Both the position numbers and the translations under genes were made by a program. A stretch of DNA of 64,000 nucleotides from Lepidodermella squamata (lineage: Eukaryota > Animalia > Gastrotricha): assembly GCA_047495785.1 (NCBI GenBank), contig JBLDXI010000021.1, forward strand, positions 992,001-1,056,000, written 5' to 3'. Every line of letters begins with the position of its first letter. Within the stretch, counting starts at the first letter, position 1. The notes beneath the pieces were generated by a model. The model was not told where the DNA came from. It worked only from the letters and a program-made list of their open reading frames with translations, and ran no database searches. Below, piece by piece: positions 1 through 64,000 of this stretch.

Positions 1-226
1 TGTAAGGACAATTTTCGGTAAAATCATGGCTATAGGGGTTTTTTAGACGTGGGGTCGTAGATCACTCCAAAATGCACTCAGATCGTATTGACGCAAATTC
101 AATATGTTCTTCCTTTGAGTTGCAGACATTAGACGGGACACGGATAAAAAAACAGAAAAAAACACTTTTTTAATTGAATGACTCATTTATACAAAATTCT
201 ATCTGATGGCCCAATCTTATATTTTT

Positions 227-1214
227 TTACAAATAATCATCGTCATGCTGGCCCTCCTTCAATTCGTCTTCTTCTTCCTCGACGTAGTTACGATTATTCC
301 GAGCTTCATCGCCTTCCCAAGTAGATGCCCGAACCTTTCGAACCACCCCTGAGGCGTGCCGGTGCAGAAAATGACGAGGTTTCCGCGCGAAAGCAATTCT
401 GAAGAAAACAGCGGCTAAACAAGCCCCAATATACGGGCCAATCCAATAAATCCAGTGACTTTTCCACGTCCCAGTTAAAATCGCCGGGGCAATGCTTCTC
501 GCTGGATTCATACTCACCGTAGTATACGGCAGCTGAAATTTTCAGATATGAAAAATATCGGTAAAATATCGAAATTTACCAGAGATATAGTTAGGGCGAA
601 ATAAGCTATTCCAACACGTTGAGCTGAAACAAAGCTAACAATAGCTTTCACCTCGCGGTGTTCGTCTGAGCAAAGAATGAAGAACACAACGAGGAATGTC
701 GCGATTAATTCAACGTAAAAACCGCTCGCCGGTGTGACGTCGCTCCATAATATTGTCGCTCCTAATTGACCTCGTTTATCGAAGGGGCAGACAAAATAAA
801 GTGCGCATGACCCGAAAATTCCGCCAAAAATTTGCGCCAATGTGTACAAAATGCAGCGTAGTAGCGTCGTTCTCCCGATCAAAAATAGACCTTGAAAATA
901 ATTTATTTTTAAATTTTCGATTTAAAATTGAAAATTTATAAACCGAGTGAAAATGCTGGGTTGAAATTCGCCCCACTTGAAGGCTCGAAAACGAAATCTG
1001 TGACAGCATAAGCAAAGCCGGTTGTGTAAGCGGTGACGAAGATGTTGATAGGATCTGTTGGCGCTTTGTTATCTTGCATCGAAGTCAGCAACATAGTGCC
1101 GCATGTCAGGAATACGACCAAAGCAGTGCCGATAAATTCTGCTAGAACAGCCCGCCATAATTTTTTCGAGGAGAAATATTCACAAATCGTGAAAGGCGTC
1201 CTTACAACAGTCAT
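227..1214 (-). CDS. Aquaporin (MIP family), 3 exons
   Basis: AEFIGT in TM1, SGANFNPA, VELIAT and SMNPARS...HWIYWIGP. GT-AG introns at 891-943 and 533-579 join ORFs 936-1214, 514-882 and 227-517 in frame. Confidence 0.95.
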
Positions 1215-1936
1215 TTATGGTTAATATATAGGACTTATGAGCAATAGAATTAACAGCAGCGCGGCCGGCTGAAATTCTCGAATCTTTAATCTATGTCAAG
1301 ACATTAGCGTCTTACAAACCGTTATCTTAATGCTATCAGCGACTTTTGTCATCAAAACAAGGCTGCGGAGGAGGCTGAAAAGAATGCAGCACAGAGTGTA
1401 TCGACTTGTGCATTATGGACTCAGTAGTTTCATTTGATAAGAGACGGTACGCGCCTCAACCTTTTTGCAGCGATGAGATGGGAATTGCTTATAACAAAAC
1501 TCTGCTATAGGGTATTTAATCAATTTCTTCCAACCGGAAAAATACAGACGCAAATTGAAGACCGCACTTAATCACCGACTTGTTGTCACTACGTCGGGTT
1601 TATGCGTTATTTTTTGTTATTTCCCAGCAACTCCCAGCAACGATGTGCTGAAATTCCGTTGCCGCTGCTTGGAAAAGCTCGCAGAATATTACAAGAGTTA
1701 ACGAAGGTCACACCTGATCTGGAAGTTTCGAGTGTGTACCGTTTTAGTGTGATTGCCTGCGCAAGCTGGAGGTGTGAAAATGCGTCCAGCATCGAAAAAA
1801 ATCGACTTGGCGGCTGTCCCGCATTCAGTAGAGTCAAATCAGCCGCAATAAAAGTGCAACACAGAAATTTGTGGGGCATCGGTATTTTTCTAGAAGTATT
1901 TCGTTCGATTCCAGCGGTTGCGCAGGCAGCCACACG

Positions 1937-4900
1937 ATGCTGAAAATTTTCGAAATTTTCATTCTTCATTTTCTAATATTCAAAATTGCCAATGGTGTGT
2001 TATTTTCAATGCCAAGTTTTAACAGAGATAACATTGATTTCCCATGTTATCCAGCTCAGAACTCGTGCACTAGTGATAGCGATTGCACCTCTCATCAAAG
2101 CTGTCAGTGGCAGAATAACGGTCATCAAGTTTGCGCGTGTATTTCCTGGCAGTGGACTGGTGCTGATTGTAACACCCGTTAGAACATTTTCGATAGCCAT
2201 CAAACCAAAAAAACAGAGTTTTGATTCTCGTTAAAACAGCCATTTGCTCCAACAAATGCGAGCCGAGGGGGACTTGTACGGCTTACAATTACTGCACCTG
2301 TTCGGCAGGTTGGACAGGGTCCAGCTACGGCTGCACTAGTCGTAAATGAATTTGAAAGTTGAGTTCTTCCATCTACAATGAGTAATATTTCTAATCAAAG
2401 CCGTTTGCTCGACCAATTGCAACAATCACGGAAACTGTGTTAGCGCCGAAACCTGCAGTTGTTGGACAGGTTGGACTGGCGACAAGTGTCAAACACGTAA
2501 ACATTTATAAATACCTACTACTGATTCCTACATGCGCTGCGTATGGTGCATTTCTGTAAAAATAATTAAGGTGACAGTATTTTTCATTACACAATTTTAA
2601 TGCCACGTTCACATGCAAACCCTCGCTAATCCTCAACATTCCAAAAGTGGTTCTCCAGATTGTGCGCATGTAGGAATAGGATTGCTCTATCGCTTTCCAT
2701 TGAGAAATGTTATTTCCGGGCTCTCTTATACCCCTCGGGTCGTCGGCTCGTCTCGGGGCTCGGGGTTTAGATTCCATTTTAGGGAGGGGAATTATATTTC
2801 TCCATGGCAAGCCATAGACCATATTCCCTCATTCAACAATGATTGTTTCATGACAGCGATCTGCGAGAACCCATGCAGCAATGGGGGCACTTGCACCCAA
2901 CCAAACCAATGCACCTGCCCTAGTGGCTACAGCCCGAGTTACTCAGCGCAACAAAGCATTGGTTGCTCCACAGGTGAACTGATTGAAGAAAGAATTACGC
3001 CTTGAAAATTGTTGAACCAAATAGCAACTTGTTCGCAATGGTGCCAAAACGGGGGCACTTGCACCGGGCCCAATACATGCACGTGTACTGCCGGCTGGAC
3101 CGGAAGTGCCTGCGATGTCGGTAAGGATAGCTTTACCAATCTTTTGCTGGTTGTTAAGAGTTTATACTTGCTAAAACAGGCACGTGCGTAAAGCCCTGTC
3201 TTAACGGAGGATATTGCAGCAAAGCACCTGATCAGTTTGTATTTGGAATTTGGACATAGAATCGGGATTAAAATCATATGTCTCCTAAAAGGTGTACCTG
3301 CGCTAGCGGTTGGAGTGGCAGTCAATGCGCTACGTGTAAGTTTAATTTGAACTCTGGTCCGAATGAGATCAAAACTTAGATGAACCAAGTTGTCTGTTCG
3401 AACGGGTGTGCCAACAATGGCAACTGCACAGGTCCACAAACTTGCACTTGTCCGCCTGGTTGGCAAGGCACAAACTCGACTTATTCAAAGGGCTGTAATA
3501 CGGGTATACCAAACGTGCTTCCTAATACCCCTTCTCATGCATCACTTTGACACAGCTATATGTACCACTCCTTGTACCAATGGAGGAAGTTGCGTTGCTC
3601 CTGATGTTTGCCGATGTCCGAATGGTATGGGAGGGCCATACTGCAACTCGACGTGCGCCACGAACAGTGACTGCCTGAATGGCGGAACATGCAGCTTCAA
3701 AACCGGAAAATGTGCCTGTGCCCCAGGCTGGACGGGAAAATTCTGCGCCACAAGTAATGCGGATGACAATTTTCGTGAATTTGTTCCATTTATTTGATAT
3801 TTAAAAAAGGCATGTGCCCGGATAATTACTGCAAAAATGGCGGCAGCTGCACTGGAAATTACACGTGTACTTGCACTGCCGATTGGAAAGATGGTACATG
3901 CTTAACTCGTGAGTTACGCTTTTGAGGATATGCCTTGTTTACTACTGCTGAATTGTACAGCCATTTGTGACAATCCATCATGCGTGAATGGCGATTGTAC
4001 CGCACCAGATACTTGCACTTGTTAGTTCAGAATCTTAATAGATCACCGCCGTAAAATTGAAGTTCTTTAGGCAAAGCTGGTTGGGAAACAGCTGCTTGCA
4101 ATGTCCGTAAGTTGAACTAATATTTTTTTATTTTTATTTTTTTGATGCTGATATTTGTGTGACAGCTATCTGTACGCCTAGATGCAGCAACGGCGGAACC
4201 TGTAAGATTTTTACTCTAATTTGACCGTGATGTCTCATCTTGCCATGTCTCATTAGGCACCTCACCTGGCGGAAAAAACTGGTGATTTTCAACTGGGGCT
4301 GCAAATGCTTAGTTTTAGTCTCTTTACCCAATATAGCTTCTGTACAGGGCAGTGGACTGGTCCTGATTGCACTCAACGTAAGAAACTTCTGAGCTTAGTC
4401 TGCTTAATGTATTGATAGCATATTTTGCCTAAACAGTTAACACGAACATTTACGTGGGTAGTCCATTCCTAAGTGGTGCAGATGGCTCGAGCACTTGGAC
4501 TTCAGGTTTCTACTGAGTAACATGCGTTCTCTCTTTTAAAAACTTATATACTTACAGATATGCTGATGAAAACTTTTGTCCCAACCGTACTTGGCCAGAC
4601 ATGTGAGTTAACTTATTACCGCCTTAATTTGATTAGAGAAGATTCTTTTAAAAAGTGACTTCGAATGACAACTGTTGTCCATGTGGCTCAATCTTCATGG
4701 AAGGTTACTGCTACTACGTCGTCAAACTACCATCCAGCATGCCATACAATGACGCTGGGGTTCAATACTATTATTCTATGAAAGCCTGTGTGGACACAGG
4801 TGGAACCCTAGCCACGTTTGCTACTGCTAGTCCTCAGGCAACACTGGCGAAATTCTTTAAATGGCTCGCGACTCAGAATAACATGCAGTTTGAAATCGAT

Positions 4901-7900
4901 CCAGTCGACTTTTTCAACCCATCTGGAACCTACCGAGATTGCTTCTTCCTCGGCATTTACAAAGCGGATGATGGGTGGTGGTGGCAGACCTCGCCCCCAG
5001 TTCAGGTGACTAGCAGCATTTGGCTCAATGGTCACTATGGTTATTACACTGATAAAGACAGATTTGCTTGCGCCATCCCAGTAAGACTTTTTACTAGAAC
5101 ATTCCAGTTGAAAACCGCTTATTTTCAAGCACAAAAGCAATCCTTACCTCTACGCATATCACAAAGACTGGGCAGGAGTACCCGTGATTTGCCAGATGAA
5201 GAATCCCTGTAAAGAAGTCTGCAAGCCAGGAACCACTAAGGTTTTCGACCGATGCTTACTCAGTGGGGACAAAACCGAACGGTTGGCCGCGAATAAGCAA
5301 TGCAACGGCAGGGGTGGCTTTCTCTCAACCATCCGTCAGCCTTATGAGCCCACCTATTGGAGGAACGCCCTTTACAACCCAGGACAAACGGATGGATTGT
5401 GGATCGGCTACAACCACTTCACATGTAAGTACTTGGGACAACTTCTCATACTAATCTAACGCGTCTTCCTTCTCAGCCGATTACTACTGGAGCTCAACGG
5501 GGGAGCAATTAGGCTACCCCAATGATATCCAATTTGACAAATCGGTGCCAGTTCCTAGAGATATGAACAAAAACAAATGTGTGATCGCTGGCAGCAATGG
5601 CTGGCTGGATGTGCAATGCAACAGTACTGCTGATCAGTATAACTTGGCTTGCCAATCAACCTACGCTGACCCTCCGCCTACTACAACTAGTCCCCCAACG
5701 ACGAGCACTACAACTACGACTACTACTACTACGACTCCTATCCCTACGACTTCTACAACGCCAGCTCCCACAACTACTGAGTCCTCGACTCCATTGGATT
5801 GTGTCACCCAATGTCCGACGCAACCTCGTGAGCGAAATATCCTATACAGGAGATGAAAACTCACTGAATTTTGATCATTTCAGCTAAATGCCCAACGGGT
5901 TACTTTTATGTCGCATGTTATGATAGTTGCTACGCAGTGGCCAAGTAAGCATCTCTAAAATATCCGCAGAGGAACATAACTTTACTTACAGCGCTGACAC
6001 TCATTACTTGGTAGCTCTAAAAAATTGTATTAACGACGGCGCTCATTTCTTCTCACCTAATTCTCAAGGAGAGTTCAATTGGATCAAAAAAATGTTGCGG
6101 ACAGATAAAACCTATTGGATAGGGGCGCAGAACTGGGCGCGGCGCAAAAGCGTGAACATTGATAATGGCAATGCCAACTTCAAAACTGCTACCGACCCGG
6201 ATGGAATGTGGAAGTGGATGAGTGGACCAGATGCGTTTCCCGTTGCGGGAATGACTGGCAGCGGCAGCTCCTTTAAAGCAGCGTCAGGTGCTACGTTTCT
6301 TACTTTCACTTCTACGATCGATAGCTCGGACTTCACAGCATATTTGACGGTCAACGCTGGGCAATGGAAAGTCGAGACTGACAAAAAATTCAAACAAAAT
6401 CGTGCGTACATCTGCGAGTATAGCGATGCTTGTTATGGCTGCAAAACGTACAGCGATCGTGACACCGTTAGGGATTGGACGAGATACAATAAAATATGTT
6501 ATCGTCCTCAAGGAAATAAAGATAACTTCTGGTATTGGGAAGCGCAGTCTGCTTGCACTGACCGACAAGCGTCGAAAATGTGGACCCCCAGAACCGAGGA
6601 CTCTCTGATATATGCTAGAATGCTCCAACGCCTTGATGACCGTACATTTTGGATTGGGATCAAACAAGATGCAGCGAATGGTCCCACTTGGGAGGATGGA
6701 ACAGATACTACCGTAGCTGATAGCTTTGATGCGGTAGATGATCTTGCGAAAGATCAGTGTGCTTACTTCATCGATGGAAATACCAAGTTCGATTTGACTT
6801 CCATTGACGCCGTTTCAGACATGCAAGATGGAGGCTGGAGGAAGACAAAATGTGACTACGGCAATTATATGCAGTTTCTGTGCCAAAAACCTGCTATTTA
6901 CAACGACGTCGATAAAGGAACTACTACTACAACAACAAGTATTACAAATATAATTTCTCTTATTTTTCTCGTTAAGTCTTCAATGATGTTCAGCTACCAC
7001 CACAACTACTACCACCACAACTACTACTACAACAACTACTACTACAACAACAACACCCGGGCCAACAACTACATACTGCGTCCAGGTTTGAGTGGGGCGT
7101 TTAAAATTGGACTCTTTACAGTCGTTAGGGTTATTTTAGGGAGGATGTTGCGTATGTCCCTGGGTGTACGATGAAACCACAGACAAATGTTACTTGTATT
7201 CTACCGACTTCATAGCTGGGTATATAGGTCTTTCCTACTCGCAAACATATTAACGTTTTTGATTCCGATTGTGTAGCCCATCTGCATCAGTAGATTACTT
7301 GTACGCTCAATGGGAGTGCGCAAAACGCGATGGTTATCTAGCCATGCCCAAGTCAGCGACCGATTTGGATTTCCTTTACTCTCGTTTCAATGAGAATGCT
7401 TATTGGACTTCCTACATGCCTAGTTTGTTGGCTGACAAATTCGCCGTCTGGTGTTTATAGGTAATTGCCTTAATATTTCAGATGCTTTTGGAATTTGGTC
7501 TTATCCTGACGGTTCGACGCTGGAAAAACAATTTCTAACTGAATACCCGCTATCAACAAATCCTTCATGTACCGCAGCAGTTCTAGATAGAACTCAGCAG
7601 GCTTTGCGACCGATTTGCGAATTTTCAACTTCAAATATGTACACTTTGGGGTCAATTAACATGACGCTGAATCAATCTTCGCAAACCTTCCCCTTCATAT
7701 GCGAAAAGCTGAACCCTTGCAAAGGTAAAGATATAGGTCCTTCCTCATCCTTCTCATTGTAAAATCTTGTAAACAGTTTGCCAAATGCCGATTGTACTGT
7801 CCAACTTGACATTATTTGACAATGGAAGAGAAATGTTTTCTGCTTTGAGAGTCGCTCCTAACAAGTGCATTTGGACGTTCCGAGAAACCGTCTCATCGAA

Positions 7901-10900
7901 TGTTAACGCAGCGACTTGTAGTATGCTCGGGCTGAAACCAGTGAAACTGTCGGAGCCGTACGAAAACCGGATGGCTAAATCGTACGTGCAAGCTTGGTCG
8001 TACTGGAACTGGACCGGCCAAGGGTTTTGGACTGACCTGGCCGTAAAAGAAATAAGTAAATACATCAATTTTGTCGAAGATCGAGTTAAAAGTTGTTAAT
8101 AATATGTTCAGCCCCTTTTGTATGGGAAGGCGAGACTACAACTTACGCTGAATATGCATTCGATAAGGATAAGCCCAGAAGCACGTACCATGAGCCGTGT
8201 GGTATTGTGGACGGAAGTAATCAGATCGATACGAAAAGCTGTGCCAATCAATACTTTCCTGTTTGCACCATTCCAAGTGCGGCTAGCTGTTCGGGTAAAT
8301 TTGTCCACCCTTAACTGTCTTTCTCTTTAATTCTATCGTTAAGACATGTGTCCATCCGGTTTTACATGGATCAACAATGGTATACCCGGAGGGACGTGCA
8401 TCGTTTTGGTAACAGCGTGAGTTATTTATGACTTGGGGATGTCGTTGTTGATAAGAACACATTGCAAACATTCAGGCAAGTGAATAGCCCAGTAACGGCT
8501 CGGCAAAAATGTTACTCAGACTTCGGAACTTACCAGTTGATATCCATTATGACTCCAAGTGTGGTTGGCGCATCGAATGGGAAAGGGCTTCTGGCACATC
8601 TTCTGTCGAAGCAGGATCTTGTCACTGGTAGTTACTATTGGATCGGTTTGGACAATAGCTTCCGAAACAACCATAATACAGACCTCGTGAGGTACACGGG
8701 AGACCCCGACTTAGGTAGGTTTACTGTCATAAATCGATGAAAATTCACCTTACTTCACCCTTCGCCTGTAGTTTGGGATTTTGACAATCACACAGCCCCG
8801 GGAATAACTGCAGGCACTCCGCCTTACCCAGACTTCTGGGGACCATCTGAGCCTATATCAAACAACGGTTGGGCCTACATCGTTTGGAATGGAACCTCGT
8901 TCTCTGTCTCAACAGCCAAACAAGGCGCGACCAATGTTTCAGCCGGTTACATTTGCGAGAGACCGAGTCCTTGTCTAACTTGCGATCCGGGATGGATATT
9001 TTTCAACGGTCACTGTTATCGAACATTCAATGCGCCGATTGATAATCGCTATACTATGCAGGCATTCAGAGCTCAATGCGATTTCTGGAATTCTTACTTG
9101 ATATCCCAAAACTCGCCCATAGAAAGCCAATTTACCCTTCTTCTAGCAAATGGAAAAACTCATTGGATCGGCCTTTACCGCAACAAGCCGTTTAATACTA
9201 CAACAGTTTCCGCCGGTACGCTCGCTCTTCACTGCTAATAACTGATATTAATTATGGGTATAACATTTTCCGGCAGATTTTTATGAATGGGATGATGGAA
9301 CTTCATTGGCGACAAACTCATTTGCTAACTGGTACGGCACAAATTGGATTGAGCCAAATGGCGGTGGGAATGGGGGCTCGAACCTGTTTGCAGAGACTGC
9401 CGCAGTCGTGAACCACATGTCTATCTCGCAATGGTTTGACGCGGACTTCTATTTGAATTGGGTTCAAATGAGCATATGCGAGAAGGATGCAAAAGTGCTG
9501 ACTCAGCGCTGTAAAGCAAGTTTGTATGAGATGAATGATTTTCTGCCCTCGTAAATTCACTTTCAATTAGCTGGCTCTTCACCGTCGATTTGCGGAGACG
9601 ATCTCTGCTCCTCCCAGTATACGACAATCCCATCTTCATACACAGCGTCAAATACCTTGTCTGGTTTCCCAGCTAGCGGTATTGCAAATAACAATGCGTG
9701 GAGTGCGGGGGCGTATCAACTTGGAGGTGATATTCAATGGATTCAAGTTGATTTTGGGGCAAATCCTATCTACTTGCGAGCCATTGCGACTCTAGGCCAC
9801 CAAAAGCTTGCTGGCTCTGTTATCATGTATCTTGTCCAAATTTCTACTGATGGAACCAATTTTCAATTTCTTTACCCGCATCGCTCACTTGCCTACTACG
9901 CTCAAATCGAAACAGCTTTTGCCGGTAACACCAATCCAACGATTCGAAATACCCAAGAGATATGTCCGCGAAGGCTCGCAAGGAAGGTCAAAATCATCAC
10001 GCGCCACTACGTCACGCATCCGTATTTCAAAGCGGAACTGAAGGGATGCGCAGCGACCGTTGCGTACAGCTCATTCTGCGAATGCTGGCTTGAGAGTTTC
10101 GATTCGTTTAGCGGAGCATCTCCTGCTACTCACTTCCCGTTTTGGGTTAACACACCGAGTTTCGACTCACAAGCTACAGGCTCTGGCGATGGAAACCCTT
10201 GGCTATCGACGCAAACAGCTGAACCTCCGCAGCCGTGGAAGCCGGAACAAATTGACTCTCAGAATTGGTACCAAGTTAATTTCAAAGTGTTGAAACTCGT
10301 GACTGGTGTTTATATGGCCGGAACCACTGGAGGAGGAATTCAAACCTACTATGTCATGTGGTCTCATACTGGTATAGCAGCCTAATTTTATTGTCATTTT
10401 TAATGAAAATCGAATTTAAGGTTATTTCTACACAATGCAATACTATTTGTCTTTGGATGGATTCCCCAAGCTGTTCAATGGCCCTGCTAATCCTGTTCGC
10501 CTAACGCAGCAAACATTTTGCCCTCCGATGAAAACTATGCTGCTACGAATTGTTCCGGTTACGTACACGTTATCGCCAACCCTCCTTTTGGATGTTTTGG
10601 CATGCTACGCCAGAGGAAAGCGATGTAACATTTATAATTATTCCTCTTTCTATTTCGTGAGCCATTTGATTGAGCCAGGTTTGGACTGTTGTGATGAGAT
10701 CGGCCTGTGTACTTGTAACTGCCCTGTCGGCTGGTCTGGTACTGATTGCAACACTGTTTCGGTGGATCGCAACTATTACATTGATGCCCAGCCTCCAAGT
10801 GAGCTCTATATCCAGCTAAATATCCTATTTCAACCATAATTCCTTCTCCAGTTTGCGAAAGCCAAGATTTAGTGCCTCTGATTGGAAATTGGGGTGGTTC

Positions 10901-13900
10901 AGTGTCGGCTTCTTCAGGAAACGCTGGCAATGCAATGGTTTCGAATGACAACAGCATAAATACAGCATGGCTGCCTGATACCACTGATACACGCCCGTTC
11001 TGGCAGGTTGATTTCGGGAAAGTTATGTCAGTGGGAATGATCGAGGTGACTGGAACGCCGAATGGTCGAGTGTTCAACTACTCCGTCTGGTTTCGATCCC
11101 AATCGTTGCCCAACCTGTACTATCCTGTTTTACAAAATCAAATCGATCACTCCTCCAATGCAACGGTTTCGGAATTAATCTCTCCTGTGCCTGTTTTGCA
11201 ATAAATATTTTTCAGGCTTTTACTGGTGGTAGGGATCTATCAGGGCTGAGATTTACGAGCACTCGATTTTGTCCAAATATACGAACCCAAGCGCTTCGAC
11301 TCGGTATCATTGGTTTCCTAACAGCGAGGTACATGAGAATCAAGGTGAAGGGATGCCCAGCCCACGCCTCTTGCTCCACGTGTTGCACTTCGAGTGACGG
11401 TTGCAAATGCAAATGCCCCATCGGCTACGTCACGAACTTTCAATCGGCTTCTTCTCTCAACCCTTGGGACCATTGCGGTAAGCTTGACGCTCCATGGATT
11501 GCCATCTTAATGGGCTGGGATTTTAGATCAATGGAACCAGCAAGCAATTGACTGTGAAGATCTCGCTATTAGACAGCCGAATTTGCCCAGTGGTGTTTAT
11601 ACAGTATTCCCGCCTGGCCAGCAACCTGTTGACGTATATTGCGAAATGCGGCTTTACGGAGGGGGCTGGACTGTCCTCCAAAAGCGAACAGATGGCTCTC
11701 AGGACTTCTTTTTGAACTGGGCTGACTACAAGAAAGGCTTTGGAACACCCGGTGTCAACTTTTGGTTAGGCAATGAAATCGCGTACAGGGTTACGGGGGC
11801 GAATCTGAACAGCTATTACCTGCTTGTTGAACTGACAACATTCGATGATGACATTGATATCGGCATTTTCGACAAATTTTACATCGACAGCGAGGCTACT
11901 TCGTATACGCTAAGAATCGGCTCTTTTCTAGACGGAAACATAAGTACTGCTGGTTATTGTTTCACTGTAGACCTGCATGTCTATTCCTTTACCAGAGGAC
12001 AGCCTGGCAGCAAGACACAGAGGATTTGCTTTCAAAACGAAGGATATCGATCAAGGCTGCGCAGGCCGATTCAAAGGAGCTTGGTGGTACAACGGATGTC
12101 ATGAAAGGTCTGATGCGGCTTTCCTCCTAGACAATTGCTTTGATAATCTATTTTTGAAGCAATCTGAACGGAGCTTATGGGAGTACAGCATATGGTGAAG
12201 GGACAAATTGGTACGCTTATAAAGGATACTATGTGTCAATGAAAAAGACACTGATGATGTTCCGGCGCTCACCACTATCAATGCCTTTGCCACGTAAGTT
12301 AGGAAAGAAAAATGTCTTATATTAATAAATGTGAACAAATTATCACAGAATATATGCCGAAATATCCCAATCCCATTGACTGTGAGGATATCCTTGACGC
12401 GAATCCACTTGCTCCGAGCAGCAGCTATGCAATTTACCCTGTCGGCGTCTCATCGGCTATCAACGTCTTCTGTGAGATGATGGCTCTCGGCGGCGGATAC
12501 ACTTCAATTCAGCGGCACTTTGATATCTCAGTCAGCTTCCTCAAAAACTGGACCGATTACAAGAACGGCTTCGGTCAAATCTCAGGAAATTACTACCTTG
12601 GTAATGAAAAGATCTGCAAAATTATAGATTTCTATTCAACAAGCCTTGCCTATAAACTATCTGTCGTGATGGAAAACGATAAGGGTGAAAAACGTACCTC
12701 GACTTATGGGACGTTTCTGTTTGGCCCGGAAAGCTCAGGTTACCCAATCTATATTAGCCGATTTGACTTTGAACAAGACATTGAGGATGGCGGCGATAGC
12801 ATGACCCGGCTAAACAAAGTAAAATTCATGACCATGGACAAGCTGCAGAATAGTTGCATGAACCCTTATACGCCATTTGGCGGCTGGTGGTACAGCTCAT
12901 GGGGCGATTGCATCGATAGCAGTCTCAATGGTCCTTATGGAGTCACTGGTTACCAGAAAGGAATGCATTGGGCATCCTGGAAAGGCAGATACCAATCCTT
13001 GAAATCAACAGCCATGCTTGTTAAACGGCTATGTAAGTGAAATAAGAGTGATAGAGGTATTGATTATATTTCAATATTATGTTGCGGTTATCCCAGACCC
13101 TAAACCAGTTGATTGTGCTGACATTCTTGCTCTGAACTCTAAATCTGCGAGTGATGTTTACTGGATATACCCTTTTGGAATGTCCCCAATTCAAACTTGG
13201 TGTGACTTCGACTCGGATTTTAATTCACTTGGAACAGGATGGACAGTAAGAGCCTTCGTAGTTGCCAGTCTTACGATATATTTATATTATCCTAATAACA
13301 GGTCATTCAGCGACGAATTAACGGCGACGTATCTTTCAATCGAATTTGGAGCGAATACAAAACTGGCTTTGGAAATCTTGATGGGGACTTCTGGCTAGGT
13401 TTCTGGCCTGAAACTTTCAAGTTTCATGAACTTGAACTTTTTATCTATATATGACATAGGTAACGATAAGATATTCAAGCTGCTAAATCAAGGGGCTTAT
13501 TCTTTAATGATTGGATTGTTAAATGATGCCAATGACTTCATGAAGTATGCTTACTACGAGGATTTCAGGTAAGATTTTCTTCTTTGAATTGAGATTAATA
13601 ACCTATTGATCTCAGGCTAACATCCGAGGTGTTGGGTTACCAGCTATACGTTGATAATTACGACAAAGGCCCAAGTAACATGAGTAAGCTCAAGCCTAAA
13701 ACGGAGAACGTTTTTTGATTAAAGGTTTACATCTAGGTGATAGCTTTTCCAAGCATAATGCTCTGCAATTCGGCACGAAGGACCGTCCAGGGAATAATTA
13801 CTGCGCGGGTCAGTACGAAAGCGGCTGGTGGTTCGACAAGCCGGATGAAAATGATAAATGCTCACGATCCACGAATCTTAACGGCCGATTTAACGAATCC

Positions 13901-16900
13901 TCAAGTGATTCTTCAATAGCCTGGGACTCATCGACGAATAAGCGCTACTCCGGAACAGTCATGATGATCATGCGAAAGTCCATTTTGAATCTACCAAATA
14001 CGGACACAAAAGTGTTGAGCACAAATCCGCTTGTATTACTGCACGAGTGCAAACACACGTATCAGCAAATATCGGGGGATAGTTTCCGCCTTAATATAGG
14101 AATGCTAGGCATATACGCTGGGGAGGACCTAGTATGCCAACGTAAGAAACTAGTCCCAGTTTTTTCTCCATATTCCTAAATTTTATGTACTTAAGCTTAT
14201 CCTGAACCGCAAGACTGCTCTTACATGCAATTGAAAGATGACACTTATCAATCAATGACCTATGATTCACTGTATTCAAACGATCTGAACTTTTTCACCG
14301 CCTATTGTGACATGAACACCATGGGTGGAGGTTGGACTGTTATCCAACGACGGATCGACAACTCTCAAAGTTTCCAGCAGGATCTAGATTCCTACGAGTC
14401 CAGTTTCGGAGCGGCTCATGCTAATTTCTGGATTGGGACTAAGGCCATTCGATCCCTGACCCAATCTGCTGATTACGAGTTACTAGTGGAGGTGCGAAAA
14501 GGCGACCTGTACGCCTTTGCTCTATACGATAGCTTCTATACGACTGGAGATACAAATATACTGTCAATTAGCGGCTATCAATCGTGCTCGACAGCCGGCG
14601 ATTCCTTGAGCCAACTCAAATCACAGCCCTTCGTTTTCGATTCATGCGGCCTCGGGTCTTGGTGGTTCAAGTACCAATCTAGCTGCTACCCTCTCCAATC
14701 TTCACTTAATGCCCCTTACAGCGCAAGCTCTTGTGAAAAAGGTATATTCTGGTCGACTTACAATGCTTACCCCTCTTGCTCTCAACTTGATCGGACGGAG
14801 ATGAAAATTCGACGAAAAACTGATCATGGCTACTACATAAAGGTGGCTAACTACTCGTGTGACCAGCCAACTATTGCCACGATCTCTCTCGCGACAGCAA
14901 CCCCGGTTATTGAGTGCCAAAAGGCCTGCACGTCCTATTCTGGAAAGGATGCACCTTGCGTTGTAGCAGTGACGAATCGTGTGGATCAATGCCTTCTCAA
15001 AGCGAAACAGTGCAGTCCGGGCGGATCGAAATCTGGTCAAGTAGACCAGAAGTTCGACACATACTATAGAATGGATAATTGTGACTACATCTCGAACTGT
15101 GGTCCGCCGCCCTCAATGTTCGGAGCCACTTCTCAGATCGTGTCGATGCCCACACAAATGGCCATCAACTACACATGCAGGCCAGGGTTTCAAAACTCGG
15201 CATTCCAAGGTGACTCAACCCTCCTTACCTGCTCCGGGAAGTACTGGAGTGGAAAGTGGCTTGACTGCCGTACCCTTTGCGGTGATCTGCCTTCGATGCC
15301 GAATGCCACGCTTGTCTCGACAACAACGGAAGATGGCGTAATCACGATGGTGTACACTTGCAATGATGAGTTCGACTACATATCAGGCGATTTGACTAGA
15401 ATTTGCGCTAAGCCCTATGGAAACGGCTGGAGAGGCGAGGAAGTTGTCTGCGTTTCAACACGATGCCCTGCGCCGCCTAACCTTTCGCATGGCTGGGCAA
15501 ATTACACGCGACCCCAAGTCATTGCTGATCGAACGAAACGGGGTACAGTGTGGAACTACACGTGTGACAGCGGTTATCTCTTCGGGAGTAATCTTCAGAA
15601 GTCCAGCTTGATACAATGCGGGGATGAACGGAAGTGGGTGCCAACAACACCTGGGACTTGCATTCGTAAGTTTAATCTATAGCCCGTCCCATTTAAGACA
15701 CATTGTCACTCGTTAGTTTTATTAGCCCCTCAACCCTTCAGAAGTTTCTCATGCCTCTAATTAGGGCAAAAGGTGACGACGTAGTTGGTGTAAGCTTTGC
15801 TCTGGCAGCTATAGGTCGAGGTTCCATCGTCGTAGGCGAACTGAAAAACAGGGAGTTAGCGAATATTAAGCTCGATCGAATACTTAAATTCTTACAGAAT
15901 AAGCGGTGGGACAGTTATCCTTGAAGAACTTGGGGTAGTTGGACGGCCAGGTTCTCGGATCGCACGCCTTCTGGTCAGGACTTCCGCACTTGGCGTTCAA
16001 GGGCGAGCAGTTGTAGGTACCACGGCAGCAATACTGGTCAGTGTTGAATTTGGCACAAGCGCTAAGACAGGCGATAACACGTCCATCTTTGCTTGTCATT
16101 TGCAGCTCCTTGGGGCAATTCTTCCTCAGATCGACTGAACAGCCACACCATTGGCACAGGCCGACATTAGCGTCGTAAGTTCCTGTAAAAAAGAGCAGTG
16201 AGGAAAGTGAAAATCGACTGGGTGAAACAAACCTGCGACTGGCTCCATGGAAATCGGGATGGTTGAGCCGTCGACGTAGCTGATGTCGAAGACGTCGAGG
16301 GTGTTCGGGCCCTCGGCGTTGAGTTCAGCCAAAGACGTAACCTCACCAGTCGCTCCGTTGCACTCCTTCATATTACCGCAACGGCCAGTTTCGCAATTCA
16401 AGTTGCCGTTGTTGTCAAGGGTGCAGTTGGTACGGGCCCAGATGCGACCAGACAGGAATCGCCCGCCGAGGTCAAGACAGGTCTTCTCACCAGCCTTCAT
16501 CAACCAACCTCCGTTCTTCGGCTGCGGGTCCTGGCGACGGAAAGCCGCGGCCCAAACCTCGTGTTTGCAGTTGTTGATGACAGTGATACGGTACTGGCTC
16601 GTCGTGACGGGGCACGCGGCAATCGTGGAGGACGGCGGGCGGGGTGTGGTTGTCGGCGGCTTGACAGAGTTGTCGGCGAATCCGCAGATCTGGTCCTGAT
16701 CAGCTACGGCGTTAGCGTTAGCCTTGGTCGCGCCGCCCTTCTTCATCCAGCAGGTTCCACCTTGGTAGTTGTTCCAGGTGTAATGGGTGCAATCCTTGGT
16801 CGTGTAGCAAGTATAGGCGCAGTATTGTTTAGCGCTCTTCGTATTGCTCAGATCATTGCCTGAAAAGTCACAACCCGCTGCGAAATTCCCGGTCCATGTC

Positions 16901-17683
16901 AGACCAGCCGCCTGGGTAGTATGAGCGAAGAGGGCTGTCGCGAAAATAGTTATAATAGAGTGCATTTTTTCAAAGGTCGAGAGAAAAGTCGTGTGAAAAA
17001 TGGTGGGTAATTACTGCGTATTTAAGCCGTTCCGCTTCGTCGGGTAATTCCGACCCCGGGAATGAAAGATATTTGCCCTTCCGGATTTTATTTACTTAAC
17101 GCCATGTCTGCCCATATTCGCGTTTTCGCTGCTAACCGGTGGTTATTCAGCTGCCTTCTGTGCTCTCTAGAAATTTCAGAGATGAAACAAATTATGGTCG
17201 GAGATCATAATGCCCAAAAAGTTGGGTCAATCTAGGTCGCTTCATTCGCTCACGATGAAAATATGTTATTTCATTCCCATTTTTTGTCAGCATTCAGTTG
17301 CACCAAACCGAGCAGTTTTGACAATGTGGCGACAAATCCTACGCTGACAAATGCTTCAAACATTTTTGAATGGGAGTCAAGCATCTACTTCGAGTGTCTT
17401 AGCGAGATGGTTCTGGATCCTCTCGGCTGGGACAGCAATGTCACGATTTCCTGTGTTGGCAATCAAACTTGGCTCATTGTAAACTACGTCGGTCCGGACG
17501 GACCTTCGCCAAAGACGTGGCTTCCAACTAGGTGTACAGGTAACCCAGAAAAGGGAACGGGGATGAGGATGATTAAAATTGAGGTCAACAACGCCATAAA
17601 ATGTGGCACCACTGGTCGTGTAGCTTAATTCAGTTGCGTATTTCTGTTCAGCTTCGCGCGGGGAGCTTTTTAAGGGCGACTGA
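1937..17683 (+). CDS. Giant multi-exon secreted mosaic protein: signal peptide, ~12 EGF, 8 C-type lectin, 3 F5/8C (discoidin), 4 fibrinogen-C, PAN, ~5 sushi/CCP
   Basis: Signal peptide [20 protein letters not shown]. CxNGGxC..CxCxxGWTG repeats at 2030-4377; CTL motifs (WIG, FICE) at 4655-9490; WIQVDF/WYQVNF/WQVDF discoidin motifs at 9600-11360; GGGWTVxQxR..GGWW fibrinogen domains at 11530-14820; CCP repeats at 15100-17540. The splice junctions I checked are in phase. The last exon ([10 protein letters not shown], ~17652-17683) is tentative. Confidence 0.85.
5670..5790 (+). repeat. Coding ACN-rich low-complexity repeat (Thr/Pro mucin-like linker)
   Basis: Encodes [36 protein letters not shown] between lectin domains. 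Confidence 0.9.
6920..7075 (+). repeat. Coding ACT/ACA/ACC repeat (second poly-Thr linker, split by an intron)
   Basis: actactactacaacaaca and accaccacaactact arrays between lectin domains 4 and 5. Confidence 0.85.
15757..16965 (-). CDS. Secreted PAN/Apple + thaumatin-like protein (PR-5 family), 3 exons, nested antisense in intron 15666-17290 of the mosaic gene
   Basis: Signal peptide; PAN_4-type [16 protein letters not shown]...GTCWMK; Pro/Thr linker; thaumatin motifs [34 protein letters not shown]...[12 protein letters not shown]|FAYDD..TYSC...VTFCP*. Two short GT-AG introns. Confidence 0.95.
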
Positions 17684-18039
17684 CCTCCACGTGGTGCTCC
17701 CTGGATCCATTATTTTTATGGAACCAACAAGTCGCCCGCCTTTGATATATTTGACTATTGCAAGCTTTGCCAAAAGCACTGTAAATTGCCAAAAATCAAT
17801 TGGAAAAATTCTCCGAACAACTTTAATATCGCCTTTTATTTCTGAAAACATCTGTAACATAGCTATTTACACGAAGACGGAGTTGTTTTCATGAGTATTA
17901 AAATGAATAAAAAGCGCTCATGAAATGTAAACAATGCATAAGTATAATATTGATAATAATAATAATTTTTTTGTACAAAAATATCGCTTCACATTGCACA
18001 GTATTATAGCGGTGAGTAAAAGTGACAGATATTCGAAAT

Positions 18040-21000
18040 TCAATGAACCGAATCGATTTTACCGTTCCACATGCGGTAGTCGGTTTCAGCCGCGTCAACC
18101 GCCACGCTCGGCATGAACGGCCCGCGATCGCAGCGAGGCGTTTTCGGCGGTGGCTCTAGAATATCAACCGACAAATCAGACTCGGCCATAAATGGCGAGT
18201 TGTTGTTTTCCGTTATCGGTTGTAGCACGTCATCGCCGGCGCTTTGAGATTTCCGATTTCCAACACTATTCGCACCGTTGCTGAGACTGAATGATATGCT
18301 TGTCCTGGTTTCATCCGGATTGCGGCCGCTTTTCAACATCATCGAATCATCCGATGGCTGCTTAGTTATTTGTATCGCCGGGATGGTGGTTAGTAAGGAA
18401 TCAGATTCGCCCCCGGTCGGTCGCCGCTGGTTCGGAATTTTCGAAGCCGCCGTCGCGGTTTCAATCGAGGTCATCGAACTCGAGCTGGCAACTGACCGGC
18501 GAACCATTTTTTTGTAATAACGGCCCATTTTTATATGCTGATAGTAGAACATGAATTTGCTGGTGACGATGGGCAGAACGAAGCCGATGACAAGAATGCC
18601 GCAGGAGGCACACAACGCAGCGATAAAGCAACCTTGGCCGGATTTCGGAGTAATATCACCATAACCTGAAATTTGGCAACAAATTAATTGTTTTCAATTT
18701 TTTCAATTTTATGAAAATTGTCAATATTTTTTTAATTTAATTTTTAATAATTTAATTTTTAACATAAATTAATTCGATTTTTAATTTTAAAAATAAAAAA
18801 TTCCCCTCTCTAATTTTAAATTTTCAAATTTTTAAAAGTTTCACTTACCAACTGTTGTCATTGTAATTGCAGCCCAATAAATAGATATCGGAATCGAAGT
18901 GAACCGATCTCTTGCATCGACGTAGTACATGATGGTGCCGAAAAACAGGATGCCGATGATACATATCGTAAGAAGAGTACTCATTGGGCCAACAATAGCT
19001 CGAGCCGTGTAGTACAGCACATTGAGGCCGTAATTCCATTTGGCGAGGCGGAAAATTCGCAGTAATCGCAACGATCGGAAGACCTCAAGAACCTCCCACA
19101 TCTGTTTTCGACAGAAAAAAGCCAATTAATCGAAAAGAAACCAGAAGAAAATGGGCTAAAAGAGTTGGCATATGAGAAATTTAATGTAACACTTCACGCA
19201 GCAAGCCAACAAAATTGAAGCGAGCAGTATAAAGATTGGAAGCTGAATAATTTTGCGATTGAAATATTGATACAGAAAATAATTAATTAATTTGAAAGAA
19301 CAGTCTTAGGTTCAAGCAGTTAATCAATTCAATACATTCCAGTAGCTATTAATCGCACACGCGTTGAAAAACTGGAATAAAAGCCTTACTTTAGAGCCTA
19401 AGCCATTTTTCTGGATTCAAGTGATAATGAAAAATCATCAGGTGAGGTGAAATAATTATTTTCAACAAAATTAAAACCAAATTATTAATGATGAAAACCA
19501 TCGCCGATTAAAAACCCTCAGAGAAACGATGAAAAAATAATAGCCGATCAATTATCGCGCATACCATAATTTTAGAGAGAAAAATGCGGATGCGATTAAC
19601 ATAAAATTCTGGCGTTTTTTCACATCGAAACGAGAAAATAACAACGACAACGTAAAAATTAATAGTAAGGACAGCGCTTTCTTTCATCAGCGTGCTAATT
19701 ACCTGAAACGAGCGCCTCCAGGTAGGTCCCTGAAAATAATTTTTACCACAGGTGATGAAAATTACGTTGACATCAGTTTCATTCATTCGAACCAAACAAA
19801 TTTAGAAAAAATAATAACAGATTATGCCTGCTATTTTTACCTGATTGTAAGCCATTCGAGTGAGAAGGGAAAAGCACAGTTCGACATAGAACGGAACCAG
19901 CGCCAGGGCGTCGACGAGATTGAGGCGGCTCTTGAAAAATTCCAGCTTATTCGGCGAGACAAAGAACCGAACAAGCAAATCGAGCGTGAAAAACGCCGCC
20001 GCGAAATAGTCAATAAACCACAGCGTTGTCGCGATGTAACACTCCGTCACGGTTGGATTCGGTTCAACTGTGAACGGGCCCCCTTTCGATACAAATCGTT
20101 CAGTTTTCACGTCGTACGAAAGTGGACACGGCGTTTGAGTGACCGGAGGTTCTAATATAGGTTCGGTTAAATTTGTCAAATTTGTCCCATTTGCTAGGGT
20201 TAAATTTTGCGGATTTGCCAATCGATCGCACAGCCGAACGAGGTCACCGAAATGGCGGACGAATTTGTAATTATTAAGGAGGACGTCGATTTGCGGAAGA
20301 GTTTCGATAATAAAGCCAGATATTGAAAGCGCAACCATGATAATTGTTATCCACGAATACGTTGTAGCGAATTTGGACGAGAATGGATTTTCGAGAAAGT
20401 TCCACACCTGCATGCGGAAGGGAACTTTTTTCGGGTTATCCACCGAGCCGAACCCACTGCACGATTGCGTTTCTTCGGCCGGGTCTTTGACGAGTTGCTC
20501 GTACCAAATTTTCATCGCCTCTTTCTGAGCCCGGAATCTGTCGTAGCGTGCGAAGCAACATGGCGCTAACATGTTGGGAAAGACGTTAAGGCGGCGCATT
20601 TCGCGAAGTGATTTTTCGATGCACACTTTTTTAGGCAGGTGCAAATCGCCGGTGCGGAAAAAGTCGAACACTTCCTCGAACACTTCGGCGCTGCAGTCGA
20701 CGAAAAACTGGTCCGATTTTTCGTCGTAACGCACTGTTTGCGGCAGAGTTAGCGCCTTGCGCTTCATTAAATCGCGCATGTGCGGGTTATTGGTGCGGAA
20801 CGTCCGACCGCTCGCCTTTATCTTACACGTTTCGAAAATTGATCCGCCGGCCTAGAATAAAAAAATAACTTTAACAATCTATTAGGCAACAGACGGGACC
20901 TAGCTGGGACAATGTACAATCAAAGCGATGGCTAAATTTTAAGCTGGAAATACCTTGCGCTTTTTTTTCCCAATTAAGCTGGAACTTTTTAATTTAATTA

Positions 21001-21343
21001 ATTTCGAAAGAGTTTTTTAATTTCAAATAAAATATCAATAAGGGCGCACCTGGTTGTTTTGGGACGACTGGGTAGCTCCGGTTCCAGTTCCGGAACTCGC
21101 TTGCCCACTCGTTGACGTAGTCGAAGAGGCCATCGAAGACGAGTGAACGTTCATAGCCGGCGAGCAAAGCAGCGCGGCTGACAGTTCGCCAACCGCTAGT
21201 TGCTGAATCTCAATGGCTCCGAGGGCTCGCGTCGAAAACCGACGCTGATTCCGCTGGGCCATAGCTTCGGCCGCTGTAGCCGCGGCTTGGGATGGACTGC
21301 CGAAGGAATTGCTTTCATCGACAGACGAAGCTAGGTCCTCCAT
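18040..21343 (-). CDS. Voltage-gated K+ channel subunit, Shaw/Kv3-like and divergent
   Basis: T1 domain with HX5CX20CC Zn motif (HLPKKVC...APCC); S1-S3; S4 FRSLRLLRIFRLAK; pore WAAITMTTVG|YGDITP; S6 GILVIGFVLPIV. May start further upstream at 23601. Confidence 0.92.
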
Positions 21344-24300
21344 TTGAGCCGCACCTCGCCGCTCGCGGCGATCCGTCGACCTGGCGATATCCGGTACTGG
21401 GATGTCCTAAAAATCGGTCAAATCGAAAGTTAATTTTCAGAAATCAATTTAGGAAGAAAACTCCAATTTGTATTAATAAAACAGCATAAAAACAGGAATG
21501 TTAATTAATTCTCCGGATGGGTGGTGTTCGGAAACTCCGCAGTGATTCGGCCATTTTCAGGCTAACTTGCCTTATGATCAGGTGCTGACATAAGTTCATC
21601 GAATTCATCGATATCATGACCGCCTCGTCGAAGCATCGACGAAGAGGTAGGCGATATTCCGCCTATGAAACTCATATTATCGTCCTAAAAATGCGTAGAA
21701 TTATCGAAAATATAATTATTAATAACGGTGAGGCTGGTGGATGTAAAACAATGGACGATACATTGAGGGTGCGCAAAATATTTACGGAGTATCTTTTGTA
21801 TCATCCTGTTTTGCGTTTACTGGGGTGTGACCGATCACTGATGCGTTTAACAGATAATATTATTGTCTAATGTTTGTTCTGCGCGACTTTTTTCATTCAT
21901 TAGATCCGGGGAAAAAATGTTTTCGCTATAAGATAATTCGATTACTTGGTGAATAATAATGGTGTGTAATACAGTAGAGAACCGGCGTTATTCATCAGGT
22001 AATTCGAATAAACCTCATTGTTTACATTTAGGATATATTGCTTATAAAATAGGGTGAATCATGCATATAATTTGTGTCCCAATGAAAATTCGCAATCATT
22101 TTTTAAATAATTGACAGAAAAATGAGAGACAGTGAATATAATTAAACGGATGAGCAAGCAAGTAATAACCAGCCCAGAAAATGCATCCACTGTGTTAACA
22201 GCGGGCCAAAAGGTGCGCATTATGTTTTTTTCGTCAGAATGCGCAAAAAGTTGCGCATTTTTAGTGTAGCGCGCGCGGCCGTATATTTAGAAGCCAACTG
22301 CACCTCCTGCGATATCAGTACTTTCGTATATACAATAATTTAACATTATATTAGCTGTTATAGTTATATTATGGCAGTTTTCCTGGCTTGCTATCAACTT
22401 GCAACACTTGCGTGTATTACAGCGAAAACCGTCAGCAGTTTTTTCTGGTTCTAGCGTTCGATGATGTGTTAAAGCGGCGAATGATTTATCGAGAGCGATA
22501 ATAATAATTTTTATAGCGAATCGCTCATGTCTGACGCGTGTTGTACATAGCGGCGGCAGTGGTAATAGTCAACATAGGTTTCACGTTGCATTACACGCGC
22601 GGTGAATTCGAACATTGAGAGATAGAGAGGTACCTAGATAAATATAGATTAGACGCCAAGTTAACCGCGAGCGCGCGCTCGCGCTTTCTCCCCCTATTTA
22701 TAGCCGTGGCGATCAACGCGCCTGCCGCGTTTTCAGCCTCATACATACCTTTGTAGTACATTTTGTTGGCGCAAGTGGCGCGGGTGTGTGCGCGTTTTAA
22801 TAATCGCAATAAAACACGCCGTATTATTGCAGAGCGCGATGGACGTTCAGGCTAGACATCTTGTACTACCGCTTACTATACCTACTACACAGCAAGTTGC
22901 TATAGGCCGTTATTATTAGCCGGCAGAAGAGATGATCGCTGAAGATAGGCCGCCAAAACAGGGGCGTTTCGGTTGAGCGATAACTCGAGCCTTGAAGCCG
23001 TTGGAGAGATAAGCACCCTCGCATCTTTGGACCAGGCGGCCTATTATATTCGGATATTCTATGTCTCTTTATTTTACCACTTTATCTGTTCAAACAGCTA
23101 TCAAAATAGGATGTAAACAAAAACAGAGCTGCTATATACCTATCATTATTACTACTACATGATTGTTATTAACATCGAACAAGCGTGAAAGCGCGAAATT
23201 AGAGAGGCCGTTTCGGTTGAGACGTTTCACCGAATTTCATTGGAAACTTTATAACAATTCTTTGATCAGAATAATCATTGACTCCAAAAAAAAATTGGGC
23301 GCAGTTTGATTCCTAAGCTTTAGTAATTGGGAATTCAAGTTTTGTCGAATTTTCTTTCACTCAAAGTTATTAAATTGGCAATTTTTGCCCTGCTATAAGT
23401 CGAATTCGACGTCAAAATCGATTCTATTAATACGGCTGAGGCGTTTATCTAATTTCCAAAGCCTAAATAGGCATTAAATTGAAATTTTTAATTTTATAGC
23501 CGTAAACGCAACTAAAGGATAAGTGTAGGGTGTTTGCAACTTACGCAATCAGAGTCGGAATCGGATAGGTTTGGCTTGAATTCGAACATCATCGACGTCA
23601 TTGGAGCTCGAAAACTTCAACCGTCGAACAAGATTGAATTGCCAACAGTTCAGCGCTCAAATAAAAGTTCATATAAAGCCCTACAACCGGTAAAATACGT
23701 CATGTAAAACACTTTTTATGGGTGAAAAGGGGAGCCGGAAATGACTTACATCTAAAAATAGGGACAATAATAAAGGAAATCGACAGCTTCAAGAGTCACA
23801 CCAGTTAATTTTGAAAATTTTGTACGTATTTCGATTGATTTTATGCATGCGAATGACCTCTCTTGAGAAAGAAGCCAGACGATGAGATTCTTATCAATAG
23901 AAATCAAAAACGTAGCAATACCTGAATTAATCATCGTATATAACATGACATCGGTTATTAATATTCGTATGAGTTCGACTCGGTAGCTGAACTCAAGTTA
24001 TATTCTTGTTCTACGTGATGAATCCAGTGTATTGGAATCATTAAGTAGGGTATATTACCATACTCAGACCTGGCGCTGCTGACGATGATGATGATGATGG
24101 TATTCATTGGGAGCAGAGGCGCGGTAATTACGTTATTACCCATCATCGACGTCATTAATAGCCCGATCGGTCGTGCTGTTCGGCCGTGGCACATGTGGCA
24201 GCGAGCGCGGGTCGGGCGGGGCCTTTTGCGCAGCACGCGCGTTGAACTGCGCAGCGCGCACCTATATTGCGAACAGTTCGAGGCGCCGCTGCTCGCGCGT

Positions 24301-25869
24301 GTTTGTAAACAATTATCGATATTATTACCCCAGCGTGCTGAACCACTGCAGCTCATTTTTGGCTGCTGGATAACCGTTATTATAAGGCTACCCCCCATTA
24401 ACTCGATGATGACGAACAATAAAGAGGAGAAACAAGATGAAGCCGTTTCATTTCCTTAGGTAAGTATGCGTAATCTCTCACTAGCATCAACAATAAAGCT
24501 TTTAAAAAGCAAAACAAGAATTTTCTTCAGAAAACAACACGAAAAACAACTCCATGTAAACGCGGTATAAGCTCATCGAAACCAAAAATATTGTCGGTAG
24601 CCTCAGAATTTTTTTGAAAAATAATATATAAAAGCGTAAAATATTGCGGGGGAGTTCGGGAGGCGATTCCGCTTAATTTTGAATGTATATTATAATTTTA
24701 GGGGATTAGCTCAAGTTTTTAGACAGCGCAGTTATACTGAAATATATTCTTATTCGCTGGACTACGTCATTCTTGGAATTATAGTTATTCCGCGGAAAAA
24801 TAATTGAGCTATGTAGCTTGTCCTTTTGCCAAAGCAAATAAAAAGCTGAGAATTAATTGTTAAAGCTATTTGCATTTGGCTAGGGAGCAGGATATAGCAA
24901 TTTGCATCTTTGCTTAATTTAATGCATCGCGGAATATTTTTGTTGGCTATCGCTCTTCTTCATCGTAATCCCTCAAGTGGTAACACTCCCACATTTTACA
25001 CTTAACATTGTCCGTGATTTTTGAGGACTGGATATCACGCCAATGTCAGTTGGGACCCACAAAAATCATCAGCTGATTGCATAAATCACATCACTATTTT
25101 CACAGTTTAGGATGCAAAAGTAGTGCGAAGTATATATTATACCATCGCAATAGAAATGAAGAAATTGGTAATTGTCACGCATGATTAACTTTCTCAGCGC
25201 TAGGTTCATTCCCGCTGATGAAGGTAGCGGTTGAGTGAGATCAGGATTGCCGAGACAATAATTAAGCAAGAAGCAACGCCGCAGATGATATGTTTTTTAT
25301 TACCAACATCAACCACTCATCTACAGCCATAAAAATTGTCCGTCTTGCTTACAAGAAATGAAAGATTTATCTCTGTTCGATATTTTAATGTGCTTGGAAA
25401 GAAATAATTCTGGGGGCGGAAGAAAATGCCGATTTTATGGTTTTACACCTGTATGCCATGCAATAATGTTGGAAAATCAGGAAGAAAAGAGTAAGCTGAA
25501 GAATTAGTTGTTTTATGGCTGCATATAAGACCAGTGAATGACTGTCTGCAAAAATGACACCTTGTTGCTAGAAATGGCTTTTTAAATATTACAATGACTC
25601 ATGAAGTTGGACACTTATACACCAACATATAATGCCATTTATTTCAATAAAACGACAAAAAACCCTAATTGACAACTGTAGTTCATGATCTGGAGAATGA
25701 CACTAAAACAATAAAACGTCGATAAAATACTGAAACACTGATTTCATATAATCGAAATCGCGTCAAAAAATCTTGAATATTCGGCGGTTTCGACAAATAA
25801 ATTGATAATATTTTATACTAATAAATTAGTGCGAGTATAATTTTAATGTTGAGTAATTTATCGCAGATT

Positions 25870-27034
25870 TTATTTCGCGACTAGAGTAATAGCGGTGATA
25901 ATGGCCAATGCGCCCAGGGTCGCATCAACACGCCCAGCACCGCTATCGGCCGGTTTCGCCTGGTCCGTACGGCCAGTATTAGCCGTCGCGACGCTGGCGG
26001 CGCCTGTTGTTCGAGAGTTGGTCGCAACACGACGGCCGTACATTTGCTGCAAATTGCGGGAAGCCTGCGCCACAGGACCGCCCTGGCCTCCGATGGCCTG
26101 AACCTTTCGGAAAACAGCCATTTGAGCACGTGAAATGGGTTGTTTCGCGGCGAAAATAGTCCAGACGGCGCTTTCTGTGCACGGCGGGGTCGCCAGCGAG
26201 CCGTTGTAGCGGTAAAATTGCGTTGTCGTAGCAAGAGCTGGCAGCATGTTGATCAACGTAACGTTAACGCTGACGAGAGCTCCAGCTTGTGCAATGCGAT
26301 CAACAGCCGCAATCATCGGAGCAATCGCATTGTTTGTATCGCCAAACTGAAAAAAGATTGAAACGCTTATCGTCTTGAATTTTGGGATTTTTATTAAAAT
26401 TTACGGTGAATAGGTAGGAGAAAACAGCAAACTGGTCAATCAAGCCATCATCGTTGTTGCTTTTGCTGGATCGATACGTTAGCAGTTGCATTTCCAACGG
26501 GGCTGGTTTATAGTCGACATAGTGATCGGAGCCTTTCATTAAATTAAATAAAAAAAAATCCACCTTAAGATATTGGAATTTTTTTATTTACCCTCGCAGT
26601 CGGTGCCAGCCCATCGGAATTCGATGCTTCGGATGAAGTATTCACCCGACAGTCCACCGCCCATGATTTTAGGCAGACGTTGGTCTTCATCTTGCAGGTC
26701 GACGGTCCATTTGATGCCTCGATTGCCAGGATTGCTCAGGGTTCCGTTGATGTTATTTTGGAAATTTACGAATCGCAGAGTGGTGAGAGATTGGTCGTAG
26801 AATACTTCGAAGGTATTTATGGCAATAGGACTTTGACGGCGACCAGTCAGGCAAATAGGGCTCCATTTCTCTTGAGCTGTGAAAGGCAAAAACGTTTTAA
26901 ATTTTATTTATTCACGAATTTCGTTTACCAGTATAAGACCAGTTATCAGTATCATCAGCTGTTTGAACACGGAAATGGGTTAGCGAGTCGAAAATGACCA
27001 ATGCCAGCAGGTAGAATGCGTTCCGAAACGCCAT
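25870..27034 (-). CDS. CA1: acatalytic alpha-CA-related protein, signal peptide and GPI-like tail
   Basis: WSY, CLTGRRQSPI, IEFRW (in place of FHFHW), GSDH, LEMQL, YRYNGSLATPPC, hydrophobic C-terminus. Confidence 0.9.
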
Positions 27035-27411
27035 TTCAACCTTCAACACGAGACGAGTGAGTTTTACTCAACAAAACTACTGCAAGTACAGTTAGGTATA
27101 GGTATATGATTTGGACACAAAAAAGCTCCTATTCCGCGTCGTGTCGATGCAAAAGGATCAAGGCTCCCTGCGAGCAAACAGCGACGCATGCTCACCTGTA
27201 ATCTGGTTTGATTAAAAAACATCGGTGCAAAAAATTTATTATTGTTCTGCAAAATTTTCTGTAATCGTTCTAATCGCCGCGTGATTAAGCGACCGGTTCG
27301 AAATCAAGGCCTGTATAATGGCTATAATAAAAGGAGGCGGGAATAAAAATTAATTCTTTTATTGCTCTGCCTTGCGTCAGATCATTGAACGAACGGTGAC
27401 TAATATAATAT

Positions 27412-28598
27412 CTACTCAGCAGCCCAGTTCGCGTAGACGATGCTGCTGTCGTCGACCTGACTTTTAAGGCGGCTACGCATCTCCCGCATTGACGCAATCG
27501 ATGGCTCGGCGGCGCTGTTTCGTGTTTTGACTAGCGAGTCGTAGTAATTACGGCTCATCGGCAGGCGCCGTTCAGATACGAACCAAGCGACTGATTGTTG
27601 AAAGCACGGCGGCTCGGTCAACGTGCCCTGGTACCGATAGAAGCGCGGGTAATTCTCGAGGCCCGGAACTAGGCGGGACAGGACAAGCGGGACCGGCAAA
27701 ATACCAATCGGATTCAGCGTTAAAAATTCCCATTCTGAAGAATGAGCTAACGAGCTGTTGTGCTCACGAGCTAAAATTTTTCTCGCATCCGTCAGCTTTT
27801 CGTCATCGAAAAAATCGAACAAAACTGCTAAGACAAGCAGGCCATTTTTCCGCGGCTTTGCTTTATCAAATGTTTGAAATTTGATGTTAAAAAATACCAA
27901 ATGTACCTATAGATTCAGAGAGAATTCGATGAAAATATAAGATTCAATAGAGGACTTACTTCAACGGGAGATAATTCAAGTTCTATTGCGTGGAATGAAC
28001 CTTCGCAAGTTGACATTCCGAAGTGAATCTGAATTTCATGAAGGGCGTAAATTCCCCCCAAGTGGCCGCCGTCAATCGTAGGTAGTTGATGCCAGTTCGA
28101 TTTCTTCAATGGAACCCATACTCCTGGTAGAATAATAAAAATAGCAATTTTTTTATTAAAAATAGATTTTTTACGCGAATTTCTTGTAGTAGCAGAAACC
28201 ATTCCATACATTTCTTTGCCGAAATTTTCAAATCGAATTGGGTGCTTGATAAAATCGGAATCGAGTTTCGAGGAATATGGGCACAACAACATAGGGCCGA
28301 TATTTCGACTTGGGTAGCACAAATTATCCGAGTTGATAATCGAAGTCAAATTAGGCTCGGGCGTGAAAAAATGAGCGTTGCGAGGGACATTTTCGGTAAC
28401 AACCTGCGAAGTTGCGGGGGATGTAGTCGATTTTAGCTTCGATTGTTTCGCGTTTAGTTGCTTTTTCGGAGCTTTTTTCGCCGCCTTCTTATCCGGCAAG
28501 AGACGACCGTCGATCAGATCGATATTCAGCAACTCATCGCTGGCAACCAACAACGTATTGATAAGAAAAATCAACAGTGCGAAATTTTCAAAATTCAT
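27412..28598 (-). CDS. CA2: divergent alpha-CA-related protein (Q94/H96/H119), secreted, Lys-rich N-terminus
   Basis: EIQIHFG, GSFH, PVE|VHLVFFN, YRYQGTLTEPPC. No hydrophobic tail. Confidence 0.85.
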
Positions 28599-28945
28599 AA
28601 TTGCTGAAGTTATGGCACAACTTTGAGATGAAATTATCCTTCCTCGAACATGAGGCGTAATATTTATGGGTATTAGTCACTAGAGTAGCCTAATTGGATC
28701 CGCTCCAGTGGAAGTCAGCTGCTAGCTTATTAGTTCTCACATGGACGGTGTGGTATCTCCATTTTTCTTTCCGCCCTCGCAACTTTCTGGCTGACCCTGA
28801 TCAAATCACACGGTAGCGTTTATTTTTGCTGCCTTAATTATAAGCAATACACAACGAAAAATCTTAAAATATCATAAGTTATTATTACGAGCATTTTTGT
28901 TGCTTTTCAATTATGACTTGAATTTCGCGAAAATTTTCGTTAATT

Positions 28946-31109
28946 TTACGGTCTGACATTCGTGAGAACTTTCCGCCCATACAACTGCTGAATATCGCGG
29001 TGAACAGTTGGCAAAGGCGTGTCGTCATCCGATAGAGCGTATCGAAAAGCGGCGATTTGCTGCTTTGAAATCGACTGACGTGCCGCGAAAACCGTCCAAA
29101 CGGCGTTTTCCGAACACGGTGGCTGGGCCAGTGACCCGTTGTAGCGGTAATATTGAATCGTGCTTGGCAACGGAGGCAGCAAGGCGCTTAGGGTAATGTT
29201 CATCATGTCTGGTTATAATTATTTTTTATTAAGAAAATTGGGGGGAAAAAATATATACTCTCGCTTCCGAAATATGAAATTCTCTCAACCGCAGCGATTA
29301 GTGGATCTATTGCATCGTTCGATTCTCCCAACTGCAAGAAAAAAAACGAAATTTCCAAATAAAGTTCTCATTTTTCTCTGAATACCTGGTAGAGATAAGC
29401 GAATATAGCGAAATCAGCCGGTCTTTCGTTATTCTGCTGAGTTGTCCGATAAGTCAGCATCTGGAGCTCAAACTGAGCAGGTTTAACATTGATGTAGTGA
29501 TCGGAGCCTGAAAATCAGAAATTTTTCGAAAATCTCTAAAAATGTCCCTAATTGATACCATCGCAATCAGAATTGCTCCATCGGAAATCAATGCTATGAA
29601 CGAGATATTCCCCGTCCAGGCCACCTCCACTAACTTTTGGCAGGGCTGGGCTGAAGTCTGGCAAACTAACACGCCACTTGATGCCACGATTCCCGAGATT
29701 CCCGACAGTTCCAGCTATCGGGAAGCTGAAGTTCATGTAGCGTATCCCTGTCAATGACCGTTCGTAGACTGCATCGAACGTATTGATGTGAACAGGCGAT
29801 TGTTGCTTGCCTTTCAAACACATAGTCGGCCAGATATCTTGCGCTGAAAATTAAAAAATTCAGTGAAATTTACAAAATAATTCCAGCAAGCTTTTACCTG
29901 ACCATGACCAGTCAGCTGCTGATACAAAATCAAGATTCGGCCTTCTCACAGGTGGCGCAGTTGTTGGTTCCGTAACCTCCGATGGATCAGGTGTAGTCAC
30001 TATCGGTCTTTTGCACATGCCTCTAGCAATTACCGTTCCAGTGACTAGGGACGACCTGAAATTTGAAAGAATGCATCGGCCATAGGTTGGGCGAACCAGG
30101 CGATGAGGCTTTGAAGGATTGCGCCTGGTTGCGTCGGTTATCCTGCGAAAGTACGCCAATTGAGCGCTGGAAATAGACAGTTTGTTGCCGAAAACTGTCC
30201 ACGTGGCTGATTCGGTGCAAGGCGGGGTGGGCAACGAGCCGTTGTAGCGGTAAAATTGCGGCGTGACGTATGATGGCGGTATCAAAGTTTCCAAATCGGT
30301 ATCATAAGGCTCTTCAAAAATAAAAAATTATTTAAAACCAATAAAAAGCCTTGAATTATTACTCGAAGTCGCATATTGGGTGACCCAGTCGACGCCATCT
30401 TTAATTATTCCTTCCAGGTAAGAACTGGCCTCGCCGAGCTGGAAAAATCGTGAAAATAATCGGATTTTTTTCTTTAAGCTGGAATTTACCGTGAACATGT
30501 AGGAAAAAATTGCGAAGTCATTTGTTTGGTCATCGAGACCCATTAGCAAGCTAGCTCGCGAGGTGATCAACTGCATCTCCAAAACAGCCGGCTGGCCGTC
30601 TATTGTATGATCGGAGCCTATACTCAACAACAGCCTTTAACGATTTATACGAAAATGACAGTGATTTACCTTCTTTATTGTCATCGCTCCATCGGAACTC
30701 AATGCGACGTGCGAAGTAGGTATCACCTAGACTGCCGCCGGTTATTTTTGGTAATCTTCCGGTGGATTCACTCGGACTTTCGATCGTGTATCTCAATCCC
30801 TGATCGCCAGTGTTGCGAAGCCATCCCGAGAGAGGGGTGTCGAAATTGATGAACCGAAATCGCTCGAGGGACTGGTCGTAATACACCTCTGATGAATTTA
30901 TATTGATAGGGGATTGAGCTCGACCTATTGAGCACTCGCCTGGTCGCCATGTTCTTTGAGCTAAGATCAAAATTTGATTATAAAATCATTAATTTATTAA
31001 AAATGAGACCTGTGTAGGTCCAACTATCGCCGAACTGAGCTTGAATGATCGGAAGAAATCCGCTGATAAACAGCAACAACCAAGCATTCATTTCCTTCAA
31101 CAGGTTCAT
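28946..31109 (-). CDS. CA3: double-domain acatalytic alpha-CA-related protein
   Basis: One signal peptide. Domain 1 has IEFRW/GSDH/EMQ/GSLPTPPC, then a Pro/Thr linker ending DWSWS|. Domain 2 has IDFRW/GSDH/ELQ/GSLAQPPC. Confidence 0.85.
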
Positions 31110-31579
31110 TTTACCGGCCAAGCACTTGATCATTATTAAGTTTATGCGGAGAAAATGGCCAGCGATAAACACGGCTTGTTTGTTGTATCGACTGCAATGC
31201 ATCGAATAGGTGTGAAGTTGTGTAGGCCAGCTCGTGTTAGAGATCAATTGGCCTGATAAACAAAACACGGGCAAATTTGACACAATAGTCGTGCTCTCAC
31301 GTGTTGTAATTACTCTTTCGGTACGCGTATTGCTCAGGTCACGACAGCAAAGAGATGAGCATCTCATAAAAACAGCCAGAAATAATGCGAATAAACAAAT
31401 TAAAAACAACTTTTATTACTGATATTCCGCAATTTCAACAAGAAAAATGACCAACGGGTTGAAACGAAATAATTAGCTGATTAAAAGCGCTACCGGGAAT
31501 AAAAATAAAATGTATGCATAAATAGCATGCTAATTAAGGGCTTAATTTAAATAATGTTTAATAAGCGATTTTGGATTGA

Positions 31580-32632
31580 TTACAGAAGCAATTTGGCAAT
31601 TAGACCGCTGGCAAGCAAGAACGGCAGTGAGGAGGTCGATTGAGCGCCCGCGCCATACGCGGCCTTGTCGTTCGAATAAACCACACGGCCGTGCAGTTTT
31701 TGGATCGAGCGGTAGTTGAGCGAGGTCGCGTGTTCGCCTTTCGCGTTCACCTGATGAATAGAGCGGAACTTGGCTAGCAGGGCCGGGTCGGCATCGGCGT
31801 GCTGGGTGATGACAGTCCACGTGACTGATTCGTCGCAAGTCGGCGTCGTTAACGAGCCGAGGTAGCGGTAAAAACTCTTCGTATTTGTCAAAATGTCCTC
31901 GATATACCGAGTCATATTGACACGACGCTCTAGAAAAAAATCGATAAATTATTTAAAAAAATCAGATTTTAATTTCACACCTGGGACGGTCGCTTTCGGC
32001 ATTTTGAGGTTGTCCAGGAGACTGCTGTACTCTTGCGACAAAAATTGGCCGAGTTTCGAGTTGACATGACTCGCGTCTTTCGCCGCGTTTATTAGGATAC
32101 CAACAACAGCCAGGCCATCGCTTTTGCTCTTAGCTTCGACGAGGTTTTGATATTTGGTGTTAAAATGAACCAAATGCAGCTCGAGAGGTGAACGCGTGTA
32201 ACTATAAAATTTCCAGAATTAATTAAAAAAATCGAAATTCTGGTTAAATTACTCAATGACGTGCTCCGAGCCGTCACAATCGCTAACGCCCCAATGAAAG
32301 TGAAGAGAATGAAACTGGTATTCGCCCTTGAGACCACCGCCAGAAAGCTTAGCCTTCGAGCTGCTGTTGGCACTAGCGGCAAACGCAACTGAATGGCCGT
32401 TGTTGATGTAGTCACCAAGCGTAAGATCGGCGGGATAGCTGAACTGCAGGTAGCCCAGGCGAGGGTCGTGGACAGCCTCTTGAAGGCTCAGGGCAACGGG
32501 TGACTGGCGCCGGCCGGTTTTGCACACGCCGCCCCAGTTGCGGCCGATTTCGGCGTAGTCCCAAGGCGCATCGGCGCCAAACGTGAACTCAGCCGCGAGA
32601 AGTGATAAACAGACAATCTTGAGCAGAGACAT
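31580..32632 (-). CDS. CA4: alpha-carbonic anhydrase with canonical active site and GPI-like tail
   Basis: NNGHS (His64), LHFHWG, GSEH, ELHLVH, YLGSLTTPTC. Confidence 0.95.
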
Positions 32633-34178
32633 ATTTTTAAAAAAATCCTAAAATAAAAAGACGAAATTAATTGTGAAAATGTTAATTTAATTGTGATAGG
32701 ATTAGCATAGTGGGGTTATATTGGTTCGTTCTAGAAATTATGGAAATCCGTCATAATAAGTAGCGTCAGAGACGCGTCGGATGCGGATAAAATAAATTTT
32801 CGATTCTCTTTAAGATCTGAATTGAAGGCTCTTCTTCGAAACCAGAGTTACCAGTTCAAAACAAGTAATTAACACGAGCCGAGACTAACACGCGATTCTA
32901 CCGCTACGGATGACTGACCCCGCAATGCAACAGGTACCGCTCGATTTTTTAGTAATTGAGTCATCTAAAGGCGCAGTCAGCCGTATCGCCAGTCCTAAAA
33001 ACGCCAGTGAAATATATTCTAGAAATTTCGCTAAAAACAACAATAAACTCAGTTCCGATTTCGAGTTCATCGCGGTAACAAATCCCGTTTGTGTTTATTG
33101 CCACAAGGGTTACAATAACATAATTTCAGCGGATAACTATCGTTTGCTCATAGACACACCCTGATAAGACCAGTAATATATGGAAGTAGACCAGCAGAGA
33201 GTTCACTTAACAAGACATATACTTAACTGGAGAGGAAAGATTACATTTACTTAACGGAGCCGGGCGTTATTTATGATTTAACAGGCGGCCAGTGTGTTAG
33301 CTGCTACAGGCAATATAACATCACTTTGTGTGGTACAAAATAAATCCGTCAGAAAAAACCGTGTTCGGAAGCTATCGCGTGCGGTGTAATTGCGCGCGCC
33401 GCTCGAGCAGCGCCATTGGCGTCGGCTTTATTCTGGTGCAGAACAAGCAGAGCGGCGTGAGTTGATCATAATGCGGAGTAATATCGGCAACTTCGGCGTC
33501 TACTTGAATCGGGTTATTTTTTAATCATTACGTGCGGCTGACTTTTTATATATAGATGATAAAGACTCGGTATAAAACACATCAACTCCCGAAAGCAATC
33601 ATGAGCGGTTTCAGACTGTGTATGAAATCTCGGCGCGGATCCATTTTATTGAGGTTAAAACAACTGCCACGGATAACATTATTGAAGATCAACGACTGCA
33701 CCGCAACAGACAATTGTTCTTTTTTATATTTATATCGAAGGGCGTCGAAATTTGAGATTTATAAGCTCCGTATTTTTTTATTTATACGTTAGTTAATCTC
33801 GGGATTGATAATTTATGCATTCGCTGAGTTGGCTACTCTACGCACGTGATGTAGCCAGATCGACGCCCTCAACCCACGCTTTCTCGGCTATTCTGTGAGC
33901 TCGTACGATCTCCTGCTTGGCCCAGGCCACAAATTCAGGCACCTGAAACGAGTAAAGCGATAGAATTTTAATAAGAAAAATTATGGCAATAAAGTGTAAC
34001 AAGAAAAAATATGCGAAAATTTAATTCACTTGAAACCTTGAAATTGGTCAAAAAATAAAATCTGAATTTTGGAGTTTAAAATCGTCGAAATCACCCTTCT
34101 AAATGTGGCCTCTCATCTATTAACATATCCCAAATGAAGTTTTGAAGGATACAAAATGGAAAAGCTATGAGGCAATCT

Positions 34179-35577
34179 TTAAAGTTTGAATCCCAGTTTC
34201 TCAATGCCCCGATCGATTCCTTGCTCATCTTCGATCTTTGAAAAAGCCCCACTCCTCCATTTTACATGAAAATTATTGAAGCGAATGTTTAAAATTTACC
34301 TCTCGAAGTTTGAACCTCATCTTCTTTGCAGTTTCATCACCTGTTACTGTAAAGGACTGGGTCACCATTCCTTTATCGACACTTGAGTCAAGTCTAGGCT
34401 CCAACTGGGACTTGGCTGTAATTTGAACAGATTTTCCCTGCCGAACCAAAGGGCGAGTTATCAATGTAAAACAGAATGGAAAACATACCGCGAGATCTGA
34501 ATTCGAATTTTCGCGATTTTCTCCAATGTCATTCAGGTTACGATCAATTATTCTGGGCCGCCCCCTCTGACGGGTTTTCGGTGAATGATCAACCGCCTCA
34601 AGCGCCATTTTTTCCGGCTATTGAAGACAAATTTAGACGAAAATTAACAGCCCAAATAAATTCTATATCATACAGAAGAAACAGAATTTTCAACACTATT
34701 GACACGATTTAGGCTCTCATTTTCAGGATTCTGGTCGATTTTTCTCGGCCGACCTCGTTTGCGGCGTATTTCCGGAGAATTCGTGGTGTCTTCGATCAGC
34801 TTTTCCGCCACAACACTCGTCTTCGAGACGGTGGAGGGCTTTGTTCGTGACTTGACGGCAACTCTTGCTTCTGCCCACCATTTCTTGATCACCTTCTCTT
34901 CGAGGCATAGTTCTTGAACTAAGCATTGTAACCGATCGAAGGTTAGGGACTGTTTTGTAGCGAAGGCCTGCATTATCTTAGGTTGGAAAACTGTTTTCAA
35001 CTAAAACGGAATAAACTCACGACTTCGAGTGCAGCTTTTTGCGTATCATTAATGGCAACCTCATCATCGGGCTCTTCAACCTCTTGGATGACGAAAAACG
35101 TCTTTTTACGACTGGTTTTCGGTTCCTGGACTGCTGCCGTTTCAGTACTGTCGACAGTAACTGCTGATTTCTTCATCAGTGCCATCAATTTTTCGTCCTG
35201 AATTTTTGATAATTCTAGTTCTTAAACTTTTTAAAAAATCTCAAACTTACTTTCACGCAATCCGATACTTTAATAACCAAATGATTTTCCGACCAAATTT
35301 GCACGATATCCATGAATTCAGAGTAACTATCGGTCACGTCACTCGGCACGAATGATGTCGACGGGTCGGGGGCAACTGCCTGAGGCCACATCGGTGGTGA
35401 ATTATTGCTGAATTGAGGGTATGGAAAATAAGGCCATGGCCACGAGGGAGGAGGATATTGGCCCGGAGGCGTGAAATTGCGATTGTAATTCGGCGGGGGC
35501 AAATATGTCGATGCCCAGTCAGTATTAGAGCCGCCGTAGGGAAACATTGACGACAGACCTTGCACGTAAGGATTCAT
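34179..35577 (-). CDS. Divergent homeodomain protein with two AT-hooks and a Pro/Tyr-rich N-terminus
   Basis: Spliced QKAALEV|AFATKQSLTFDRLQCLVQELCLEEKVIKKWWAEAR aligns without gaps to the homeodomain consensus. AT-hooks RKRGRPRK and RQRGRPR. The 3' end is uncertain, with a possible extra exon at 33838-33942. Confidence 0.7.
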
Positions 35578-35827
35578 AACCTTGAGTTAACAGAGATAAG
35601 GTATAAGTCAATAATCAAGACTCATTTTAATTATCTTTTTACAAAGATTTTGCGATTGACTAAATTGGCGTGCGCTCAAAGCGTGCACTCGAGTATCCGC
35701 ACTCAAGCGAAAAAGTGTCCCTTTGCTTCATTTCAAAGCACACCCACAAGTTCGAGTCCTCCGCGGTTTTGACAAAACCATGTTTTTCGAATTTATATAA
35801 TCAGAAAAGCTAGAGAATTTTATGATA

Positions 35828-36538
35828 CCGTGGCGTGGGGTAACTTGGCCGGAAATATGGTGTTTTCAACCTCTTACGTCCCCGATAACTTGTTTCGCTT
35901 TAAATTTTATACCAAAAAATCTCCGTCCTATTCTCGATCGATTGGTCAAAACCCGGTCGACGACCGATGAAATCAATCGAATCTGTGGAGGTTGAAGTGA
36001 TCTTGACGAAGTGGGGTAACTTGGCCGCCTGGCTATTTCACTTGGCGATGAACCATCTGGCAGAAACTAGGGCGATGATTCATCACGCGCTCTCATGTCT
36101 AGGCCAACTTTTAGTGCGCATTTCGCACGTTAAAAATCGGCCAAGTTACCCCACAAAATGCAGGTAATTACCGCTCGCGATTGCGACATCAGTTTCCTGA
36201 GTTCATGGTGTCATTTGAAAGATATCACCGAGAGGAATCTTTCTGTGAAATCGGCATCTGCCTCCGATCCCAGATCCCAGATCCCAGATCCCGATCCCAG
36301 ATTCCTTGTTATAACTGCTCAAAATCTCGGCGCCTAAAATGAACGAGTTGGTACTGACCTTTTCCTTGTCATTTAAAAAACGATTTTCGAATTCGGCAAA
36401 AAGGGAGTTGTAGCTCAGGTGGCAAGGAATGTTCCTATGAAAAAATTTTCGTGAAGAAGGTTTTTCTCGATGTGATATCGACCAGAAGGCGACTTTTTCG
36501 GCCAAGCAACCCCCCGGCCAAGTTACCCGACGCCACGG
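35828..36538. mobile_element. Non-autonomous TIR element (MITE, Tc1/mariner/pogo-like), TA-flanked
   Basis: 25-bp terminal inverted repeats CCGTGGCGTSGGGTAACTTGGCCGG (1 mismatch), TA on both sides, internal inverted copies of the TIR core at ~36011-36027 and ~36138-36153. No transposase. Confidence 0.85.
36266..36302 (+). repeat. (GATCCCA)n short tandem repeat inside the MITE
   Basis: About 5 copies, one with a deletion. Confidence 0.85.
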
Positions 36539-37089
36539 TATCAAAGTAGGATTTTTTAATATTCGGAAAATTATTTTTTAGAAATTAATTGAGAAGTATT
36601 TTTCGCGCTTATCAAGTTTTGAAAACTTCATTTTTAAATAGCTTTTAAATAGCTTTAAATTGTTTTATTAGGTGGCAATGTGATTCCACAAATTCTGATG
36701 ATTTTTCTATTTTTTCCGCATTTCTGGCAATTTTTCGCAAAGTGTATTTGCCTGAAAAATTCCAATATATGGTTCAATCGCAATTATGGTTGGATTTGAT
36801 TTTTCTGGCTTTAAAACACGGAGATTTGCGAAGATCACCTGCAACGGTTACTAGGTCCAAGGTTATAACCTGTCCATCAAATCCCCGCGCTTTTTTCCTT
36901 TGTGCGAAAACGGAACTTTTTGATCGTAATAAAACATTTTTTCGAACCATGAAAGACGTTTTTATTCGAAAACAAAACACAAAGGTATCGCAAACAGGCG
37001 TATTCATCATGATGAGAGTTAGCAGCTATATGTCGGCTATATGAGATATCACTAATTGAAATGAAAATTTAAAAGCTGGTCAATGCAGT

Positions 37090-39532
37090 TCAATCGGAGA
37101 CGAGAATCATCGACGGGCATGATATGCCAATTCGGCAAGGTGCGTCAAGGTAATCACCCCTGTGCCACAGATTGTCGCGGGGGTCGAAGGTCACCATTTC
37201 ATAGGGTGACAGCCCGGGCCGGCCTTCGCTGTTGAATGACAGCAAACAACACAGTAGCCCACCATAGGTTACAGCTGTGACGAAAGGTGCCGCGATAGGG
37301 AGAGGCACGCCATCGAATCGTTGTAGAGAAACTGGGTCAAATCGCTCGACTGATTTTAGGGCGCCATTTTCGCCCGAACCACCCACGCAATAGATCTGAT
37401 CGCCGACCAGGGCGATGCCGGCGTGAGATCGTTTGGTAAGTAAGTTCGGAGCTTCGAGCCACTGGACATTATCATATTGCCAGGCGTCTTCAAATAGCTT
37501 GGAGACCGGGAGATACGTGATGCTATCGGTTACACTCGATCCATGGTCTTTGTTTCCATTAACGCGACCCCCTAAATAGATAAAACAATAATGATTCAAA
37601 TTATTATCACGATTAGTCAAACTGATACTCCAGGCTTTGATTTAACCTCAATTTAGTGTTTAAATATTTACGTATGTGCCCGATAGGACCCTAAATTTGG
37701 GGTTTGCACTTGGCAAACATTTAGAACTAAGAAAGTCAGAAATCTGCTAAATCTATCTTAACAGTGGCCAAGCCACCTTTGTGTGAACAAGAGCTAATAA
37801 TTATGAATCACCGCTGCATTTTTCGCAAATTGATGATTCATAATTTATGCAAAAAGATCACACCAAGACTATTTTTTGAGAAGCCAGCTTTTCAACTTTA
37901 CCGAAAATATAACTGATCACAACAATTAATTATTGGAACTAAGAAAATGTAATACTATTGAAAACCGCTAAACTGAATGAACTCGATATAGTAATTGAAA
38001 TTAAGTACGATTACTCACCTATCGCAAAAATCCTGTCGACGACACTTATTAGGCCAACGCCGTTCGCAGCTCCTGAAGGAAGCGCAGCGATCGGACTCCA
38101 TTTGAGGCTCGAAGCGTGTAAAATTTCGCAGTTATCTGATGTCGAATCGCTGTTCTTTTGTTCCTGAATTCCACCTTGAACCAGAATCAAATCAGCATAG
38201 CTCACGGAAAGCACTGATGGGCGATAGCGAGGTGTTCTCATCGACGGCATAGTTCGCCAATCGCAGGTTGGAAGGTCATAGGAGAGCTAAATTATTTAAT
38301 AAAAGGAAAGGAATTTGTATTATACGGGATTTATTAATAAACGTACCACAACACTTGAGGTTGGCGAGTGACCGCCTTCCCCGCCCTTACAGCCAATTAC
38401 GCCGAGAGATCGACCGTCGATCGGGAAAACGCTGATCGATTCTTCTTTCAAATTGTAAGGCGCATAAATACCGCAGAACCACTTCGATTGAGCCCAGTCG
38501 TAATGACATAAAAACGCCCCAGCTATTAATAAAAAATAATGCTAGAAATACAGCTATATGACGGTATTTTAGCAACTTACCGGCATTGCAAATGACTATG
38601 CCGCCCCTTGGCTGCTCCGGCCAATCAGACTCTTCTTCGATTTTATCATGGCAGCTCTCGAGCAATTTCCTGAAAAATTCCAATTAGTATCAAAATCTCT
38701 CTTAATTAATTTTTTTACCTGATATATTCATCTTCATTGAGAAGCTTGTTGGTCTTCAGGTGATTGGTCAAGTAGTCCTGTTTCATCATTGGAAGTCGGA
38801 TCTTGCGAATTAAATCAGCCAGGTGGCGTCGTCGGTAATCAGGATCGGTCGATGTCCACCTTAAAATTAGGTCAAATAGCGTTTCTTCAGTAACCGAGCC
38901 GCAGAGTCCAGTATCCAATAGTCGCCGTAGGAAACCAAAATCAACTAGCTCGAATCCGGGCTGTTTCGAAAGAACAGCTAGGCCTTGTCGGGAAACGAAT
39001 TCAATCAACAAATCCGATAAAACCTGGCTTGAAATTTGACTGCTAAGTTGGGCTAATTGGTAGACGTTTCTTGTAGAAAGGCCATGCGATAAATATTCGC
39101 AGCATTTGACCTCGACGTCACGCATCATTAGATAACACGCGCCTTGAAGCATCTACAAAAAATCATAAAGGTCATAAATTGAAAAATAATTGGCTACAAA
39201 AAAACCTGTCTCGCGTTTTCATCCGTAATTTCCAACCGCCTTGAGTACATGTATTCAAGAATTGCTTTCAGTGCCTCAGCGTCGATTGCATTCCGATCAA
39301 GGTCGATGGTTAATTTTTCGGTGTTATCAGAGCCGATGTTTCTCAGCATATCGCGAAGCCGCGGACTAGCTGCCGATAAGACAACCCGATGAGCCGCGAA
39401 TTTATTCGCCTCGTCCAGAACTAGCGTAACATCGTTCATATGGCTATCGACGTAAATCGAGTGGAGAGAGGCGAAAAATTCGCCGACAAAAGGGCACAGT
39501 TCCGATCTTTGCTGACGATTGCCATTAAACAT
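37090..39532 (-). CDS. BTB-BACK-Kelch (KLHL-like) protein
   Basis: BTB motifs FAAHRVVLSAAS and ILEYMYS; BACK motif EETLFDLILRW...IRLP; Kelch repeats with GG doublets (LILVQGG, IFAIG|G, IYCVGG). Confidence 0.92.
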
Positions 39533-40100
39533 TTTGCTGTTTTGACTTCGAACTACAAATCAGCCGATGAAATTGATATCTGAGAGGCAGACCTGAGCGA
39601 GAAAGGGGGACTTTCATAGTTAAATCGGCCAGACGTGCTAATTTTAGCTCCAGACTCCAGACGACAATGGTCTGAAATGTCAATAAAAGCTAGACATGCG
39701 CCAAATGGGCCAACTTTAAGGTGGGCCGCCGCCGCTAATGCGTTTCACAAATTCTTGATTTAACCTGCTCACAATAGCAATAATGAGAGACCAGAAACTG
39801 AACGCTCTTCTCTCCGTTTTTATTAATTAAAAATAAAAAGGCACAATTGAATAATTTATCGCGCAATTACTTTCTAAATAATAATAATATCAACCAGACA
39901 AATTATAACGGCAAAGAATTCTCTAATTAACAGAAATTTCTCACGTAGGATATTGCGGCAGGATTTTGTTACATTTTATGTTGTGGACACGTCAATAATA
40001 GGTTATTTGCTAAAACATCAATTTTTTTTACAAAAAAATATATAAGGATTGAATCGGTAAATAAAATTGATCCCACAGAATTATTTAAAAATTAAAAAAT

Positions 40101-41430
40101 TTAATAGAGATCTATAGAAAAATGAGAAGGTAGTAGTAGTGATGATGATGTTAGAATAAGAAGTGAGACTGTCAATGACAGAATTAATAGTGGCCATTTT
40201 GCATTAGTCGACAACGGGCGGGCATCAGGTGCGTTCGAGGTAGACGGGTACCTAGCCATAGGCGGCTTGAAACCGGGTGGAGCCTGGGCGTCGCGGCTGT
40301 TCGTTGTGACAACGCGGCCGTTCAGCCGTTGAATAGGCCTGAAGTTATTCTCGAGCGGGTCGAGCGCGTTCGATATGGGCGAGAAGGCCTTGACGTGCGT
40401 TCGAAACGCTGCGAGAGAATTTAACGAGATCGGGATGCGATCGGCGAACACGGTCCATGTGACTGTTTCCGAACACGGCGGCGTTGTAAGCGAGCCGTCG
40501 TAGCGGAAGTAGACCCCATCGCGAAGTATGCCGAGTGGAATAATTTTGGGAAATGATAACATCATAGGCACCTGGCTGCCGGGTTTTGATACCTGAGGCA
40601 ACAATGAGGCTATAGCTGCGAAATCGCCATCGGGCACGTTATTATCGACCATTGTCATGATAAAGCCAATCACAGCCAGGCCGTCTGGCTGACTAGCCGC
40701 CTGGTCGAATGAGCCGTATTTCCTGTTGTAATGAACCAAGTGAAGCTCCATAGGACCGGACCGATAGTCTAAACAAATCAGGAAAAATTAGCGAGAATTC
40801 GAGATTAAGTCGAAAAATTACCTATCACATGCTCTGAGCCGAGACATGCCGAATCAGTTTGAGCTCCTCCTAAAAAAAATCAGAGATTCAAATTTGCTGA
40901 GAAAAAAGCTCGAATATGACTTTACCCCAGTGAAAATGTAGCTGATCGAGTACGAAGCCATCAGGTCCTAGCCCTGATCCAGCGATGCGTGGCATCTCGG
41001 CGATCGACGCGTTGATTTTCCATAGCAGGCCCTGGCCTGTATTTTTGAGCTCGCCGAAATAAGTACCGGCAAAGTTGTAGAACTGCATCGGGTCGCTGAA
41101 CAGCAATGGGTCCATAACGGCGTCCAATGTTGCGATGTGAACCGGCGACTGGCGCCGACCATTACCGCACGTATCACTCAAATCATTCCACGCATCAATG
41201 TCTAAAATTTCAAATTTAACCCAATTAATATTAAAAAATCCACCTTAATTTTAGCGTAAAACGAAAAATAACTTACCATGATATCCCCAATTCAAGCTCT
41301 CCGTTAATTTCGGTGTCTCTCGCTTGTTATCAGAACCTAGGCGGTAGTGTTGGCGTGCGTCCGTCTTCGCGCCATAAATCGTAATCAGTAGCGCAGTTGA
41401 AACAAACAAAATGTCACGCAATCGAACCAT
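40101..41430 (-). CDS. CA5: alpha-carbonic anhydrase, Zn triad intact, hydrophobic C-terminal anchor
   Basis: CGNGRRQSPV, QLHFHWG, GSEH, MELHLVHYN, YDGSLTTPPC, NNFRP. Confidence 0.95.
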
Positions 41431-44422
41431 TGGCCAAAAAATGATCGGTTTTTTCAATTTTTAGTCGGCGCAAATCACAACTCGCCGCCTAACCATTCTT
41501 CCAAAACTTGTCGAGTCAATATCAAGTCATTAAAAACAACAACACGCTAATAACAACAGAAAAAATATCAGTTTAATTTGAGGGAACAAAAATTTGCACT
41601 GGACATTTCGCTATTCAAATGCTAATATAATTGGGGACAAAAGATGAAAGTTTTCATTAAAATTTATCTCGAAGATCATCGTATTTTTTCGCGTCTGATA
41701 TATCGCATACCAGAGAGTGACACAATTTAAATAGCATAAGGAGAGTATATAATCGGGTTGTGGGCGTGACAAAAAAAATGGCGGGAAAGAGCGCTCGCGC
41801 ACTATTTTGTTAACCTATTTTTATCTATCGACATTATCAAAAAGTGCGCGTGTCGTCTTTTTACGATGATGCGTGAAAGATCGCGCGGCCATATGGCTTC
41901 TTTGCTCCCTTTCTATGTCGCCTCTCCGTTGAGGGCGAGAATTAGCGCGTGCGCCTAGGGTATCAAGACTATTGATTAAAACCGCTCAGATCGCTGCAGT
42001 GTGTCAATTTGAGTGATGATACAATATCGCAAAGCGACCGCGCTATACGGCAGTAAACAATAGAGATCTAGCAGCAGACGGCTGGAAAAAAGTTGGTTAA
42101 AGACGATCGTGAAAAAATTTGAAAAACGGCGGAAGACGGCGGATGTGTCATCTCGCCGTGCTTAATTATAAGCGCTAGAGATTTTTCGCGCAAAACAAAA
42201 CGGCGGCGAAAAAATTCAATAATGATAAACAACAATAATAAATCTCATAAAAGAAAAATCACGGTGCAAAAAAATGCGCGTGAAAATATATAATATTCTT
42301 ACTCTTAAATGTAATAGAACTTCATTTTTACCTATAATGAATTTTCTCGGCTAAAAAACCCGCCGATCGATAGATTGAATTATATTGATCGCGCGTAAAA
42401 ATCTCCGGAAAATCGGATGATATAAAAAATAAAATATAATAATAAGTCAAGCCATTCATGCTGAACGGAAAAATCTAGCGTAGTGTTTTGTTTTTACGTT
42501 AACCTGTCAGGTTTGTTATGATACCTGAAGAATTTTTCTCAAAATATTTTTACTATATATTGCGCCAGTGATTTTAGTGATTGCGTTTTCCCGCCTCAAT
42601 TTCGCGCATCACTCTATATTATAGCGCGCACACACACACACGTGAAGCCGCAACTTTTATATGGCCTCGAGCGGCTCATTTTCGTAGATTGGCGTGTAAA
42701 AAGGCAAAACATAAGAGATAGCAATGTGACGTTTTGTTTACGAGTCGACGCCTGCAGGTTGTTCGGCTATATACCTATTATTGTTATGATACCTGCGCTT
42801 TCACTATCGCCTGTATTTATATTATTTTCGAAACAATAGCTGAAGAGGGGCAGAATATACTGGCATTTAGTGAACAGCTAAGCTCAAGTAGGCAAACCCT
42901 CTTCAGAAGTAAACGCGCGCCAGGTCTTGAAGCACATGCTCAATAACTTTAATTACTTCGCCTATTCACGAATATCTAAACAATAATTCGCGTCTGATAA
43001 TAAGAACGACGTTACCTGAAAATTACAGCCCGAAAAATTGAATGTAAAAATCTGGCTTCTTTGACACGAAATAATTAAAAAAGAATTAACGAGAAAATTG
43101 AATCTGCTCTGATATCAGCGGTATGTATTTAATTGATTTCGCACCAACGCGCGCGCTTTCCTGCTATAATATTTTTTCTACGCAGCATATAAATTGATAT
43201 TACCATCGCGTTGGTAAGGCAACGCGTAGCTAAAAAAATTACCGATTATTATAAATTCAGTAAAATATCATGAACCTAAAAAGGGCAGCTATATACGGCA
43301 TTCTAAATTTTTCGTTATTAATGAATCTATCGAAAATAGATATGCCCTCGCATATGCGGTAATAAAGAATAGCAAAGTTCAGAATATGAGCAGTATTTGG
43401 CAATTTTATAATGAAAAAACAACAAAAATACGCGTTTGTACACAGCTCAACAGGTAGTAGTCGCCCTTACACAGGTGCCGCACTGGAAATAAACTACATT
43501 GATAATGATGTTTAATGGGGCGCTTTTCACGGCAAGCCCGGCAATCCCCGCGTCTAGCAAAAAGATTTACAACTGGCGCGTTCCGAGTGAGTATATATCC
43601 TTCTCGCGAACCACTGGACGGACTTGTTTACCCAAATAAACAGGTTATTTACTCGGTAAAAAATTGTAAATAAAACAAAAATATTACTCTCTAATAAAAG
43701 GTTAATATATTTTCTGTAAATTGAAAATTATTTATAAAAATACTCCATCTCCACCGTTACCTTCAAAAATGAATTTTGAGAACATAAATATGATGGAAGA
43801 TGAAACGAAAGGTAAAAACGAATAGATAATTGGTTTGTGTTACGCCGCAGCAGCTATCTCCTGTAGGATGTACTGAGGCAATAATAGCTGTTACTGTTAC
43901 GATGTAATGCCTTTGCGTTAATGAAGCGCTAAATGTAGCGATTAAAGGCGCCCTTGTGTCTGTTGTTGGTACTGCAATCGCTGGGCGTGAAACGTTTCCG
44001 AATTGATGGATGGATGCATTGGCTATTATTAGCTTCTTATTCGGCTGGGATTTAACCAATATTTTTTAGCCACGCCGCGTAACAAATTGGCCCGGCTGCG
44101 CGGTTTTTTTCCCGCAACTCGATTAGTTAATCCCGTTCTGTATGCTTTGATTGTTCGGCACAATGATTACTGTGTACAGGAAAAAATTGAGGCGCGGAGG
44201 CTTTGTTTATAAAAGTCGTTGAAATAATATTATTTTTTGGTACTTTACCGCGAAAAAAACAAGCTGATTAAATTCATCAGGATGAGGTGAAATCTCGAAG
44301 GCTCAGGATTCGTCTATATCTGGACACGCGATTCAAAAGTCTGGGAAGACGCGTGTCCAGACAAATGAAAAGTGAAGTTCACTTAACGAACAAAGTTGAG
44401 AATTTAATTTGGAATAAAACTG

Positions 44423-45701
44423 ATGTTTCGAAATTTGATAATATTTTCGGTATGATATTGCTGTGAATTTTTGGAATTTTCTAACCGATTTTTGTCAGGT
44501 GATTCTTAGCCAGGTAGCCGCAGCGACCTCGGACTGGAGCTATAAATGTTGTTTATACCAATCAAATTTCATTAATGATTCATTATTATTCTTAAAGACC
44601 AGGAAAAATGGCCTGAGTTGTGCTTGAAAGGTCACCGGCAATCTCCGATCAACATCAATTCTTCGAATGCTATTTTCAACCCTCAGCTGGATGAACCGTT
44701 CAATTTCACGGGTTATTCGACTCGCTTAGACGGGATTCATCTTAGAAATGATGGTCACACTGTCAAGCTAAGTTTTCGTCATTTCGAACGTAGCCAGCTA
44801 CCCGGAATCAGCGGTGGAAATCTGCCCAACAATGGGACTTTCTTGCTGGTCGGCATTCATTTTCATTGGGGAACTGATCCGAATGGAAAAAATGGCTCAG
44901 AACACTACATCGGTAGGCTGGCATTTTAATTCTGGAAATTCGATTGCGGCAGCTCTTTTTCTCTAGATGGCTTGTCAGCACCTGTTGAGGTACATTTTGT
45001 GCACAAAAACGCGGCCTACAATACTACGGAAGAAGCTCTGAAGCATGAAGACGGCATTGCTGTATTGGGCTTTTTGGTAGACCCTGTTGCACCGGCTGAT
45101 CTGAAGCAACATAACCTGAACTCGGAATTTATGAAATTAGCATCGCTGTTCAAAGATGTCATAAAAGAAGGCACAGTGGGTAATAATTAAGCAAAAGCAA
45201 GCGATAGCAATAATTTTTATTTTATTTTATTGCTCTCAGCAAACGTGTCGATTGACCTAGAAAATTTATTGCCAGCTCATGGCAAGGGATTTTTCTACCG
45301 CTACAATGGATCGCTAACAGTACCACCGTGCAGCCAGGTATGTCTTAAATTCTAAAAATTTAAGGTTAAATATTGTGGTTTTAATAAAGGCCGTCACATG
45401 GACTGTATTTGAAGACCGCATTAAGGTGGACCGTTCGTTTTTTACCGCGCTAACCAGCCTGCGCCAGAACTCGGTCGACCTAGCCAGCTCGACTGCTACG
45501 GAAGTTGCGATGCTGAATACGTACCGGCTGCTTCAACAGCTGGGAAATCGCGTCGTTGAAACCAACCGACCGCCGGGGATGGCCGCAACGAATAACGAGA
45601 AAACTACCACCACCACGGCTTCATCATCCGCCGGTTGTGAAACAGTTGTTAGCTACAGCCTGCTCATCGCCGCTACCTATGTCGCTGGAATTTTTAATTA
45701 A
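44423..45701 (+). CDS. CA6: alpha-carbonic anhydrase, Zn triad intact, GPI-like tail
   Basis: MFRNLIIFS|VILSQ signal peptide, NDGHT, IHFHWG, GSEH, EVHFVH, GSLTVPPC. Confidence 0.92.
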
Positions 45702-45874
45702 AGCTACTATCAATTGTGACAGTATAATATTCTAGAAGTTTTACTCGTTTTCCTATAATAAATCGCAACAATGTGTGTCACTTTTCGCGGTGAAAAAATG
45801 CTAATTACCAGTATACTACAACGCGACTCGAAACTGGGTTATAACGAAAAATTTCAGAATTTCGAACAAACACA

Positions 45875-47082
45875 ATGCATCTCAACCTCGCTCTGACGGT
45901 AAATAGATCCGTAAAATTATGAAAAAAATTTAATTTCCTCTCAAAATAATTTTAGCTGACAGTTTTGCTCCACCAACTGCCATTGCTTTTTGCCGCTTGG
46001 GATTATAAAGGTCAGTGATTAAAAGCATTAAATCATAGATTTACAAAATTCTTTCAAGATTTCAACCAATGGGGAACAATTAACCCGGTTTGTAATACTG
46101 GCCGTGAGCAATCACCTATTGCCATAAATGGGGCGAAGGCCATTCCCGACAGTCGCCTTGCAACTGACAAGCTTCGGTTCAATAATTACGCCGGTGTCAG
46201 GCCCGGAACGCTGACAAACAACGGCCATACTCTGCAGTATTCACTGGAAACTGCTTCGGTTATCGAACACCGGCTTCGAAGGGCTGCGGCTGGAAGCGGC
46301 TCGTCGGCCTTGAAAGTTCCCTCGATCAGTGGCGGTGGATTGTTAAACGAGTACGAGTTCAAACAGGTGCACTTTCACTGGGGCCGCCTATCGCCAACAG
46401 TTCAAGGCTCCGAGCACGTGCTGGACAACAAACCGTCCCCGCTCGAAGTTCATTTTGTCCATTTTAATAAGAAATACGGAAATATTACGACGGCGATTGG
46501 CAAGGACGACGGCTTGGCTGTAATCGGATTCTTGTTTGAATACTCGCAAACGAAATCGAACGTGGATTACAAGCAGTTTGTTAGTAATGTGCCCAAAGTC
46601 ACCGCAGCTAATTCAAACGGTGAGTTGAAATGAATTCGAGGAGGGATAATCCCGTTATTTTCAACCCTAGCTCCAACTTCGATTGATTTCGGGAAGGTCA
46701 TTCCTAAGTCGGCTCTTGACGGTACCGGTGTTTATTACCGATATTTCGGCTCTTTGACTACGCCAGGGTGCGCAGAGGTGAGTTCCCATGGAATTTTATT
46801 TTTCACAAATTTTAATTTAAATTTGTATAGGTTGTTACGTGGACAGTTTTTGCCGAGCGAATTCCCATGGATGAGAAGCTGCTCGGCGAGTTTCATAAGC
46901 TGCGAAATACCGAGGGAGCTGCTCTTATCGACAATTTCCGACCCCTGCAAAACGTATTCCGCCGCCAAATTACGACCAATCGGAGAAATGGAACGAGCAC
47001 AACTGAGCCGGGTGGTTCGATCATTTTCTTCATGGCTTCAACTTTCTTTAATATGGCTATGCGGTTGGTGAAAGCTACTTAG
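45875..47082 (+). CDS. CA7: alpha-carbonic anhydrase with canonical active site
   Basis: MHLNLALT|LTVLL signal peptide, NNGHT, QVHFHWG, GSEH, EVHFVH, GSLTTPGC, DNFRP. Confidence 0.95.
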
Positions 47083-47375
47083 AGATCGTGAAGCCGAGAG
47101 ACAATCGTATCCGAACTTGAAAAATCTAACGGGTCTTCGGGCTATATTTAGCCAAATTATATATAATGCACCTTGTTATACCCATTTCCTGTTCCTGCAA
47201 AGTTGTTGATGAGAATAAAATGTATTTTTGTTGAGCTGTAAAACTGATTTTTCCTAAGAATTTTGCACTTGATAAGAAGCCTTTGGATCACGATTGTAGC
47301 CTAAATACGCGCCTGCACCTATTGAAGCTTTAATCGATTAATTTTTATTCCTCAGAATTATAGCAGAAAGGAGGC

Positions 47376-48946
47376 ATGATCTCGTCCTTAAGATTGCTTG
47401 TAAGTCTATATAAATTTATGCTATTATTTAAGATTATTTCACAATCTTACAGATGTTCATCCAAACCTTCTCAGTGTTGATTCCTTTCCTCGAAACTGTA
47501 CTTTTCAGCTGGAATTATAAAGGTAATGGAGTAACTATGGAAAAAACATGCTTTTCGAAGGCTAAAAAATCAGCTTCAGCTTAAAAAATCTGAAATCTTA
47601 AACAAAGTAAAACATACATGAGCAATTAGCGATTGATTTTTACCCTCATTTACGGTGACTGTTTGAGTTCCAAGATTCGCTTTTAAAATTGTGGGTCAAC
47701 ATGTGAATATAATTAAGGTAAAAGATCAGCTGCTTTTTTGAATTTACGAAAATGATATTTTTTCGGTCGCACATTGTCCGGTTATCCCGAATAGTTCTGT
47801 CTATTGATCTGATGCTTTTTTATTTCGAGAGCCGGAAAAATGGGGAGAACTCTGTCAGAAAAGAGGCCGGCAATCTCCGATAAACATAATGCGAAACGAA
47901 TCAGTCTACGACGAAAAATTTGACCAGCAACCTATTCGCTATCGCGGGTTTTCCCCTGATACGAATTTGACAGGTTGGCTGTTCAACTCTGGCTTTTCAG
48001 GTTCTTAAGAAAACTTTCAATTAAAAATGTTGTAAAAATTCAAACTTGTAAATACCTAGTTCAATTCACCGTGGCTAGATCTATACCTTCGTCTTCTCGT
48101 CCGACAATGGTTGGTGGTGGTCTCGGAGGCGCAAATGGTTACATTTTCGAGCAAGCTCATCTGCACTGGGGCGAAAGTCCTTTCTCTAATTCTGGAAGCG
48201 AACACTCTATAGGTAAGGATTTATTTAAAAAAAATCATAATCAAGTTATAATATGTTATAGACTATACGTATTCGGCTGCCGAGCTACACCTCTTGTTCT
48301 ATTCGAGCAAGTATTTTTCATATAAAGACGCGCTGAGTTATAGCGACGGAATTTTGGGCGTTGCCTTCTTCTTGGAGCCAGTATTGTATGACAACAAAAC
48401 TGAGGAAAATGACGAGCTCCAATTTTTTGAATTCATACCCTCAATTTCTGGCGAAGATGCGACTCGTGAGAAAAATCCAAATTATTTGTGGTTGTATGAT
48501 GCATTAATTTTGTATCAGGTTCAATTTCACTTGACCCTTCGACCTTGCTACCTCGTTTAGCTCAAAAGAATGGCTCGATTTTTTACCAATATGCCGGCAG
48601 TTTCACCACCCCGCCGTGCCTTGAAGACGTCATTTGGTTAGTTTATGAAGAGCCAGTGAAACTGCCCCTACAACGCTTCGAATTTCTGTGGCAAACCAGT
48701 CATCGAAGTTACAACTCTTCATCGGCCAATTATGAAATAGTTAAGCTGGCTAACACCAAGCGCCCCCAACAGGATTTGGCCGGCAGAACGGTTTTGACCA
48801 ACAAATTCAGCAACTTTTCAATCGCGAAAATGAACGAAAATAATGTCGATGAATCCTTAGATGCGTCTGCTTTTCGTGATAACTCTGCGACCTCAAGTTA
48901 CTTTTCGAATTATATTGTTCTCGTGATGTTAGTACATCAGCTATGA
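47376..48946 (+). CDS. CA8: alpha-carbonic anhydrase, Zn triad intact, GPI-like tail
   Basis: MISSLRLL|MFIQ signal peptide, QAHLHWG, GSEH, ELHLLF, GSFTTPPC. Confidence 0.9.
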
Positions 48947-49144
48947 TTCATGCTTTCTGATAGGACACGCGTAGGAATAATCGTGGGCTGATTGTTGACA
49001 ATAGTAAAGCTGTTATTGGTTTCATTGAAATCCAAAAGGCTCTTGTTGAATCCTCATGACTAAAGCCGAGTCATGTGCTGAAGACTTAAATAGGAGCGAT
49101 TGGCGATGAAAAATGACCGTAAATTTATTCAATATAATCTGAAA

Positions 49145-50251
49145 ATGACAAGCCCCTACTTCGTGGTCGTACTCTCTTTGTTCCGATGCTGTTCGGGTGT
49201 TGTGTTACCCTGGACCTACGATTCGCCTATAGGCTGGAATACAGGGTCGTGTCAAACTGGTTCGCGACAGAGTCCGATCGCAATTTTCTCAAATGAGACG
49301 ATTTTCGACCCAGGCTTGGTCAGCAGGCCGATTCGATTCCTTGATCACAACAAAACTTACACGGGCGAACTTTTCAACAACGGCTACACTGTTCAGTTTA
49401 ATATCAACAAAACTATCCCCATCAATCAACGCCCGCGTATCACGGGACATGGTCTAGGAACCCAGGGCTACATTTTTGAGCAGGTCCATTTTCATTGGGG
49501 CAACGGTCCTATGTCTAACGATGGAAGCGAGCACGAAATAGATGGAATAAGAACGCCTCTGGAGGCTCATTTTGTCTATTTCAATGGGAAATATCGGTCG
49601 CTAACTGAGTCGATGGGGAATTCGGACGCAGTTGTGGGGCTCGCTTTCCAATTTTTCGGGTCAAATGATACTGATACTAACGATACAACTGTTGATTATT
49701 CAGCATCATCGAACAATCTAGATTTCGTTAGAATTGAAGACACTTCAGGTATAGACGAAAAAATTAGCTTTTCTTCTAAAATCTGTAAAATTTCTGTCTC
49801 AGTTTTTCCAACTTTGAATATCGGCAAACTGATTCCTAACTGGGCAGTTTTAAATTCCAGCGTATATTTCCGTTACAATGGATCATGGGCGACGCCGCCG
49901 TGTTTCGAAAACGTGCTAGTCAACATCTATCAACAGCCGATTTTCCTGCCGATGAGTCAATTCGAGAAGTTTTTCAATCTCACAGTTCGCCGCCGTGCCA
50001 GCGACAACTCCACATCGAGCAGCCGATTCCTCCCTCTTCTAAATACGTATCGCCGACTTCAGCCGAAAAATAATCGCCAGGTTTTGGCGAACCGTCAATT
50101 CACTAATTATTCATACTTGAACGTTTCATTGCTGGGATCTACTGAGAATCTGACGAAAAATCAGCCAAATGCTGCTAATTTCCACTCATCATCACTCTCT
50201 TGCCTATTAATTGTAGCTTCGTTAGTTTCCAGCTTAATCAGCATGTGTTAG
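49145..50251 (+). CDS. CA9: alpha-CA with W198/A199 variant site, one intron (49749-49802)
   Basis: QVHFHWG, GSEH, EAHFV, NGSWATPPC, GPI-like tail. Confidence 0.92.
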   Translation: MTSPYFVVVLSLFRCCSGVVLPWTYDSPIGWNTGSCQTGSRQSPIAIFSNETIFDPGLVSRPIRFLDHNKTYTGELFNNGYTVQFNINKTIPINQRPRITGHGLGTQGYIFEQVHFHWGNGPMSNDGSEHEIDGIRTPLEAHFVYFNGKYRSLTESMGNSDAVVGLAFQFFGSNDTDTNDTTVDYSASSNNLDFVRIEDTSGIDEKISFSSKICKISVSVFPTLNIGKLIPNWAVLNSSVYFRYNGSWATPPCFENVLVNIYQQPIFLPMSQFEKFFNLTVRRRASDNSTSSSRFLPLLNTYRRLQPKNNRQVLANRQFTNYSYLNVSLLGSTENLTKNQPNAANFHSSSLSCLLIVASLVSSLISMC

Positions 50252-51289
50252 TTTTATTTGTATTAGGCCCTCCGCCGGGCGGCGCTATGCACAGGAGATT
50301 AGAAGGCGTCGAGTACAGTATCGCCCTCAATAATGAGTCCCAATCACTGTGTCGCTAAACATATAGCAAGTTATTAAAATGAGCACATATTTCATTAATT
50401 TTTATTTTTCTTTGTGTCATGTTACCTATTTTAAATTTTTCTCTGAATAATTTAAAGTAGAAATGGGATCGTTGGTGGGTTATATAGTTTCGTTGTTGAG
50501 TTCGTGCACCGGGTGCCAAGGTAGAAAAAAGCTCGAGAGCTAGAAAAGGGTAAATGCCTAGACCAAGAAGAGCGACAGAAATCTTAGCTGATTACAGCTT
50601 TGCAGTCAAGGTCGAGGCGTTCGTAGGACTGGCACCTGCCACAGCGCGGGGCACAGGATGTAAGGATCAGGTTTCATCAGGTGGCCTCTAAGGAAGCGCG
50701 ATTGCAGTTCGACTTTGCCTTCTGCGAAATCTTTCGCACCTTTGCATTGCAATTTGGATGTTCAAGGTCCTTCGTCGATGGGATGGCGTCTTCAATCGTC
50801 GAGCTCCATTCCCCTTTCAGCTCGGCAATCGGATTTGATCAATTTTGATGTTTGAAAACAAAAATTCTTTACGAAATTTTCCTGCTCCATTATAATATCC
50901 GTACTTTGTTTTTGAAACAGACTAGCGGGTTTGCCCACTTATAGTCGGGGTATTACGCGAGGCCTGTGGGTGTTGATAACCGGGTTTGGGATTGATCGGC
51001 ATTTGCGGAGGATTTAGTTCTGATGCGCTTTTTTTAACGGCCTCATGTCCCACTTCGAATTCACTTTTTCATACATGATTTTAGTGCATAGACCATGCCT
51101 CATGAAACAACAATTTTCGCGTAGGAATAATCGTGGGCTAATCGTTTAAAGTAGTAAATTCGCTAGTTTCATTGAAATCTTGTTCAATCCTGAAGCCTCA
51201 TGAACGCTGATGTCAGGTGCTGAAGACTTTTAAATAACAGCGATGGAAAAATACCCGCACAATAAATCCCTCAATAATATAATCAGAAA

Positions 51290-52406
51290 ATGATGAACCC
51301 CTACTTCTTGGTTGTATTCTCTTTGCTTTGCGAACTCCGATGTTGTACGGGTGTTGTGTTACCTTGGACCTACGATTCGCCTATAGGCTGGAATACAGGG
51401 TCGTGCCACACTGGATCGCGGCAAAGTCCGATCGCTATTTTCTCAAATGAGACAATTTTCGATCCTGGCTTGGTCAGCAGGCCCATTCGATTCCTAGATC
51501 ACAGCAAAAATTATAGCGGCGAGCTGTTCAACAACGGCTACACTGTTCAGTTTAATATAAACAAAACCATTCCCTTTAATCAACGCCCCCGTATCATGGG
51601 CCATGGTCTAGGAACCCAAGGTTACATCTTTGAGCAGGTCCATTTTCATTGGGGTAACGGTCCTATGTTAAACGATGGAGGCGAGCACGAAATAGATGGT
51701 TTGAGAAGGCCCCTTGAAGCTCATTTTATCTACTTCAATGCGAAATATCGGTCGATAACTGAGGCTCTGGGGAATTCGGACGCTGCTGTTGTTATCGCTT
51801 TCCAATTTTTCGGATCAAATGAAACCTACGAAACAACGGTTGATTATTCAGCATTATCGACCAACCTTGATCTCGTTAGAATTGAAGACACTTCAGGTAT
51901 ATTGAATAATTAAGGTTTTATCTAAAATTTATCAAGTTAATTTCACAGTGTTTCCAACTCTAAATATCGGGAAACTGATTCCTAACTGGGCATTTTTCAA
52001 TTCAAGCGTATATTTCCGTTACAATGGATCATGGGCGACGCCACCGTGTTTTGAAAATGTGATATTCAGCGTCTACCAACAGTCGACTTCACTGCCAATG
52101 AGAGAAATCGAAAAGTTTTTCAATCTCACGATTCGCCGCCATTCTGCAGATAACAGCAGCTCCACATCCAGCAACCAATACCGATTTCTCCCTCTTCTTA
52201 ACACGTATCGACAACTTCAGCCGAAAAATAATCGCCAAGTCATGGCAAATCGACAATTCGCCAATTCATACCTGAACGTTTCGTTGCCAGGATCGACAAA
52301 AAATCAGCAAAATGCCGCTAATTTTTCACATCTTCACTCGTGCCCACTCTTGGGCCTAATAATGCTGATTGTAGCATCGTTAGTGTCCAGCTTAATTTAT
52401 TTGTAA
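51290..52406 (+). CDS. CA10: recent tandem duplicate of CA9
   Basis: Near-identical peptide (VVLPWTYDSPIGWNTGSC...), GGEH, GSWATPPC, same single intron. Confidence 0.92.
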
Positions 52407-52603
52407 AATAATTAGGACTTTAATTAATTCCCCTCGGCTTTGTGAAATAAATCAGGTGTTTATCGAACGATTGTCTCTTTATCACCTCTCAGACAGATGT
52501 TTTTCAGGCAAATGCAGCACTTTTTGGCTTCAGTAATTACGGCAATCCAAAATTGTGTCCTCTAATAGACAGCATTTTAGTGTTGGAACATTTTCACCCG
52601 AAA

Positions 52604-53794
52604 ATGAGTTTAATTAACTCCATAATTTTCGCGCTCTGCGTTGTTGGTCTATCAAGAGCTGCCACTACATTCTGGACCTATGAAGGTAAATATAAACAGA
52701 AGAAATGTTGCGTAATATTGTTTATCAACTTATTGGATTATTAAGGTGCAGCAAGATGGGCCGATTTGTGCGCAAATGGTCGAAAACAGTCGCCAGTGAA
52801 CATCATCACTTCACAGGCTATGTTCGATCGAAATCTCTACAACAACCCGCTTGTATTTTCCAACTACTCAGGCAACATAACTGGAGATTTCGCCAACACT
52901 GGCTATACAGGTAAGTATATCAAAATCGAAATTTTAATTTTAATTTTTAATAATAATTTTGCAGTTCAATTTGATATTAGCAAATCAATCCCAGCAGCTT
53001 ATCGGCCTCGTCTTCGCGGCGCTGGATTGCCAGCCGGCAGCCAATACGTTTTCGACAATGTTCACTTTCATTGGGGCAATAGCTCGACAGGCCACGGCTC
53101 CGAACACGTTATTGACGGCGAATCGGCCGCAATTGAAGCTCATTTCGTCCACTACAACACAAAATACACCTCCATTGCAGATGCTTCAATCCACCCAGAC
53201 GGCCTAGTTTCACTTACATTTTTGCTTGAAATCGATAGAAAACCAGGCAGTAACGTTTCTAATACTACATCAGGAGTTGATTACGACCAGTTAACCCGGT
53301 TCATTTCGCGAATTGTTAATCAGGATTCAAAACTGCGCATCCAAATTGATTTATCCACCCTGATTCCAGCAGTGACAATATTCGGGCAAAATGCGACTTT
53401 TTTCAAATACGACGGCTCCATGTCAACACCGCCGTGCCTTGAAGTTGTTCAGTGGTTTGTTTTCGAGCAGCGAATTTACCTGCCTAAGGAGATTCTCGAT
53501 CGATTTTGGCTTGCTACTGTTAAGAGGGACAACACTACAGCAATGTTATTTAACACTTATCGACCTCTTCAAAATTTGGCTGGCCGAATAGTACGAACTA
53601 ATCGGGCGATTAACTTCGAACAACCTAATTTGACAACTATGGTAATGGTCGCGAAAAATTATACTAACAGCAGTGTTGAAGTTCGGAAGAATAACGCAGC
53701 GTCTATTCACTATTGTCCTGTCATTTTTGTTTGTCTTTTCCTTCAATTGAGCAAATTTATCTCAGACAATCACGATTGCCTCCTCGATCAGTGA
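52604..53794 (+). CDS. CA11: alpha-carbonic anhydrase, Zn triad intact (M198/S199)
   Basis: NVHFHWG, GSEH, EAHFVH, DGSMSTPPC, NTYRP. Confidence 0.92.
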
Positions 53795-54221
53795 TGTTAA
53801 TAAGCTTTAGTGATTGGCTGATTTCGGGTAATCGTAATCGTGAATTCGAAGAGCCCTGTAAGTAAAATTAATCGTGTATCTGAGTGTGAGAATCGATTTC
53901 AACTTGTAATCCCATCAATAAAGCGAAACATATCGTTTGACCTATTTCAAGCCGCTGATACATTGGATTGTCCCCAGTAAACCAATATGTGATAGATTTA
54001 AAAAAAGTGAACGCTCTTTGCCTGAACCTCTCGGACTAGATCTTCACGTGTAATTTCATGCTTCACTAATCAGTGAACATCTTATTTAGCCTTAAGGTTG
54101 ATAAATTCAAAAATCGTCAAAACATTTAATGGCGGCTGTAAATAATAGTTTGTCCTATAGGCAGTAAATAGCCGAAAAGCATGCTGGATTTTTTATTTTT
54201 CGGACGATTTTTACAGTTAAA

Positions 54222-54299
54222 ATGAGAGGTCTATGTTGTTGGCTATTGATAATTCCTCTCCTATACCGGTTGATGGGCTAATCCACTGGAACTACTCAG
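54222..54299 (+). pseudogene. Orphan CA-type first exon (signal peptide + HWNYS + donor), frameshifted
   Basis: MRGLCCWLLIIPLLY is in a different frame from VDGLIHWNYS|gtgaaa. It matches the WxYS/T phase-1 exon-1 end of neighbouring CA genes. Confidence 0.6.
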
Positions 54300-54311
54300 G
54301 TGAAACAAAGG

Positions 54312-54476
54312 TACAGCGACAAAACAGCAACTTCGCGAAACAGCGAATGCGACAAAACAGCGAAAAATTACTATGTAAAAGATGCATCGTGCTTCTGCTG
54401 TTATGTCGCAAATTGAAAAAGTTGCTGTTTTGTCGCGTTTGCTGTTTTGGGTATTTGCTGTTATGACGGTCTGCCG
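54312..54476. mobile_element. Small fold-back element (MITE-like remnant)
   Basis: Perfect 18-bp inverted repeat GCGACAAAACAGCAACTT (54316-54333 / 54419-54436), nested GCGACAAAACAGC/GCTGTTATGTCGC pair, repeated AAACAGC units. Confidence 0.6.
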
Positions 54477-54979
54477 AAACAAATTCCAATGTTGCGCTTT
54501 ATTCAGATACTATCCGCGAGTGGCCACTGGTTTCGGCAATTTTTGGAAGCGGTATACCAAGCCCTTTAACCATTGTGATGGGCGTTGAAAGATCGAGGCG
54601 GTCAGCATTATAGTTTGGACGAAATTTCTAAAGATCTCAATATCAATTTTTGTATCGGCTTTGATCCGAAGACATTACCTAAGAAATTAATTGTTAAACT
54701 TGCTTCATTTTATTGGTTTCCTATATGTCTGATTTTGCGTTGTCAAGAGCGTGAATAAAAGTCGTATTAAGGATTCAATATTTTTAGAGATCAACGAATA
54801 GCCCGTCGCTTAGATACTTCAGTTGTTGGCTTGTCACCAGAAAATCGCAACACTAATGGCTGGAGACTAATGGATGGCGACTGAATCGCCCGGTGCAGTT
54901 ACTTGGTGAGCGGCGGATCTCGACTTATTTTCTAAAAAAATATCATTTTTGAACATTTCTGAGCGGAAATCATCTCACC

Positions 54980-57339
54980 ATGTTGGAGATATTAGCTATT
55001 ACGACGCTGATGCTACCATCCATTTTATTGGCAGCCGAGCAGCAGTCTTTTAAACTTTATTCAGGTAAAAATTCACTTCGCCTAATTTTTGTATGCAAAT
55101 TTTCGCTTTTTTTCGTAAGATTTCGGTTGGGCAGCAACGTGTAGCGGTGGCAAGAAACAGAGCCCGGTTAATATCGATACATCCAAAGTTGAAGTCGACC
55201 CTGATCTGCAAGATGATCCACTCATCTTCGATAACTACTCCTGGAATTCGGTATCTGGAAACTTGACCAACGACGGCCTAACTATTAAATTCACAATTGA
55301 CGACACGATTGATGTAAAAACTCGCCCGAGAATCAACGGCGGCGGTCTTGGACAGTTTCCTTACGTCTTCAACCATCTTCAACTGCACTGGGGTAGGTTT
55401 GAGGTGCTTCTCTCGAAGAGAATTGAAAATATTTATTAACCCAGGTAATTCATCGTTTGCCCCAAGTGGGTCGGAACATACGATTGACGGCCAGGCTTCT
55501 CAGGCTGAGGTTCAATTCATCCATTACAACAGCAAATATCAGTCATTTGAGGTTGCCAGCAACAACTTTTCTGATGGTGTCGCTGTGATTGCATTCCTAA
55601 TCGAGACTGTTACTGACCCTAACAAAGTCACTACAGACTACACTCAAATCACCAATCTTACATCGCAAATTACAACTGTTGGTAGCACTGGTAAGTAATA
55701 ACCAACTGAAATTGTGGGGTCTAATAACACATTATTGTCAAGTTTCGACCTCACTGGATTTCGGTTCCCTTGTTCCATACTCAGCTCTCGCTAGTTCGGC
55801 TCGTTTTTACCGATATGGAGGCTCTTTAACCGCCCCGCCCTGCAGAGAGGTAGTGAACCTTTCAGCTTTGTATTTAGCAATTTAAAATGTGATCTCTCAA
55901 GGTGGTTACCTGGACTGTTTTCCAAGACAAAATACAGATGATGCCGAATGTATTGGATGATCTTCGCAAAGTTTTGGCTAATATCGAAGACGGAGATTCT
56001 AGCCGTGTTGTAACCATGGTTAACAACTACCGACCAGTTCAAAACTTGAACGGACGCGTTGTCACTAGCAACCAAGGCAATGATTCATCGATCAGTGGGA
56101 ACTCATCGGTCCCTGTCAGCCGAAATAGAACATCTATCACGACTACAACTCAAGAACCAGTTACATATCCTTGGGATTATTCTGGTCAGTATATTAAAAT
56201 TTGAATTTGAATTAATTGAATTGATTTTAATTTTTGAAATTGTATGAAAATTCAATTTTTTCCGCAGATACATCGGCTTGGAATGAATCGAGTAAAACTT
56301 GTTCAGTTGGAAAGCGGCAAAGTCCCATCGATATCTGGACCCACACCGCAGTCTATGATTCAAAACTGGCTAGTGATCGGTTGATTTTCGATCGATACAA
56401 CGGTCAAATCGGTGGCGAATATGCGAATGAAGGCTCAACTGTCAAGTTTACCATTGACAAGTCAATTTCGGCTGACAAACGGCCTAGAATCTACGGCGGT
56501 GGGCTTGGCGAGAAGGGTTACATCTTCGAGCAATTCCACCTTCACTGGGGTAAAGTGTCGAAAGGACCTGGCTCGTGCATGGGTGCGGAGCATCTCATAA
56601 ACAGCAAATCAGCACCGGCTGAAATTCACTTCGTCCACTACAACGCAAAGTACAAATCACTAGCGGAATCTCTCGGCTATTCAGATGGCCTAGCAGTTGT
56701 TGGTTTCTTCCTCGAAACTGTGGTCGACCCTAGTCTGGTGAAAAGCGACTACGAGCAGGTCACTAATTTGACCTCGCGAGTGCGTCGGGCTAGCAATAAA
56801 AGTAAGCGATGAATTATTACTAGACGATTTTATTACTTTATTATTTCGACTTTTTAGCTGGCACTAAATTTGACTTCGCAAAGCTGATTCCTTCGACGGC
56901 TTCGTCAGGCAAGGGTGTCTACTACCGTTACGATGGATCACTGACCACGCCACCTTGCAGTGAAGTCGTGACTTGGACTGTTTTCGAGGAGGCTATCCCT
57001 GTCCTAGCGTCCAGCCTTGACAGCCTTAGGGAGGCCACGAAATTCGTCAAAACTGATAATGGCTCAGATTCCACCCAAAAAATCACGATACCTGTTGAAC
57101 TGAGCAACAACTATCGCCCAGTTCAACAGCTGAATGGTAGAGTCGTGAAAACGAACTACCCACCCGGTTCTCGGTGGAATGGAGAAGCTAATACGAAAGA
57201 TTCGGGCAAAACGGCTGCTGGCTCTAACGCTACAACTCCCGCAAGCCAAGCTGATGCCGATGCTGTTAAGAAGAACAGCGCGATCAATATTCAATTCAAC
57301 GTAGCATTATTTATCGTCCTGATCTCGATTTTTTATTGA
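54980..57339 (+). CDS. CA12: double-domain alpha-CA (acatalytic domain 1, intact domain 2), GPI-like tail
   Basis: Domain 1 has NHLQLHWG/EVQFIH/GSLTAPPC, then a Ser/Thr linker ending PWDYS|. Domain 2 has QFHLHWG/GAEH/EIHFVH/GSLTTPPC. Confidence 0.9.
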
Positions 57340-57968
57340 AAAATTGGGAATTAATGACATTTTTAGCTAATTTATTGTTAAATTAATTGAAGAAATTTAA
57401 TGTTGTTTCAAGTATATCTTTTCACAGTTTTATCGGTGATTTTTGGAGCCGCCTTAATATTTCAGATTGTCGATAGTTTTTGTGTTAGTAAAAAAATCAT
57501 TAATCGAGAAACTTCCTTTTTACGTAAAAAACAATCCTAGTGGTGTTTCAACCTGAATGAAGAGACAGCTATCTGTCTACGAGAACGCGACTCATCCAAA
57601 ATGTTGCTATGGTCGCCATGCCAACAGTACCAACGATTTCCGATTAATAAAATTGCAATTTCCCCGAGGTGTCTTCAACCCTAAAAATGGCGACAGTTAC
57701 TATCTGCTTCATTGAATTATTGATGATCGAGGCGCAAGGTAGATACCGGCCGTCACTATTGTTGTAGTCAACGGCGACATGTGGACGCGAGGTGGGCAAT
57801 ACCATGAGTAATAGAAATCATATAGTGGCGAAATTCGATATCTAATTAAGTTCCGCGTGTGCGCATCAATAATCGTCGGTTATTTTAGCAACACGCCGGT
57901 GCCTTGGTGAATAAGAGCGCTTCATCGCAATACCTGTGTTACAGATTTCAGCCACTTTATATCACAAA

Positions 57969-60900
57969 ATGCTACTTCCAGTTTTTATCGCATTTCTTAG
58001 CTTATCCGCGGAGTCTGTTGAGTCCGCAGGAAGTGGGAGTTGGGGTTATTCAGGTAAAAATTAGCCCTTTAATTAAATAATTCCATTATAATAAAATTTC
58101 CAGATGCGGACAGTTGGGACCAAACTTGTAGCGATGGCAAGCGGCAGAGTCCTATCGATATCCGAACCAACTACGTCGTAGGCGATGCAAGTTTGGCAGC
58201 TGATCGGCTCATCTTCGACCGATATATCAACCAAACTCTCGCGGGAAATTACGTGAATACCGGCAAAACTGTTCAATTCACGATTAGCAGCTCCATTGCG
58301 GCGTCGCGACGGCCCCGAATTTACGGCGGGGGCCTCGGCGCCCAGGGCTACATCTTCGAACAACTCCACTTTCATTGGGGCCGATATTCGTGGGCTTCTT
58401 ACGGGTCTGAGCATTTGCTCGATGGCAATGCTTACCCGGCTGAAGTTCACCTGGTTCACTACAACAGCAAGTACGCGTCGTTTTCAGAGGCTGTTAAAAA
58501 CCAAGATGGCCTAGCTGTTATCGGATTTTTCTTCACCTCGACGACTGATCCAAAGGATATTGATACCGATTACACCCAAATCACCAATATGACGAATCAA
58601 ATCGTGGTCGAAAATGATAAAGGAGGTATGGATCGATTTTTCCTGAATTTTTTGGATTTTTTTATTTCCATTTTCATAGTGCCAATAACTATCGATTTCG
58701 GCAAGCTGATTCCTGGTTCTGCTAGAGCTGGGACCGGGAAATACTTCCGATATGACGGGTCATTGACTACCCCGCCATGTATTGAAGTAAGGGAACACAA
58801 ATTTATCGATTTATCGGCCCTAATTTTGCTATTTAAGGTTGTGACATGGACCGTTTTCGAGGAATTAGTGCCGATTCTCGGTGGGGCGTTGGATGACTTG
58901 CGGCGAGCCACGTGGACCGTGTCACCCTCCGGCCGTGATGATGAGACATGGGTCGAATCGATTGAGAATAATTACAGGCCCGTTCAGCCTATCAATGGCC
59001 GTGTCATTAAAATGAACCGACGCCCGCCGGCCGAAAAATACTGGGACTATTCGGATACTTCGAAATGGGCTGATATCAACCCGGTCTGTGAGACTGGCCA
59101 ACGCCAGAGCCCTGTTGACATTCAAACGCGATTTGTTGCGGCGGACACGGCACTGGCGAGTGATCGACTGGTTTTCGATCGATGGAACGCGTCTTTTACG
59201 GGCAGCTATGCTAACAACGGCAAGGGCGTGCAGTTCACTATCGATTATTCGGTCAGTGCTGATAAAAGGCCTAGAATTTACGGCGGTGGGCTTGGGTCAG
59301 ATGGCTACATCTTCGAGCAATTTCACATTCATTGGGGTAATATTTCATTTTCTCAAATTTTTCAAAATTTTAATTTTTTGAAATTTTAGGAAATTCTTCC
59401 CGACCGAATAATCCAATCGGAGCCGAGCATTTTATCGATGGTCGTTCAGCCCTGGGCGAGATTCATTTTGTCCACTATAACAGCAAATACGGGTCAATTG
59501 GAGAGGCGATTGGCAATGATGACGGTCTCGCCGTAATCGGGTTTTTCTTCGAAGTTGTAACCGATCCGAATTTCGTGAAAACCGACTACATTCAAGTGTC
59601 CAATCTCACCTCGAAAATTATTCAAAGCGGCTCGAGCAGTATGATGAAATAATTATTAATTTGGTAAAATATTCTGGTAATTTTTCCCTAGCTCAAGCGA
59701 CATTCAATTTCGGGAAATTTTTACCTACATCGGCTTCGGTTGGTTCAGGAATTTTTTACCGTTACGACGGCTCGTTGACAACCCCGCCATGTGCCGAAGT
59801 CGTTACTTGGACTGTTTTCGAGGAAAGAATCGCCATTCTGGCTTCGGCCTTGGATGATTGGAGGAAAACTACGACAAACAAGCGAACAGTCTACACGAGT
59901 AACGTGACCACCGTAGTTCCGATCACCAACAATTTTCGAGAGATTCAAGAGCTGAATTCGAGAGTGATCCGATCAAATCGACTGCCGCCTGGTGCTGTCA
60001 CATTCCGGCCCAGTTCTACAACTTCGACGATCAGGACTACAACAACTCGCCCGGCCGGAACAACCAGAACCGTCAAAGTCGTTAAAATTCCAGAAAAACC
60101 GTGGGATTATTCGGGTGAGAATTTGCTGTATAAACAGGGCATCTACCTGATATATAAAATCGGGAAATTTCTTAAATTATAAAATTCAAGCTTAATTTCT
60201 CAAGTTTCTTCAACATTCGTCCCAACTTTAAATTCTAGTTGTCTAACGTTGGCCGTAAATTTTATACATTTTTATAAATTATTCATAAATTTCAAAAAAT
60301 TAGGAAAAATTAGAAAGAATTCTCAAAATTTAATGGAAAATCAGGAATGCCCACCATTGCTTCATTTAAATCAGAAGCAAAGGCTGTTTTAACCTTCGAA
60401 AAACATTATTTGTCAAAAATAACCCTTCGTTAAGGTCTCTTCTCAATTAATTGAATTAGTTAATCTTCAATTTTTAGACCAAGATTATTGGGCCGAGTAC
60501 AACGAAGTTTGCAGATCAGGCAAGCAACAAAGCCCGATCGACATTCAAACAAGAACCGTGCAAAGCGATTCGCAACTCGCGAAAGACCCGTTATTTTTCG
60601 ACCGGTGGCAGTCAGTCAGCGGTGATTACTACAACAACGGCTATGGCACTCAATTCACAGTTAACAAGTCCATCCCAGTCGATAAACGGCCTCGAATCTA
60701 CGGCGGCGGTCTCGGCGCGAAGGGCTACATTTTCGAGCAGTTTCACATTCACTGGGGCAGGTATGCGAAACCGGGCGCGTGCATGGGTGCTGAGCATCAA
60801 ATCAACAGTCGAGGTGCGGCTGGTGAAATTCATTTCGTCCACTACAATTCGAAATACAAGTCTTTTACGGAGGCGATTGATTACGCCGACGGCTTGGCTG

Positions 60901-61517
60901 TAGTCGGGTTCCTTCTCGACGTAACAACCGATGCGAGTCAGGTTAAAGTCGACTACGATCAAGTGACAAATTTAACCCAACAAATTTCAATGCCTCTTGC
61001 AAAAGGTAAAAAATATCCACCTTAATTGAAATTTGACAAAAATTCCGAATTTCTCGCAGTGCCTGCTCAGTTCAATTTTGGCAAATTGATTCCACCCTCG
61101 GCGATCAAGCCCGGAATTTTCTATCGCTACGACGGGTCACTAACTACCCCGCCATGTATTGAAGTCGTGACCTGGACGGTTTTTGAAGAGCGTGTCCCAC
61201 TTTTAGCCCGAACTATGGCAGCTTTGCAATCAGCCCTGGCCAATGTGACCATCAACGACGCTGTTTCGAACGATACCTACAACATTCTTATGCCGATAAA
61301 TGACAACTTCCGAGATCTTCAGAGCTTGAATAAAAGAGTTGTTAGGACGAATCGGGTCGAACCGGTGACTACGACACCAGCGGCGCCTCAAGCAGTGGTC
61401 GCGGTCATGAAGAACGAAACGACAAATTCGACAAAATCTAATGCGCCGAGTCAGCCTGCCTGTAATTATTATTATCAATTCGTCGCTCTTCTTCTAGCGG
61501 CATTTTCTCTTATTTAA
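57969..61517 (+). CDS. CA13: triple-domain alpha-carbonic anhydrase, all three Zn triads intact, GPI-like tail
   Basis: One signal peptide and three consecutive QSP/HxHWG/ExHxVH/GSLTTPPC/NxR sets joined in frame (RRPPAEKYWDYS; Thr-rich linker ending PWDYS|). Confidence 0.9.
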
Positions 61518-61696
61518 AGGCGTAAGAGACATCTTTCATCCTTACCTGTGATACCCCTTGAATATTTTCCTGCTGTCTGAATAATTTAAAATAAATAACG
61601 GAATTTTATCAGATTTATTCAAAAAACTTGGCAAGGGTTTTCAGATATATCTATAGCTAGTTGAACATTTCAAGGTTTTGTGAGCTGTATCGCTGG

Positions 61697-62913
61697 CTAT
61701 AACAAAAATTTAGCAAACAACGAGGAAAAAATAATGACCAGAATTTTGGCTTTAGATTGTAATTCTGCTGAGTTTGCCTTCTTTGCTAATAGCAGAGAAT
61801 TCGTGTAAATTTTTCGAAGGCTGACATTTTGAATGGGCCGATAACTGGCAGCCATCGGCGTTTTCCCGCCATCCGACATCGATTTAGCGAAAAAGCTAGT
61901 CGCGAAAACTTTGATTTGATTCGGATTGGCATGAATCGCATTGCCAAAAACAGTCCATTGCACGGATTCGTAACACGGCGGTGCGGTTAATGAGCCGAAA
62001 TACCGGTAATATTTCGCGGTCGATTGAATCGAAGTCGACGTAACAGTGTTGTTACATTTCCCAGCTCGTTGCCACGCTTTGAAGGGTAGTAATTGGCTCA
62101 AATTCAGGTAGGTTTGAGCTGAATAGTCTTCGAGTTCAATTGCCGAAAAATTGCTGATTAATTCTGAATAATCAGCCTCGAATTCTCCAGTTCCTGTGTG
62201 GACTGGCTCGACCATGAAGGCAACAATTGCTAGGCCATCTTGTTTATTCACGCTGTTCTTATAGGATTTATAAGCCTGGTTGTAGTGGACGAATTGAATT
62301 TCGAGCGGCGTCGCCCAGTACTCGTCGCCTTGTAGATGCTCGGAGCCGCGCGTGCATGACCCCTCGTTGATCACGTCGCCCCAATGAAAGGCAATGTGGT
62401 CGAGGATGTACCACGAATTAAGGGTGCTGCCTGAAATTCGAGGCAAAAGTCGCGTTTCGTTAATTGCATTTGCAGACAAGGTCCACGTTACTGTATAATT
62501 TTTTTAAATTTTCAAAAAATTAATTAAAAAATCAAAATTAAAAACCGATTCTCCCATTGTTCTGCAAAACTCCTGGGAACGACCGTGACTCATCCGGGTA
62601 GTTGTCGAACCGCAGAGGGTCCTTAACCAGCTTGTCGCTGTATTCCGCATGGGCGGGTGCGAGATAAATTGGCGATTGGTACTTGCCATTGCCGCATAAA
62701 GGGTAACTCAAAGGCCACGCACTGATATCTGTAATTCACCAAATTTCGTGAGCGCAATGTAGTGTGATCGTTTATTTTACTTGTATAAGTCCAATGAGGA
62801 TCCACTGGTCCGATAACCGTGTTGTTATATTGGCAATTGATCGGAAAAATTAATAAGGACAGAGTAAATAGCAGTGAATCATAGCGCTGATTGATCAGTG
62901 TAGAATAAATCAT
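61697..62913 (-). CDS. CA14: acatalytic alpha-CA-related protein, GPI-like tail
   Basis: DHIAFHWG, GSEH, LEIQFVH, GSLTAPPC, ASYRP. Confidence 0.9.
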
Positions 62914-63660
62914 TTTAAGGTGGTTTATTTTGAAACAATAATAAATGTTTTGAGGGTATCAGCGAGAGCCAGCAACATGTGTGGCCTTCGGTAACTTTTA
63001 GCGAATGCGCATATTTAAAACGGAAATTGTTAGCCGCGGTGAGTGATGCGGCTCTGAAAACACGTTATTCAGTCATCATCACTCATCACCGAGGTCAACG
63101 CATCAAATTACACTACCCTCGCCCACCGTCAGGCCACAATAGCTATTATCTTTCCTCACTTGGCCAGGTCACTTCCAAGTTGGGGCAAAAAATACGAGAA
63201 CTGCGTGGCTTTCATTGACTGAAAACGATAATTAAAATTGTACTTGCTATATTTCGGCAGCAGAAAACAGCTTTATTCCAGTGCAGTGTGACTCACCAAT
63301 TATTTTCGCTCCAGGTCAGCAGTTCATTATCGATATCATATCGTTATTATTATCGATCATAGCGATGATCGGCCGCTTTCGATAATAAATGCAGTAATAA
63401 ATAAAGAAATGAATTTTCAGAGTGCTTTTAGCGAACGATCGGCTTGTAATATGATTTTTTGAGAATTGCTTCATTAGGAGTAAAAAATCATTGCCTGGTA
63501 TAGACGAAAGTTATTTCAATGTGATGGATAGAAATAGAATGATAGAAAAAACTGCACCTTTATAACACATTTTGCCAGAATTTATCCTATTTTCAGCAGC
63601 ATTTACTGTGTGCTTTTAGTTCAAATGACCAAATGAATCAGTTTTATTTTCGTCGCTAGC

Positions 63661-63891
63661 TGCACCCGCGCGCTGGGTGCACAGAATTTGCTCGCTACAC
63701 CCTCGGGTGCAGGATTATAGCTAGTTACACCCAGAAGGTGCGCGAAAATAGCTGCGTGCACCCGCATCTGGGTGCGACCATTTTGCTACGTACACCCAAT
63801 ACATTTGATTGGACGGTAATGAAATCACGGGTGCAGAGAGAAAAACCCTTGTCTATTGTGTCTATTCCTCCAAGGAAAAACCGCTACACCC
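63661..63891. repeat. Array of ~32-bp-spaced palindromic TRCACCC...GGGTGC units
   Basis: TRCACCC at 63661, 63696, 63726, 63757, 63791 and 63885. GGGTGC at 63675, 63705, 63770 and 63829. Confidence 0.7.
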
Positions 63892-64000
63892 ACTTGACCG
63901 CGCGCGGCGGCTAGAGAGCCATTCATTGCGCGCCAAGGAGTTAATAATCTGTCCGGTGCCGCTGATCAATGTCATAAGTTCAAGAGTCGAGGCCTTGAAG

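What the first reader, a model, noticed from the sequence alone, without database searches (positions are those of the whole stretch)
1937..17683. Giant mosaic protein combining three lectin/recognition folds with EGF, PAN and sushi arrays
Seen: the order is SP - EGF x~12 - CTL x8 (two poly-Thr stalks; only CTL8 shows an EPN motif) - F5/8C x3 with Cys-rich spacers - fibrinogen-C x4 - PAN - CCP x4, plus one degenerate CCP at ~13985-14140. No transmembrane segment is visible. My rough length estimate is 3,500-4,000 aa. Known: CTL, discoidin and fibrinogen-related domains are separate invertebrate pattern-recognition and adhesion modules; I recognise no named protein with this order. Inference: a multivalent secreted agglutinin, or a mucus, adhesive or food-capture protein.
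Basis: partly seen in the sequence, partly recalled or inferred. Interest (0 to 1): 0.8.

Follow-up and report, generated by a model that had tools for sequence, protein, structure and literature searches.

The report
Giant multi-lectin gene ending in ribozyme
This small invertebrate (other scan notes guess a rotifer) has one intact gene for a secreted protein of about 3,750 residues that strings together three kinds of sugar- or surface-recognition domains. Just past its coding end lies a conserved, predicted self-cutting RNA, an unusual way for an animal gene to end.

Summary
My model has 48 GT-AG exons (1937-17628, + strand) and encodes 3,754 aa. Order: signal peptide, 12 EGF, 8 C-type-lectin-like domains with two poly-Thr stalks, 3 discoidin (F5/8C), 4 fibrinogen-C, PAN, 3 sushi and a sushi-like last exon. 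There is no membrane segment.

Forty-five of 47 introns are 43-64 nt. All 10 listed exonic differences from a second DNA data set are synonymous. One intron is confirmed by RNA.

Three metagenome relatives (40-53% identity) cover parts of the last ~820 residues. In two of them the last exon sits ~57 nt after the previous one. In the window that intron is 1,625 nt and holds an expressed antisense gene.

No protein among 1.84 billion representatives matches the FBG4-PAN-sushi module over its length except two of those fragments. I found no named protein with this order.

Five of the eight lectin-like domains, PAN, the sushi-like last exon and the "degenerate sushi" rest on weak evidence or patterns only. 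Function is inferred: a multivalent extracellular binder.

New here is an HDV-like ribozyme candidate at 17660-17735. It has compensatory changes and lies at the same place in two relatives. The scan earlier noted such a ribozyme behind another giant lectin gene of this genome.

The parts
1937..1993 (+). Start codon and predicted signal peptide (aa 1-19)
   Evidence: Highest hydropathy window of the whole protein. The ORF opens at ATG 1937. The split of exon 1/2 at 1995-2054 is uncertain.
1994..4376 (+). Array of 12 EGF-like domains in about 15 short exons, linked by P-[IV]-C
   Evidence: Pfam EGF_2/EGF/hEGF/EGF_TEN hits. Six-cysteine pattern in all 12 units of the curated model.
4437..4602 (+). 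Two doubtful linker exons (4437-4505, 4558-4602)
   Evidence: Chosen only by my exon-chaining script. A direct in-frame splice 4377->4656 is equally possible.
4667..5661 (+). CTLD-like repeats 1 and 2
   Evidence: CTLD hallmarks in the alignment of the 8 repeats. For the CTL1 exon, 37 of 40 nearest language-model clusters are Lectin_C. No Pfam hit and AF2 pLDDT 40.
5671..5739 (+). Poly-Thr/Pro stalk 1 (aa 777-799)
   Evidence: Read directly from the translation.
5818..6889 (+). CTLD 3 and 4
   Evidence: Pfam Lectin_C E 1.2e-11, two stretches.
6920..7058 (+). Poly-Thr stalk 2 (aa 1159-1186), split by intron 6939-6993
   Evidence: Curated splice restores a run of 27 Thr.
7080..8962 (+). CTLD-like repeats 5, 6 and 7
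   Evidence: Hallmark pattern only. No Pfam hit.
8963..9488 (+). CTLD 8, with the only EPN motif (aa 1787) and no WND
   Evidence: Pfam Lectin_C E 0.0025-0.004 on its first half. Motif scan.
9591..11359 (+). Three F5/8C (discoidin) domains (9591-10052, 10161-10617, 10786-11359) with an EGF-like spacer at 10678-10755
   Evidence: Pfam F5_F8_type_C E 1.9e-14 and 2.3e-7. Middle copy 17.3 bits against an HMM of the other two, shuffles at most 4.4. Nearest solved chains are factor V/VIII C domains and the CASPR2 discoidin domain.
11360..11476 (+). Cysteine-rich spacer
   Evidence: Translation. No family hit.
11550..14848 (+).
   Evidence: Pfam Fibrinogen_C E 1.5e-31 to 8.5e-38. FBG2 is nearest to FIBCD1, MFAP4, angiopoietin-like, tachylectin-5A and ficolins. 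RNA joint 13245->13302 matches the model intron. 10 of 10 listed exonic SNPs are synonymous.
14861..15088 (+). PAN/apple-like domain
   Evidence: Nearest language-model clusters are PAN_1/PAN_4, score 0.94. Foldseek top hits are HGF NK1, SML-2 and apple domains but E>1 on a low-confidence model. No Pfam hit.
15092..15664 (+). Three sushi/CCP domains
   Evidence: Pfam Sushi E 2.6e-10. Many multi-CCP proteins match profile positions 255-445.
15666..17290 (+). Intron 47 (1,625 nt). The same intron is about 57 nt in relatives L001 and L002
   Evidence: tblastn alignments.
15658..16913 (-). Expressed, spliced antisense gene nested in intron 47. Its poly(A) site at 15658 lies 8 nt inside the host exon
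   Evidence: RNA contigs with CT..AC joints 15840/15896 and 16181/16232, and a poly-T loose end at 15658.
17291..17539 (+). Last conserved exon, sushi-like, ending ...TRCT
   Evidence: 47.7% and 43.9% identity over alignments that run through it in L002 and L001. Pfam Sushi E 0.081.
17540..17659 (+). Unconserved tail or 3' UTR. Unspliced stop at 17626-17628. Optional intron 17540-17651 would move the stop to 17681-17683
   Evidence: All acceptors listed in three loci, with no conserved tail. One ATTAAA at 17572 lies before the stop and none follows it.
17660..17735 (+). HDV-like (drz-Agam-1-type) self-cleaving ribozyme candidate. Cut predicted between 17659 and 17660
   Evidence: Rfam RF01787: 22.1 bits in the window and 27 bits in L001, below gathering 37. 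A double-pseudoknot descriptor hits once in 64 kb and never in 60 random 64-kb sequences. 56 of 56 cells pair, with compensatory changes in P1 and P2.

Best explanation
Window 1937-17628 (+) is a single intact gene of about 48 exons. It encodes a secreted, heavily disulphide-bonded protein of about 3,750 residues: signal peptide, 12 EGF, 8 C-type-lectin-like domains on two O-glycosylated poly-Thr stalks, 3 discoidin, 4 fibrinogen-C, PAN, 3 sushi and a sushi-like last exon. Inferred: it works outside the cell as a long multivalent binder. Many weak recognition modules of three folds, held on EGF and mucin-like spacers, would cross-link glycans or surfaces. That means an agglutinin or opsonin, or a matrix, mucus or adhesive component. 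Most lectin-like modules have lost the canonical calcium-sugar motifs, so binding need not be to sugars. The best candidates for classical ligand sites are FBG1 (keeps C-H-E-S-N-L-N-G) and CTL8 (EPN). Also inferred: the primary transcript is cut by a conserved HDV-like ribozyme starting 31 nt after the unspliced stop codon. This cut either makes the mRNA 3' end and stops read-through into the convergent neighbour 60 nt further on, or limits expression.
For: One gene: the frame stays open through 48 exons with GT-AG at all 47 introns, and 45 introns are 43-64 nt long. All 10 listed exonic differences to DNA run X2 are synonymous third-position changes, and the other 5 fall in model introns. An RNA contig skips exactly intron 13246-13301. 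Relatives L002 and L001 keep FBG3/FBG4-PAN-sushi-last exon in one line at 44-48% identity, with the last intron at the same codon, and the short contig L005 covers FBG4 and PAN at 40-53%. Secreted: signal peptide present and no other hydrophobic window. Domains. Ribozyme. It is the only descriptor hit in the window and in each of L001 and L002. No A[AT]TAAA lies between the stop and the neighbour's poly(A) site at 17796.
Against: No transcript spans the gene. RNA support is one junction at depth about 6, with 24 nt on the shorter side. Two linker exons, the exon 1/2 split and the last splice are unproven. Five CTLD-like repeats and PAN are not seen by Pfam, and both AF2 models were poor. No relative covering the 5' two thirds was found, so conservation of the whole architecture is unknown. 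Ligand binding is untested. The ribozyme scores below Rfam's gathering cut-off and is not listed in a whole-window scan. Three sequences give no significant shuffle statistic (60 of 500). In L002 no stop codon precedes the ribozyme, and in L001 an AATAAA lies 70 nt behind it, so its role is unclear.
Confidence: 0.6

Rival explanations
1. The stretch holds two or more adjacent genes or independently expressed isoforms (for example an EGF-CTL gene and a discoidin-FBG-sushi gene, perhaps separated by spliced-leader trans-splicing), not one giant protein.
For: No RNA contig spans the domain blocks. Other scan notes report spliced-leader genes in this genome, so internal trans-splice sites are conceivable. 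No relative was found for the 5' part.
Against: There is no in-frame stop and no new start or signal peptide at any block boundary. The boundaries are ordinary 49-53-nt phase-compatible introns.
Confidence: 0.1
2. It is mainly a structural extracellular protein (matrix, mucus, glue or feeding filter). Its lectin-like folds would serve as inert or protein-binding building blocks rather than as pattern-recognition sites.
For: Seven of eight CTLDs lack EPN/QPD and none has WND. FBG2-4 have altered calcium and acetyl-site motifs. EGF arrays and poly-Thr stalks are typical of matrix and mucin proteins (established knowledge).
Against: FBG1 keeps the C-H-x-S-N-L-N-G stretch shared with FIBCD1, ficolin and tachylectin-5A (the role of that motif is from memory). 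Very low RNA depth in the one run is not what an abundant structural product would give, though tissue and stage are unknown.
Confidence: 0.25
3. The ribozyme-like element is not a working part of this gene. It would be a chance match or the relic 5' head of a retroelement that landed behind an ancestral gene copy.
For: Most HDV-like ribozymes in animals sit at retrotransposon 5' ends (PMC2950038). This genome has ribozyme-headed mini-retroelements according to other scan notes. The same core occurs in unrelated metagenome contigs L003/L004. Rfam scores are below gathering.
Against: It sits 125-155 nt after the last cysteine codon in three loci that share only about 45% protein identity and have different neighbours. 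Flanking DNA does not align, while P1 and P2 changed by compensatory pairs and P4 stays a hairpin of different sequence. There is no ORF or shared element body behind it. The descriptor gives 0 hits in 60 random 64-kb sequences.
Confidence: 0.15
4. The gene is a decaying or silent pseudogene.
For: Very low RNA depth.
Against: It has 3,754 open codons, all splice sites are intact, 10 of 10 exonic SNPs are synonymous, and relatives are conserved.
Confidence: 0.03

Closest known systems
Selectins and lectican G3 domains (aggrecan, versican)
   Same: They combine EGF, C-type lectin-like and sushi/CCP modules in one extracellular chain.
   Different: They have one CTLD with a working calcium-sugar site, a different order (CTLD-EGF-CCP or EGF-CTLD-CCP), and a membrane anchor or proteoglycan core. 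They have no discoidin, fibrinogen-C or PAN.
Tenascins
   Same: An EGF array is followed further on by a C-terminal fibrinogen-C globe. Tenascin-R and tenascin-C FBG are among the solved hits, and P0164 and P0141 are of this kind.
   Different: Tenascins have FN3 repeats and an N-terminal assembly region and a single FBG. Here there is no FN3, four tandem FBG domains, and lectin and discoidin blocks in between.
FBG lectins: FIBCD1, ficolins, tachylectin-5A, invertebrate FREPs
   Same: FBG2 matches FIBCD1 at E 4.9e-30 and tachylectin-5A at 3.4e-24. FBG1 keeps the C-H-x-S-N-L-N-G stretch.
   Different: Those are short chains that oligomerise through collagen, coiled-coil or Ig regions. Here four FBG domains are strung in one chain, and three have altered site motifs.
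Caspr/neurexin IV family
   Same: They combine a discoidin domain, EGF and a fibrinogen-like region. The CASPR2 discoidin domain is a solved hit.
   Different: Caspr proteins have laminin-G domains and a membrane anchor, and no CTLD, PAN or sushi.
Other database mosaics with tandem FBG (P0063: sushi x3 - olfactomedin - FBG x4; Plectus Lectin_C+FBG proteins P0016, P0046)
   Same: They show that tandem FBG arrays and CTL+FBG fusions occur in invertebrates.
   Different: None has the EGF-CTLx8-discoidinx3-FBGx4-PAN-sushi order, and none matches the FBG4-PAN-sushi profile over its whole length.
HDV-like ribozymes (Rfam RF01787 drz-Agam-1) and the Clec2 3'-UTR hammerhead
   Same: The P3/L3 core matches the drz-Agam-1 consensus at 12 of 13 positions in the window and at all 13 in L001, and J4/2 is C-N-A-A. 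Like the rodent Clec2 hammerhead, a self-cleaving motif sits behind the coding region of a lectin-type gene (PMC2950038).
   Different: It scores below the family gathering score and activity is untested. Most known animal HDV-like ribozymes head retrotransposons or lie in introns, whereas this one is gene-linked and conserved across relatives. The Clec2 ribozyme is a hammerhead, a different fold.

Membership tests
C-type lectin-like domain (Pfam PF00059) | Sequence match to the family profile above its curated score | tested here: met
   Exon 5927-7171 (CTL3/CTL4) scores 45.7 bits against a cut-off of 22.6. CTL8 scores 18.4-19.0 bits, below the cut-off. CTL1, 2, 5, 6 and 7 have no hit.
C-type lectin-like domain (Pfam PF00059) | All eight repeats are homologous CTLDs | tested here: inconclusive
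   Shared C-x-C-P-x-G, WIG, W-x-W/D-G and [FI]-C-E hallmarks. CTL1 sits next to Lectin_C clusters by language model. However, an HMM of CTL3/4/8 gives the others at most 5.2 bits, versus 7.7 for the best shuffle, and the AF2 model of CTL1 has pLDDT 40.
Calcium-dependent sugar-binding C-type lectins | EPN or QPD motif together with WND | tested here: not met
   One EPN (aa 1787, CTL8), no QPD and no WND anywhere.
Fibrinogen-related domain (PF00147) | Profile match above the cut-off, four times | tested here: met
   110.4, 130.8, 39.6 plus 28.0 (split copy) and 94.1 bits against a cut-off of 22. Solved relatives at E 5e-30.
Ficolins / tenascins | Collagen-like region (ficolin), or FN3 repeats plus an N-terminal assembly domain (tenascin) | tested here: not met
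   No such Pfam hits on any exon.
Discoidin / F5/8C (PF00754) | Profile match above the cut-off | tested here: met
   54.3 and 31.4 bits against a cut-off of 28.2. The middle copy is supported only by an HMM of the other two (17.3 bits).
Sushi/CCP (PF00084) | Profile match, four cysteines and the conserved Trp | tested here: met
   41 bits against a cut-off of 20.7 for the exon holding CCP1-3. The last exon scores only 13.8 bits, E 0.081. The 'degenerate CCP' at 13985-14140 has no hit.
PAN/apple (PF00024, PF14295) | Profile match or PAN fold | tested here: inconclusive
   No Pfam hit. Language-model neighbours are PAN_1/PAN_4. AF2 pLDDT 49, and Foldseek top hits are PAN proteins at E>1.
Selectins | N-terminal CTLD-EGF-CCPn followed by a membrane anchor | tested here: not met
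   The order differs and there is no hydrophobic segment.
HDV-like ribozymes | Nested double pseudoknot: P1 of 7 bp starting at the cut site, P2, 3-bp P3 with a 7-nt L3, 2-bp P1.1, P4 hairpin, and C-N-A-A in J4/2 | tested here: met
   The descriptor is met once in the window and once in each of L001, L002 and L003, with 0 hits in 60 random 64-kb sequences. 56 of 56 cells pair, and P1 and P2 each have a compensatory pair.
HDV-like ribozymes | Rfam RF01787 gathering score (37 bits) | tested here: not met
   22.1 bits (window) and 27.0 bits (L001). The model cannot score the pseudoknotted P1. Not listed in the whole-window scan.
HDV-like ribozymes | Site-specific self-cleavage leaving a 5'-OH on G1 | not testable with these tools
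   Needs in-vitro transcription or 3'/5'-end mapping of RNA.

The most novel reading that the evidence does not exclude
Giant secreted lectin-type genes of this animal lineage may end their transcripts with a dedicated HDV-like ribozyme instead of, or on top of, a poly(A) signal. This gene, two metagenome relatives and, according to earlier scan notes, a second unrelated giant lectin gene all show it. That would be a gene-linked, selected use of a self-cleaving RNA for mRNA 3'-end formation, fast termination before a convergent neighbour, or dosage control.
Probability: 0.3. Interest if true: 0.8.

Novelty: new variant of a known kind. Interest (0 to 1): 0.58.

Why it matters
The protein puts C-type-lectin-like, discoidin and fibrinogen-type modules, usually studied as separate invertebrate recognition molecules, on one secreted chain. 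It is therefore a natural test case for how multivalency and mixed specificities are combined. Each module can be expressed and arrayed separately.

The ribozyme may matter more. Conserved, gene-linked HDV-like ribozymes directly behind coding regions are, as far as my paper searches reach, not described for animals. The nearest parallel is the hammerhead in rodent Clec2 3' UTRs. A second case in this genome (earlier scan notes) suggests a rule rather than an accident, and that rule can be tested with simple cleavage and 3'-end mapping experiments.

Tried and rejected
- **First exon-chaining run.** It skipped about 12 short exons and added a false exon at 18090-18247. That exon is rejected because the minus-strand neighbour's poly(A) site is at 17796. 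It was replaced by a retrained run plus hand curation.
- **DNA run X2.** I hoped it was RNA, because its word share of 0.68-0.72 is close to the exon fraction. It covers the introns, so it is DNA.
- **Coding reading of the conserved block at 17676-17740.** Rejected: the three loci need three different frames.
- **Retroelement behind the ribozyme.** No ORF or shared body was found.
- **AF2 on the CTL1 exon and on PAN.** Both models were too poor to use.
- **HMM of the three Pfam-supported CTLDs.** It failed to find the other five.
- **Word search with the CTL3-4 exon.** It found nothing.
- **Taxon identification.** The potassium-channel neighbour gave only a metagenome hit at my too-strict E-value. 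The atlas taxa were uninformative.
- **Metagenome scan with the ribozyme core.** It found only an unrelated locus, present twice.
Full report
**What is in the sequence.** The + strand between 1.9 and 17.7 kb is a chain of open frames separated by very short gaps.

Pfam on single exons gives:
- EGF-type domains between 2197 and 3794.
- Lectin_C in 5927-7171 (E 1.2e-11) and weakly in 8741-9235.
- F5/8C in 9555-10382 (E 1.9e-14) and 10803-11201 (E 2.3e-7).
- Fibrinogen_C four times between 11511 and 14700 (best E 8.5e-38).
- Sushi in 14195-15679 (E 2.6e-10).

**Gene model.** My first exon-chaining script skipped many small exons. I retrained the splice and codon scores on its short introns, favoured introns of 42-70 nt and fixed the start at ATG 1937. 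I then hand-checked the EGF region, the second poly-Thr run and the CTL7, F5/8C-3 and FBG3 gaps.

The result has 48 exons, all introns GT-AG, and 3,754 codons without a stop. Forty-five of the 47 introns are 43-64 nt. The exceptions are 2497-2856 (360 nt) and 15666-17290 (1,625 nt).

Layout in residues:
- signal peptide 1-19
- 12 six-cysteine EGF units, 20-433
- a linker
- CTLD-like repeats 1-8, 476-1832, with poly-Thr runs at 777-799 and 1159-1186
- F5/8C x3, 1850-2388, with an EGF-like spacer and a Cys-rich spacer
- FBG x4, 2436-3370, with a conserved 53-aa spacer before FBG4
- PAN-like, 3375-3450
- three sushi, 3452-3642
- a sushi-like last exon, 3643-3724
- a 30-aa tail

The strongest hydrophobic window is the signal peptide and there is no membrane segment. 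The protein has 199 Cys and 28 N-glycosylation sequons. The one EPN is in CTL8, and there is no QPD or WND.

**How solid each domain is.**
- Solid by Pfam: EGF, CTL3/4, F5/8C-1 and -3, FBG1-4 and sushi.
- F5/8C-2 scores 17.3 bits against an HMM of the other two, versus at most 4.4 bits for 600 shuffles.
- CTL8 is just below Pfam's cut-off.
- CTL1, 2, 5, 6 and 7 have no Pfam hit even at E 10 and are not found by an HMM of CTL3/4/8. They share the long-form CTLD hallmarks in an alignment of all eight. For the CTL1 exon, 37 of its 40 nearest language-model clusters are Lectin_C.
- The PAN piece has PAN_1/PAN_4 clusters as nearest neighbours.
- AF2 models of the CTL1 exon and of PAN were poor (pLDDT 40 and 49). 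The Foldseek top hits for PAN (HGF NK1, SML-2, apple domains) are not significant.
- The last exon is sushi-like at E 0.081.
- The 'degenerate CCP' spacer is conserved in relatives but unassigned.

**One gene, alive.**
- No block boundary carries a stop, a start or a second signal peptide. The boundaries are ordinary short in-frame introns.
- Of two sequencing runs that hold the region, X2 covers introns and exons alike, so it is DNA of a strain or copy about 2% different. Of its 15 listed differences in 11.9-13.0 kb, 10 lie in my exons and all 10 are synonymous third-position changes. The other 5 lie in my introns.
- X1 is RNA: its contigs skip introns and carry poly-T ends. On this gene it has only thin cover (12.1-13.5 kb, depth 6 or less), but one contig skips exactly intron 13246-13301. 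The gene is therefore transcribed and spliced, at a low level in that sample.

**Relatives.** A word search with exon 14195-15679 found two metagenome proteins at 54% and 42% identity. All other hits share only the FBG domain.

Their contigs L002 and L001 start inside the gene. They align to my model over residues 2936-3745 (47.7%) and 3154-3726 (43.9%). A third fragment, L005, from another sample, covers FBG4-PAN at 40-53%.

In L001 and L002 the last exon follows the sushi exon after about 57 nt, at the same codon where the window has its 1,625-nt intron. So exon 17291-17539 belongs to the gene, and the big intron is a local novelty.

That intron holds an antisense gene that is strongly expressed and spliced in X1. 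Its poly(A) site at 15658 lies 8 nt inside the host exon.

**Is the architecture known?** A profile of the FBG4-PAN-sushi exon was run against 1.84 billion representative proteins. Only the two metagenome fragments matched it over its length. Everything else matched either the FBG or the sushi part.

Long FBG hits that I scanned are other mosaics: sushi-olfactomedin-FBGx4, FBGx3-EGF-LRR-TIR, and tenascins. The CTL3-4 exon has no detectable relative. A full-text search for the domain combination gave no named protein.

The whole order therefore appears undescribed and lineage-restricted. Whether the relatives share the 5' two thirds is unknown.

**Likely function (inferred).** The protein has a signal peptide, no anchor, EGF and mucin-like spacers and about 19 modules of three recognition folds. 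That argues for a long secreted multivalent binder: an agglutinin or opsonin, or a matrix, mucus or glue component.

Classical sites are mostly degenerate. FBG2 aligns best to FIBCD1, MFAP4, angiopoietin-like proteins, tachylectin-5A and ficolins but lacks their D-x-D and C-H motifs. FBG1 keeps C-H-E-S-N-L-N-G, which from memory belongs to the acetyl-group pocket of that family. CTL8 keeps EPN only. The discoidin domains are nearest to factor V/VIII C domains and the CASPR2 discoidin domain.

**The 3' end and the ribozyme.** After the last conserved cysteine codon the three loci do not align, except for a block of about 75 nt.

Rfam matches this block, end to end, to the HDV-like drz-Agam-1 ribozyme. 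The scores are 22.1 bits in the window (E 0.018-0.036 in a 200-400-nt search) and 27 bits in L001, against a gathering score of 37. The model cannot score the pseudoknotted P1 helix. The hit is not listed in a whole-window scan.

Read by eye and by script, all HDV-like features are present:
- P1 of 7 bp (GGGGAGC with GCUCCCU)
- P2 of 6-7 bp (GCGACU with AGUCGC)
- P3 (ACC with GGU) and a 7-nt L3
- P1.1 (GG with CC)
- a P4 hairpin that differs in sequence in each locus
- J4/2 with C-N-A-A

A descriptor of this fold hits once in the 64-kb window (17660-17735) and once in each related locus. It never hits in 60 random 64-kb sequences. The descriptor was written after seeing the sequences, although it follows the general HDV-like design.

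On the three-sequence alignment, 56 of 56 cells pair, against 22-56% when partners are slid. P1 and P2 each carry one compensatory change. With three sequences the shuffle control is not significant (60 of 500).

A metagenome scan with the core found only one other, unrelated locus without an ORF behind it.

**What the ribozyme might do.** The predicted cut, between 17659 and 17660, lies 31 nt after the unspliced stop (17626-17628). It would then use the UGA inside the ribozyme as the stop, so cleavage would remove the stop codon.

The tails are not conserved and no single rule fits all three loci. In L002 no stop precedes the ribozyme.

The nested gene and the convergent neighbour both end about 17-30 nt after an ATTAAA. 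This gene has no A[AT]TAAA between its stop and the neighbour's poly(A) site at 17796, only 60 nt past the ribozyme. L002 has none either. L001 has an AATAAA 70 nt behind the ribozyme.

I therefore favour, without proof, a role in making the 3' end or in fast termination. The alternative is down-regulation, as shown for the hammerhead in rodent Clec2 3' UTRs (PMC2950038).

Earlier notes of this scan (s1-374168, s1-379555) report an HDV-like ribozyme directly behind another giant lectin gene of the same genome. I could not check that claim. It means the scan has seen this kind of element before on other DNA. Paper searches found no description of such gene-linked HDV-like ribozymes.

**Verdict.** The protein is a new arrangement of well-known modules, which is common in invertebrates, so on its own it is of moderate interest. 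The conserved ribozyme-like element at its end raises the interest and is directly testable.

Noticed in passing
window 15658-16913 (-): The antisense gene nested in intron 47 is strongly expressed in RNA run X1 (depth 100-330). It is spliced at 15841-15895 and 16182-16231 and polyadenylated at 15658 after an ATTAAA. Its transcript overlaps the last 8 nt of the host exon. Relatives L001 and L002 have only a ~57-nt intron there, so the nested gene arrived recently.
   Followed up: partly
window 17796 (-): The poly(A) site of the convergent potassium-channel-like gene (CDS pieces 18043-20851, minus strand) lies only 60 nt from the 3' end of the ribozyme candidate. In L002 a convergent ankyrin gene call ends about 40 nt behind the ribozyme.
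   Followed up: partly
L003 1821-1876 (-) and L004 (same sequence): An HDV-like ribozyme has the same P1' and L3 core (P1 GGGAAGU, P2 GAGCUG/CAGCUC, minimal P4). It sits in an AT-rich, ORF-free eukaryote-like contig seen in two metagenomes, one labelled plant metagenome, and is unrelated to the giant gene.
   Followed up: partly
window 2497-2856: This is the only other long intron (360 nt) of the gene, inside the EGF array. I saw no EGF-like frame in it and did not check it for a mobile element or a lost exon.
   Followed up: no
window 11901-17900 versus run X2: DNA run X2 (coded organism B) differs from the window by roughly 2% here, with small indels in introns (13286, 13710, 14159). It could be another strain, an allele or a diverged second genome copy.
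   Followed up: no
L001 2570-3844 (+): A 424-aa ORF without any Pfam family lies about 225 nt behind the ribozyme of relative L001, after a run of N. I did not examine whether it is a gene of its own.
   Followed up: no
window 19805-20851 (-): A potassium-channel-like gene (BTB_2 plus Ion_trans by its relative P0199) has only one relative at E<=1e-20 in the word search, a metagenome protein at 70% identity. The lineage is poorly represented in protein databases.
   Followed up: partly

What the first reader, a model, noticed from the sequence alone, without database searches (positions are those of the whole stretch)
25870..62913. Cluster of 14 extracellular alpha-carbonic anhydrase genes (18 domains) mixing enzymes, pseudoenzymes and multi-domain fusions
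Seen: 14 genes in 37 kb, all with signal peptides and most with GPI-like hydrophobic tails. Twelve domains keep the His94/96/119 Zn triad and six have lost at least one ligand. Architectures have one, two or three domains. Known: animal alpha-CA expansions accompany biomineralisation, acid secretion and symbiont CO2 supply, and acatalytic CA folds (CARPs, RPTP-beta/gamma ectodomains) act as binding modules. Inference: this is a lineage-specific cell-surface CA toolkit in which catalytic and binding or regulatory paralogs diversified together. It is the best candidate for an undescribed system in this window.
Basis: partly seen in the sequence, partly recalled or inferred. Interest (0 to 1): 0.88.

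Follow-up and report, generated by a model that had tools for sequence, protein, structure and literature searches.

The report
Large tandem array of surface carbonic anhydrases
This small animal genome holds an unusually large, old, side-by-side family of secreted or surface-anchored CO2-hydrating enzymes, about 40% of which have lost their zinc site yet are still conserved; this is a big lineage-specific version of a known kind of gene family, not a new kind of system.

Summary
I rebuilt 14 intact genes (18 alpha-carbonic-anhydrase domains) at 25870-62913: 11 with one domain, two with two, one with three. All introns are GT..AG.

- **Targeting signals:** all 14 start with a signal-peptide-like hydrophobic stretch, and 12 end in a hydrophobic tail.
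- **Zinc site:** 12 domains keep His94/96/119 and 6 have lost at least one.
- **RNA support:** transcriptome-like contigs skip the predicted introns and join the domains of the two-domain gene L and the three-domain gene M into single messages.
- **Extent:** the array runs 41 kb past the window, giving 35 domains in about 80 kb. The adjacent window's note s1-422670 saw that part. The genome holds about 50 such domains.
- **Origin:** all 35 domains, plus three dispersed paralogs, form one clade apart from 44 reference domains.
- **Not assembly duplicates, not neutral:** the closest pairs have dS 0.38-0.50 and dN/dS 0.14-0.19, including a zinc-less pair. Of 24 coding differences from a related organism, 20 are synonymous.

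"Lineage-specific" and "extracellular" fit. "Binding or regulatory" roles for the zinc-less copies, GPI anchoring and the physiological role are inferred only. Dual-domain enzymes, acatalytic relatives and lineage-specific expansions are all published, and public proteomes hold three-domain and dead-plus-active proteins. Expression of the other 12 genes was not tested.

The parts
25870..27034 (-). Gene A, 331 aa, one domain. Zinc ligands replaced (E94, R96, Q119); also D106 and A199. Signal-peptide-like N-terminus and hydrophobic C-tail.
   Evidence: Model and translation; HMM 155 bits; residues; ends.
27412..28598 (-). Gene B, 377 aa, very divergent CA domain (H94Q only; H96 and H119 kept). 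Lys/Ser/Thr-rich insert after the signal peptide, no hydrophobic tail, longest branch in the tree.
   Evidence: Pfam hit on the C-terminal exon, E 3e-15. Model; residues; tree end branch 2.37.
28946..31091 (-). Gene C, 572 aa, two zinc-less domains (C1: E,R,Q; C2: D,R,Q) joined by a Pro/Thr linker. Signal peptide, no hydrophobic tail.
   Evidence: The ORF runs continuously from the last exon of domain 1 into the 'DWSWS' start of domain 2, then a strong GT..AG intron follows. Two HMM domains. No RNA check.
31580..32632 (-). Gene D, 316 aa. Full triad, His64, Thr199. Signal peptide and hydrophobic tail.
40101..41430 (-). Gene E, 381 aa. Full triad. Hydrophobic segment followed by 17 more residues (GPI signal or transmembrane segment).
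44423..45701 (+). Gene F, 337 aa, six exons. Full triad, His64. Thr-rich stalk and hydrophobic tail.
   Evidence: The first two mini-exons were read by hand..
45875..47082 (+). Gene G, 332 aa. Full triad, His64. Weakly hydrophobic tail.
   Evidence: Signal-peptide mini-exon read by hand..
47453..48946 (+). Gene H, 341 aa. Full triad. Short hydrophobic tail. The first intron (307 bp) is the least certain.
49145..50251 (+). Gene I, 350 aa. Triad intact, but Thr199 is Ala and Leu198 is Trp. 12 N-glycosylation sequons, hydrophobic tail.
   Evidence: Pfam E 2e-49. Nearest solved structure is CA XIV..
51290..52406 (+). Gene J, 354 aa, young paralog of I (83% amino-acid identity) with the same T199A and L198W.
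   Evidence: dN/dS 0.19 and dS 0.50 against I.
52604..53794 (+). Gene K, 358 aa. Full triad, T199S. Hydrophobic segment followed by 14 residues.
54980..57339 (+). Gene L, 669 aa. Zinc-less domain L1 (Q,H,Q) fused in front of catalytic-type domain L2. Hydrophobic tail.
   Evidence: All six introns are supported by intron-skipping contigs or loose ends, including the 56185-56267 intron that joins L1 to L2. Against organism B, 17 of 20 coding differences are synonymous.
57969..61517 (+). Gene M, 956 aa, three catalytic-type domains on Ser/Thr-rich linkers. Signal peptide and hydrophobic tail.
   Evidence: M1 and M2 share one transcribed exon (contigs at 58888-59260). M2 and M3 are joined by a 363-bp GT..AG intron seen in RNA contigs. 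Five of seven introns are supported. Three HMM domains.
61697..62913 (-). Gene N, 369 aa, zinc-less (A94, H96, Q119). Signal-peptide-like start and hydrophobic tail.
   Evidence: Pfam E 1.7e-40..

Best explanation
This is the left half of a roughly 80-kb tandem array, about 35 domains in about 30 genes, of extracellular-type alpha-carbonic anhydrases. It arose by repeated gene and domain duplication within this animal's lineage and has been kept under purifying selection. Shown: intact spliced genes, one clade, old and young duplicates, selective constraint, and single mRNAs for the two- and three-domain genes. Inferred: the products enter the secretory pathway, and most are held at the outer face of the cell membrane by a GPI anchor or a C-terminal hydrophobic segment on glycosylated Ser/Thr stalks. 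There, the roughly 60% of domains that keep the zinc triad, Glu106 and Thr199 would interconvert CO2 and bicarbonate for epithelial acid-base and ion transport or CO2 handling. More speculative: the roughly 40% that lost zinc ligands, through several separate losses, serve as non-catalytic partners such as binding, scaffolding or regulatory modules. Some of these are free-standing (A, N), some fused to each other (C), and one is fused to an active domain (L).
For: PF00194 matches lie well above the cut-off. There are 14 stop-free models with canonical introns. RNA-type contigs skip 11 predicted introns and link L1-L2, M1-M2 and M2-M3, and depth is zero in the intergenic stretch 57600-57999. 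The triad, Glu106, Thr199 and the extracellular-type Cys23/Cys203 pair are tabulated. The genome's own cytosolic-type CAs lack those cysteines. Signal-like N-termini, hydrophobic tails and up to 13 N-glycosylation sequons are. The nearest solved structures are the extracellular CA XIV and CA VI. The array forms a single clade. Selection: dN/dS is 0.19 for I/J and 0.14 for the zinc-less pair x28/x29, and older pairs are saturated at synonymous sites yet intact. Against organism B, 20 of 24 listed coding differences are synonymous, including 10 of 12 in the zinc-less L1, while one 52-bp intron carries 12 substitutions and 2 indels. The replacement residues are themselves conserved (E/D94-R96-Q119 in A, C1, C2; X94-H96-Q119 in L1, N, x28-x33).
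Against: There is no enzymatic, localisation or tissue data. Signal peptides and GPI signals were judged by hydrophobicity alone. RNA evidence covers only L and M, and run X1 is RNA by inference from intron skipping, not by its record. B and C lack a tail, so they would be secreted rather than anchored. E and K could be single-pass membrane proteins. Single ligand changes (B, x21, x34) may still allow metal binding. The organism and its physiology are unknown, so the physiological role is a guess. The listed differences from organism B are a subset (201 were not shown).
Confidence: 0.6

Rival explanations
1. It is a biomineralisation toolkit. The secreted and anchored enzymes supply bicarbonate to a calcifying surface, and the zinc-less copies act as matrix or nucleation proteins, as proposed for nacrein-like proteins and coral skeletal CAs.
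For: Alpha-CA expansions in molluscs and corals are tied to mineralisation (PMC6639325; titles listed). The proteins look secreted.
Against: There are no acidic or Gly-X-Asn repeat inserts of the nacrein type in the 14 translations. The array is not related to the mollusc references. Nothing shows that this 121-Mb, short-intron animal calcifies.
Confidence: 0.12
2. This is birth-and-death turnover without new function. The zinc-less copies are decaying duplicates on the way to loss, and the large number reflects only a duplication-prone region.
For: One copy beyond the window (x26) has a frameshift or stop in its last exon. B sits on a very long branch. The ML tree needs six changes of triad state.
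Against: All six zinc-less domains in the window sit in intact ORFs. dN/dS is 0.14 for the zinc-less pair x28/x29, and A, C1 and C2 are synonymous-saturated yet conserved. In L1, 10 of 12 differences from organism B are synonymous. L1 is transcribed and correctly spliced.
Confidence: 0.1
3. The copies with altered zinc sites are still enzymes. They would bind metal through the remaining His and a Gln or Asp, or catalyse another reaction such as ester hydrolysis.
For: From my own knowledge, not checked here: engineered human CA II variants with carboxamide ligands (H94N, H119N, H119Q) keep some zinc binding and activity. Most altered domains keep H96, Glu106 and Thr199.
Against: Most altered domains have lost two or three ligands. 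A, C1 and C2 put Arg at position 96 and have also changed Glu106 and Thr199.
Confidence: 0.1
4. The multi-domain genes are artefacts: read-through or mis-joined models of neighbouring one-domain genes.
For: Tandem genes are easily merged by gene predictors. The three-domain proteins in public proteomes are unverified.
Against: In L, M and C no internal domain has its own signal peptide or stop codon. The exons stay in frame. RNA contigs cross the L1-L2 and M2-M3 introns and the shared M1-M2 exon. C has no RNA check.
Confidence: 0.04

Closest known systems
Vertebrate membrane-associated and secreted alpha-CAs (GPI-anchored CA IV/XV; CA VI, IX, XII, XIV)
   Same: PF00194 fold, signal peptide, the Cys23-Cys203 pair, C-terminal hydrophobic signal, and the zinc triad with Glu106/Thr199 in 12 of 18 domains. 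The best solved-structure matches are CA XIV and CA VI.
   Different: They are not orthologs: the array is a separate clade at about 30% identity. His64 is present in only 3 of 18 domains. There are 35 tandem copies rather than a handful of dispersed genes.
Dual-domain carbonic anhydrase of giant clams (Tridacna DDCA/tgCA; PMC5879104)
   Same: One chain carries a signal peptide, two alpha-CA domains of extracellular type, and a predicted C-terminal GPI or membrane anchor.
   Different: Both clam domains are catalytic. Here one fusion is dead plus active (L), one is dead plus dead (C) and one has three active-type domains (M). The mollusc two-domain references fall outside the array clade.
Carbonic-anhydrase-related proteins (CARP VIII, X, XI) and their lineage-specific expansion in malacostracan crustaceans (PMC13367328)
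   Same: CA folds that lack zinc ligands but are conserved, and expanded in a lineage.
   Different: The zinc-less domains here arose inside an extracellular, Cys23/Cys203-bearing clade. The ML tree needs six changes of state, so they did not descend from the ancient CARP groups. The genome has separate CARP-like genes elsewhere (C26 and C13).
Unpublished multi-domain CA proteins in public proteomes (tick and Bulinus two-domain; crab, Physella, pearl-oyster and fish three-domain predictions)
   Same: A tick protein pairs an active domain with an L94-H96-Q119 domain. A Bulinus protein pairs an N94-H96-N119 domain with an active one. Three-domain predictions of 725-947 aa exist.
   Different: Identity is only 40-45%, they are not in the array clade, and no RNA check of those models was made here.

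Membership tests
Alpha-carbonic anhydrase (Pfam PF00194) | Domain match above the curated cut-off | tested here: met
   (27-bit cut-off; 57-233 bits on single ORFs). All 18 domains were recovered.
Alpha-carbonic anhydrase (catalytically competent) | Zinc ligands His94, His96 and His119 | tested here: met
   Met in 12 of 18 domains and not met in A, B, C1, C2, L1 and N.
Alpha-carbonic anhydrase (catalytically competent) | Glu106-Thr199 gatekeeper pair | tested here: inconclusive
   Present in most domains. Thr199 is Ala in I and J despite an intact triad, and Ser in K. A, C1 and C2 have Asp106 and Ala or Pro at 199.
Alpha-carbonic anhydrase (catalytically competent) | CO2 hydration activity and bound zinc | not testable with these tools
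   Needs recombinant protein.
GPI-anchored extracellular CA (CA IV/XV type) | Signal peptide, Cys23-Cys203 disulfide cysteines, and a C-terminal hydrophobic GPI signal | tested here: inconclusive
   Hydrophobic N-terminus in 14 of 14 genes, cysteine pair in 17 of 18 domains, hydrophobic tail in 12 of 14 genes. No SignalP or GPI predictor was available, and there was no experiment.
GPI-anchored extracellular CA (CA IV/XV type) | Orthology to vertebrate CA4/CA15 | tested here: not met
   The CA4, CA15, CA6, CA9 and CA14 references lie on the other side of a 96% SH-aLRT branch.
CARP VIII/X/XI | Loss of zinc ligands with a conserved fold | tested here: met
   Six domains in the window and eight beyond it, with purifying selection.
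CARP VIII/X/XI | Descent from the ancient CARP clades | tested here: not met
   The zinc-less domains nest inside the array clade. Reference sampling of CARPs was thin: one cnidarian 'CARP10-like' sequence.
Receptor tyrosine phosphatase gamma/zeta ectodomain | CA-like domain followed by FN3, a transmembrane segment and phosphatase domains | tested here: not met
   In the models I built, the chains consist of CA domains plus short linkers and tails (316-956 aa). The only Pfam hit on the tested ORFs is PF00194.
Dual-domain CA (Tridacna type) | Two alpha-CA domains in one secreted or anchored chain | tested here: met
   L is RNA-supported. C rests on its ORF alone. M has three domains.

The most novel reading that the evidence does not exclude
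The conserved zinc-less domains are dedicated partners of the catalytic ones. They would pair with active paralogs at the cell surface, covalently in gene L and non-covalently for A, C and N. This would tune, localise or gate CO2/bicarbonate conversion, or sense it. The array would then be an enzyme-pseudoenzyme system that evolved repeatedly within one locus.
Probability: 0.12. Interest if true: 0.7.

Novelty: new variant of a known kind. Interest (0 to 1): 0.45.

Why it matters
At about 50 alpha-CA domains in a 121-Mb genome, this is far above the published arthropod survey, where the mean is about 9 non-CARP genes and the maximum is 19 (PMC13367328).

It offers a natural series for two questions. 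One is how an extracellular enzyme becomes a conserved pseudoenzyme: several separate losses within one locus, with two recurrent replacement patterns. The other is what is gained by chaining two or three CA domains on one anchor. The giant-clam paper calls the advantage of two domains enigmatic (PMC5879104).

The practical value is limited until the animal, the expressing tissue and the activities are known.

Tried and rejected
- **Automatic splice-path enumeration.** It merged neighbouring genes and added spurious introns. I replaced it with anchored, hand-checked models.
- **AU test of whether all zinc-less domains could form one clade.** It did not finish in two 300-s runs. The ML tree needs six changes of triad state. 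By my reading of that tree, only about two are forced by strongly supported branches.
- **Identifying the organism.**
  - No COX1 gene is in the assembly.
  - An intronless HSP70 gave 75-78% identity to arthropods, molluscs and tardigrades alike, and 83% to an unnamed ENA protein.
  - Cluster look-ups gave no useful names.
  - The taxon stays unknown, apart from 'animal with ~52-bp introns and no close relative in the protein databases'.
- **First homolog search with gene I.** It gave only 19 weak hits. A profile search and an exhaustive search were needed.
- **Literature searches.** The phrase searches, including 'three carbonic anhydrase domains', returned no paper on a three-domain carbonic anhydrase or on a CA expansion in a matching organism.
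- **Structure and complex prediction were not run.** The spliced proteins have no reference, and long sequences may not be typed.
Full report
**What is there.** The window is G000:C21:992001-1056000 of a 121-Mb, 151-contig assembly. A six-frame scan with Pfam PF00194 finds 114 exon-sized matches in the genome. Most lie on C21 between 1,018,017 and 1,097,373. The cluster therefore starts in this window and runs about 41 kb past its end.

I fetched the flanking DNA and scanned window plus flank with an HMM built from homologs and window ORFs. Chaining the hits by profile position gives 18 domains in the window (25990-62723) and 17 more beyond it. Long ORFs in the region hit PF00194 with E-values from 1e-15 to 1e-69.

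**Gene models.** The genes have short GT..AG introns. Thirty-one confident introns have a median length of 52 bp, with consensus GAG|GTAAGT ... TTTATAG|G. An automatic path search over-merged genes. I therefore curated each gene with anchored searches and by reading the DNA for the small signal-peptide exons.

The result is 14 models, A to N, with no internal stops and canonical splice sites (E corrected). Each covers a nearly full-length CA profile, giving 18 domains in all. C and L have two domains, M has three, and the rest have one. The array is interrupted at about 33-40 kb by unrelated genes, including a BTB-BACK-Kelch gene.

**RNA evidence.** Two public runs hold the 55000-60999 stretch.
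- Run X1 is only guessed to be RNA by its record, but it behaves as a transcriptome. Its contigs skip ten GT..AG introns at my predicted positions and give zero depth in the intergenic bins 57600-57999.
- Loose ends match the far side of two further predicted introns.
- These data join the zinc-less domain L1 to L2 across the 83-bp intron 56185-56267.
- They cover the single exon shared by M1 and M2 (contigs at 58888-59260).
- They join M2 to M3 across a 363-bp intron.

The two-domain gene L and the three-domain gene M are therefore each transcribed as one spliced message. Gene C rests on a continuous ORF from the end of domain 1, through a Pro/Thr linker, into the 'DWSWS' start of domain 2, followed by a strong intron. 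It has no RNA check. The other genes could not be checked, because only one call of 6,000 letters was allowed.

**Active-site and targeting features.** In an alignment anchored on the CA XIV alignment of gene I, His94/His96/His119 are all present in D, E, F, G, H, I, J, K, L2, M1, M2 and M3. At least one is replaced in six domains:

| Domain | Position 94 | Position 96 | Position 119 |
|---|---|---|---|
| A | E | R | Q |
| B | Q | H | H |
| C1 | E | R | Q |
| C2 | D | R | Q |
| L1 | Q | H | Q |
| N | A | H | Q |

- I and J keep the triad but have Ala at position 199 and Trp at 198, so they may be poor enzymes.
- His64 is present only in D, F and G.
- Cys23 and Cys203, typical of extracellular CAs, are present in 17 of 18 domains. 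They are absent from the genome's cytosolic-type CAs.
- All 14 proteins begin with a hydrophobic stretch. Twelve end in one, all except B and C. In E and K that stretch is followed by 17 and 14 more residues.
- Several proteins carry 10-13 N-glycosylation sequons and Ser/Thr-rich stalks or linkers.
- These are heuristic readings; no SignalP or GPI predictor was available.

**Beyond the window.** Of the 17 further domains, nine keep the triad and eight do not. One (x26) has a frameshift or stop. This matches in substance the neighbouring window's note s1-422670. The genome also has three dispersed extracellular-type genes and about a dozen cytosolic-type or CARP-like ones on C46, C13, C12, C26 and C55. 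That makes roughly 50 domains in all.

**Origin.** In a 93-row maximum-likelihood tree, the 35 array domains and the three dispersed extracellular-type paralogs form one group (SH-aLRT 96). The other side holds 44 reference domains (vertebrate CA4, 15, 6, 9, 14, 7 and 3; molluscs; arthropods; cnidarians; an acoel) and the genome's own cytosolic-type CAs, which group with CA7-type references.

Within the array:
- L2, M1, M2 and M3 cluster together, which suggests that the triple-domain gene grew by internal duplication.
- A is sister to C2, and A, C1 and C2 form a 100% clade.
- I and J, and x28 and x29, are young pairs.

The ML tree needs six changes of triad state. By my reading of the tree, only about two are forced by strongly supported branches, and the AU test did not finish. 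No close relatives exist in public data. The profile search gave at most 34% identity to gene I. An exhaustive HMMER search with a canonical member gave about 40-50% identity at best for full-length proteins.

**Selection and duplicates.** The most similar pairs are 85-89% identical in DNA.

| Pair | dS | dN/dS | Note |
|---|---|---|---|
| I / J | 0.50 | 0.19 | triad intact in both |
| x28 / x29 | 0.38 | 0.14 | both zinc-less |

All other pairs are saturated at synonymous sites yet intact. So the copies are neither assembly duplicates nor neutrally evolving.

Run X2 is DNA of a related organism and covers the locus colinearly. Of the 24 coding differences listed, 20 are synonymous, including 10 of 12 in the zinc-less L1. 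One 52-bp intron alone carries 12 substitutions and two indels. The list is a subset; 201 differences were not shown.

**Comparison with what is known.**
- Lineage-specific alpha-CA expansions are described for molluscs (PMC6639325).
- In arthropods the mean is about 9 non-CARP genes and the maximum 19, with a malacostracan expansion of CARPs (PMC13367328).
- A signal-peptide-bearing, GPI-predicted dual-domain CA sits on the apical membrane of giant-clam gill cells (PMC5879104).
- Among the database hits, a tick protein and a Bulinus protein each combine an active domain with a zinc-less one. Three-domain predictions exist in a crab, a snail, a pearl oyster and a fish.
- Neither multi-domain chains nor dead-plus-active fusions are therefore unique. 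My phrase searches returned no paper on a three-domain CA.

**Verdict.** The best reading is a large, old, lineage-specific array of secreted or surface-anchored CAs under selection, in which zinc-site loss happened more than once and the zinc-less copies were kept. Anchoring, physiological role and any pseudoenzyme function remain inferences. It is an unusually large and well-structured variant of a known kind of family. It is interesting as a natural experiment in pseudoenzyme evolution, but it is not a new kind of system.

Noticed in passing
L001-L005 (C21:1056001-1106000; continuation coordinates 69268-105376): The array continues with 17 more CA domains. Nine keep the zinc triad and eight do not. 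Most look like one-domain genes with their own signal peptides.
   Followed up: partly
L002, about C21:1,074,600-1,074,760 (continuation 82606-82761): Domain x26 has a frameshift or stop in its last exon. It is the only clear candidate pseudogene among the 35 domains.
   Followed up: no
window 49145-50251 and 51290-52406: Genes I and J keep all three zinc histidines, but the gatekeeper Thr199 is Ala and Leu198 is Trp. A triad count alone would not flag this loss.
   Followed up: partly
window 37090-39532 (-): A BTB-BACK-Kelch gene lies between CA genes D and E and interrupts the array. Further ORFs that I did not identify lie at 34273-35577.
   Followed up: no
L010 (C46:1330500-1340499), L011/L012 (C13:392000-408500): There are two separate small clusters of cytosolic-type CAs, which lack Cys23/Cys203 and group with CA7-type references. 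One zinc-less member is at C13:392968-393804 (D94, H96, Q119).
   Followed up: partly
protein P0287 (JGI metagenome contig, 8.5 kb): A 2170-residue predicted protein shows ten matched stretches to a CA domain. That implies five or more CA domains in one chain.
   Followed up: no
window 56328-56620, 58165-58442, 60699-60803: X1 contigs show 'opposite strands' joints inside exons. These are probably fold-back artefacts of the contig assembly rather than biology.
   Followed up: no
window 56801-56861: Next to the main 56802-56857 intron, one X1 contig shows a second joint form 3 bases further on, with the letters CTA in between. It may be an allele or an alternative acceptor.
   Followed up: no

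Follow-up and report, generated by a model that had tools for sequence, protein, structure and literature searches.

A tandem alpha-carbonic anhydrase gene of the gastrotrich Lepidodermella squamata pairs a zinc-ligand-deficient domain with one that has a complete metal site

Introduction

What does a carbonic anhydrase (CA) fold do once it has lost the histidines that hold its zinc, and what is it doing in the same gene as a CA domain that has kept them? The question is raised by a gene of the gastrotrich Lepidodermella squamata that lies in a stretch of 64,000 nucleotides, referred to here as the window. An earlier note, made from the letters of the window, gave the gene the running number CA12, which is retained here and does not mean human CA XII, and described it as a fusion of a pseudoenzyme and an enzyme. 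We ask whether the two domains are correctly read, whether they share one chain, where the fusion may have come from, and which role best accounts for the domain without a full zinc site.

Results

The predicted CA12 model has seven exons on the forward strand (54980-57339) that encode 669 aa without an internal stop. Its introns are GT..AG throughout and measure 52-83 nt each; the window as a whole, which is eukaryotic, has very short introns. The encoded order is a hydrophobic N-terminus, domain 1 (D1, exons 2-5), a linker, domain 2 (D2, exons 6-7), a stalk, and a hydrophobic C-terminus. The features are as follows (positions in the window).

Exon 1, 54980..55064, + strand: ATG, hydrophobic signal-like N-terminus, and FKLYS, a degenerate first strand of D1; phase-1 donor
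Exon 2, 55120..55392, + strand: N-terminal portion of D1, including Cys23 and the strand HLQLHWG; H92 at 55374-55376, Q94 at 55380-55382, H96 at 55386-55388
Exon 3, 55445..55690, + strand: middle of D1 with E106/H107 and EVQFIH; Q119 at 55513-55515, I121 at 55519-55521
Exon 4, 55743..55849, + strand: D1 strand with L198, T199, A200, P-P and C203; its end is intron position 221.0, common to D1 of CA13
Exon 5, 55902..56184, + strand: C-terminal portion of D1 (ending at about 56072), Ser/Thr/Asn-rich linker, PWDYS; phase-1 donor
Intron 5, 56185..56267, + strand: 83 nt, GT..AG, separates D1 and D2
Exon 6, 56268..56801, + strand: N-terminal two thirds of D2; H94 at 56537-56539, H96 at 56543-56545, H119 at 56627-56629
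Exon 6 loop, 56570-56593, + strand: GSCMGAEH with unpaired Cys435
Exon 7, 56858..57339, + strand: C-terminal third of D2 (ending at about 57165), Ser/Thr/Ala stalk, hydrophobic C-terminus at about 57277-57336, stop at 57337-57339
Junction of D1 and D2 in the neighboring gene CA13 (comparator), 59042..59062, + strand: WDYSDTS in an uninterrupted ORF

In an exon-by-exon profile search, every larger exon of CA12 scored above the cut-off of the Pfam family PF00194 (27 bits), with 61, 58, and 40 bits for D1 exons and 136 and 84 bits for those of D2. Both domains contain the two cysteines of the Cys23-Cys203 disulfide pair of extracellular alpha-CAs (the CA IV, VI, IX, XII, and XIV type), and the whole chain carries 13 N-glycosylation sequons, three of them in the interdomain linker. 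The C-terminus consists of about 14 hydrophobic residues, with the small residues N-S-A ahead of them and no charged tail. Reading signal peptide and anchor from hydrophobicity alone, we predict that CA12 is probably secreted and lipid-anchored. The hydrophobic stretches at the N-terminus and at the extreme C-terminus would place D1 membrane-distal and D2 membrane-proximal. D1 would then be the outermost part on a glycosylated stalk, a position that fits a non-catalytic role in cis.

For comparison, 35 CA domains were rebuilt with a spliced aligner over about 80 kb, comprising the window from 25.9 kb onward and DNA downstream of it. Numbering residues as in CA II, we aligned D1 to solved structures of CA III (exon 2) and CA VI (exon 3) and to the 34 paralogous domains, and D2 to CA II and the array domains. 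In exon 2 of D1, H-L-Q-L-H-W stands opposite Q-F-H-L-H-W of CA III, giving Q92H and H94Q with H96 kept, and in exon 3, E-V-Q-F-I-H stands opposite E-I-H-I-V-H of CA VI, giving H119Q. The zinc ligands 94/96/119 of D1 are therefore Q/H/Q, and the replacement of His94 and His119 in the distal domain, as read in the earlier note, is confirmed by the two alignments. The codons for Q94 and Q119 are both CAA, one base off a histidine codon. Further changes at the metal site of D1 are Q92H, V121I, and T200A. D2, the one domain of the two with all three histidines, has H94, H96, and H119 intact in QFHLHWG and EIHFVH and also retains E106, H107, E117, T199, and T200. The gatekeeper pair Glu106/Thr199 and the second-shell Glu117 are present in both domains. 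The proton shuttle His64 is found in neither, being replaced by Ser in D2 and by Leu in D1. This shuttle is a feature of fast isozymes and does not define the family.

The seven-exon model and the ligand alignments thus bear out the reading of one gene with a zinc-ligand-deficient CA domain and a canonical one, with a restriction on the second term: the proximal domain has a full H/H/H metal site but Ser rather than His at position 64, so that "canonical" is true of its metal site only. Given its complete zinc site and gatekeeper residues, D2 is presumed to be the CO2-hydrating unit of CA12, and because the His64 shuttle is missing, its catalysis is probably buffer-dependent.

D1 is presumed dead from its loss of residues, and we considered whether it may still be an enzyme. 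The carboxamide oxygens of Gln94 and Gln119 could, together with His96, bind zinc or another metal, making D1 weakly active and CA12 a double enzyme. Such a site might need plentiful metal to function, or might differ in its kinetics or inhibitor profile. D1 retains E106, H107, E117, T199, L198, V143, V207, and W209, its two ligand replacements are the mildest possible, as the codons indicate, and position 92 is now a histidine. Moreover, human CA II variants in which a single histidine is exchanged for a carboxamide residue (H94Q/N, H119Q/N) are reported to keep activity, at least as stated in a passage of PMC6639325 that cites Lesburg 1997, and by this analogy D1 may be a weak or conditional enzyme. 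In D1, however, two of the three ligands are altered together, a combination that the cited CA II work lacks, and H119Q/N is elsewhere grouped with the CA II mutants that cut zinc binding drastically (PMC10175565). T200A and V121I likewise modify the site. Within the array, the full His triad is found in 21 of the 35 domains and is incomplete in 14; ten of these 14 share the x-H-Q pattern, and seven of the ten have the non-metal-binding residues I, V, or A at position 94, which argues for a non-catalytic class. We therefore regard residual activity of D1 as unlikely, though the best placed of the alternatives.

From the structure of the gene we infer that D1 and D2 are made as one polypeptide. 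D2 has neither a start nor a signal of its own: traced back from exon 6, the frame ends at a stop just before 56231 and contains neither an in-frame ATG nor a signal peptide, and the first in-frame Met within exon 6 sits beyond His94 and His96. Intron 5, at only 83 nt, leaves no room for a promoter and a first exon. The extension of D1, in turn, lacks the hydrophobic tail that most neighboring gene-ending domains have. The CA fold begins with a W-x-Y strand, and in the stand-alone genes of the array this strand is encoded last in the signal-peptide exon. The end of exon 5, P-W-D-Y-S, matches this strand, and the first strand of D2 would thus be supplied by exon 5. Finally, the junction of D1 and D2 in CA13, W-D-Y-S-D-T-S-x-W, lies in an unbroken 398-aa ORF and is the same peptide as that predicted for the spliced CA12 junction. 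Together, the missing start and signal of D2, the missing tail of D1, the WDYS strand in exon 5, and the continuous junction of CA13 point to a single chain.

The gene could nevertheless yield mostly separate products, with exon 1 spliced to exon 6 (skipping D1) or with intron 5 retained, so that the domains seldom or never share a polypeptide. The D1 cassette, exons 2-5, has a length divisible by three (909 nt), and both introns that flank it are of phase 1 and fall at the same YS|D site, so that skipping D1 would leave the reading frame intact and yield an ordinary single-domain enzyme. Retention of intron 5 would run into a stop six codons on and give a secreted product with D1 only. Against this, the exons of D1 are strongly constrained, which argues that they are translated, and the WDYS strand in exon 5 belongs to the fold of D2 and would be of no use on a D1-only product. 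The paralog CA13 has the identical junction hard-wired, and single-chain CAs of two and three domains are widespread in animal databases (PMC5879104). A predominance of separate products accordingly seems improbable to us.

The earlier note also drew attention to a loop, GxCMGAEH, common to D2 of CA12 and domain 3 of CA13, and took it as a sign that the two fusions have a common ancestry. The loop itself was confirmed (GSCMGAEH in CA12 D2, GACMGAEH in CA13 D3), and the exact string CMGAEH is found in these two only within the 35-domain array. As proof of common ancestry we reject CMGAEH alone, since a Cys ahead of xG(A/S)EH is common across the array. In a maximum-likelihood tree of CA domains, which was built without CARP sequences, CA12 D2 falls in a starred clade (95/83) with D1-D3 of CA13. 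The placement of CA12 D1 is not resolved, and the free tree keeps it apart from CA13 D1. This same CA13 D1 is its top paralog genome-wide, with 50% identity overall and 58% for exon 3, and a tree constrained to unite the two, 16.4 log-likelihood units worse than the free one, is not rejected (AU test, p-AU 0.17). W-D-Y-S is confined in the array to the three interdomain junctions of CA12 and CA13. An intron after P-P-C-x-E is common to CA12 D1 and CA13 D1; the downstream domains do not have it, and domains 19-31 have it at a shifted position. The position of this shared intron may be ancestral and is thus weak evidence for a common origin.

A common ancestry of CA12 and CA13 is therefore plausible, given the D2 clade, the WDYS junctions, the intron, and the AU test, but it is unproven, as the free tree splits D1 from CA13 D1. 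The simplest history runs through four stages: first a two-domain ancestor, then a tandem duplication that gave CA12 and CA13, a further duplication inside CA13 that made it a three-domain gene, and the loss in place of two ligands by D1 of CA12. Based on these sequence comparisons, we hold that events may well have taken this course, with somewhat more confidence than doubt.

No ortholog of CA12 was found in a library of 15 billion proteins. With exon 6 as the query, HMMER returned nothing above 61% identity (a fragment) among 1.84 billion representatives, and the best full proteins were 36-44% identical. In word searches, the best match to D2 exon 6 was a fragment at 59% identity, and D1 exon 2 gave no match, a result of little weight since only proteins of 50-157 aa were eligible. 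No second copy of CA12 is present in its own genome (121-Mb assembly). A metagenome scaffold, L016, was considered as an ortholog and rejected: it holds five separate CA domains of about 30-40% identity and no fusion.

D1 does not have the look of a decaying domain. Its 303 codons, spread over four exons, are free of stops and frameshifts, and none of the eight splice sites is damaged. In the 21 live domains of the array, 57 alignment columns show conservation of 85% or more, and D1 keeps 52 of them. One of the five differing columns is an N-terminal alignment artifact, and the four real differences (H94Q, H119Q, V121I, and T200A) all lie at the metal site. The residues of the CO2 pocket, V143, L198, V207, and W209, are intact, as are the disulfide and the gatekeepers. 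Against every paralog, synonymous sites of D1 are saturated at a dN of 0.46-0.52 (pairwise Nei-Gojobori estimates, which are not a branch-specific dN/dS). In the maximum-likelihood tree its terminal branch measures 0.65 and that of D2 0.34, with the median at 0.6. D1 is thus clearly constrained: neutral evolution, which would speak against a pseudoenzyme, is not what the family-conserved columns indicate, and the domain appears to have been disarmed specifically at the metal site. On sequence evidence it combines the loss of catalytic residues with purifying selection, the two marks of a pseudoenzyme. That D1 is instead a passive relic, recently inactivated and drifting to loss, which persists because deletion has yet to occur, could be argued from its longer terminal branch and from the lack of an ortholog to demonstrate long-term retention, but is very improbable in view of the open codons and intact splice sites, the restriction of every real loss to the metal site, and synonymous saturation against the closest paralog while amino-acid identity remains at about 50%.

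Discussion

Taken together, we consider it reasonably probable that CA12 is a single gene for a secreted, probably lipid-anchored tandem CA in which D2 is live and D1 is a selected, non-catalytic module of the CA fold acting in cis. At physiological levels of free zinc, D1 would bind the metal weakly if at all, and it would be maintained by selection as a docking, binding, or spacing partner in cis that presents the active D2. This role is suggested by the behavior of other acatalytic CA domains, which have non-catalytic functions (PMC6609565, PMC13253706); for example, acatalytic CA-related proteins still boost lactate transport by MCT1 (PMC6609565).

A more specific version of the role would make the vestigial pocket of D1, where His92, Gln94, His96, and Gln119 are found together with an unaltered Glu106, Thr199, and CO2 pocket, a site of sensing or allostery that tunes D2. 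The pocket would in this case bind CO2 or bicarbonate, an anion, or a metal. We regard this version as speculative and quite unlikely, although it has a precedent of its kind in the cyanobacterial carboxysomal CA CsoSCA, in which a defunct domain binds RuBP and activates the live site (PMC11086599). This regulation is the sort of role that the earlier note had proposed for D1. Like the predicted CA12 chain, CsoSCA carries two copies of a CA domain on a single polypeptide, and one of the copies has lost its zinc site. Unlike CA12, it is bacterial and cytoplasmic, belongs to another CA class with an unrelated fold, and has halves that form an obligate pseudo-dimer. According to PMC11086599, the beta-CAs are the sole CA family known for allostery. 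If D1 did prove to be a sensing or allosteric domain, it would parallel, in the alpha class, the dead domain through which RuBP regulates CsoSCA, and would be the first case of allostery in an alpha-carbonic anhydrase.

The preferred reading, a non-catalytic cis module beside a live enzyme, has functional parallels in the CA-related proteins (CARPs). As in CARP VIII, X, and XI and the CA-like domains of the receptor phosphatases RPTP gamma/zeta, the fold of D1 would have been selected after loss of zinc histidines, with the gatekeepers kept. H119Q is a recurrent change in several of these acatalytic domains. D1 differs from both groups in being joined to an active CA domain, neither free-standing nor fused to a phosphatase. 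We also considered D1 as a member of the CARP/RPTP clade and rejected this, as its nearest kin are its active neighbors in the array (48-58% identity). Its best matches among solved structures are CA III, CA VI, and CA XII, neither CARP nor RPTP.

In architecture, CA12 resembles the dual-domain CAs of giant clams (tgCA of Tridacna gigas and DDCA of T. squamosa), which have a signal peptide, a predicted GPI site, and both sites intact (PMC5879104). The predicted CA12 chain shares with them a length of about 600 aa, a putative signal peptide, two extracellular-type alpha-CA domains, and a hydrophobic C-terminus. In the clam proteins both domains have the three zinc histidines and are described as potentially functional, whereas the outer domain of CA12 has Gln at two ligands; lacking His94 and His119 in D1, CA12 stands outside the clam type as defined by two complete sites. 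Its identity with such mollusc proteins is only about 30-35%, and the CA12 tandem may have arisen separately from the clam type, inside the local gene array.

Tandems of a dead and a live alpha-CA domain do occur among multi-domain database matches, at about 30% identity to CA12. One protein from metaclust (P0029) reads Q-H-Q and then H-H-H and has the His92/Gln94 pattern of CA12 D1, and another from Bulinus truncatus (P0019) reads N-H-N and then H-H-H. Gene models with the live domain first and the dead one second are found in Penaeus, Halocaridina, Rhipicephalus, and Bradybaena. The dead domain is second in most such database tandems, whereas in CA12 it comes first. In the best 9 multi-domain matches among the 124 new matches of the exon 6 search, all domains are live as read by eye.

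Acatalytic CA domains are thus known as free CARPs or on receptor phosphatases, and the dual-domain alpha-CAs so far described have two intact sites. In the literature searched, no paper describes a dead-plus-live alpha-CA tandem, and what appears new in CA12 is one domain disarmed at the metal site yet otherwise conserved, beside a live one. The practical value is modest, the organism being obscure and the tandem known here from gene sequence. Similar changes are found in 14 of the 35 domains of the CA12 array, and comparable proteins await characterization in a snail, shrimps, and a tick. Set beside the CARPs, the clam enzymes, and CsoSCA, CA12 offers a natural matched pair with which to ask what a zinc-free CA fold does.

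Loss of zinc ligands in the array
The alpha-carbonic anhydrase (alpha-CA) array comprises 35 domains over ~80 kb (window 25900-62800 and, downstream, positions 1056001-1097400 of contig C21). At least one zinc ligand is missing in 14 of these domains, and 10 of the 14 have an x-H-Q pattern in which His96 is retained and His119 is replaced by Gln (CA II numbering throughout). Nearly all of the ligand-deficient domains retain Glu106 and Thr199.

Downstream of the window, domain 21 (C21:1064767-1065771) carries H94Q and E106D and retains His119. It has a signal-like first exon and a hydrophobic tail of its own, and is a further partly disarmed array member, apparently encoded as a stand-alone gene.

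The proton shuttle His64 is absent wherever position 64 was read in the array (window 56400-56460 and 55250-55300), so the live array enzymes may be slow or buffer-dependent. Residues at position 64 are as follows:
CA12_D1, outer domain of the two-domain gene model CA12 (window 54980-57339, forward strand): Leu
CA12_D2, its membrane-proximal domain: Ser
Domains 1 and 2 of CA13, the neighbouring three-domain gene: Lys

Loop cysteines and gene structure
CA12_D2 has an odd number of cysteines, and as Cys23 and Cys203 presumably form a pair, the cysteine in its GSCMGAEH loop (Cys435 of the CA12 model, window 56576-56578) is left alone. Such a lone loop cysteine could form an inter-chain disulfide or one with a partner. 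Array domains are distributed by number of loop cysteines as follows:
One: CA12_D2, the third domain of CA13 (CA13_D3; loop near window 60800) and domains 22-27
Two: domains 20, 21, 28, 30 and 31

The junction between domains 1 and 2 of CA13 (window 59029-59062) is without an intron, whereas CA12 and CA13 domain 3 have one there (position 7.1). The fusion in CA13 appears to have been hard-wired when this intron was lost.

An orphan exon-like piece encoding H-W-N-Y-S-G, immediately followed by GT, is located at window 54284-54301; the CA12 start codon lies 680 nt downstream. The strand motif and donor phase of this piece match those of the first exons of array genes, but no signal peptide precedes it. 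Candidate explanations are a relic, an alternative 5' exon and coincidence.

Comparison with other organisms
A 12.7-kb metagenome scaffold from ENA (L016, 37% GC) bears a tandem CA array resembling that of CA12, with five separate alpha-CA domains of ~30-40% identity to the CA12 domains and no CA domain fusion seen among them. The metaclust protein P0029 combines dead and live CA domains, and its middle domain (residues 75-336) has the same His92/Gln94/His96/Gln119 site as CA12_D1 at an identity of only ~32%. The two domains have probably converged onto the same disarmed site.

What the first reader, a model, noticed from the sequence alone, without database searches (positions are those of the whole stretch)
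57969..61517. Triple-domain, apparently fully catalytic GPI-type carbonic anhydrase (CA13)
Seen: one signal peptide, three complete domains (about 58040-59015, 59040-59985 and 60100-61355), each with HxH, E106, H119 and GSLTTPPC, and one C-terminal anchor. Domain 1 runs into domain 2 within a single exon with no stop, so the fusion is not a gene-model artefact. Known: two-domain alpha-CAs are described from Dunaliella and the giant clam Tridacna; I do not know of a characterised three-domain animal alpha-CA. Inference: tandem domains raise catalytic density per membrane anchor.
Basis: partly seen in the sequence, partly recalled or inferred. Interest (0 to 1): 0.85.

Follow-up and report, generated by a model that had tools for sequence, protein, structure and literature searches.

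The report
Three-domain membrane-tethered carbonic anhydrase gene
This is a real, expressed and conserved animal gene that strings three complete carbonic anhydrase enzyme units on one chain with one export signal and one likely lipid-anchor signal. Similar three-unit proteins are already present, unstudied, in public databases for snails, oysters, crabs and plankton, so it is interesting but not unique.

Summary
An 8-exon, 956-residue model (57969-61517, + strand) encodes a signal peptide, three full alpha-carbonic-anhydrase (PF00194) domains that are 52-58% identical to each other, and a hydrophobic tail at the very C-terminus. Each domain keeps the three zinc histidines, Glu106, Glu117, Thr199/Thr200, Gln92 and the Cys23-Cys203 pair.

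"Fully catalytic" needs a caveat: the proton-shuttle His64 is Lys in domains 1 and 2 and Tyr in domain 3.

An RNA-like public run splices introns 2, 3, 5, 6 and 7 exactly as modelled. This includes the 363-nt intron that joins domain 2 to domain 3, which has no read depth inside it.

A diverged second haplotype differs at 32 synonymous and 2 conservative sites among the 34 listed coding differences. All 12 listed indels fall outside exons.

Three-domain alpha-CAs with the same layout already exist as uncharacterised database entries (Physella, Scylla, Pinctada, a metatranscriptome contig), along with 5- to 7-or-more-domain forms. I found no paper describing one.

A domain tree shows that this fusion arose independently inside a lineage-specific tandem array.

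I rate it a new member of a known kind, of moderate interest. The scan has no earlier report of this gene on other DNA.

The parts
57969..58053 (+). Exon 1: start codon, signal peptide (MLLPVFIAFLSLSAESVESA...) and the first residues of domain 1 (WGYS). It ends at a phase-1 GT donor.
   Evidence: hydropathy peak at residues 1-17. The layout matches exon 1 of the neighbouring gene at 54981. The RNA-like run X1 does not cover it, so this exon rests on sequence only.
58038..59023 (+). Alpha-CA domain 1 (aa 24-300; exons 1-4, introns 1-3). Q92/H94/H96 at aa 115-119, E106 at aa 131, E117/H119 at aa 142-144, T199/T200 at aa 232-233, Cys37-Cys236, Lys at position 64.
   Evidence: The alignment to human CA III places the Lys on CA III Lys64.
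59024..59038 (+). Very short domain 1-domain 2 junction (PPAEK) inside exon 4, with no intron and no stop.
   Evidence: X1 contig record 1 (58888-59119, 0 differences) crosses it.
59039..59990 (+). Alpha-CA domain 2 (aa 306-587; exons 4-6, introns 4-5). All zinc and gatekeeper residues present, Cys322-Cys521, Lys at position 64.
   Evidence: The intron 5 joint, and loose ends that fit an intron 4 splice, are.
59991..60098 (+). 36-residue Ser/Thr-rich linker (14 S/T of 36), probably an O-glycosylated stalk, between domains 2 and 3.
   Evidence: Four synonymous-only differences in the second haplotype fall here, at aa 595-601. A homologous S/T-rich linker + PWDYS + phase-1 intron sits between the two domains of the neighbouring gene.
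60115..60477 (+). Intron 6 (363 nt, GT..AG, phase 1), at the same position as intron 1. It contains the in-frame stop at 60180-60182 that would end the protein if the intron were retained.
   Evidence: The X1 joint 60113->60477 skips 363 nt with GT..AG ends. The bridging contig is 238 nt and has 130 nt on the exon 6 side. Depth is zero in bins 60132-60379.
60099..61358 (+). Alpha-CA domain 3 (aa 624-904; end of exon 6, exons 7-8). All zinc and gatekeeper residues present, Cys640-Cys837, Tyr at position 64.
   Evidence: The alignment to CA XIV places the Tyr on the shuttle His. The intron 7 joint is.
61359..61517 (+). Thr/Pro-rich stalk with two N-glycosylation sequons (aa 905-940), then a 16-residue hydrophobic tail (YYYQFVALLLAAFSLI) that ends the protein, then the stop codon. 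The shape is that of a GPI-attachment signal.
   Evidence: No GPI predictor was available. The tail has no cytoplasmic extension.

Best explanation
One expressed gene encodes a secretory-pathway protein of 956 residues. It has a cleavable signal peptide and three tandem alpha-class carbonic anhydrase domains on the same (extracellular) side. Domains 1 and 2 are joined almost directly, and domain 3 hangs on a 36-residue Ser/Thr-rich stalk. A C-terminal stalk and hydrophobic tail most likely direct GPI anchoring. Each domain has its own complete zinc site and gatekeeper pair, so each most likely hydrates CO2 and dehydrates bicarbonate by the ordinary zinc-hydroxide mechanism at the cell surface. 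Proton transfer runs without the classical His64 shuttle, as in CA III (Lys64) and CA V (Tyr64), so turnover is probably below that of CA II. The gene arose by duplication and in-frame fusion inside a lineage-specific tandem array of extracellular alpha-CA genes, independently of the multi-domain alpha-CAs of molluscs, crustaceans and tardigrades. Shown: the architecture, the residues, the splicing of five of the seven introns, and purifying selection. Inferred: enzymatic activity of each domain, GPI anchoring, additive activity, and the physiological role (surface CO2/bicarbonate/proton handling).
For: - **Gene model.** All splice sites are GT..AG and the CDS is in frame.
- **Domains.** There are three PF00194 copies, and all catalytic motifs occur three times. 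The pieces match solved CA XIV, CA II and CA III at E about 1e-21.
- **Topology.** Only the N- and C-terminal segments are hydrophobic, there are 12 N-glycosylation sequons, and each domain has a conserved Cys pair.
- **Transcription.** X1 has GT..AG joints at introns 2, 3, 5, 6 and 7 exactly as modelled, loose ends that fit intron 4, no depth inside intron 6 or upstream of the gene, and a contig across the domain 1/2 junction.
- **Selection.** The second haplotype in DNA run X2 has 32 synonymous and 2 conservative changes among 34 listed coding differences, spread over all domains, the linker and the tail. All 12 listed indels are non-coding, with a chance probability of about 2e-8.
- **Shared intron positions.** Introns 1 and 6 occupy the same position and phase, and so do introns 2, 5 and 7.
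- **Independent origin.** All window domains form one clade (95/91) apart from the mollusc and tardigrade multi-domain CAs. The five domains of this gene and its neighbour form a 99/97 clade.
Against: - No single molecule spanning all three domains was seen. The contigs are at most 238 nt, so one transcript is inferred from a chain of junctions.
- Exon 1 and intron 1 have no RNA coverage.
- X1 is only guessed to be RNA by its record; its behaviour argues for RNA.
- His64 is absent from all three domains.
- No GPI or signal-peptide predictor and no structure prediction could be run on the spliced protein.
- Only 40 of 161 haplotype differences were listed.
- The order of fusion events is unresolved. 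Intron and linker patterns pair this gene's domains 2 and 3 with the neighbour's domains 1 and 2. The sequence tree instead makes domains 2 and 3 sisters, and the AU test disfavours the domain 2 + neighbour domain 1 pairing (p = 0.018).
Confidence: 0.68

Rival explanations
1. There are two products rather than one. Transcripts retain intron 6 and stop at 60180-60182, giving a secreted, anchorless two-domain protein, and domain 3 is made separately or not at all.
For: Intron 6 is seven times longer than the other introns and holds an in-frame stop 66 nt after the donor. Contigs drop rare variants, so a minor retained isoform cannot be excluded.
Against: A contig joins 60113/60114 to 60477/60478 with GT..AG ends, at a depth similar to the flanking exons, and depth is zero in 60132-60379. 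Domain 3 has no start codon or signal-peptide exon of its own in the intron. Its first residues (PWDYS) are encoded at the end of exon 6. Domain 3 and the tail are under the same purifying selection as the rest.
Confidence: 0.05
2. The fusion is real, but not all domains are efficient enzymes. Without His64, one or more domains may be slow (CA III-like) or may serve mainly as a binding or spacer module, in an array where many copies have become pseudo-enzymes.
For: Lys, Lys and Tyr stand at position 64. Domain 1 also has Thr instead of Asn62. The neighbouring two-domain gene has a first domain with Gln at both His94 and His119. The C-terminal part of domain 3 scores best against the non-catalytic CA-like domain of RPTP-gamma.
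Against: Every zinc ligand, Glu106, Glu117, Thr199, Thr200, Leu198 (not the Phe of CA III), Val143 and Trp209 is kept in all three domains. Changes between haplotypes are almost all synonymous. From general knowledge, CA V with Tyr64 is still a fast enzyme.
Confidence: 0.2
3. The C-terminal hydrophobic stretch is a membrane-spanning tail anchor, or is simply retained, rather than a GPI-attachment signal.
For: No predictor was run. For the two-domain Tridacna enzyme, PI-PLC did not release the protein despite a predicted GPI site (PMC5879104).
Against: The 16 hydrophobic residues are the very last of the protein, with no cytoplasmic residues after them. They are preceded by small residues (S-N-A, P-A-C) and a polar stalk, which is the classical shape of a GPI signal.
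Confidence: 0.15

Closest known systems
Two-domain membrane-associated alpha-CAs of bivalves: Tridacna gigas tgCA (AAX16122, recovered here as P0009), T. squamosa DDCA, Phreagena okutanii MCACO2 (PMC5879104)
   Same: They have a signal peptide, tandem alpha-CA domains each with its own zinc site, a C-terminal hydrophobic segment with a predicted GPI site, and an extracellular-type CA sequence. The proposed role is inorganic-carbon handling at an epithelial surface.
   Different: They have two domains, not three. They belong to a separate clade in the tree, so their origin is independent, and the organism here is not a mollusc. Their two domains are more diverged from each other (37% for MCACO2) than the 52-58% seen here.
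Uncharacterised predicted three-domain alpha-CAs in databases: Physella acuta XP_059163193 (835 aa), Scylla paramamosain XP_063871834 (806 aa), Pinctada imbricata KAK3090265 (821 aa), and JGI contig protein P0152 (839 aa, an uninterrupted ORF on a 2679-nt contig)
   Same: They have three full PF00194 domains, each with HxH and the other motifs. Physella and P0152 also have an N-terminal signal-like segment and a hydrophobic C-terminal tail.
   Different: Identity to this protein is only 34-37%, and the mollusc-type proteins included in the tree (Physella, P0152) fall outside the clade of this array. None has been studied. The genome-derived ones are automatic gene models that I did not verify with RNA.
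Dunaliella salina duplicated alpha-CA (Dca)
   Same: It arose by internal duplication of an alpha-CA domain in one polypeptide and is extracellular.
   Different: It has two domains, is algal, and is hydrophilic with no membrane anchor (PMC5879104).
CDCA1 of Thalassiosira weissflogii (zeta-class)
   Same: It has three tandem CA repeats, each with its own active site. [quoted passage not shown]
   Different: It belongs to an unrelated fold and class. The repeats are 80-82% identical. It is a diatom protein, uses cadmium or zinc, and is not membrane-anchored.
Human CA IV (GPI-anchored), CA III (Lys64) and CA V (Tyr64)
   Same: The protein shares the extracellular-type Cys23-Cys203 pair and a GPI-style C-terminus with CA IV. 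It has Lys at position 64 as in CA III, and Tyr at position 64 as in CA V (from general knowledge).
   Different: These are single-domain enzymes. CA III's low activity also depends on Phe198, whereas all three domains here keep Leu198.

Membership tests
Alpha-carbonic anhydrase (PF00194) | Profile match above Pfam's gathering score over the whole domain | tested here: met
   Six exon translations match PF00194 at 56-145 bits (cut-off 27). Together they cover profile positions 2-254 three times.
Alpha-carbonic anhydrase (PF00194) | Zinc ligands His94, His96 and His119 | tested here: met
   HFHWG / HIHWG / HIHWG and EVHLVH / EIHFVH / EIHFVH are present in domains 1-3. They align with the same motifs in solved CA XIV and CA III.
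Alpha-carbonic anhydrase (PF00194) | Gatekeeper pair Glu106-Thr199, plus Thr200, Gln92 and Glu117 | tested here: met
   G[SA]EH, GSLTTPPC and Q-x-H-x-H are present in each domain.
High-activity alpha-CA (CA II-like) | His64 proton shuttle | tested here: not met
   The residue is Lys in domains 1 and 2 and Tyr in domain 3.
Extracellular alpha-CA (CA IV / VI / IX / XII / XIV type) | Signal peptide and the Cys23-Cys203 disulfide pair | tested here: met
   There is an N-terminal hydrophobic segment. Cys pairs are 37/236, 322/521 and 640/837. Signal-peptide cleavage was not predicted with a dedicated tool.
GPI-anchored alpha-CA (CA IV / XV type) | C-terminal GPI-attachment signal: small omega-site residues, a polar spacer, and a hydrophobic tail at the extreme C-terminus | tested here: inconclusive
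   The shape is present...KSNAPSQPACN followed by 16 hydrophobic residues that end the protein. No GPI predictor or experiment was available.
Multi-domain membrane-associated alpha-CA (Tridacna tgCA / DDCA kind) | Two or more complete alpha-CA domains in one reading frame and one transcript | tested here: met
   Domains 1 and 2 lie in one exon. Domains 2 and 3 are joined by an observed splice.
Multi-domain membrane-associated alpha-CA (Tridacna tgCA / DDCA kind) | Common descent with the mollusc multi-domain genes | tested here: not met
   All domains of this array form their own clade (95/91), apart from the Tridacna, Physella, P0152 and tardigrade domains. It is the same kind by architecture but has an independent origin.

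The most novel reading that the evidence does not exclude
Concatenation of catalytically equipped alpha-CA domains into chains of 2, 3 and up to 7 or more units is a recurrent, convergent solution in several animal phyla and in protists, and the literature has largely missed it. A 2018 review passage counted only four other two-domain CAs. This locus would then offer a natural series inside one array: single-domain genes, a dead-plus-live two-domain gene, and this all-live three-domain gene. That series could test whether chaining gives additive activity, avidity or channelling at the membrane.
Probability: 0.5. Interest if true: 0.45.

Novelty: new member of a known kind. Interest (0 to 1): 0.32.

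Why it matters
The gene shows, with splice and selection evidence rather than only a gene model, that an animal keeps three complete alpha-CA active sites on one probably lipid-anchored chain. This arrangement arose independently of the mollusc and crustacean cases. Two-domain forms occur in many invertebrate phyla, and forms with three to seven or more domains exist. The practical value is modest. The locus gives a clean system for asking whether chaining enzymes raises surface activity additively, as reported for the unrelated three-repeat CDCA1. It could also help explain why this lineage expanded extracellular CAs so strongly.

Tried and rejected
- **Separate gene for domain 3.** Rejected: there is no start or signal exon in intron 6, and the splice is observed.
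- **Assembly collapse of tandem genes.** Rejected: DNA run X2 covers the whole stretch in two haplotypes with no joints, and RNA contigs cross both domain junctions.
- **Conserved ortholog in another organism.**
  - The 1.84-billion-protein library holds no full-length relative above 42% identity.
  - Three environmental ENA contigs that carry the closest fragments (52-54% identity) each hold a single CA domain.
  - A metagenome scan with the exon that bridges domains 1 and 2 found nothing.
- **Naming the organism.** A Kv-channel exon from the window found only one unnamed ENA protein at 70% identity. The window is clearly animal (C-type lectin, fibrinogen-C, sushi, Kv channel). Other agents' guess of a rotifer was not tested successfully.
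- **Literature.** Phrase searches for three-, triple- or multi-domain alpha-CA gave no relevant paper. This is absence within an open-access library searched by phrase only.
- **Structure prediction of the full protein or a clean domain.** Not done.
- **Order of the fusions.** Intron and linker homology pairs the neighbour's d1-d2 with this gene's d2-d3. The tree conflicts with this (d2 and d3 are sisters), and the AU test gave p = 0.018 against d2 + neighbour d1 and p = 0.17 for d3 + neighbour d2. The question is unresolved; gene conversion or the long branch of the dead domain could explain the conflict.
Full report
**What is there**

Reading 57700-61800 and translating in three frames showed coding blocks separated by short AT-rich gaps with GT..AG ends. 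Joining eight exons gives a 2871-nt in-frame CDS of 956 residues. The exons are:

| Exon | Coordinates |
|---|---|
| 1 | 57969-58053 |
| 2 | 58104-58625 |
| 3 | 58680-58786 |
| 4 | 58838-59336 |
| 5 | 59390-59638 |
| 6 | 59692-60114 |
| 7 | 60478-61005 |
| 8 | 61060-61517 |

Six introns are 50-54 nt long. Intron 6 is 363 nt.

Every exon-sized translation matches Pfam PF00194 (eukaryotic-type carbonic anhydrase) far above the cut-off. Together the pieces cover the profile three times.

The three domains are aa 24-300, 306-587 and 624-904, or window coordinates 58038-59023, 59039-59990 and 60099-61358. They are 52-58% identical to each other.

Only two hydrophobic segments exist: residues 1-17 (signal peptide) and 942-956, the last residues of the protein. 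There are 12 N-glycosylation sequons and a Cys pair in each domain at the positions of the extracellular-CA disulfide Cys23-Cys203.

**Catalytic equipment**

In each domain I find the following residues, in human CA II numbering:

- Trp5 and Tyr7
- Gln92, His94, His96
- Glu106
- Glu117 and His119
- Val143
- Leu198, Thr199, Thr200, Pro201, Pro202
- Trp209

Alignments with solved structures confirm the register (CA XIV, CA II and CA III at E about 1e-21).

The one departure is residue 64, the proton shuttle. In domains 1 and 2 it is Lys, which aligns exactly with Lys64 of CA III. In domain 3 it is Tyr, which aligns with the His of CA XIV. The domains are therefore equipped for zinc-hydroxide catalysis but lack the classical shuttle. 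"Apparently fully catalytic" should be read as "probably active, rate unknown".

**Is it one gene product?**

The junction between domains 1 and 2 lies inside exon 4 with no stop, and a 232-nt contig of run X1 crosses it without a difference.

One public run (X1) is recorded only as a guessed RNA run, but it behaves as cDNA:

- It has no depth upstream of the gene or inside intron 6 (bins 60132-60379).
- It carries a poly-T loose end.
- It has GT..AG joints at exactly the modelled introns 2, 3, 5, 6 and 7.
- Its loose ends fit the intron 4 splice.

The intron 6 joint (skipping 363 nt) is carried by a 238-nt contig with 130 nt on the exon 6 side, at a depth like that of the flanking exons.

Domain 3 has no start codon or signal exon of its own. 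Its first residues (PWDYS) are encoded at the end of exon 6, just before a phase-1 intron at the same position as intron 1. The refutation test is therefore not met.

Three limits remain:

- The contigs are short, so a single molecule spanning all domains is inferred rather than seen.
- Exon 1 and intron 1 are not covered.
- Contigs cannot exclude a minor retained-intron isoform.

**Selection**

DNA run X2 carries two haplotypes at similar depth, one identical to the window and one about 6-8% different. I mapped the 40 listed differences onto the model:

- 34 are coding. Of these, 32 are synonymous and 2 are conservative (Ser216Thr, Ile820Val).
- 30 of the 34 are at third codon positions.
- They are spread over all three domains, the linker and the tail.

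All 12 listed indels fall in introns or outside the CDS, although exons make up 78% of the stretch. The chance probability of that is about 2e-8. Only 40 of 161 differences were listed, so this is a sample, but it strongly supports the frame and the function of the whole chain.

**Surroundings and origin**

The window holds a tandem array of alpha-CA domains from about 26 kb to 62.7 kb.

The gene just upstream (54981-57339) has two domains. In its first domain Gln stands at both His94 and His119. Its d1-d2 junction has the same build as the d2-d3 junction here: an S/T-rich linker, then PWDYS, then a phase-1 intron. Its first domain also shares with domain 2 here a phase-1 intron inside the Gly of HWG, followed by NSS.

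Within this gene, introns 1 and 6 share one position and phase, and introns 2, 5 and 7 share another. The fusion was therefore made at the DNA level from duplicated genes.

A maximum-likelihood tree puts all window domains in one clade (95/91), apart from the Tridacna, Physella, P0152 and tardigrade domains. The five domains of these two genes form a 99/97 clade.

The order of events is unresolved. Intron and linker patterns suggest an ancestral two-domain gene that duplicated, with domain 1 added later. The tree instead makes domains 2 and 3 sisters. An AU test disfavours pairing domain 2 with the neighbour's dead domain (p = 0.018) but not domain 3 with the neighbour's second domain (p = 0.17).

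**Comparison with what is known**

I ran an exhaustive HMMER search of 1.84 billion representative proteins with the N-terminal two-thirds of domain 3. It found no full-length relative above 42% identity. It did find many multi-domain alpha-CAs. I re-scanned the 150 best hits plus three extra cluster members (153 proteins) with a profile of the three domains:

| Full domains per protein | Number of proteins |
|---|---|
| 2 | 29 |
| 3 | 6 |
| 5 | 2 |
| 7 | 1 |

The three-domain entries are:

- Physella acuta XP_059163193 (835 aa)
- Scylla paramamosain XP_063871834 and KAK8394066
- Pinctada imbricata KAK3090265, which has three HxH-bearing domains (its first domain was matched in two pieces, so it is not among the six counted above)
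- a fish model
- two unnamed JGI proteins

Physella and the JGI protein P0152 have a signal-like N-terminus, three HxH-bearing domains and a hydrophobic C-terminal tail. P0152 is an uninterrupted 839-codon ORF on a 2679-nt contig, which looks like a transcript. A 1513-residue protein with five full domains lies on a 4734-nt contig.

Two-domain forms come from a copepod, lobster, crab, scallop, giant clam, chiton, freshwater mussel, land snail, nemertean, centipede and tardigrade.

They are not common, but they exist in at least three phyla with the same layout.

In the literature searched, only two-domain CAs are described. Koh et al. 2018 state that besides the Tridacna enzymes only four other two-domain CAs were known (PMC5879104). 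No paper on a three-domain alpha-CA turned up. [quoted passage not shown]

**Mechanism and verdict**

The most likely reading is a surface-tethered enzyme with three independent alpha-CA active sites, working by the usual zinc-hydroxide mechanism. Domains 1 and 2 form a tight pair. Domain 3 sits on a probably O-glycosylated stalk, and the whole chain is held by a probable GPI anchor.

- Shown: the architecture, the residues, splicing of five of the seven introns, and purifying selection.
- Inferred: activity of each domain, the anchor type, additive activity, and the physiological role.

It is a well-supported new member of the multi-domain membrane-associated alpha-CA kind. It evolved independently, it is of moderate interest, and it is not categorically new.

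**Housekeeping**

- No step had to be referred.

Noticed in passing
window 54981-57339 (+): The neighbouring two-domain alpha-CA gene has a first domain with Gln at both His94 and His119 (NHLQLHWG, EVQFIHYN) and an intact second domain. Its domain junction (S/T-rich linker, PWDYS, phase-1 intron of about 80 nt) is built like the d2-d3 junction of the three-domain gene. Its first domain shares the HWG|NSS phase-1 intron with domain 2 of that gene.
   Followed up: partly
window 61492-62729 (-): A convergent alpha-CA gene lies on the minus strand (domain hits 61793-62729). Run X1 has a poly-T loose end just before 61492, inside the last codons of the three-domain gene. This suggests that the neighbour's polyadenylated 3' end overlaps the 3' end of this gene.
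   Followed up: no
window 58165-61506, run X1: Six 'opposite strands' joints occur in X1 contigs, each about 100-155 nt apart (for example 58165/58285, 58332/58442, 60699/60803, 61389/61506). They look like fold-back artefacts of the cDNA library or of contig building, but I did not explain them.
   Followed up: no
window 16126-16965 (-): An ORF combines a PAN-like module with a thaumatin-family domain (PF00314, E = 1e-26) in an animal genome. Nearby are C-type lectin, F5/8 type C, fibrinogen-C and sushi ORFs, and a Kv-channel exon whose only database relative is an unnamed ENA protein at 70% identity.
   Followed up: no
L002:70-4611 (protein P0095) and protein P0046: Public metagenome-derived contigs encode chains of five full (1513 aa) and at least seven (2170 aa, partial) alpha-CA domains, most with HxH and Thr199 motifs. 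The 1513-aa one is an uninterrupted ORF with signal-like and hydrophobic ends. I found no paper on such long alpha-CA concatemers.
   Followed up: partly
window 57900-61600, run X2: Two haplotypes at roughly equal depth differ by about 6-8% at this locus. They collapse into single contigs where they are identical. This points to a highly heterozygous genome or one carrying homeologues.
   Followed up: partly
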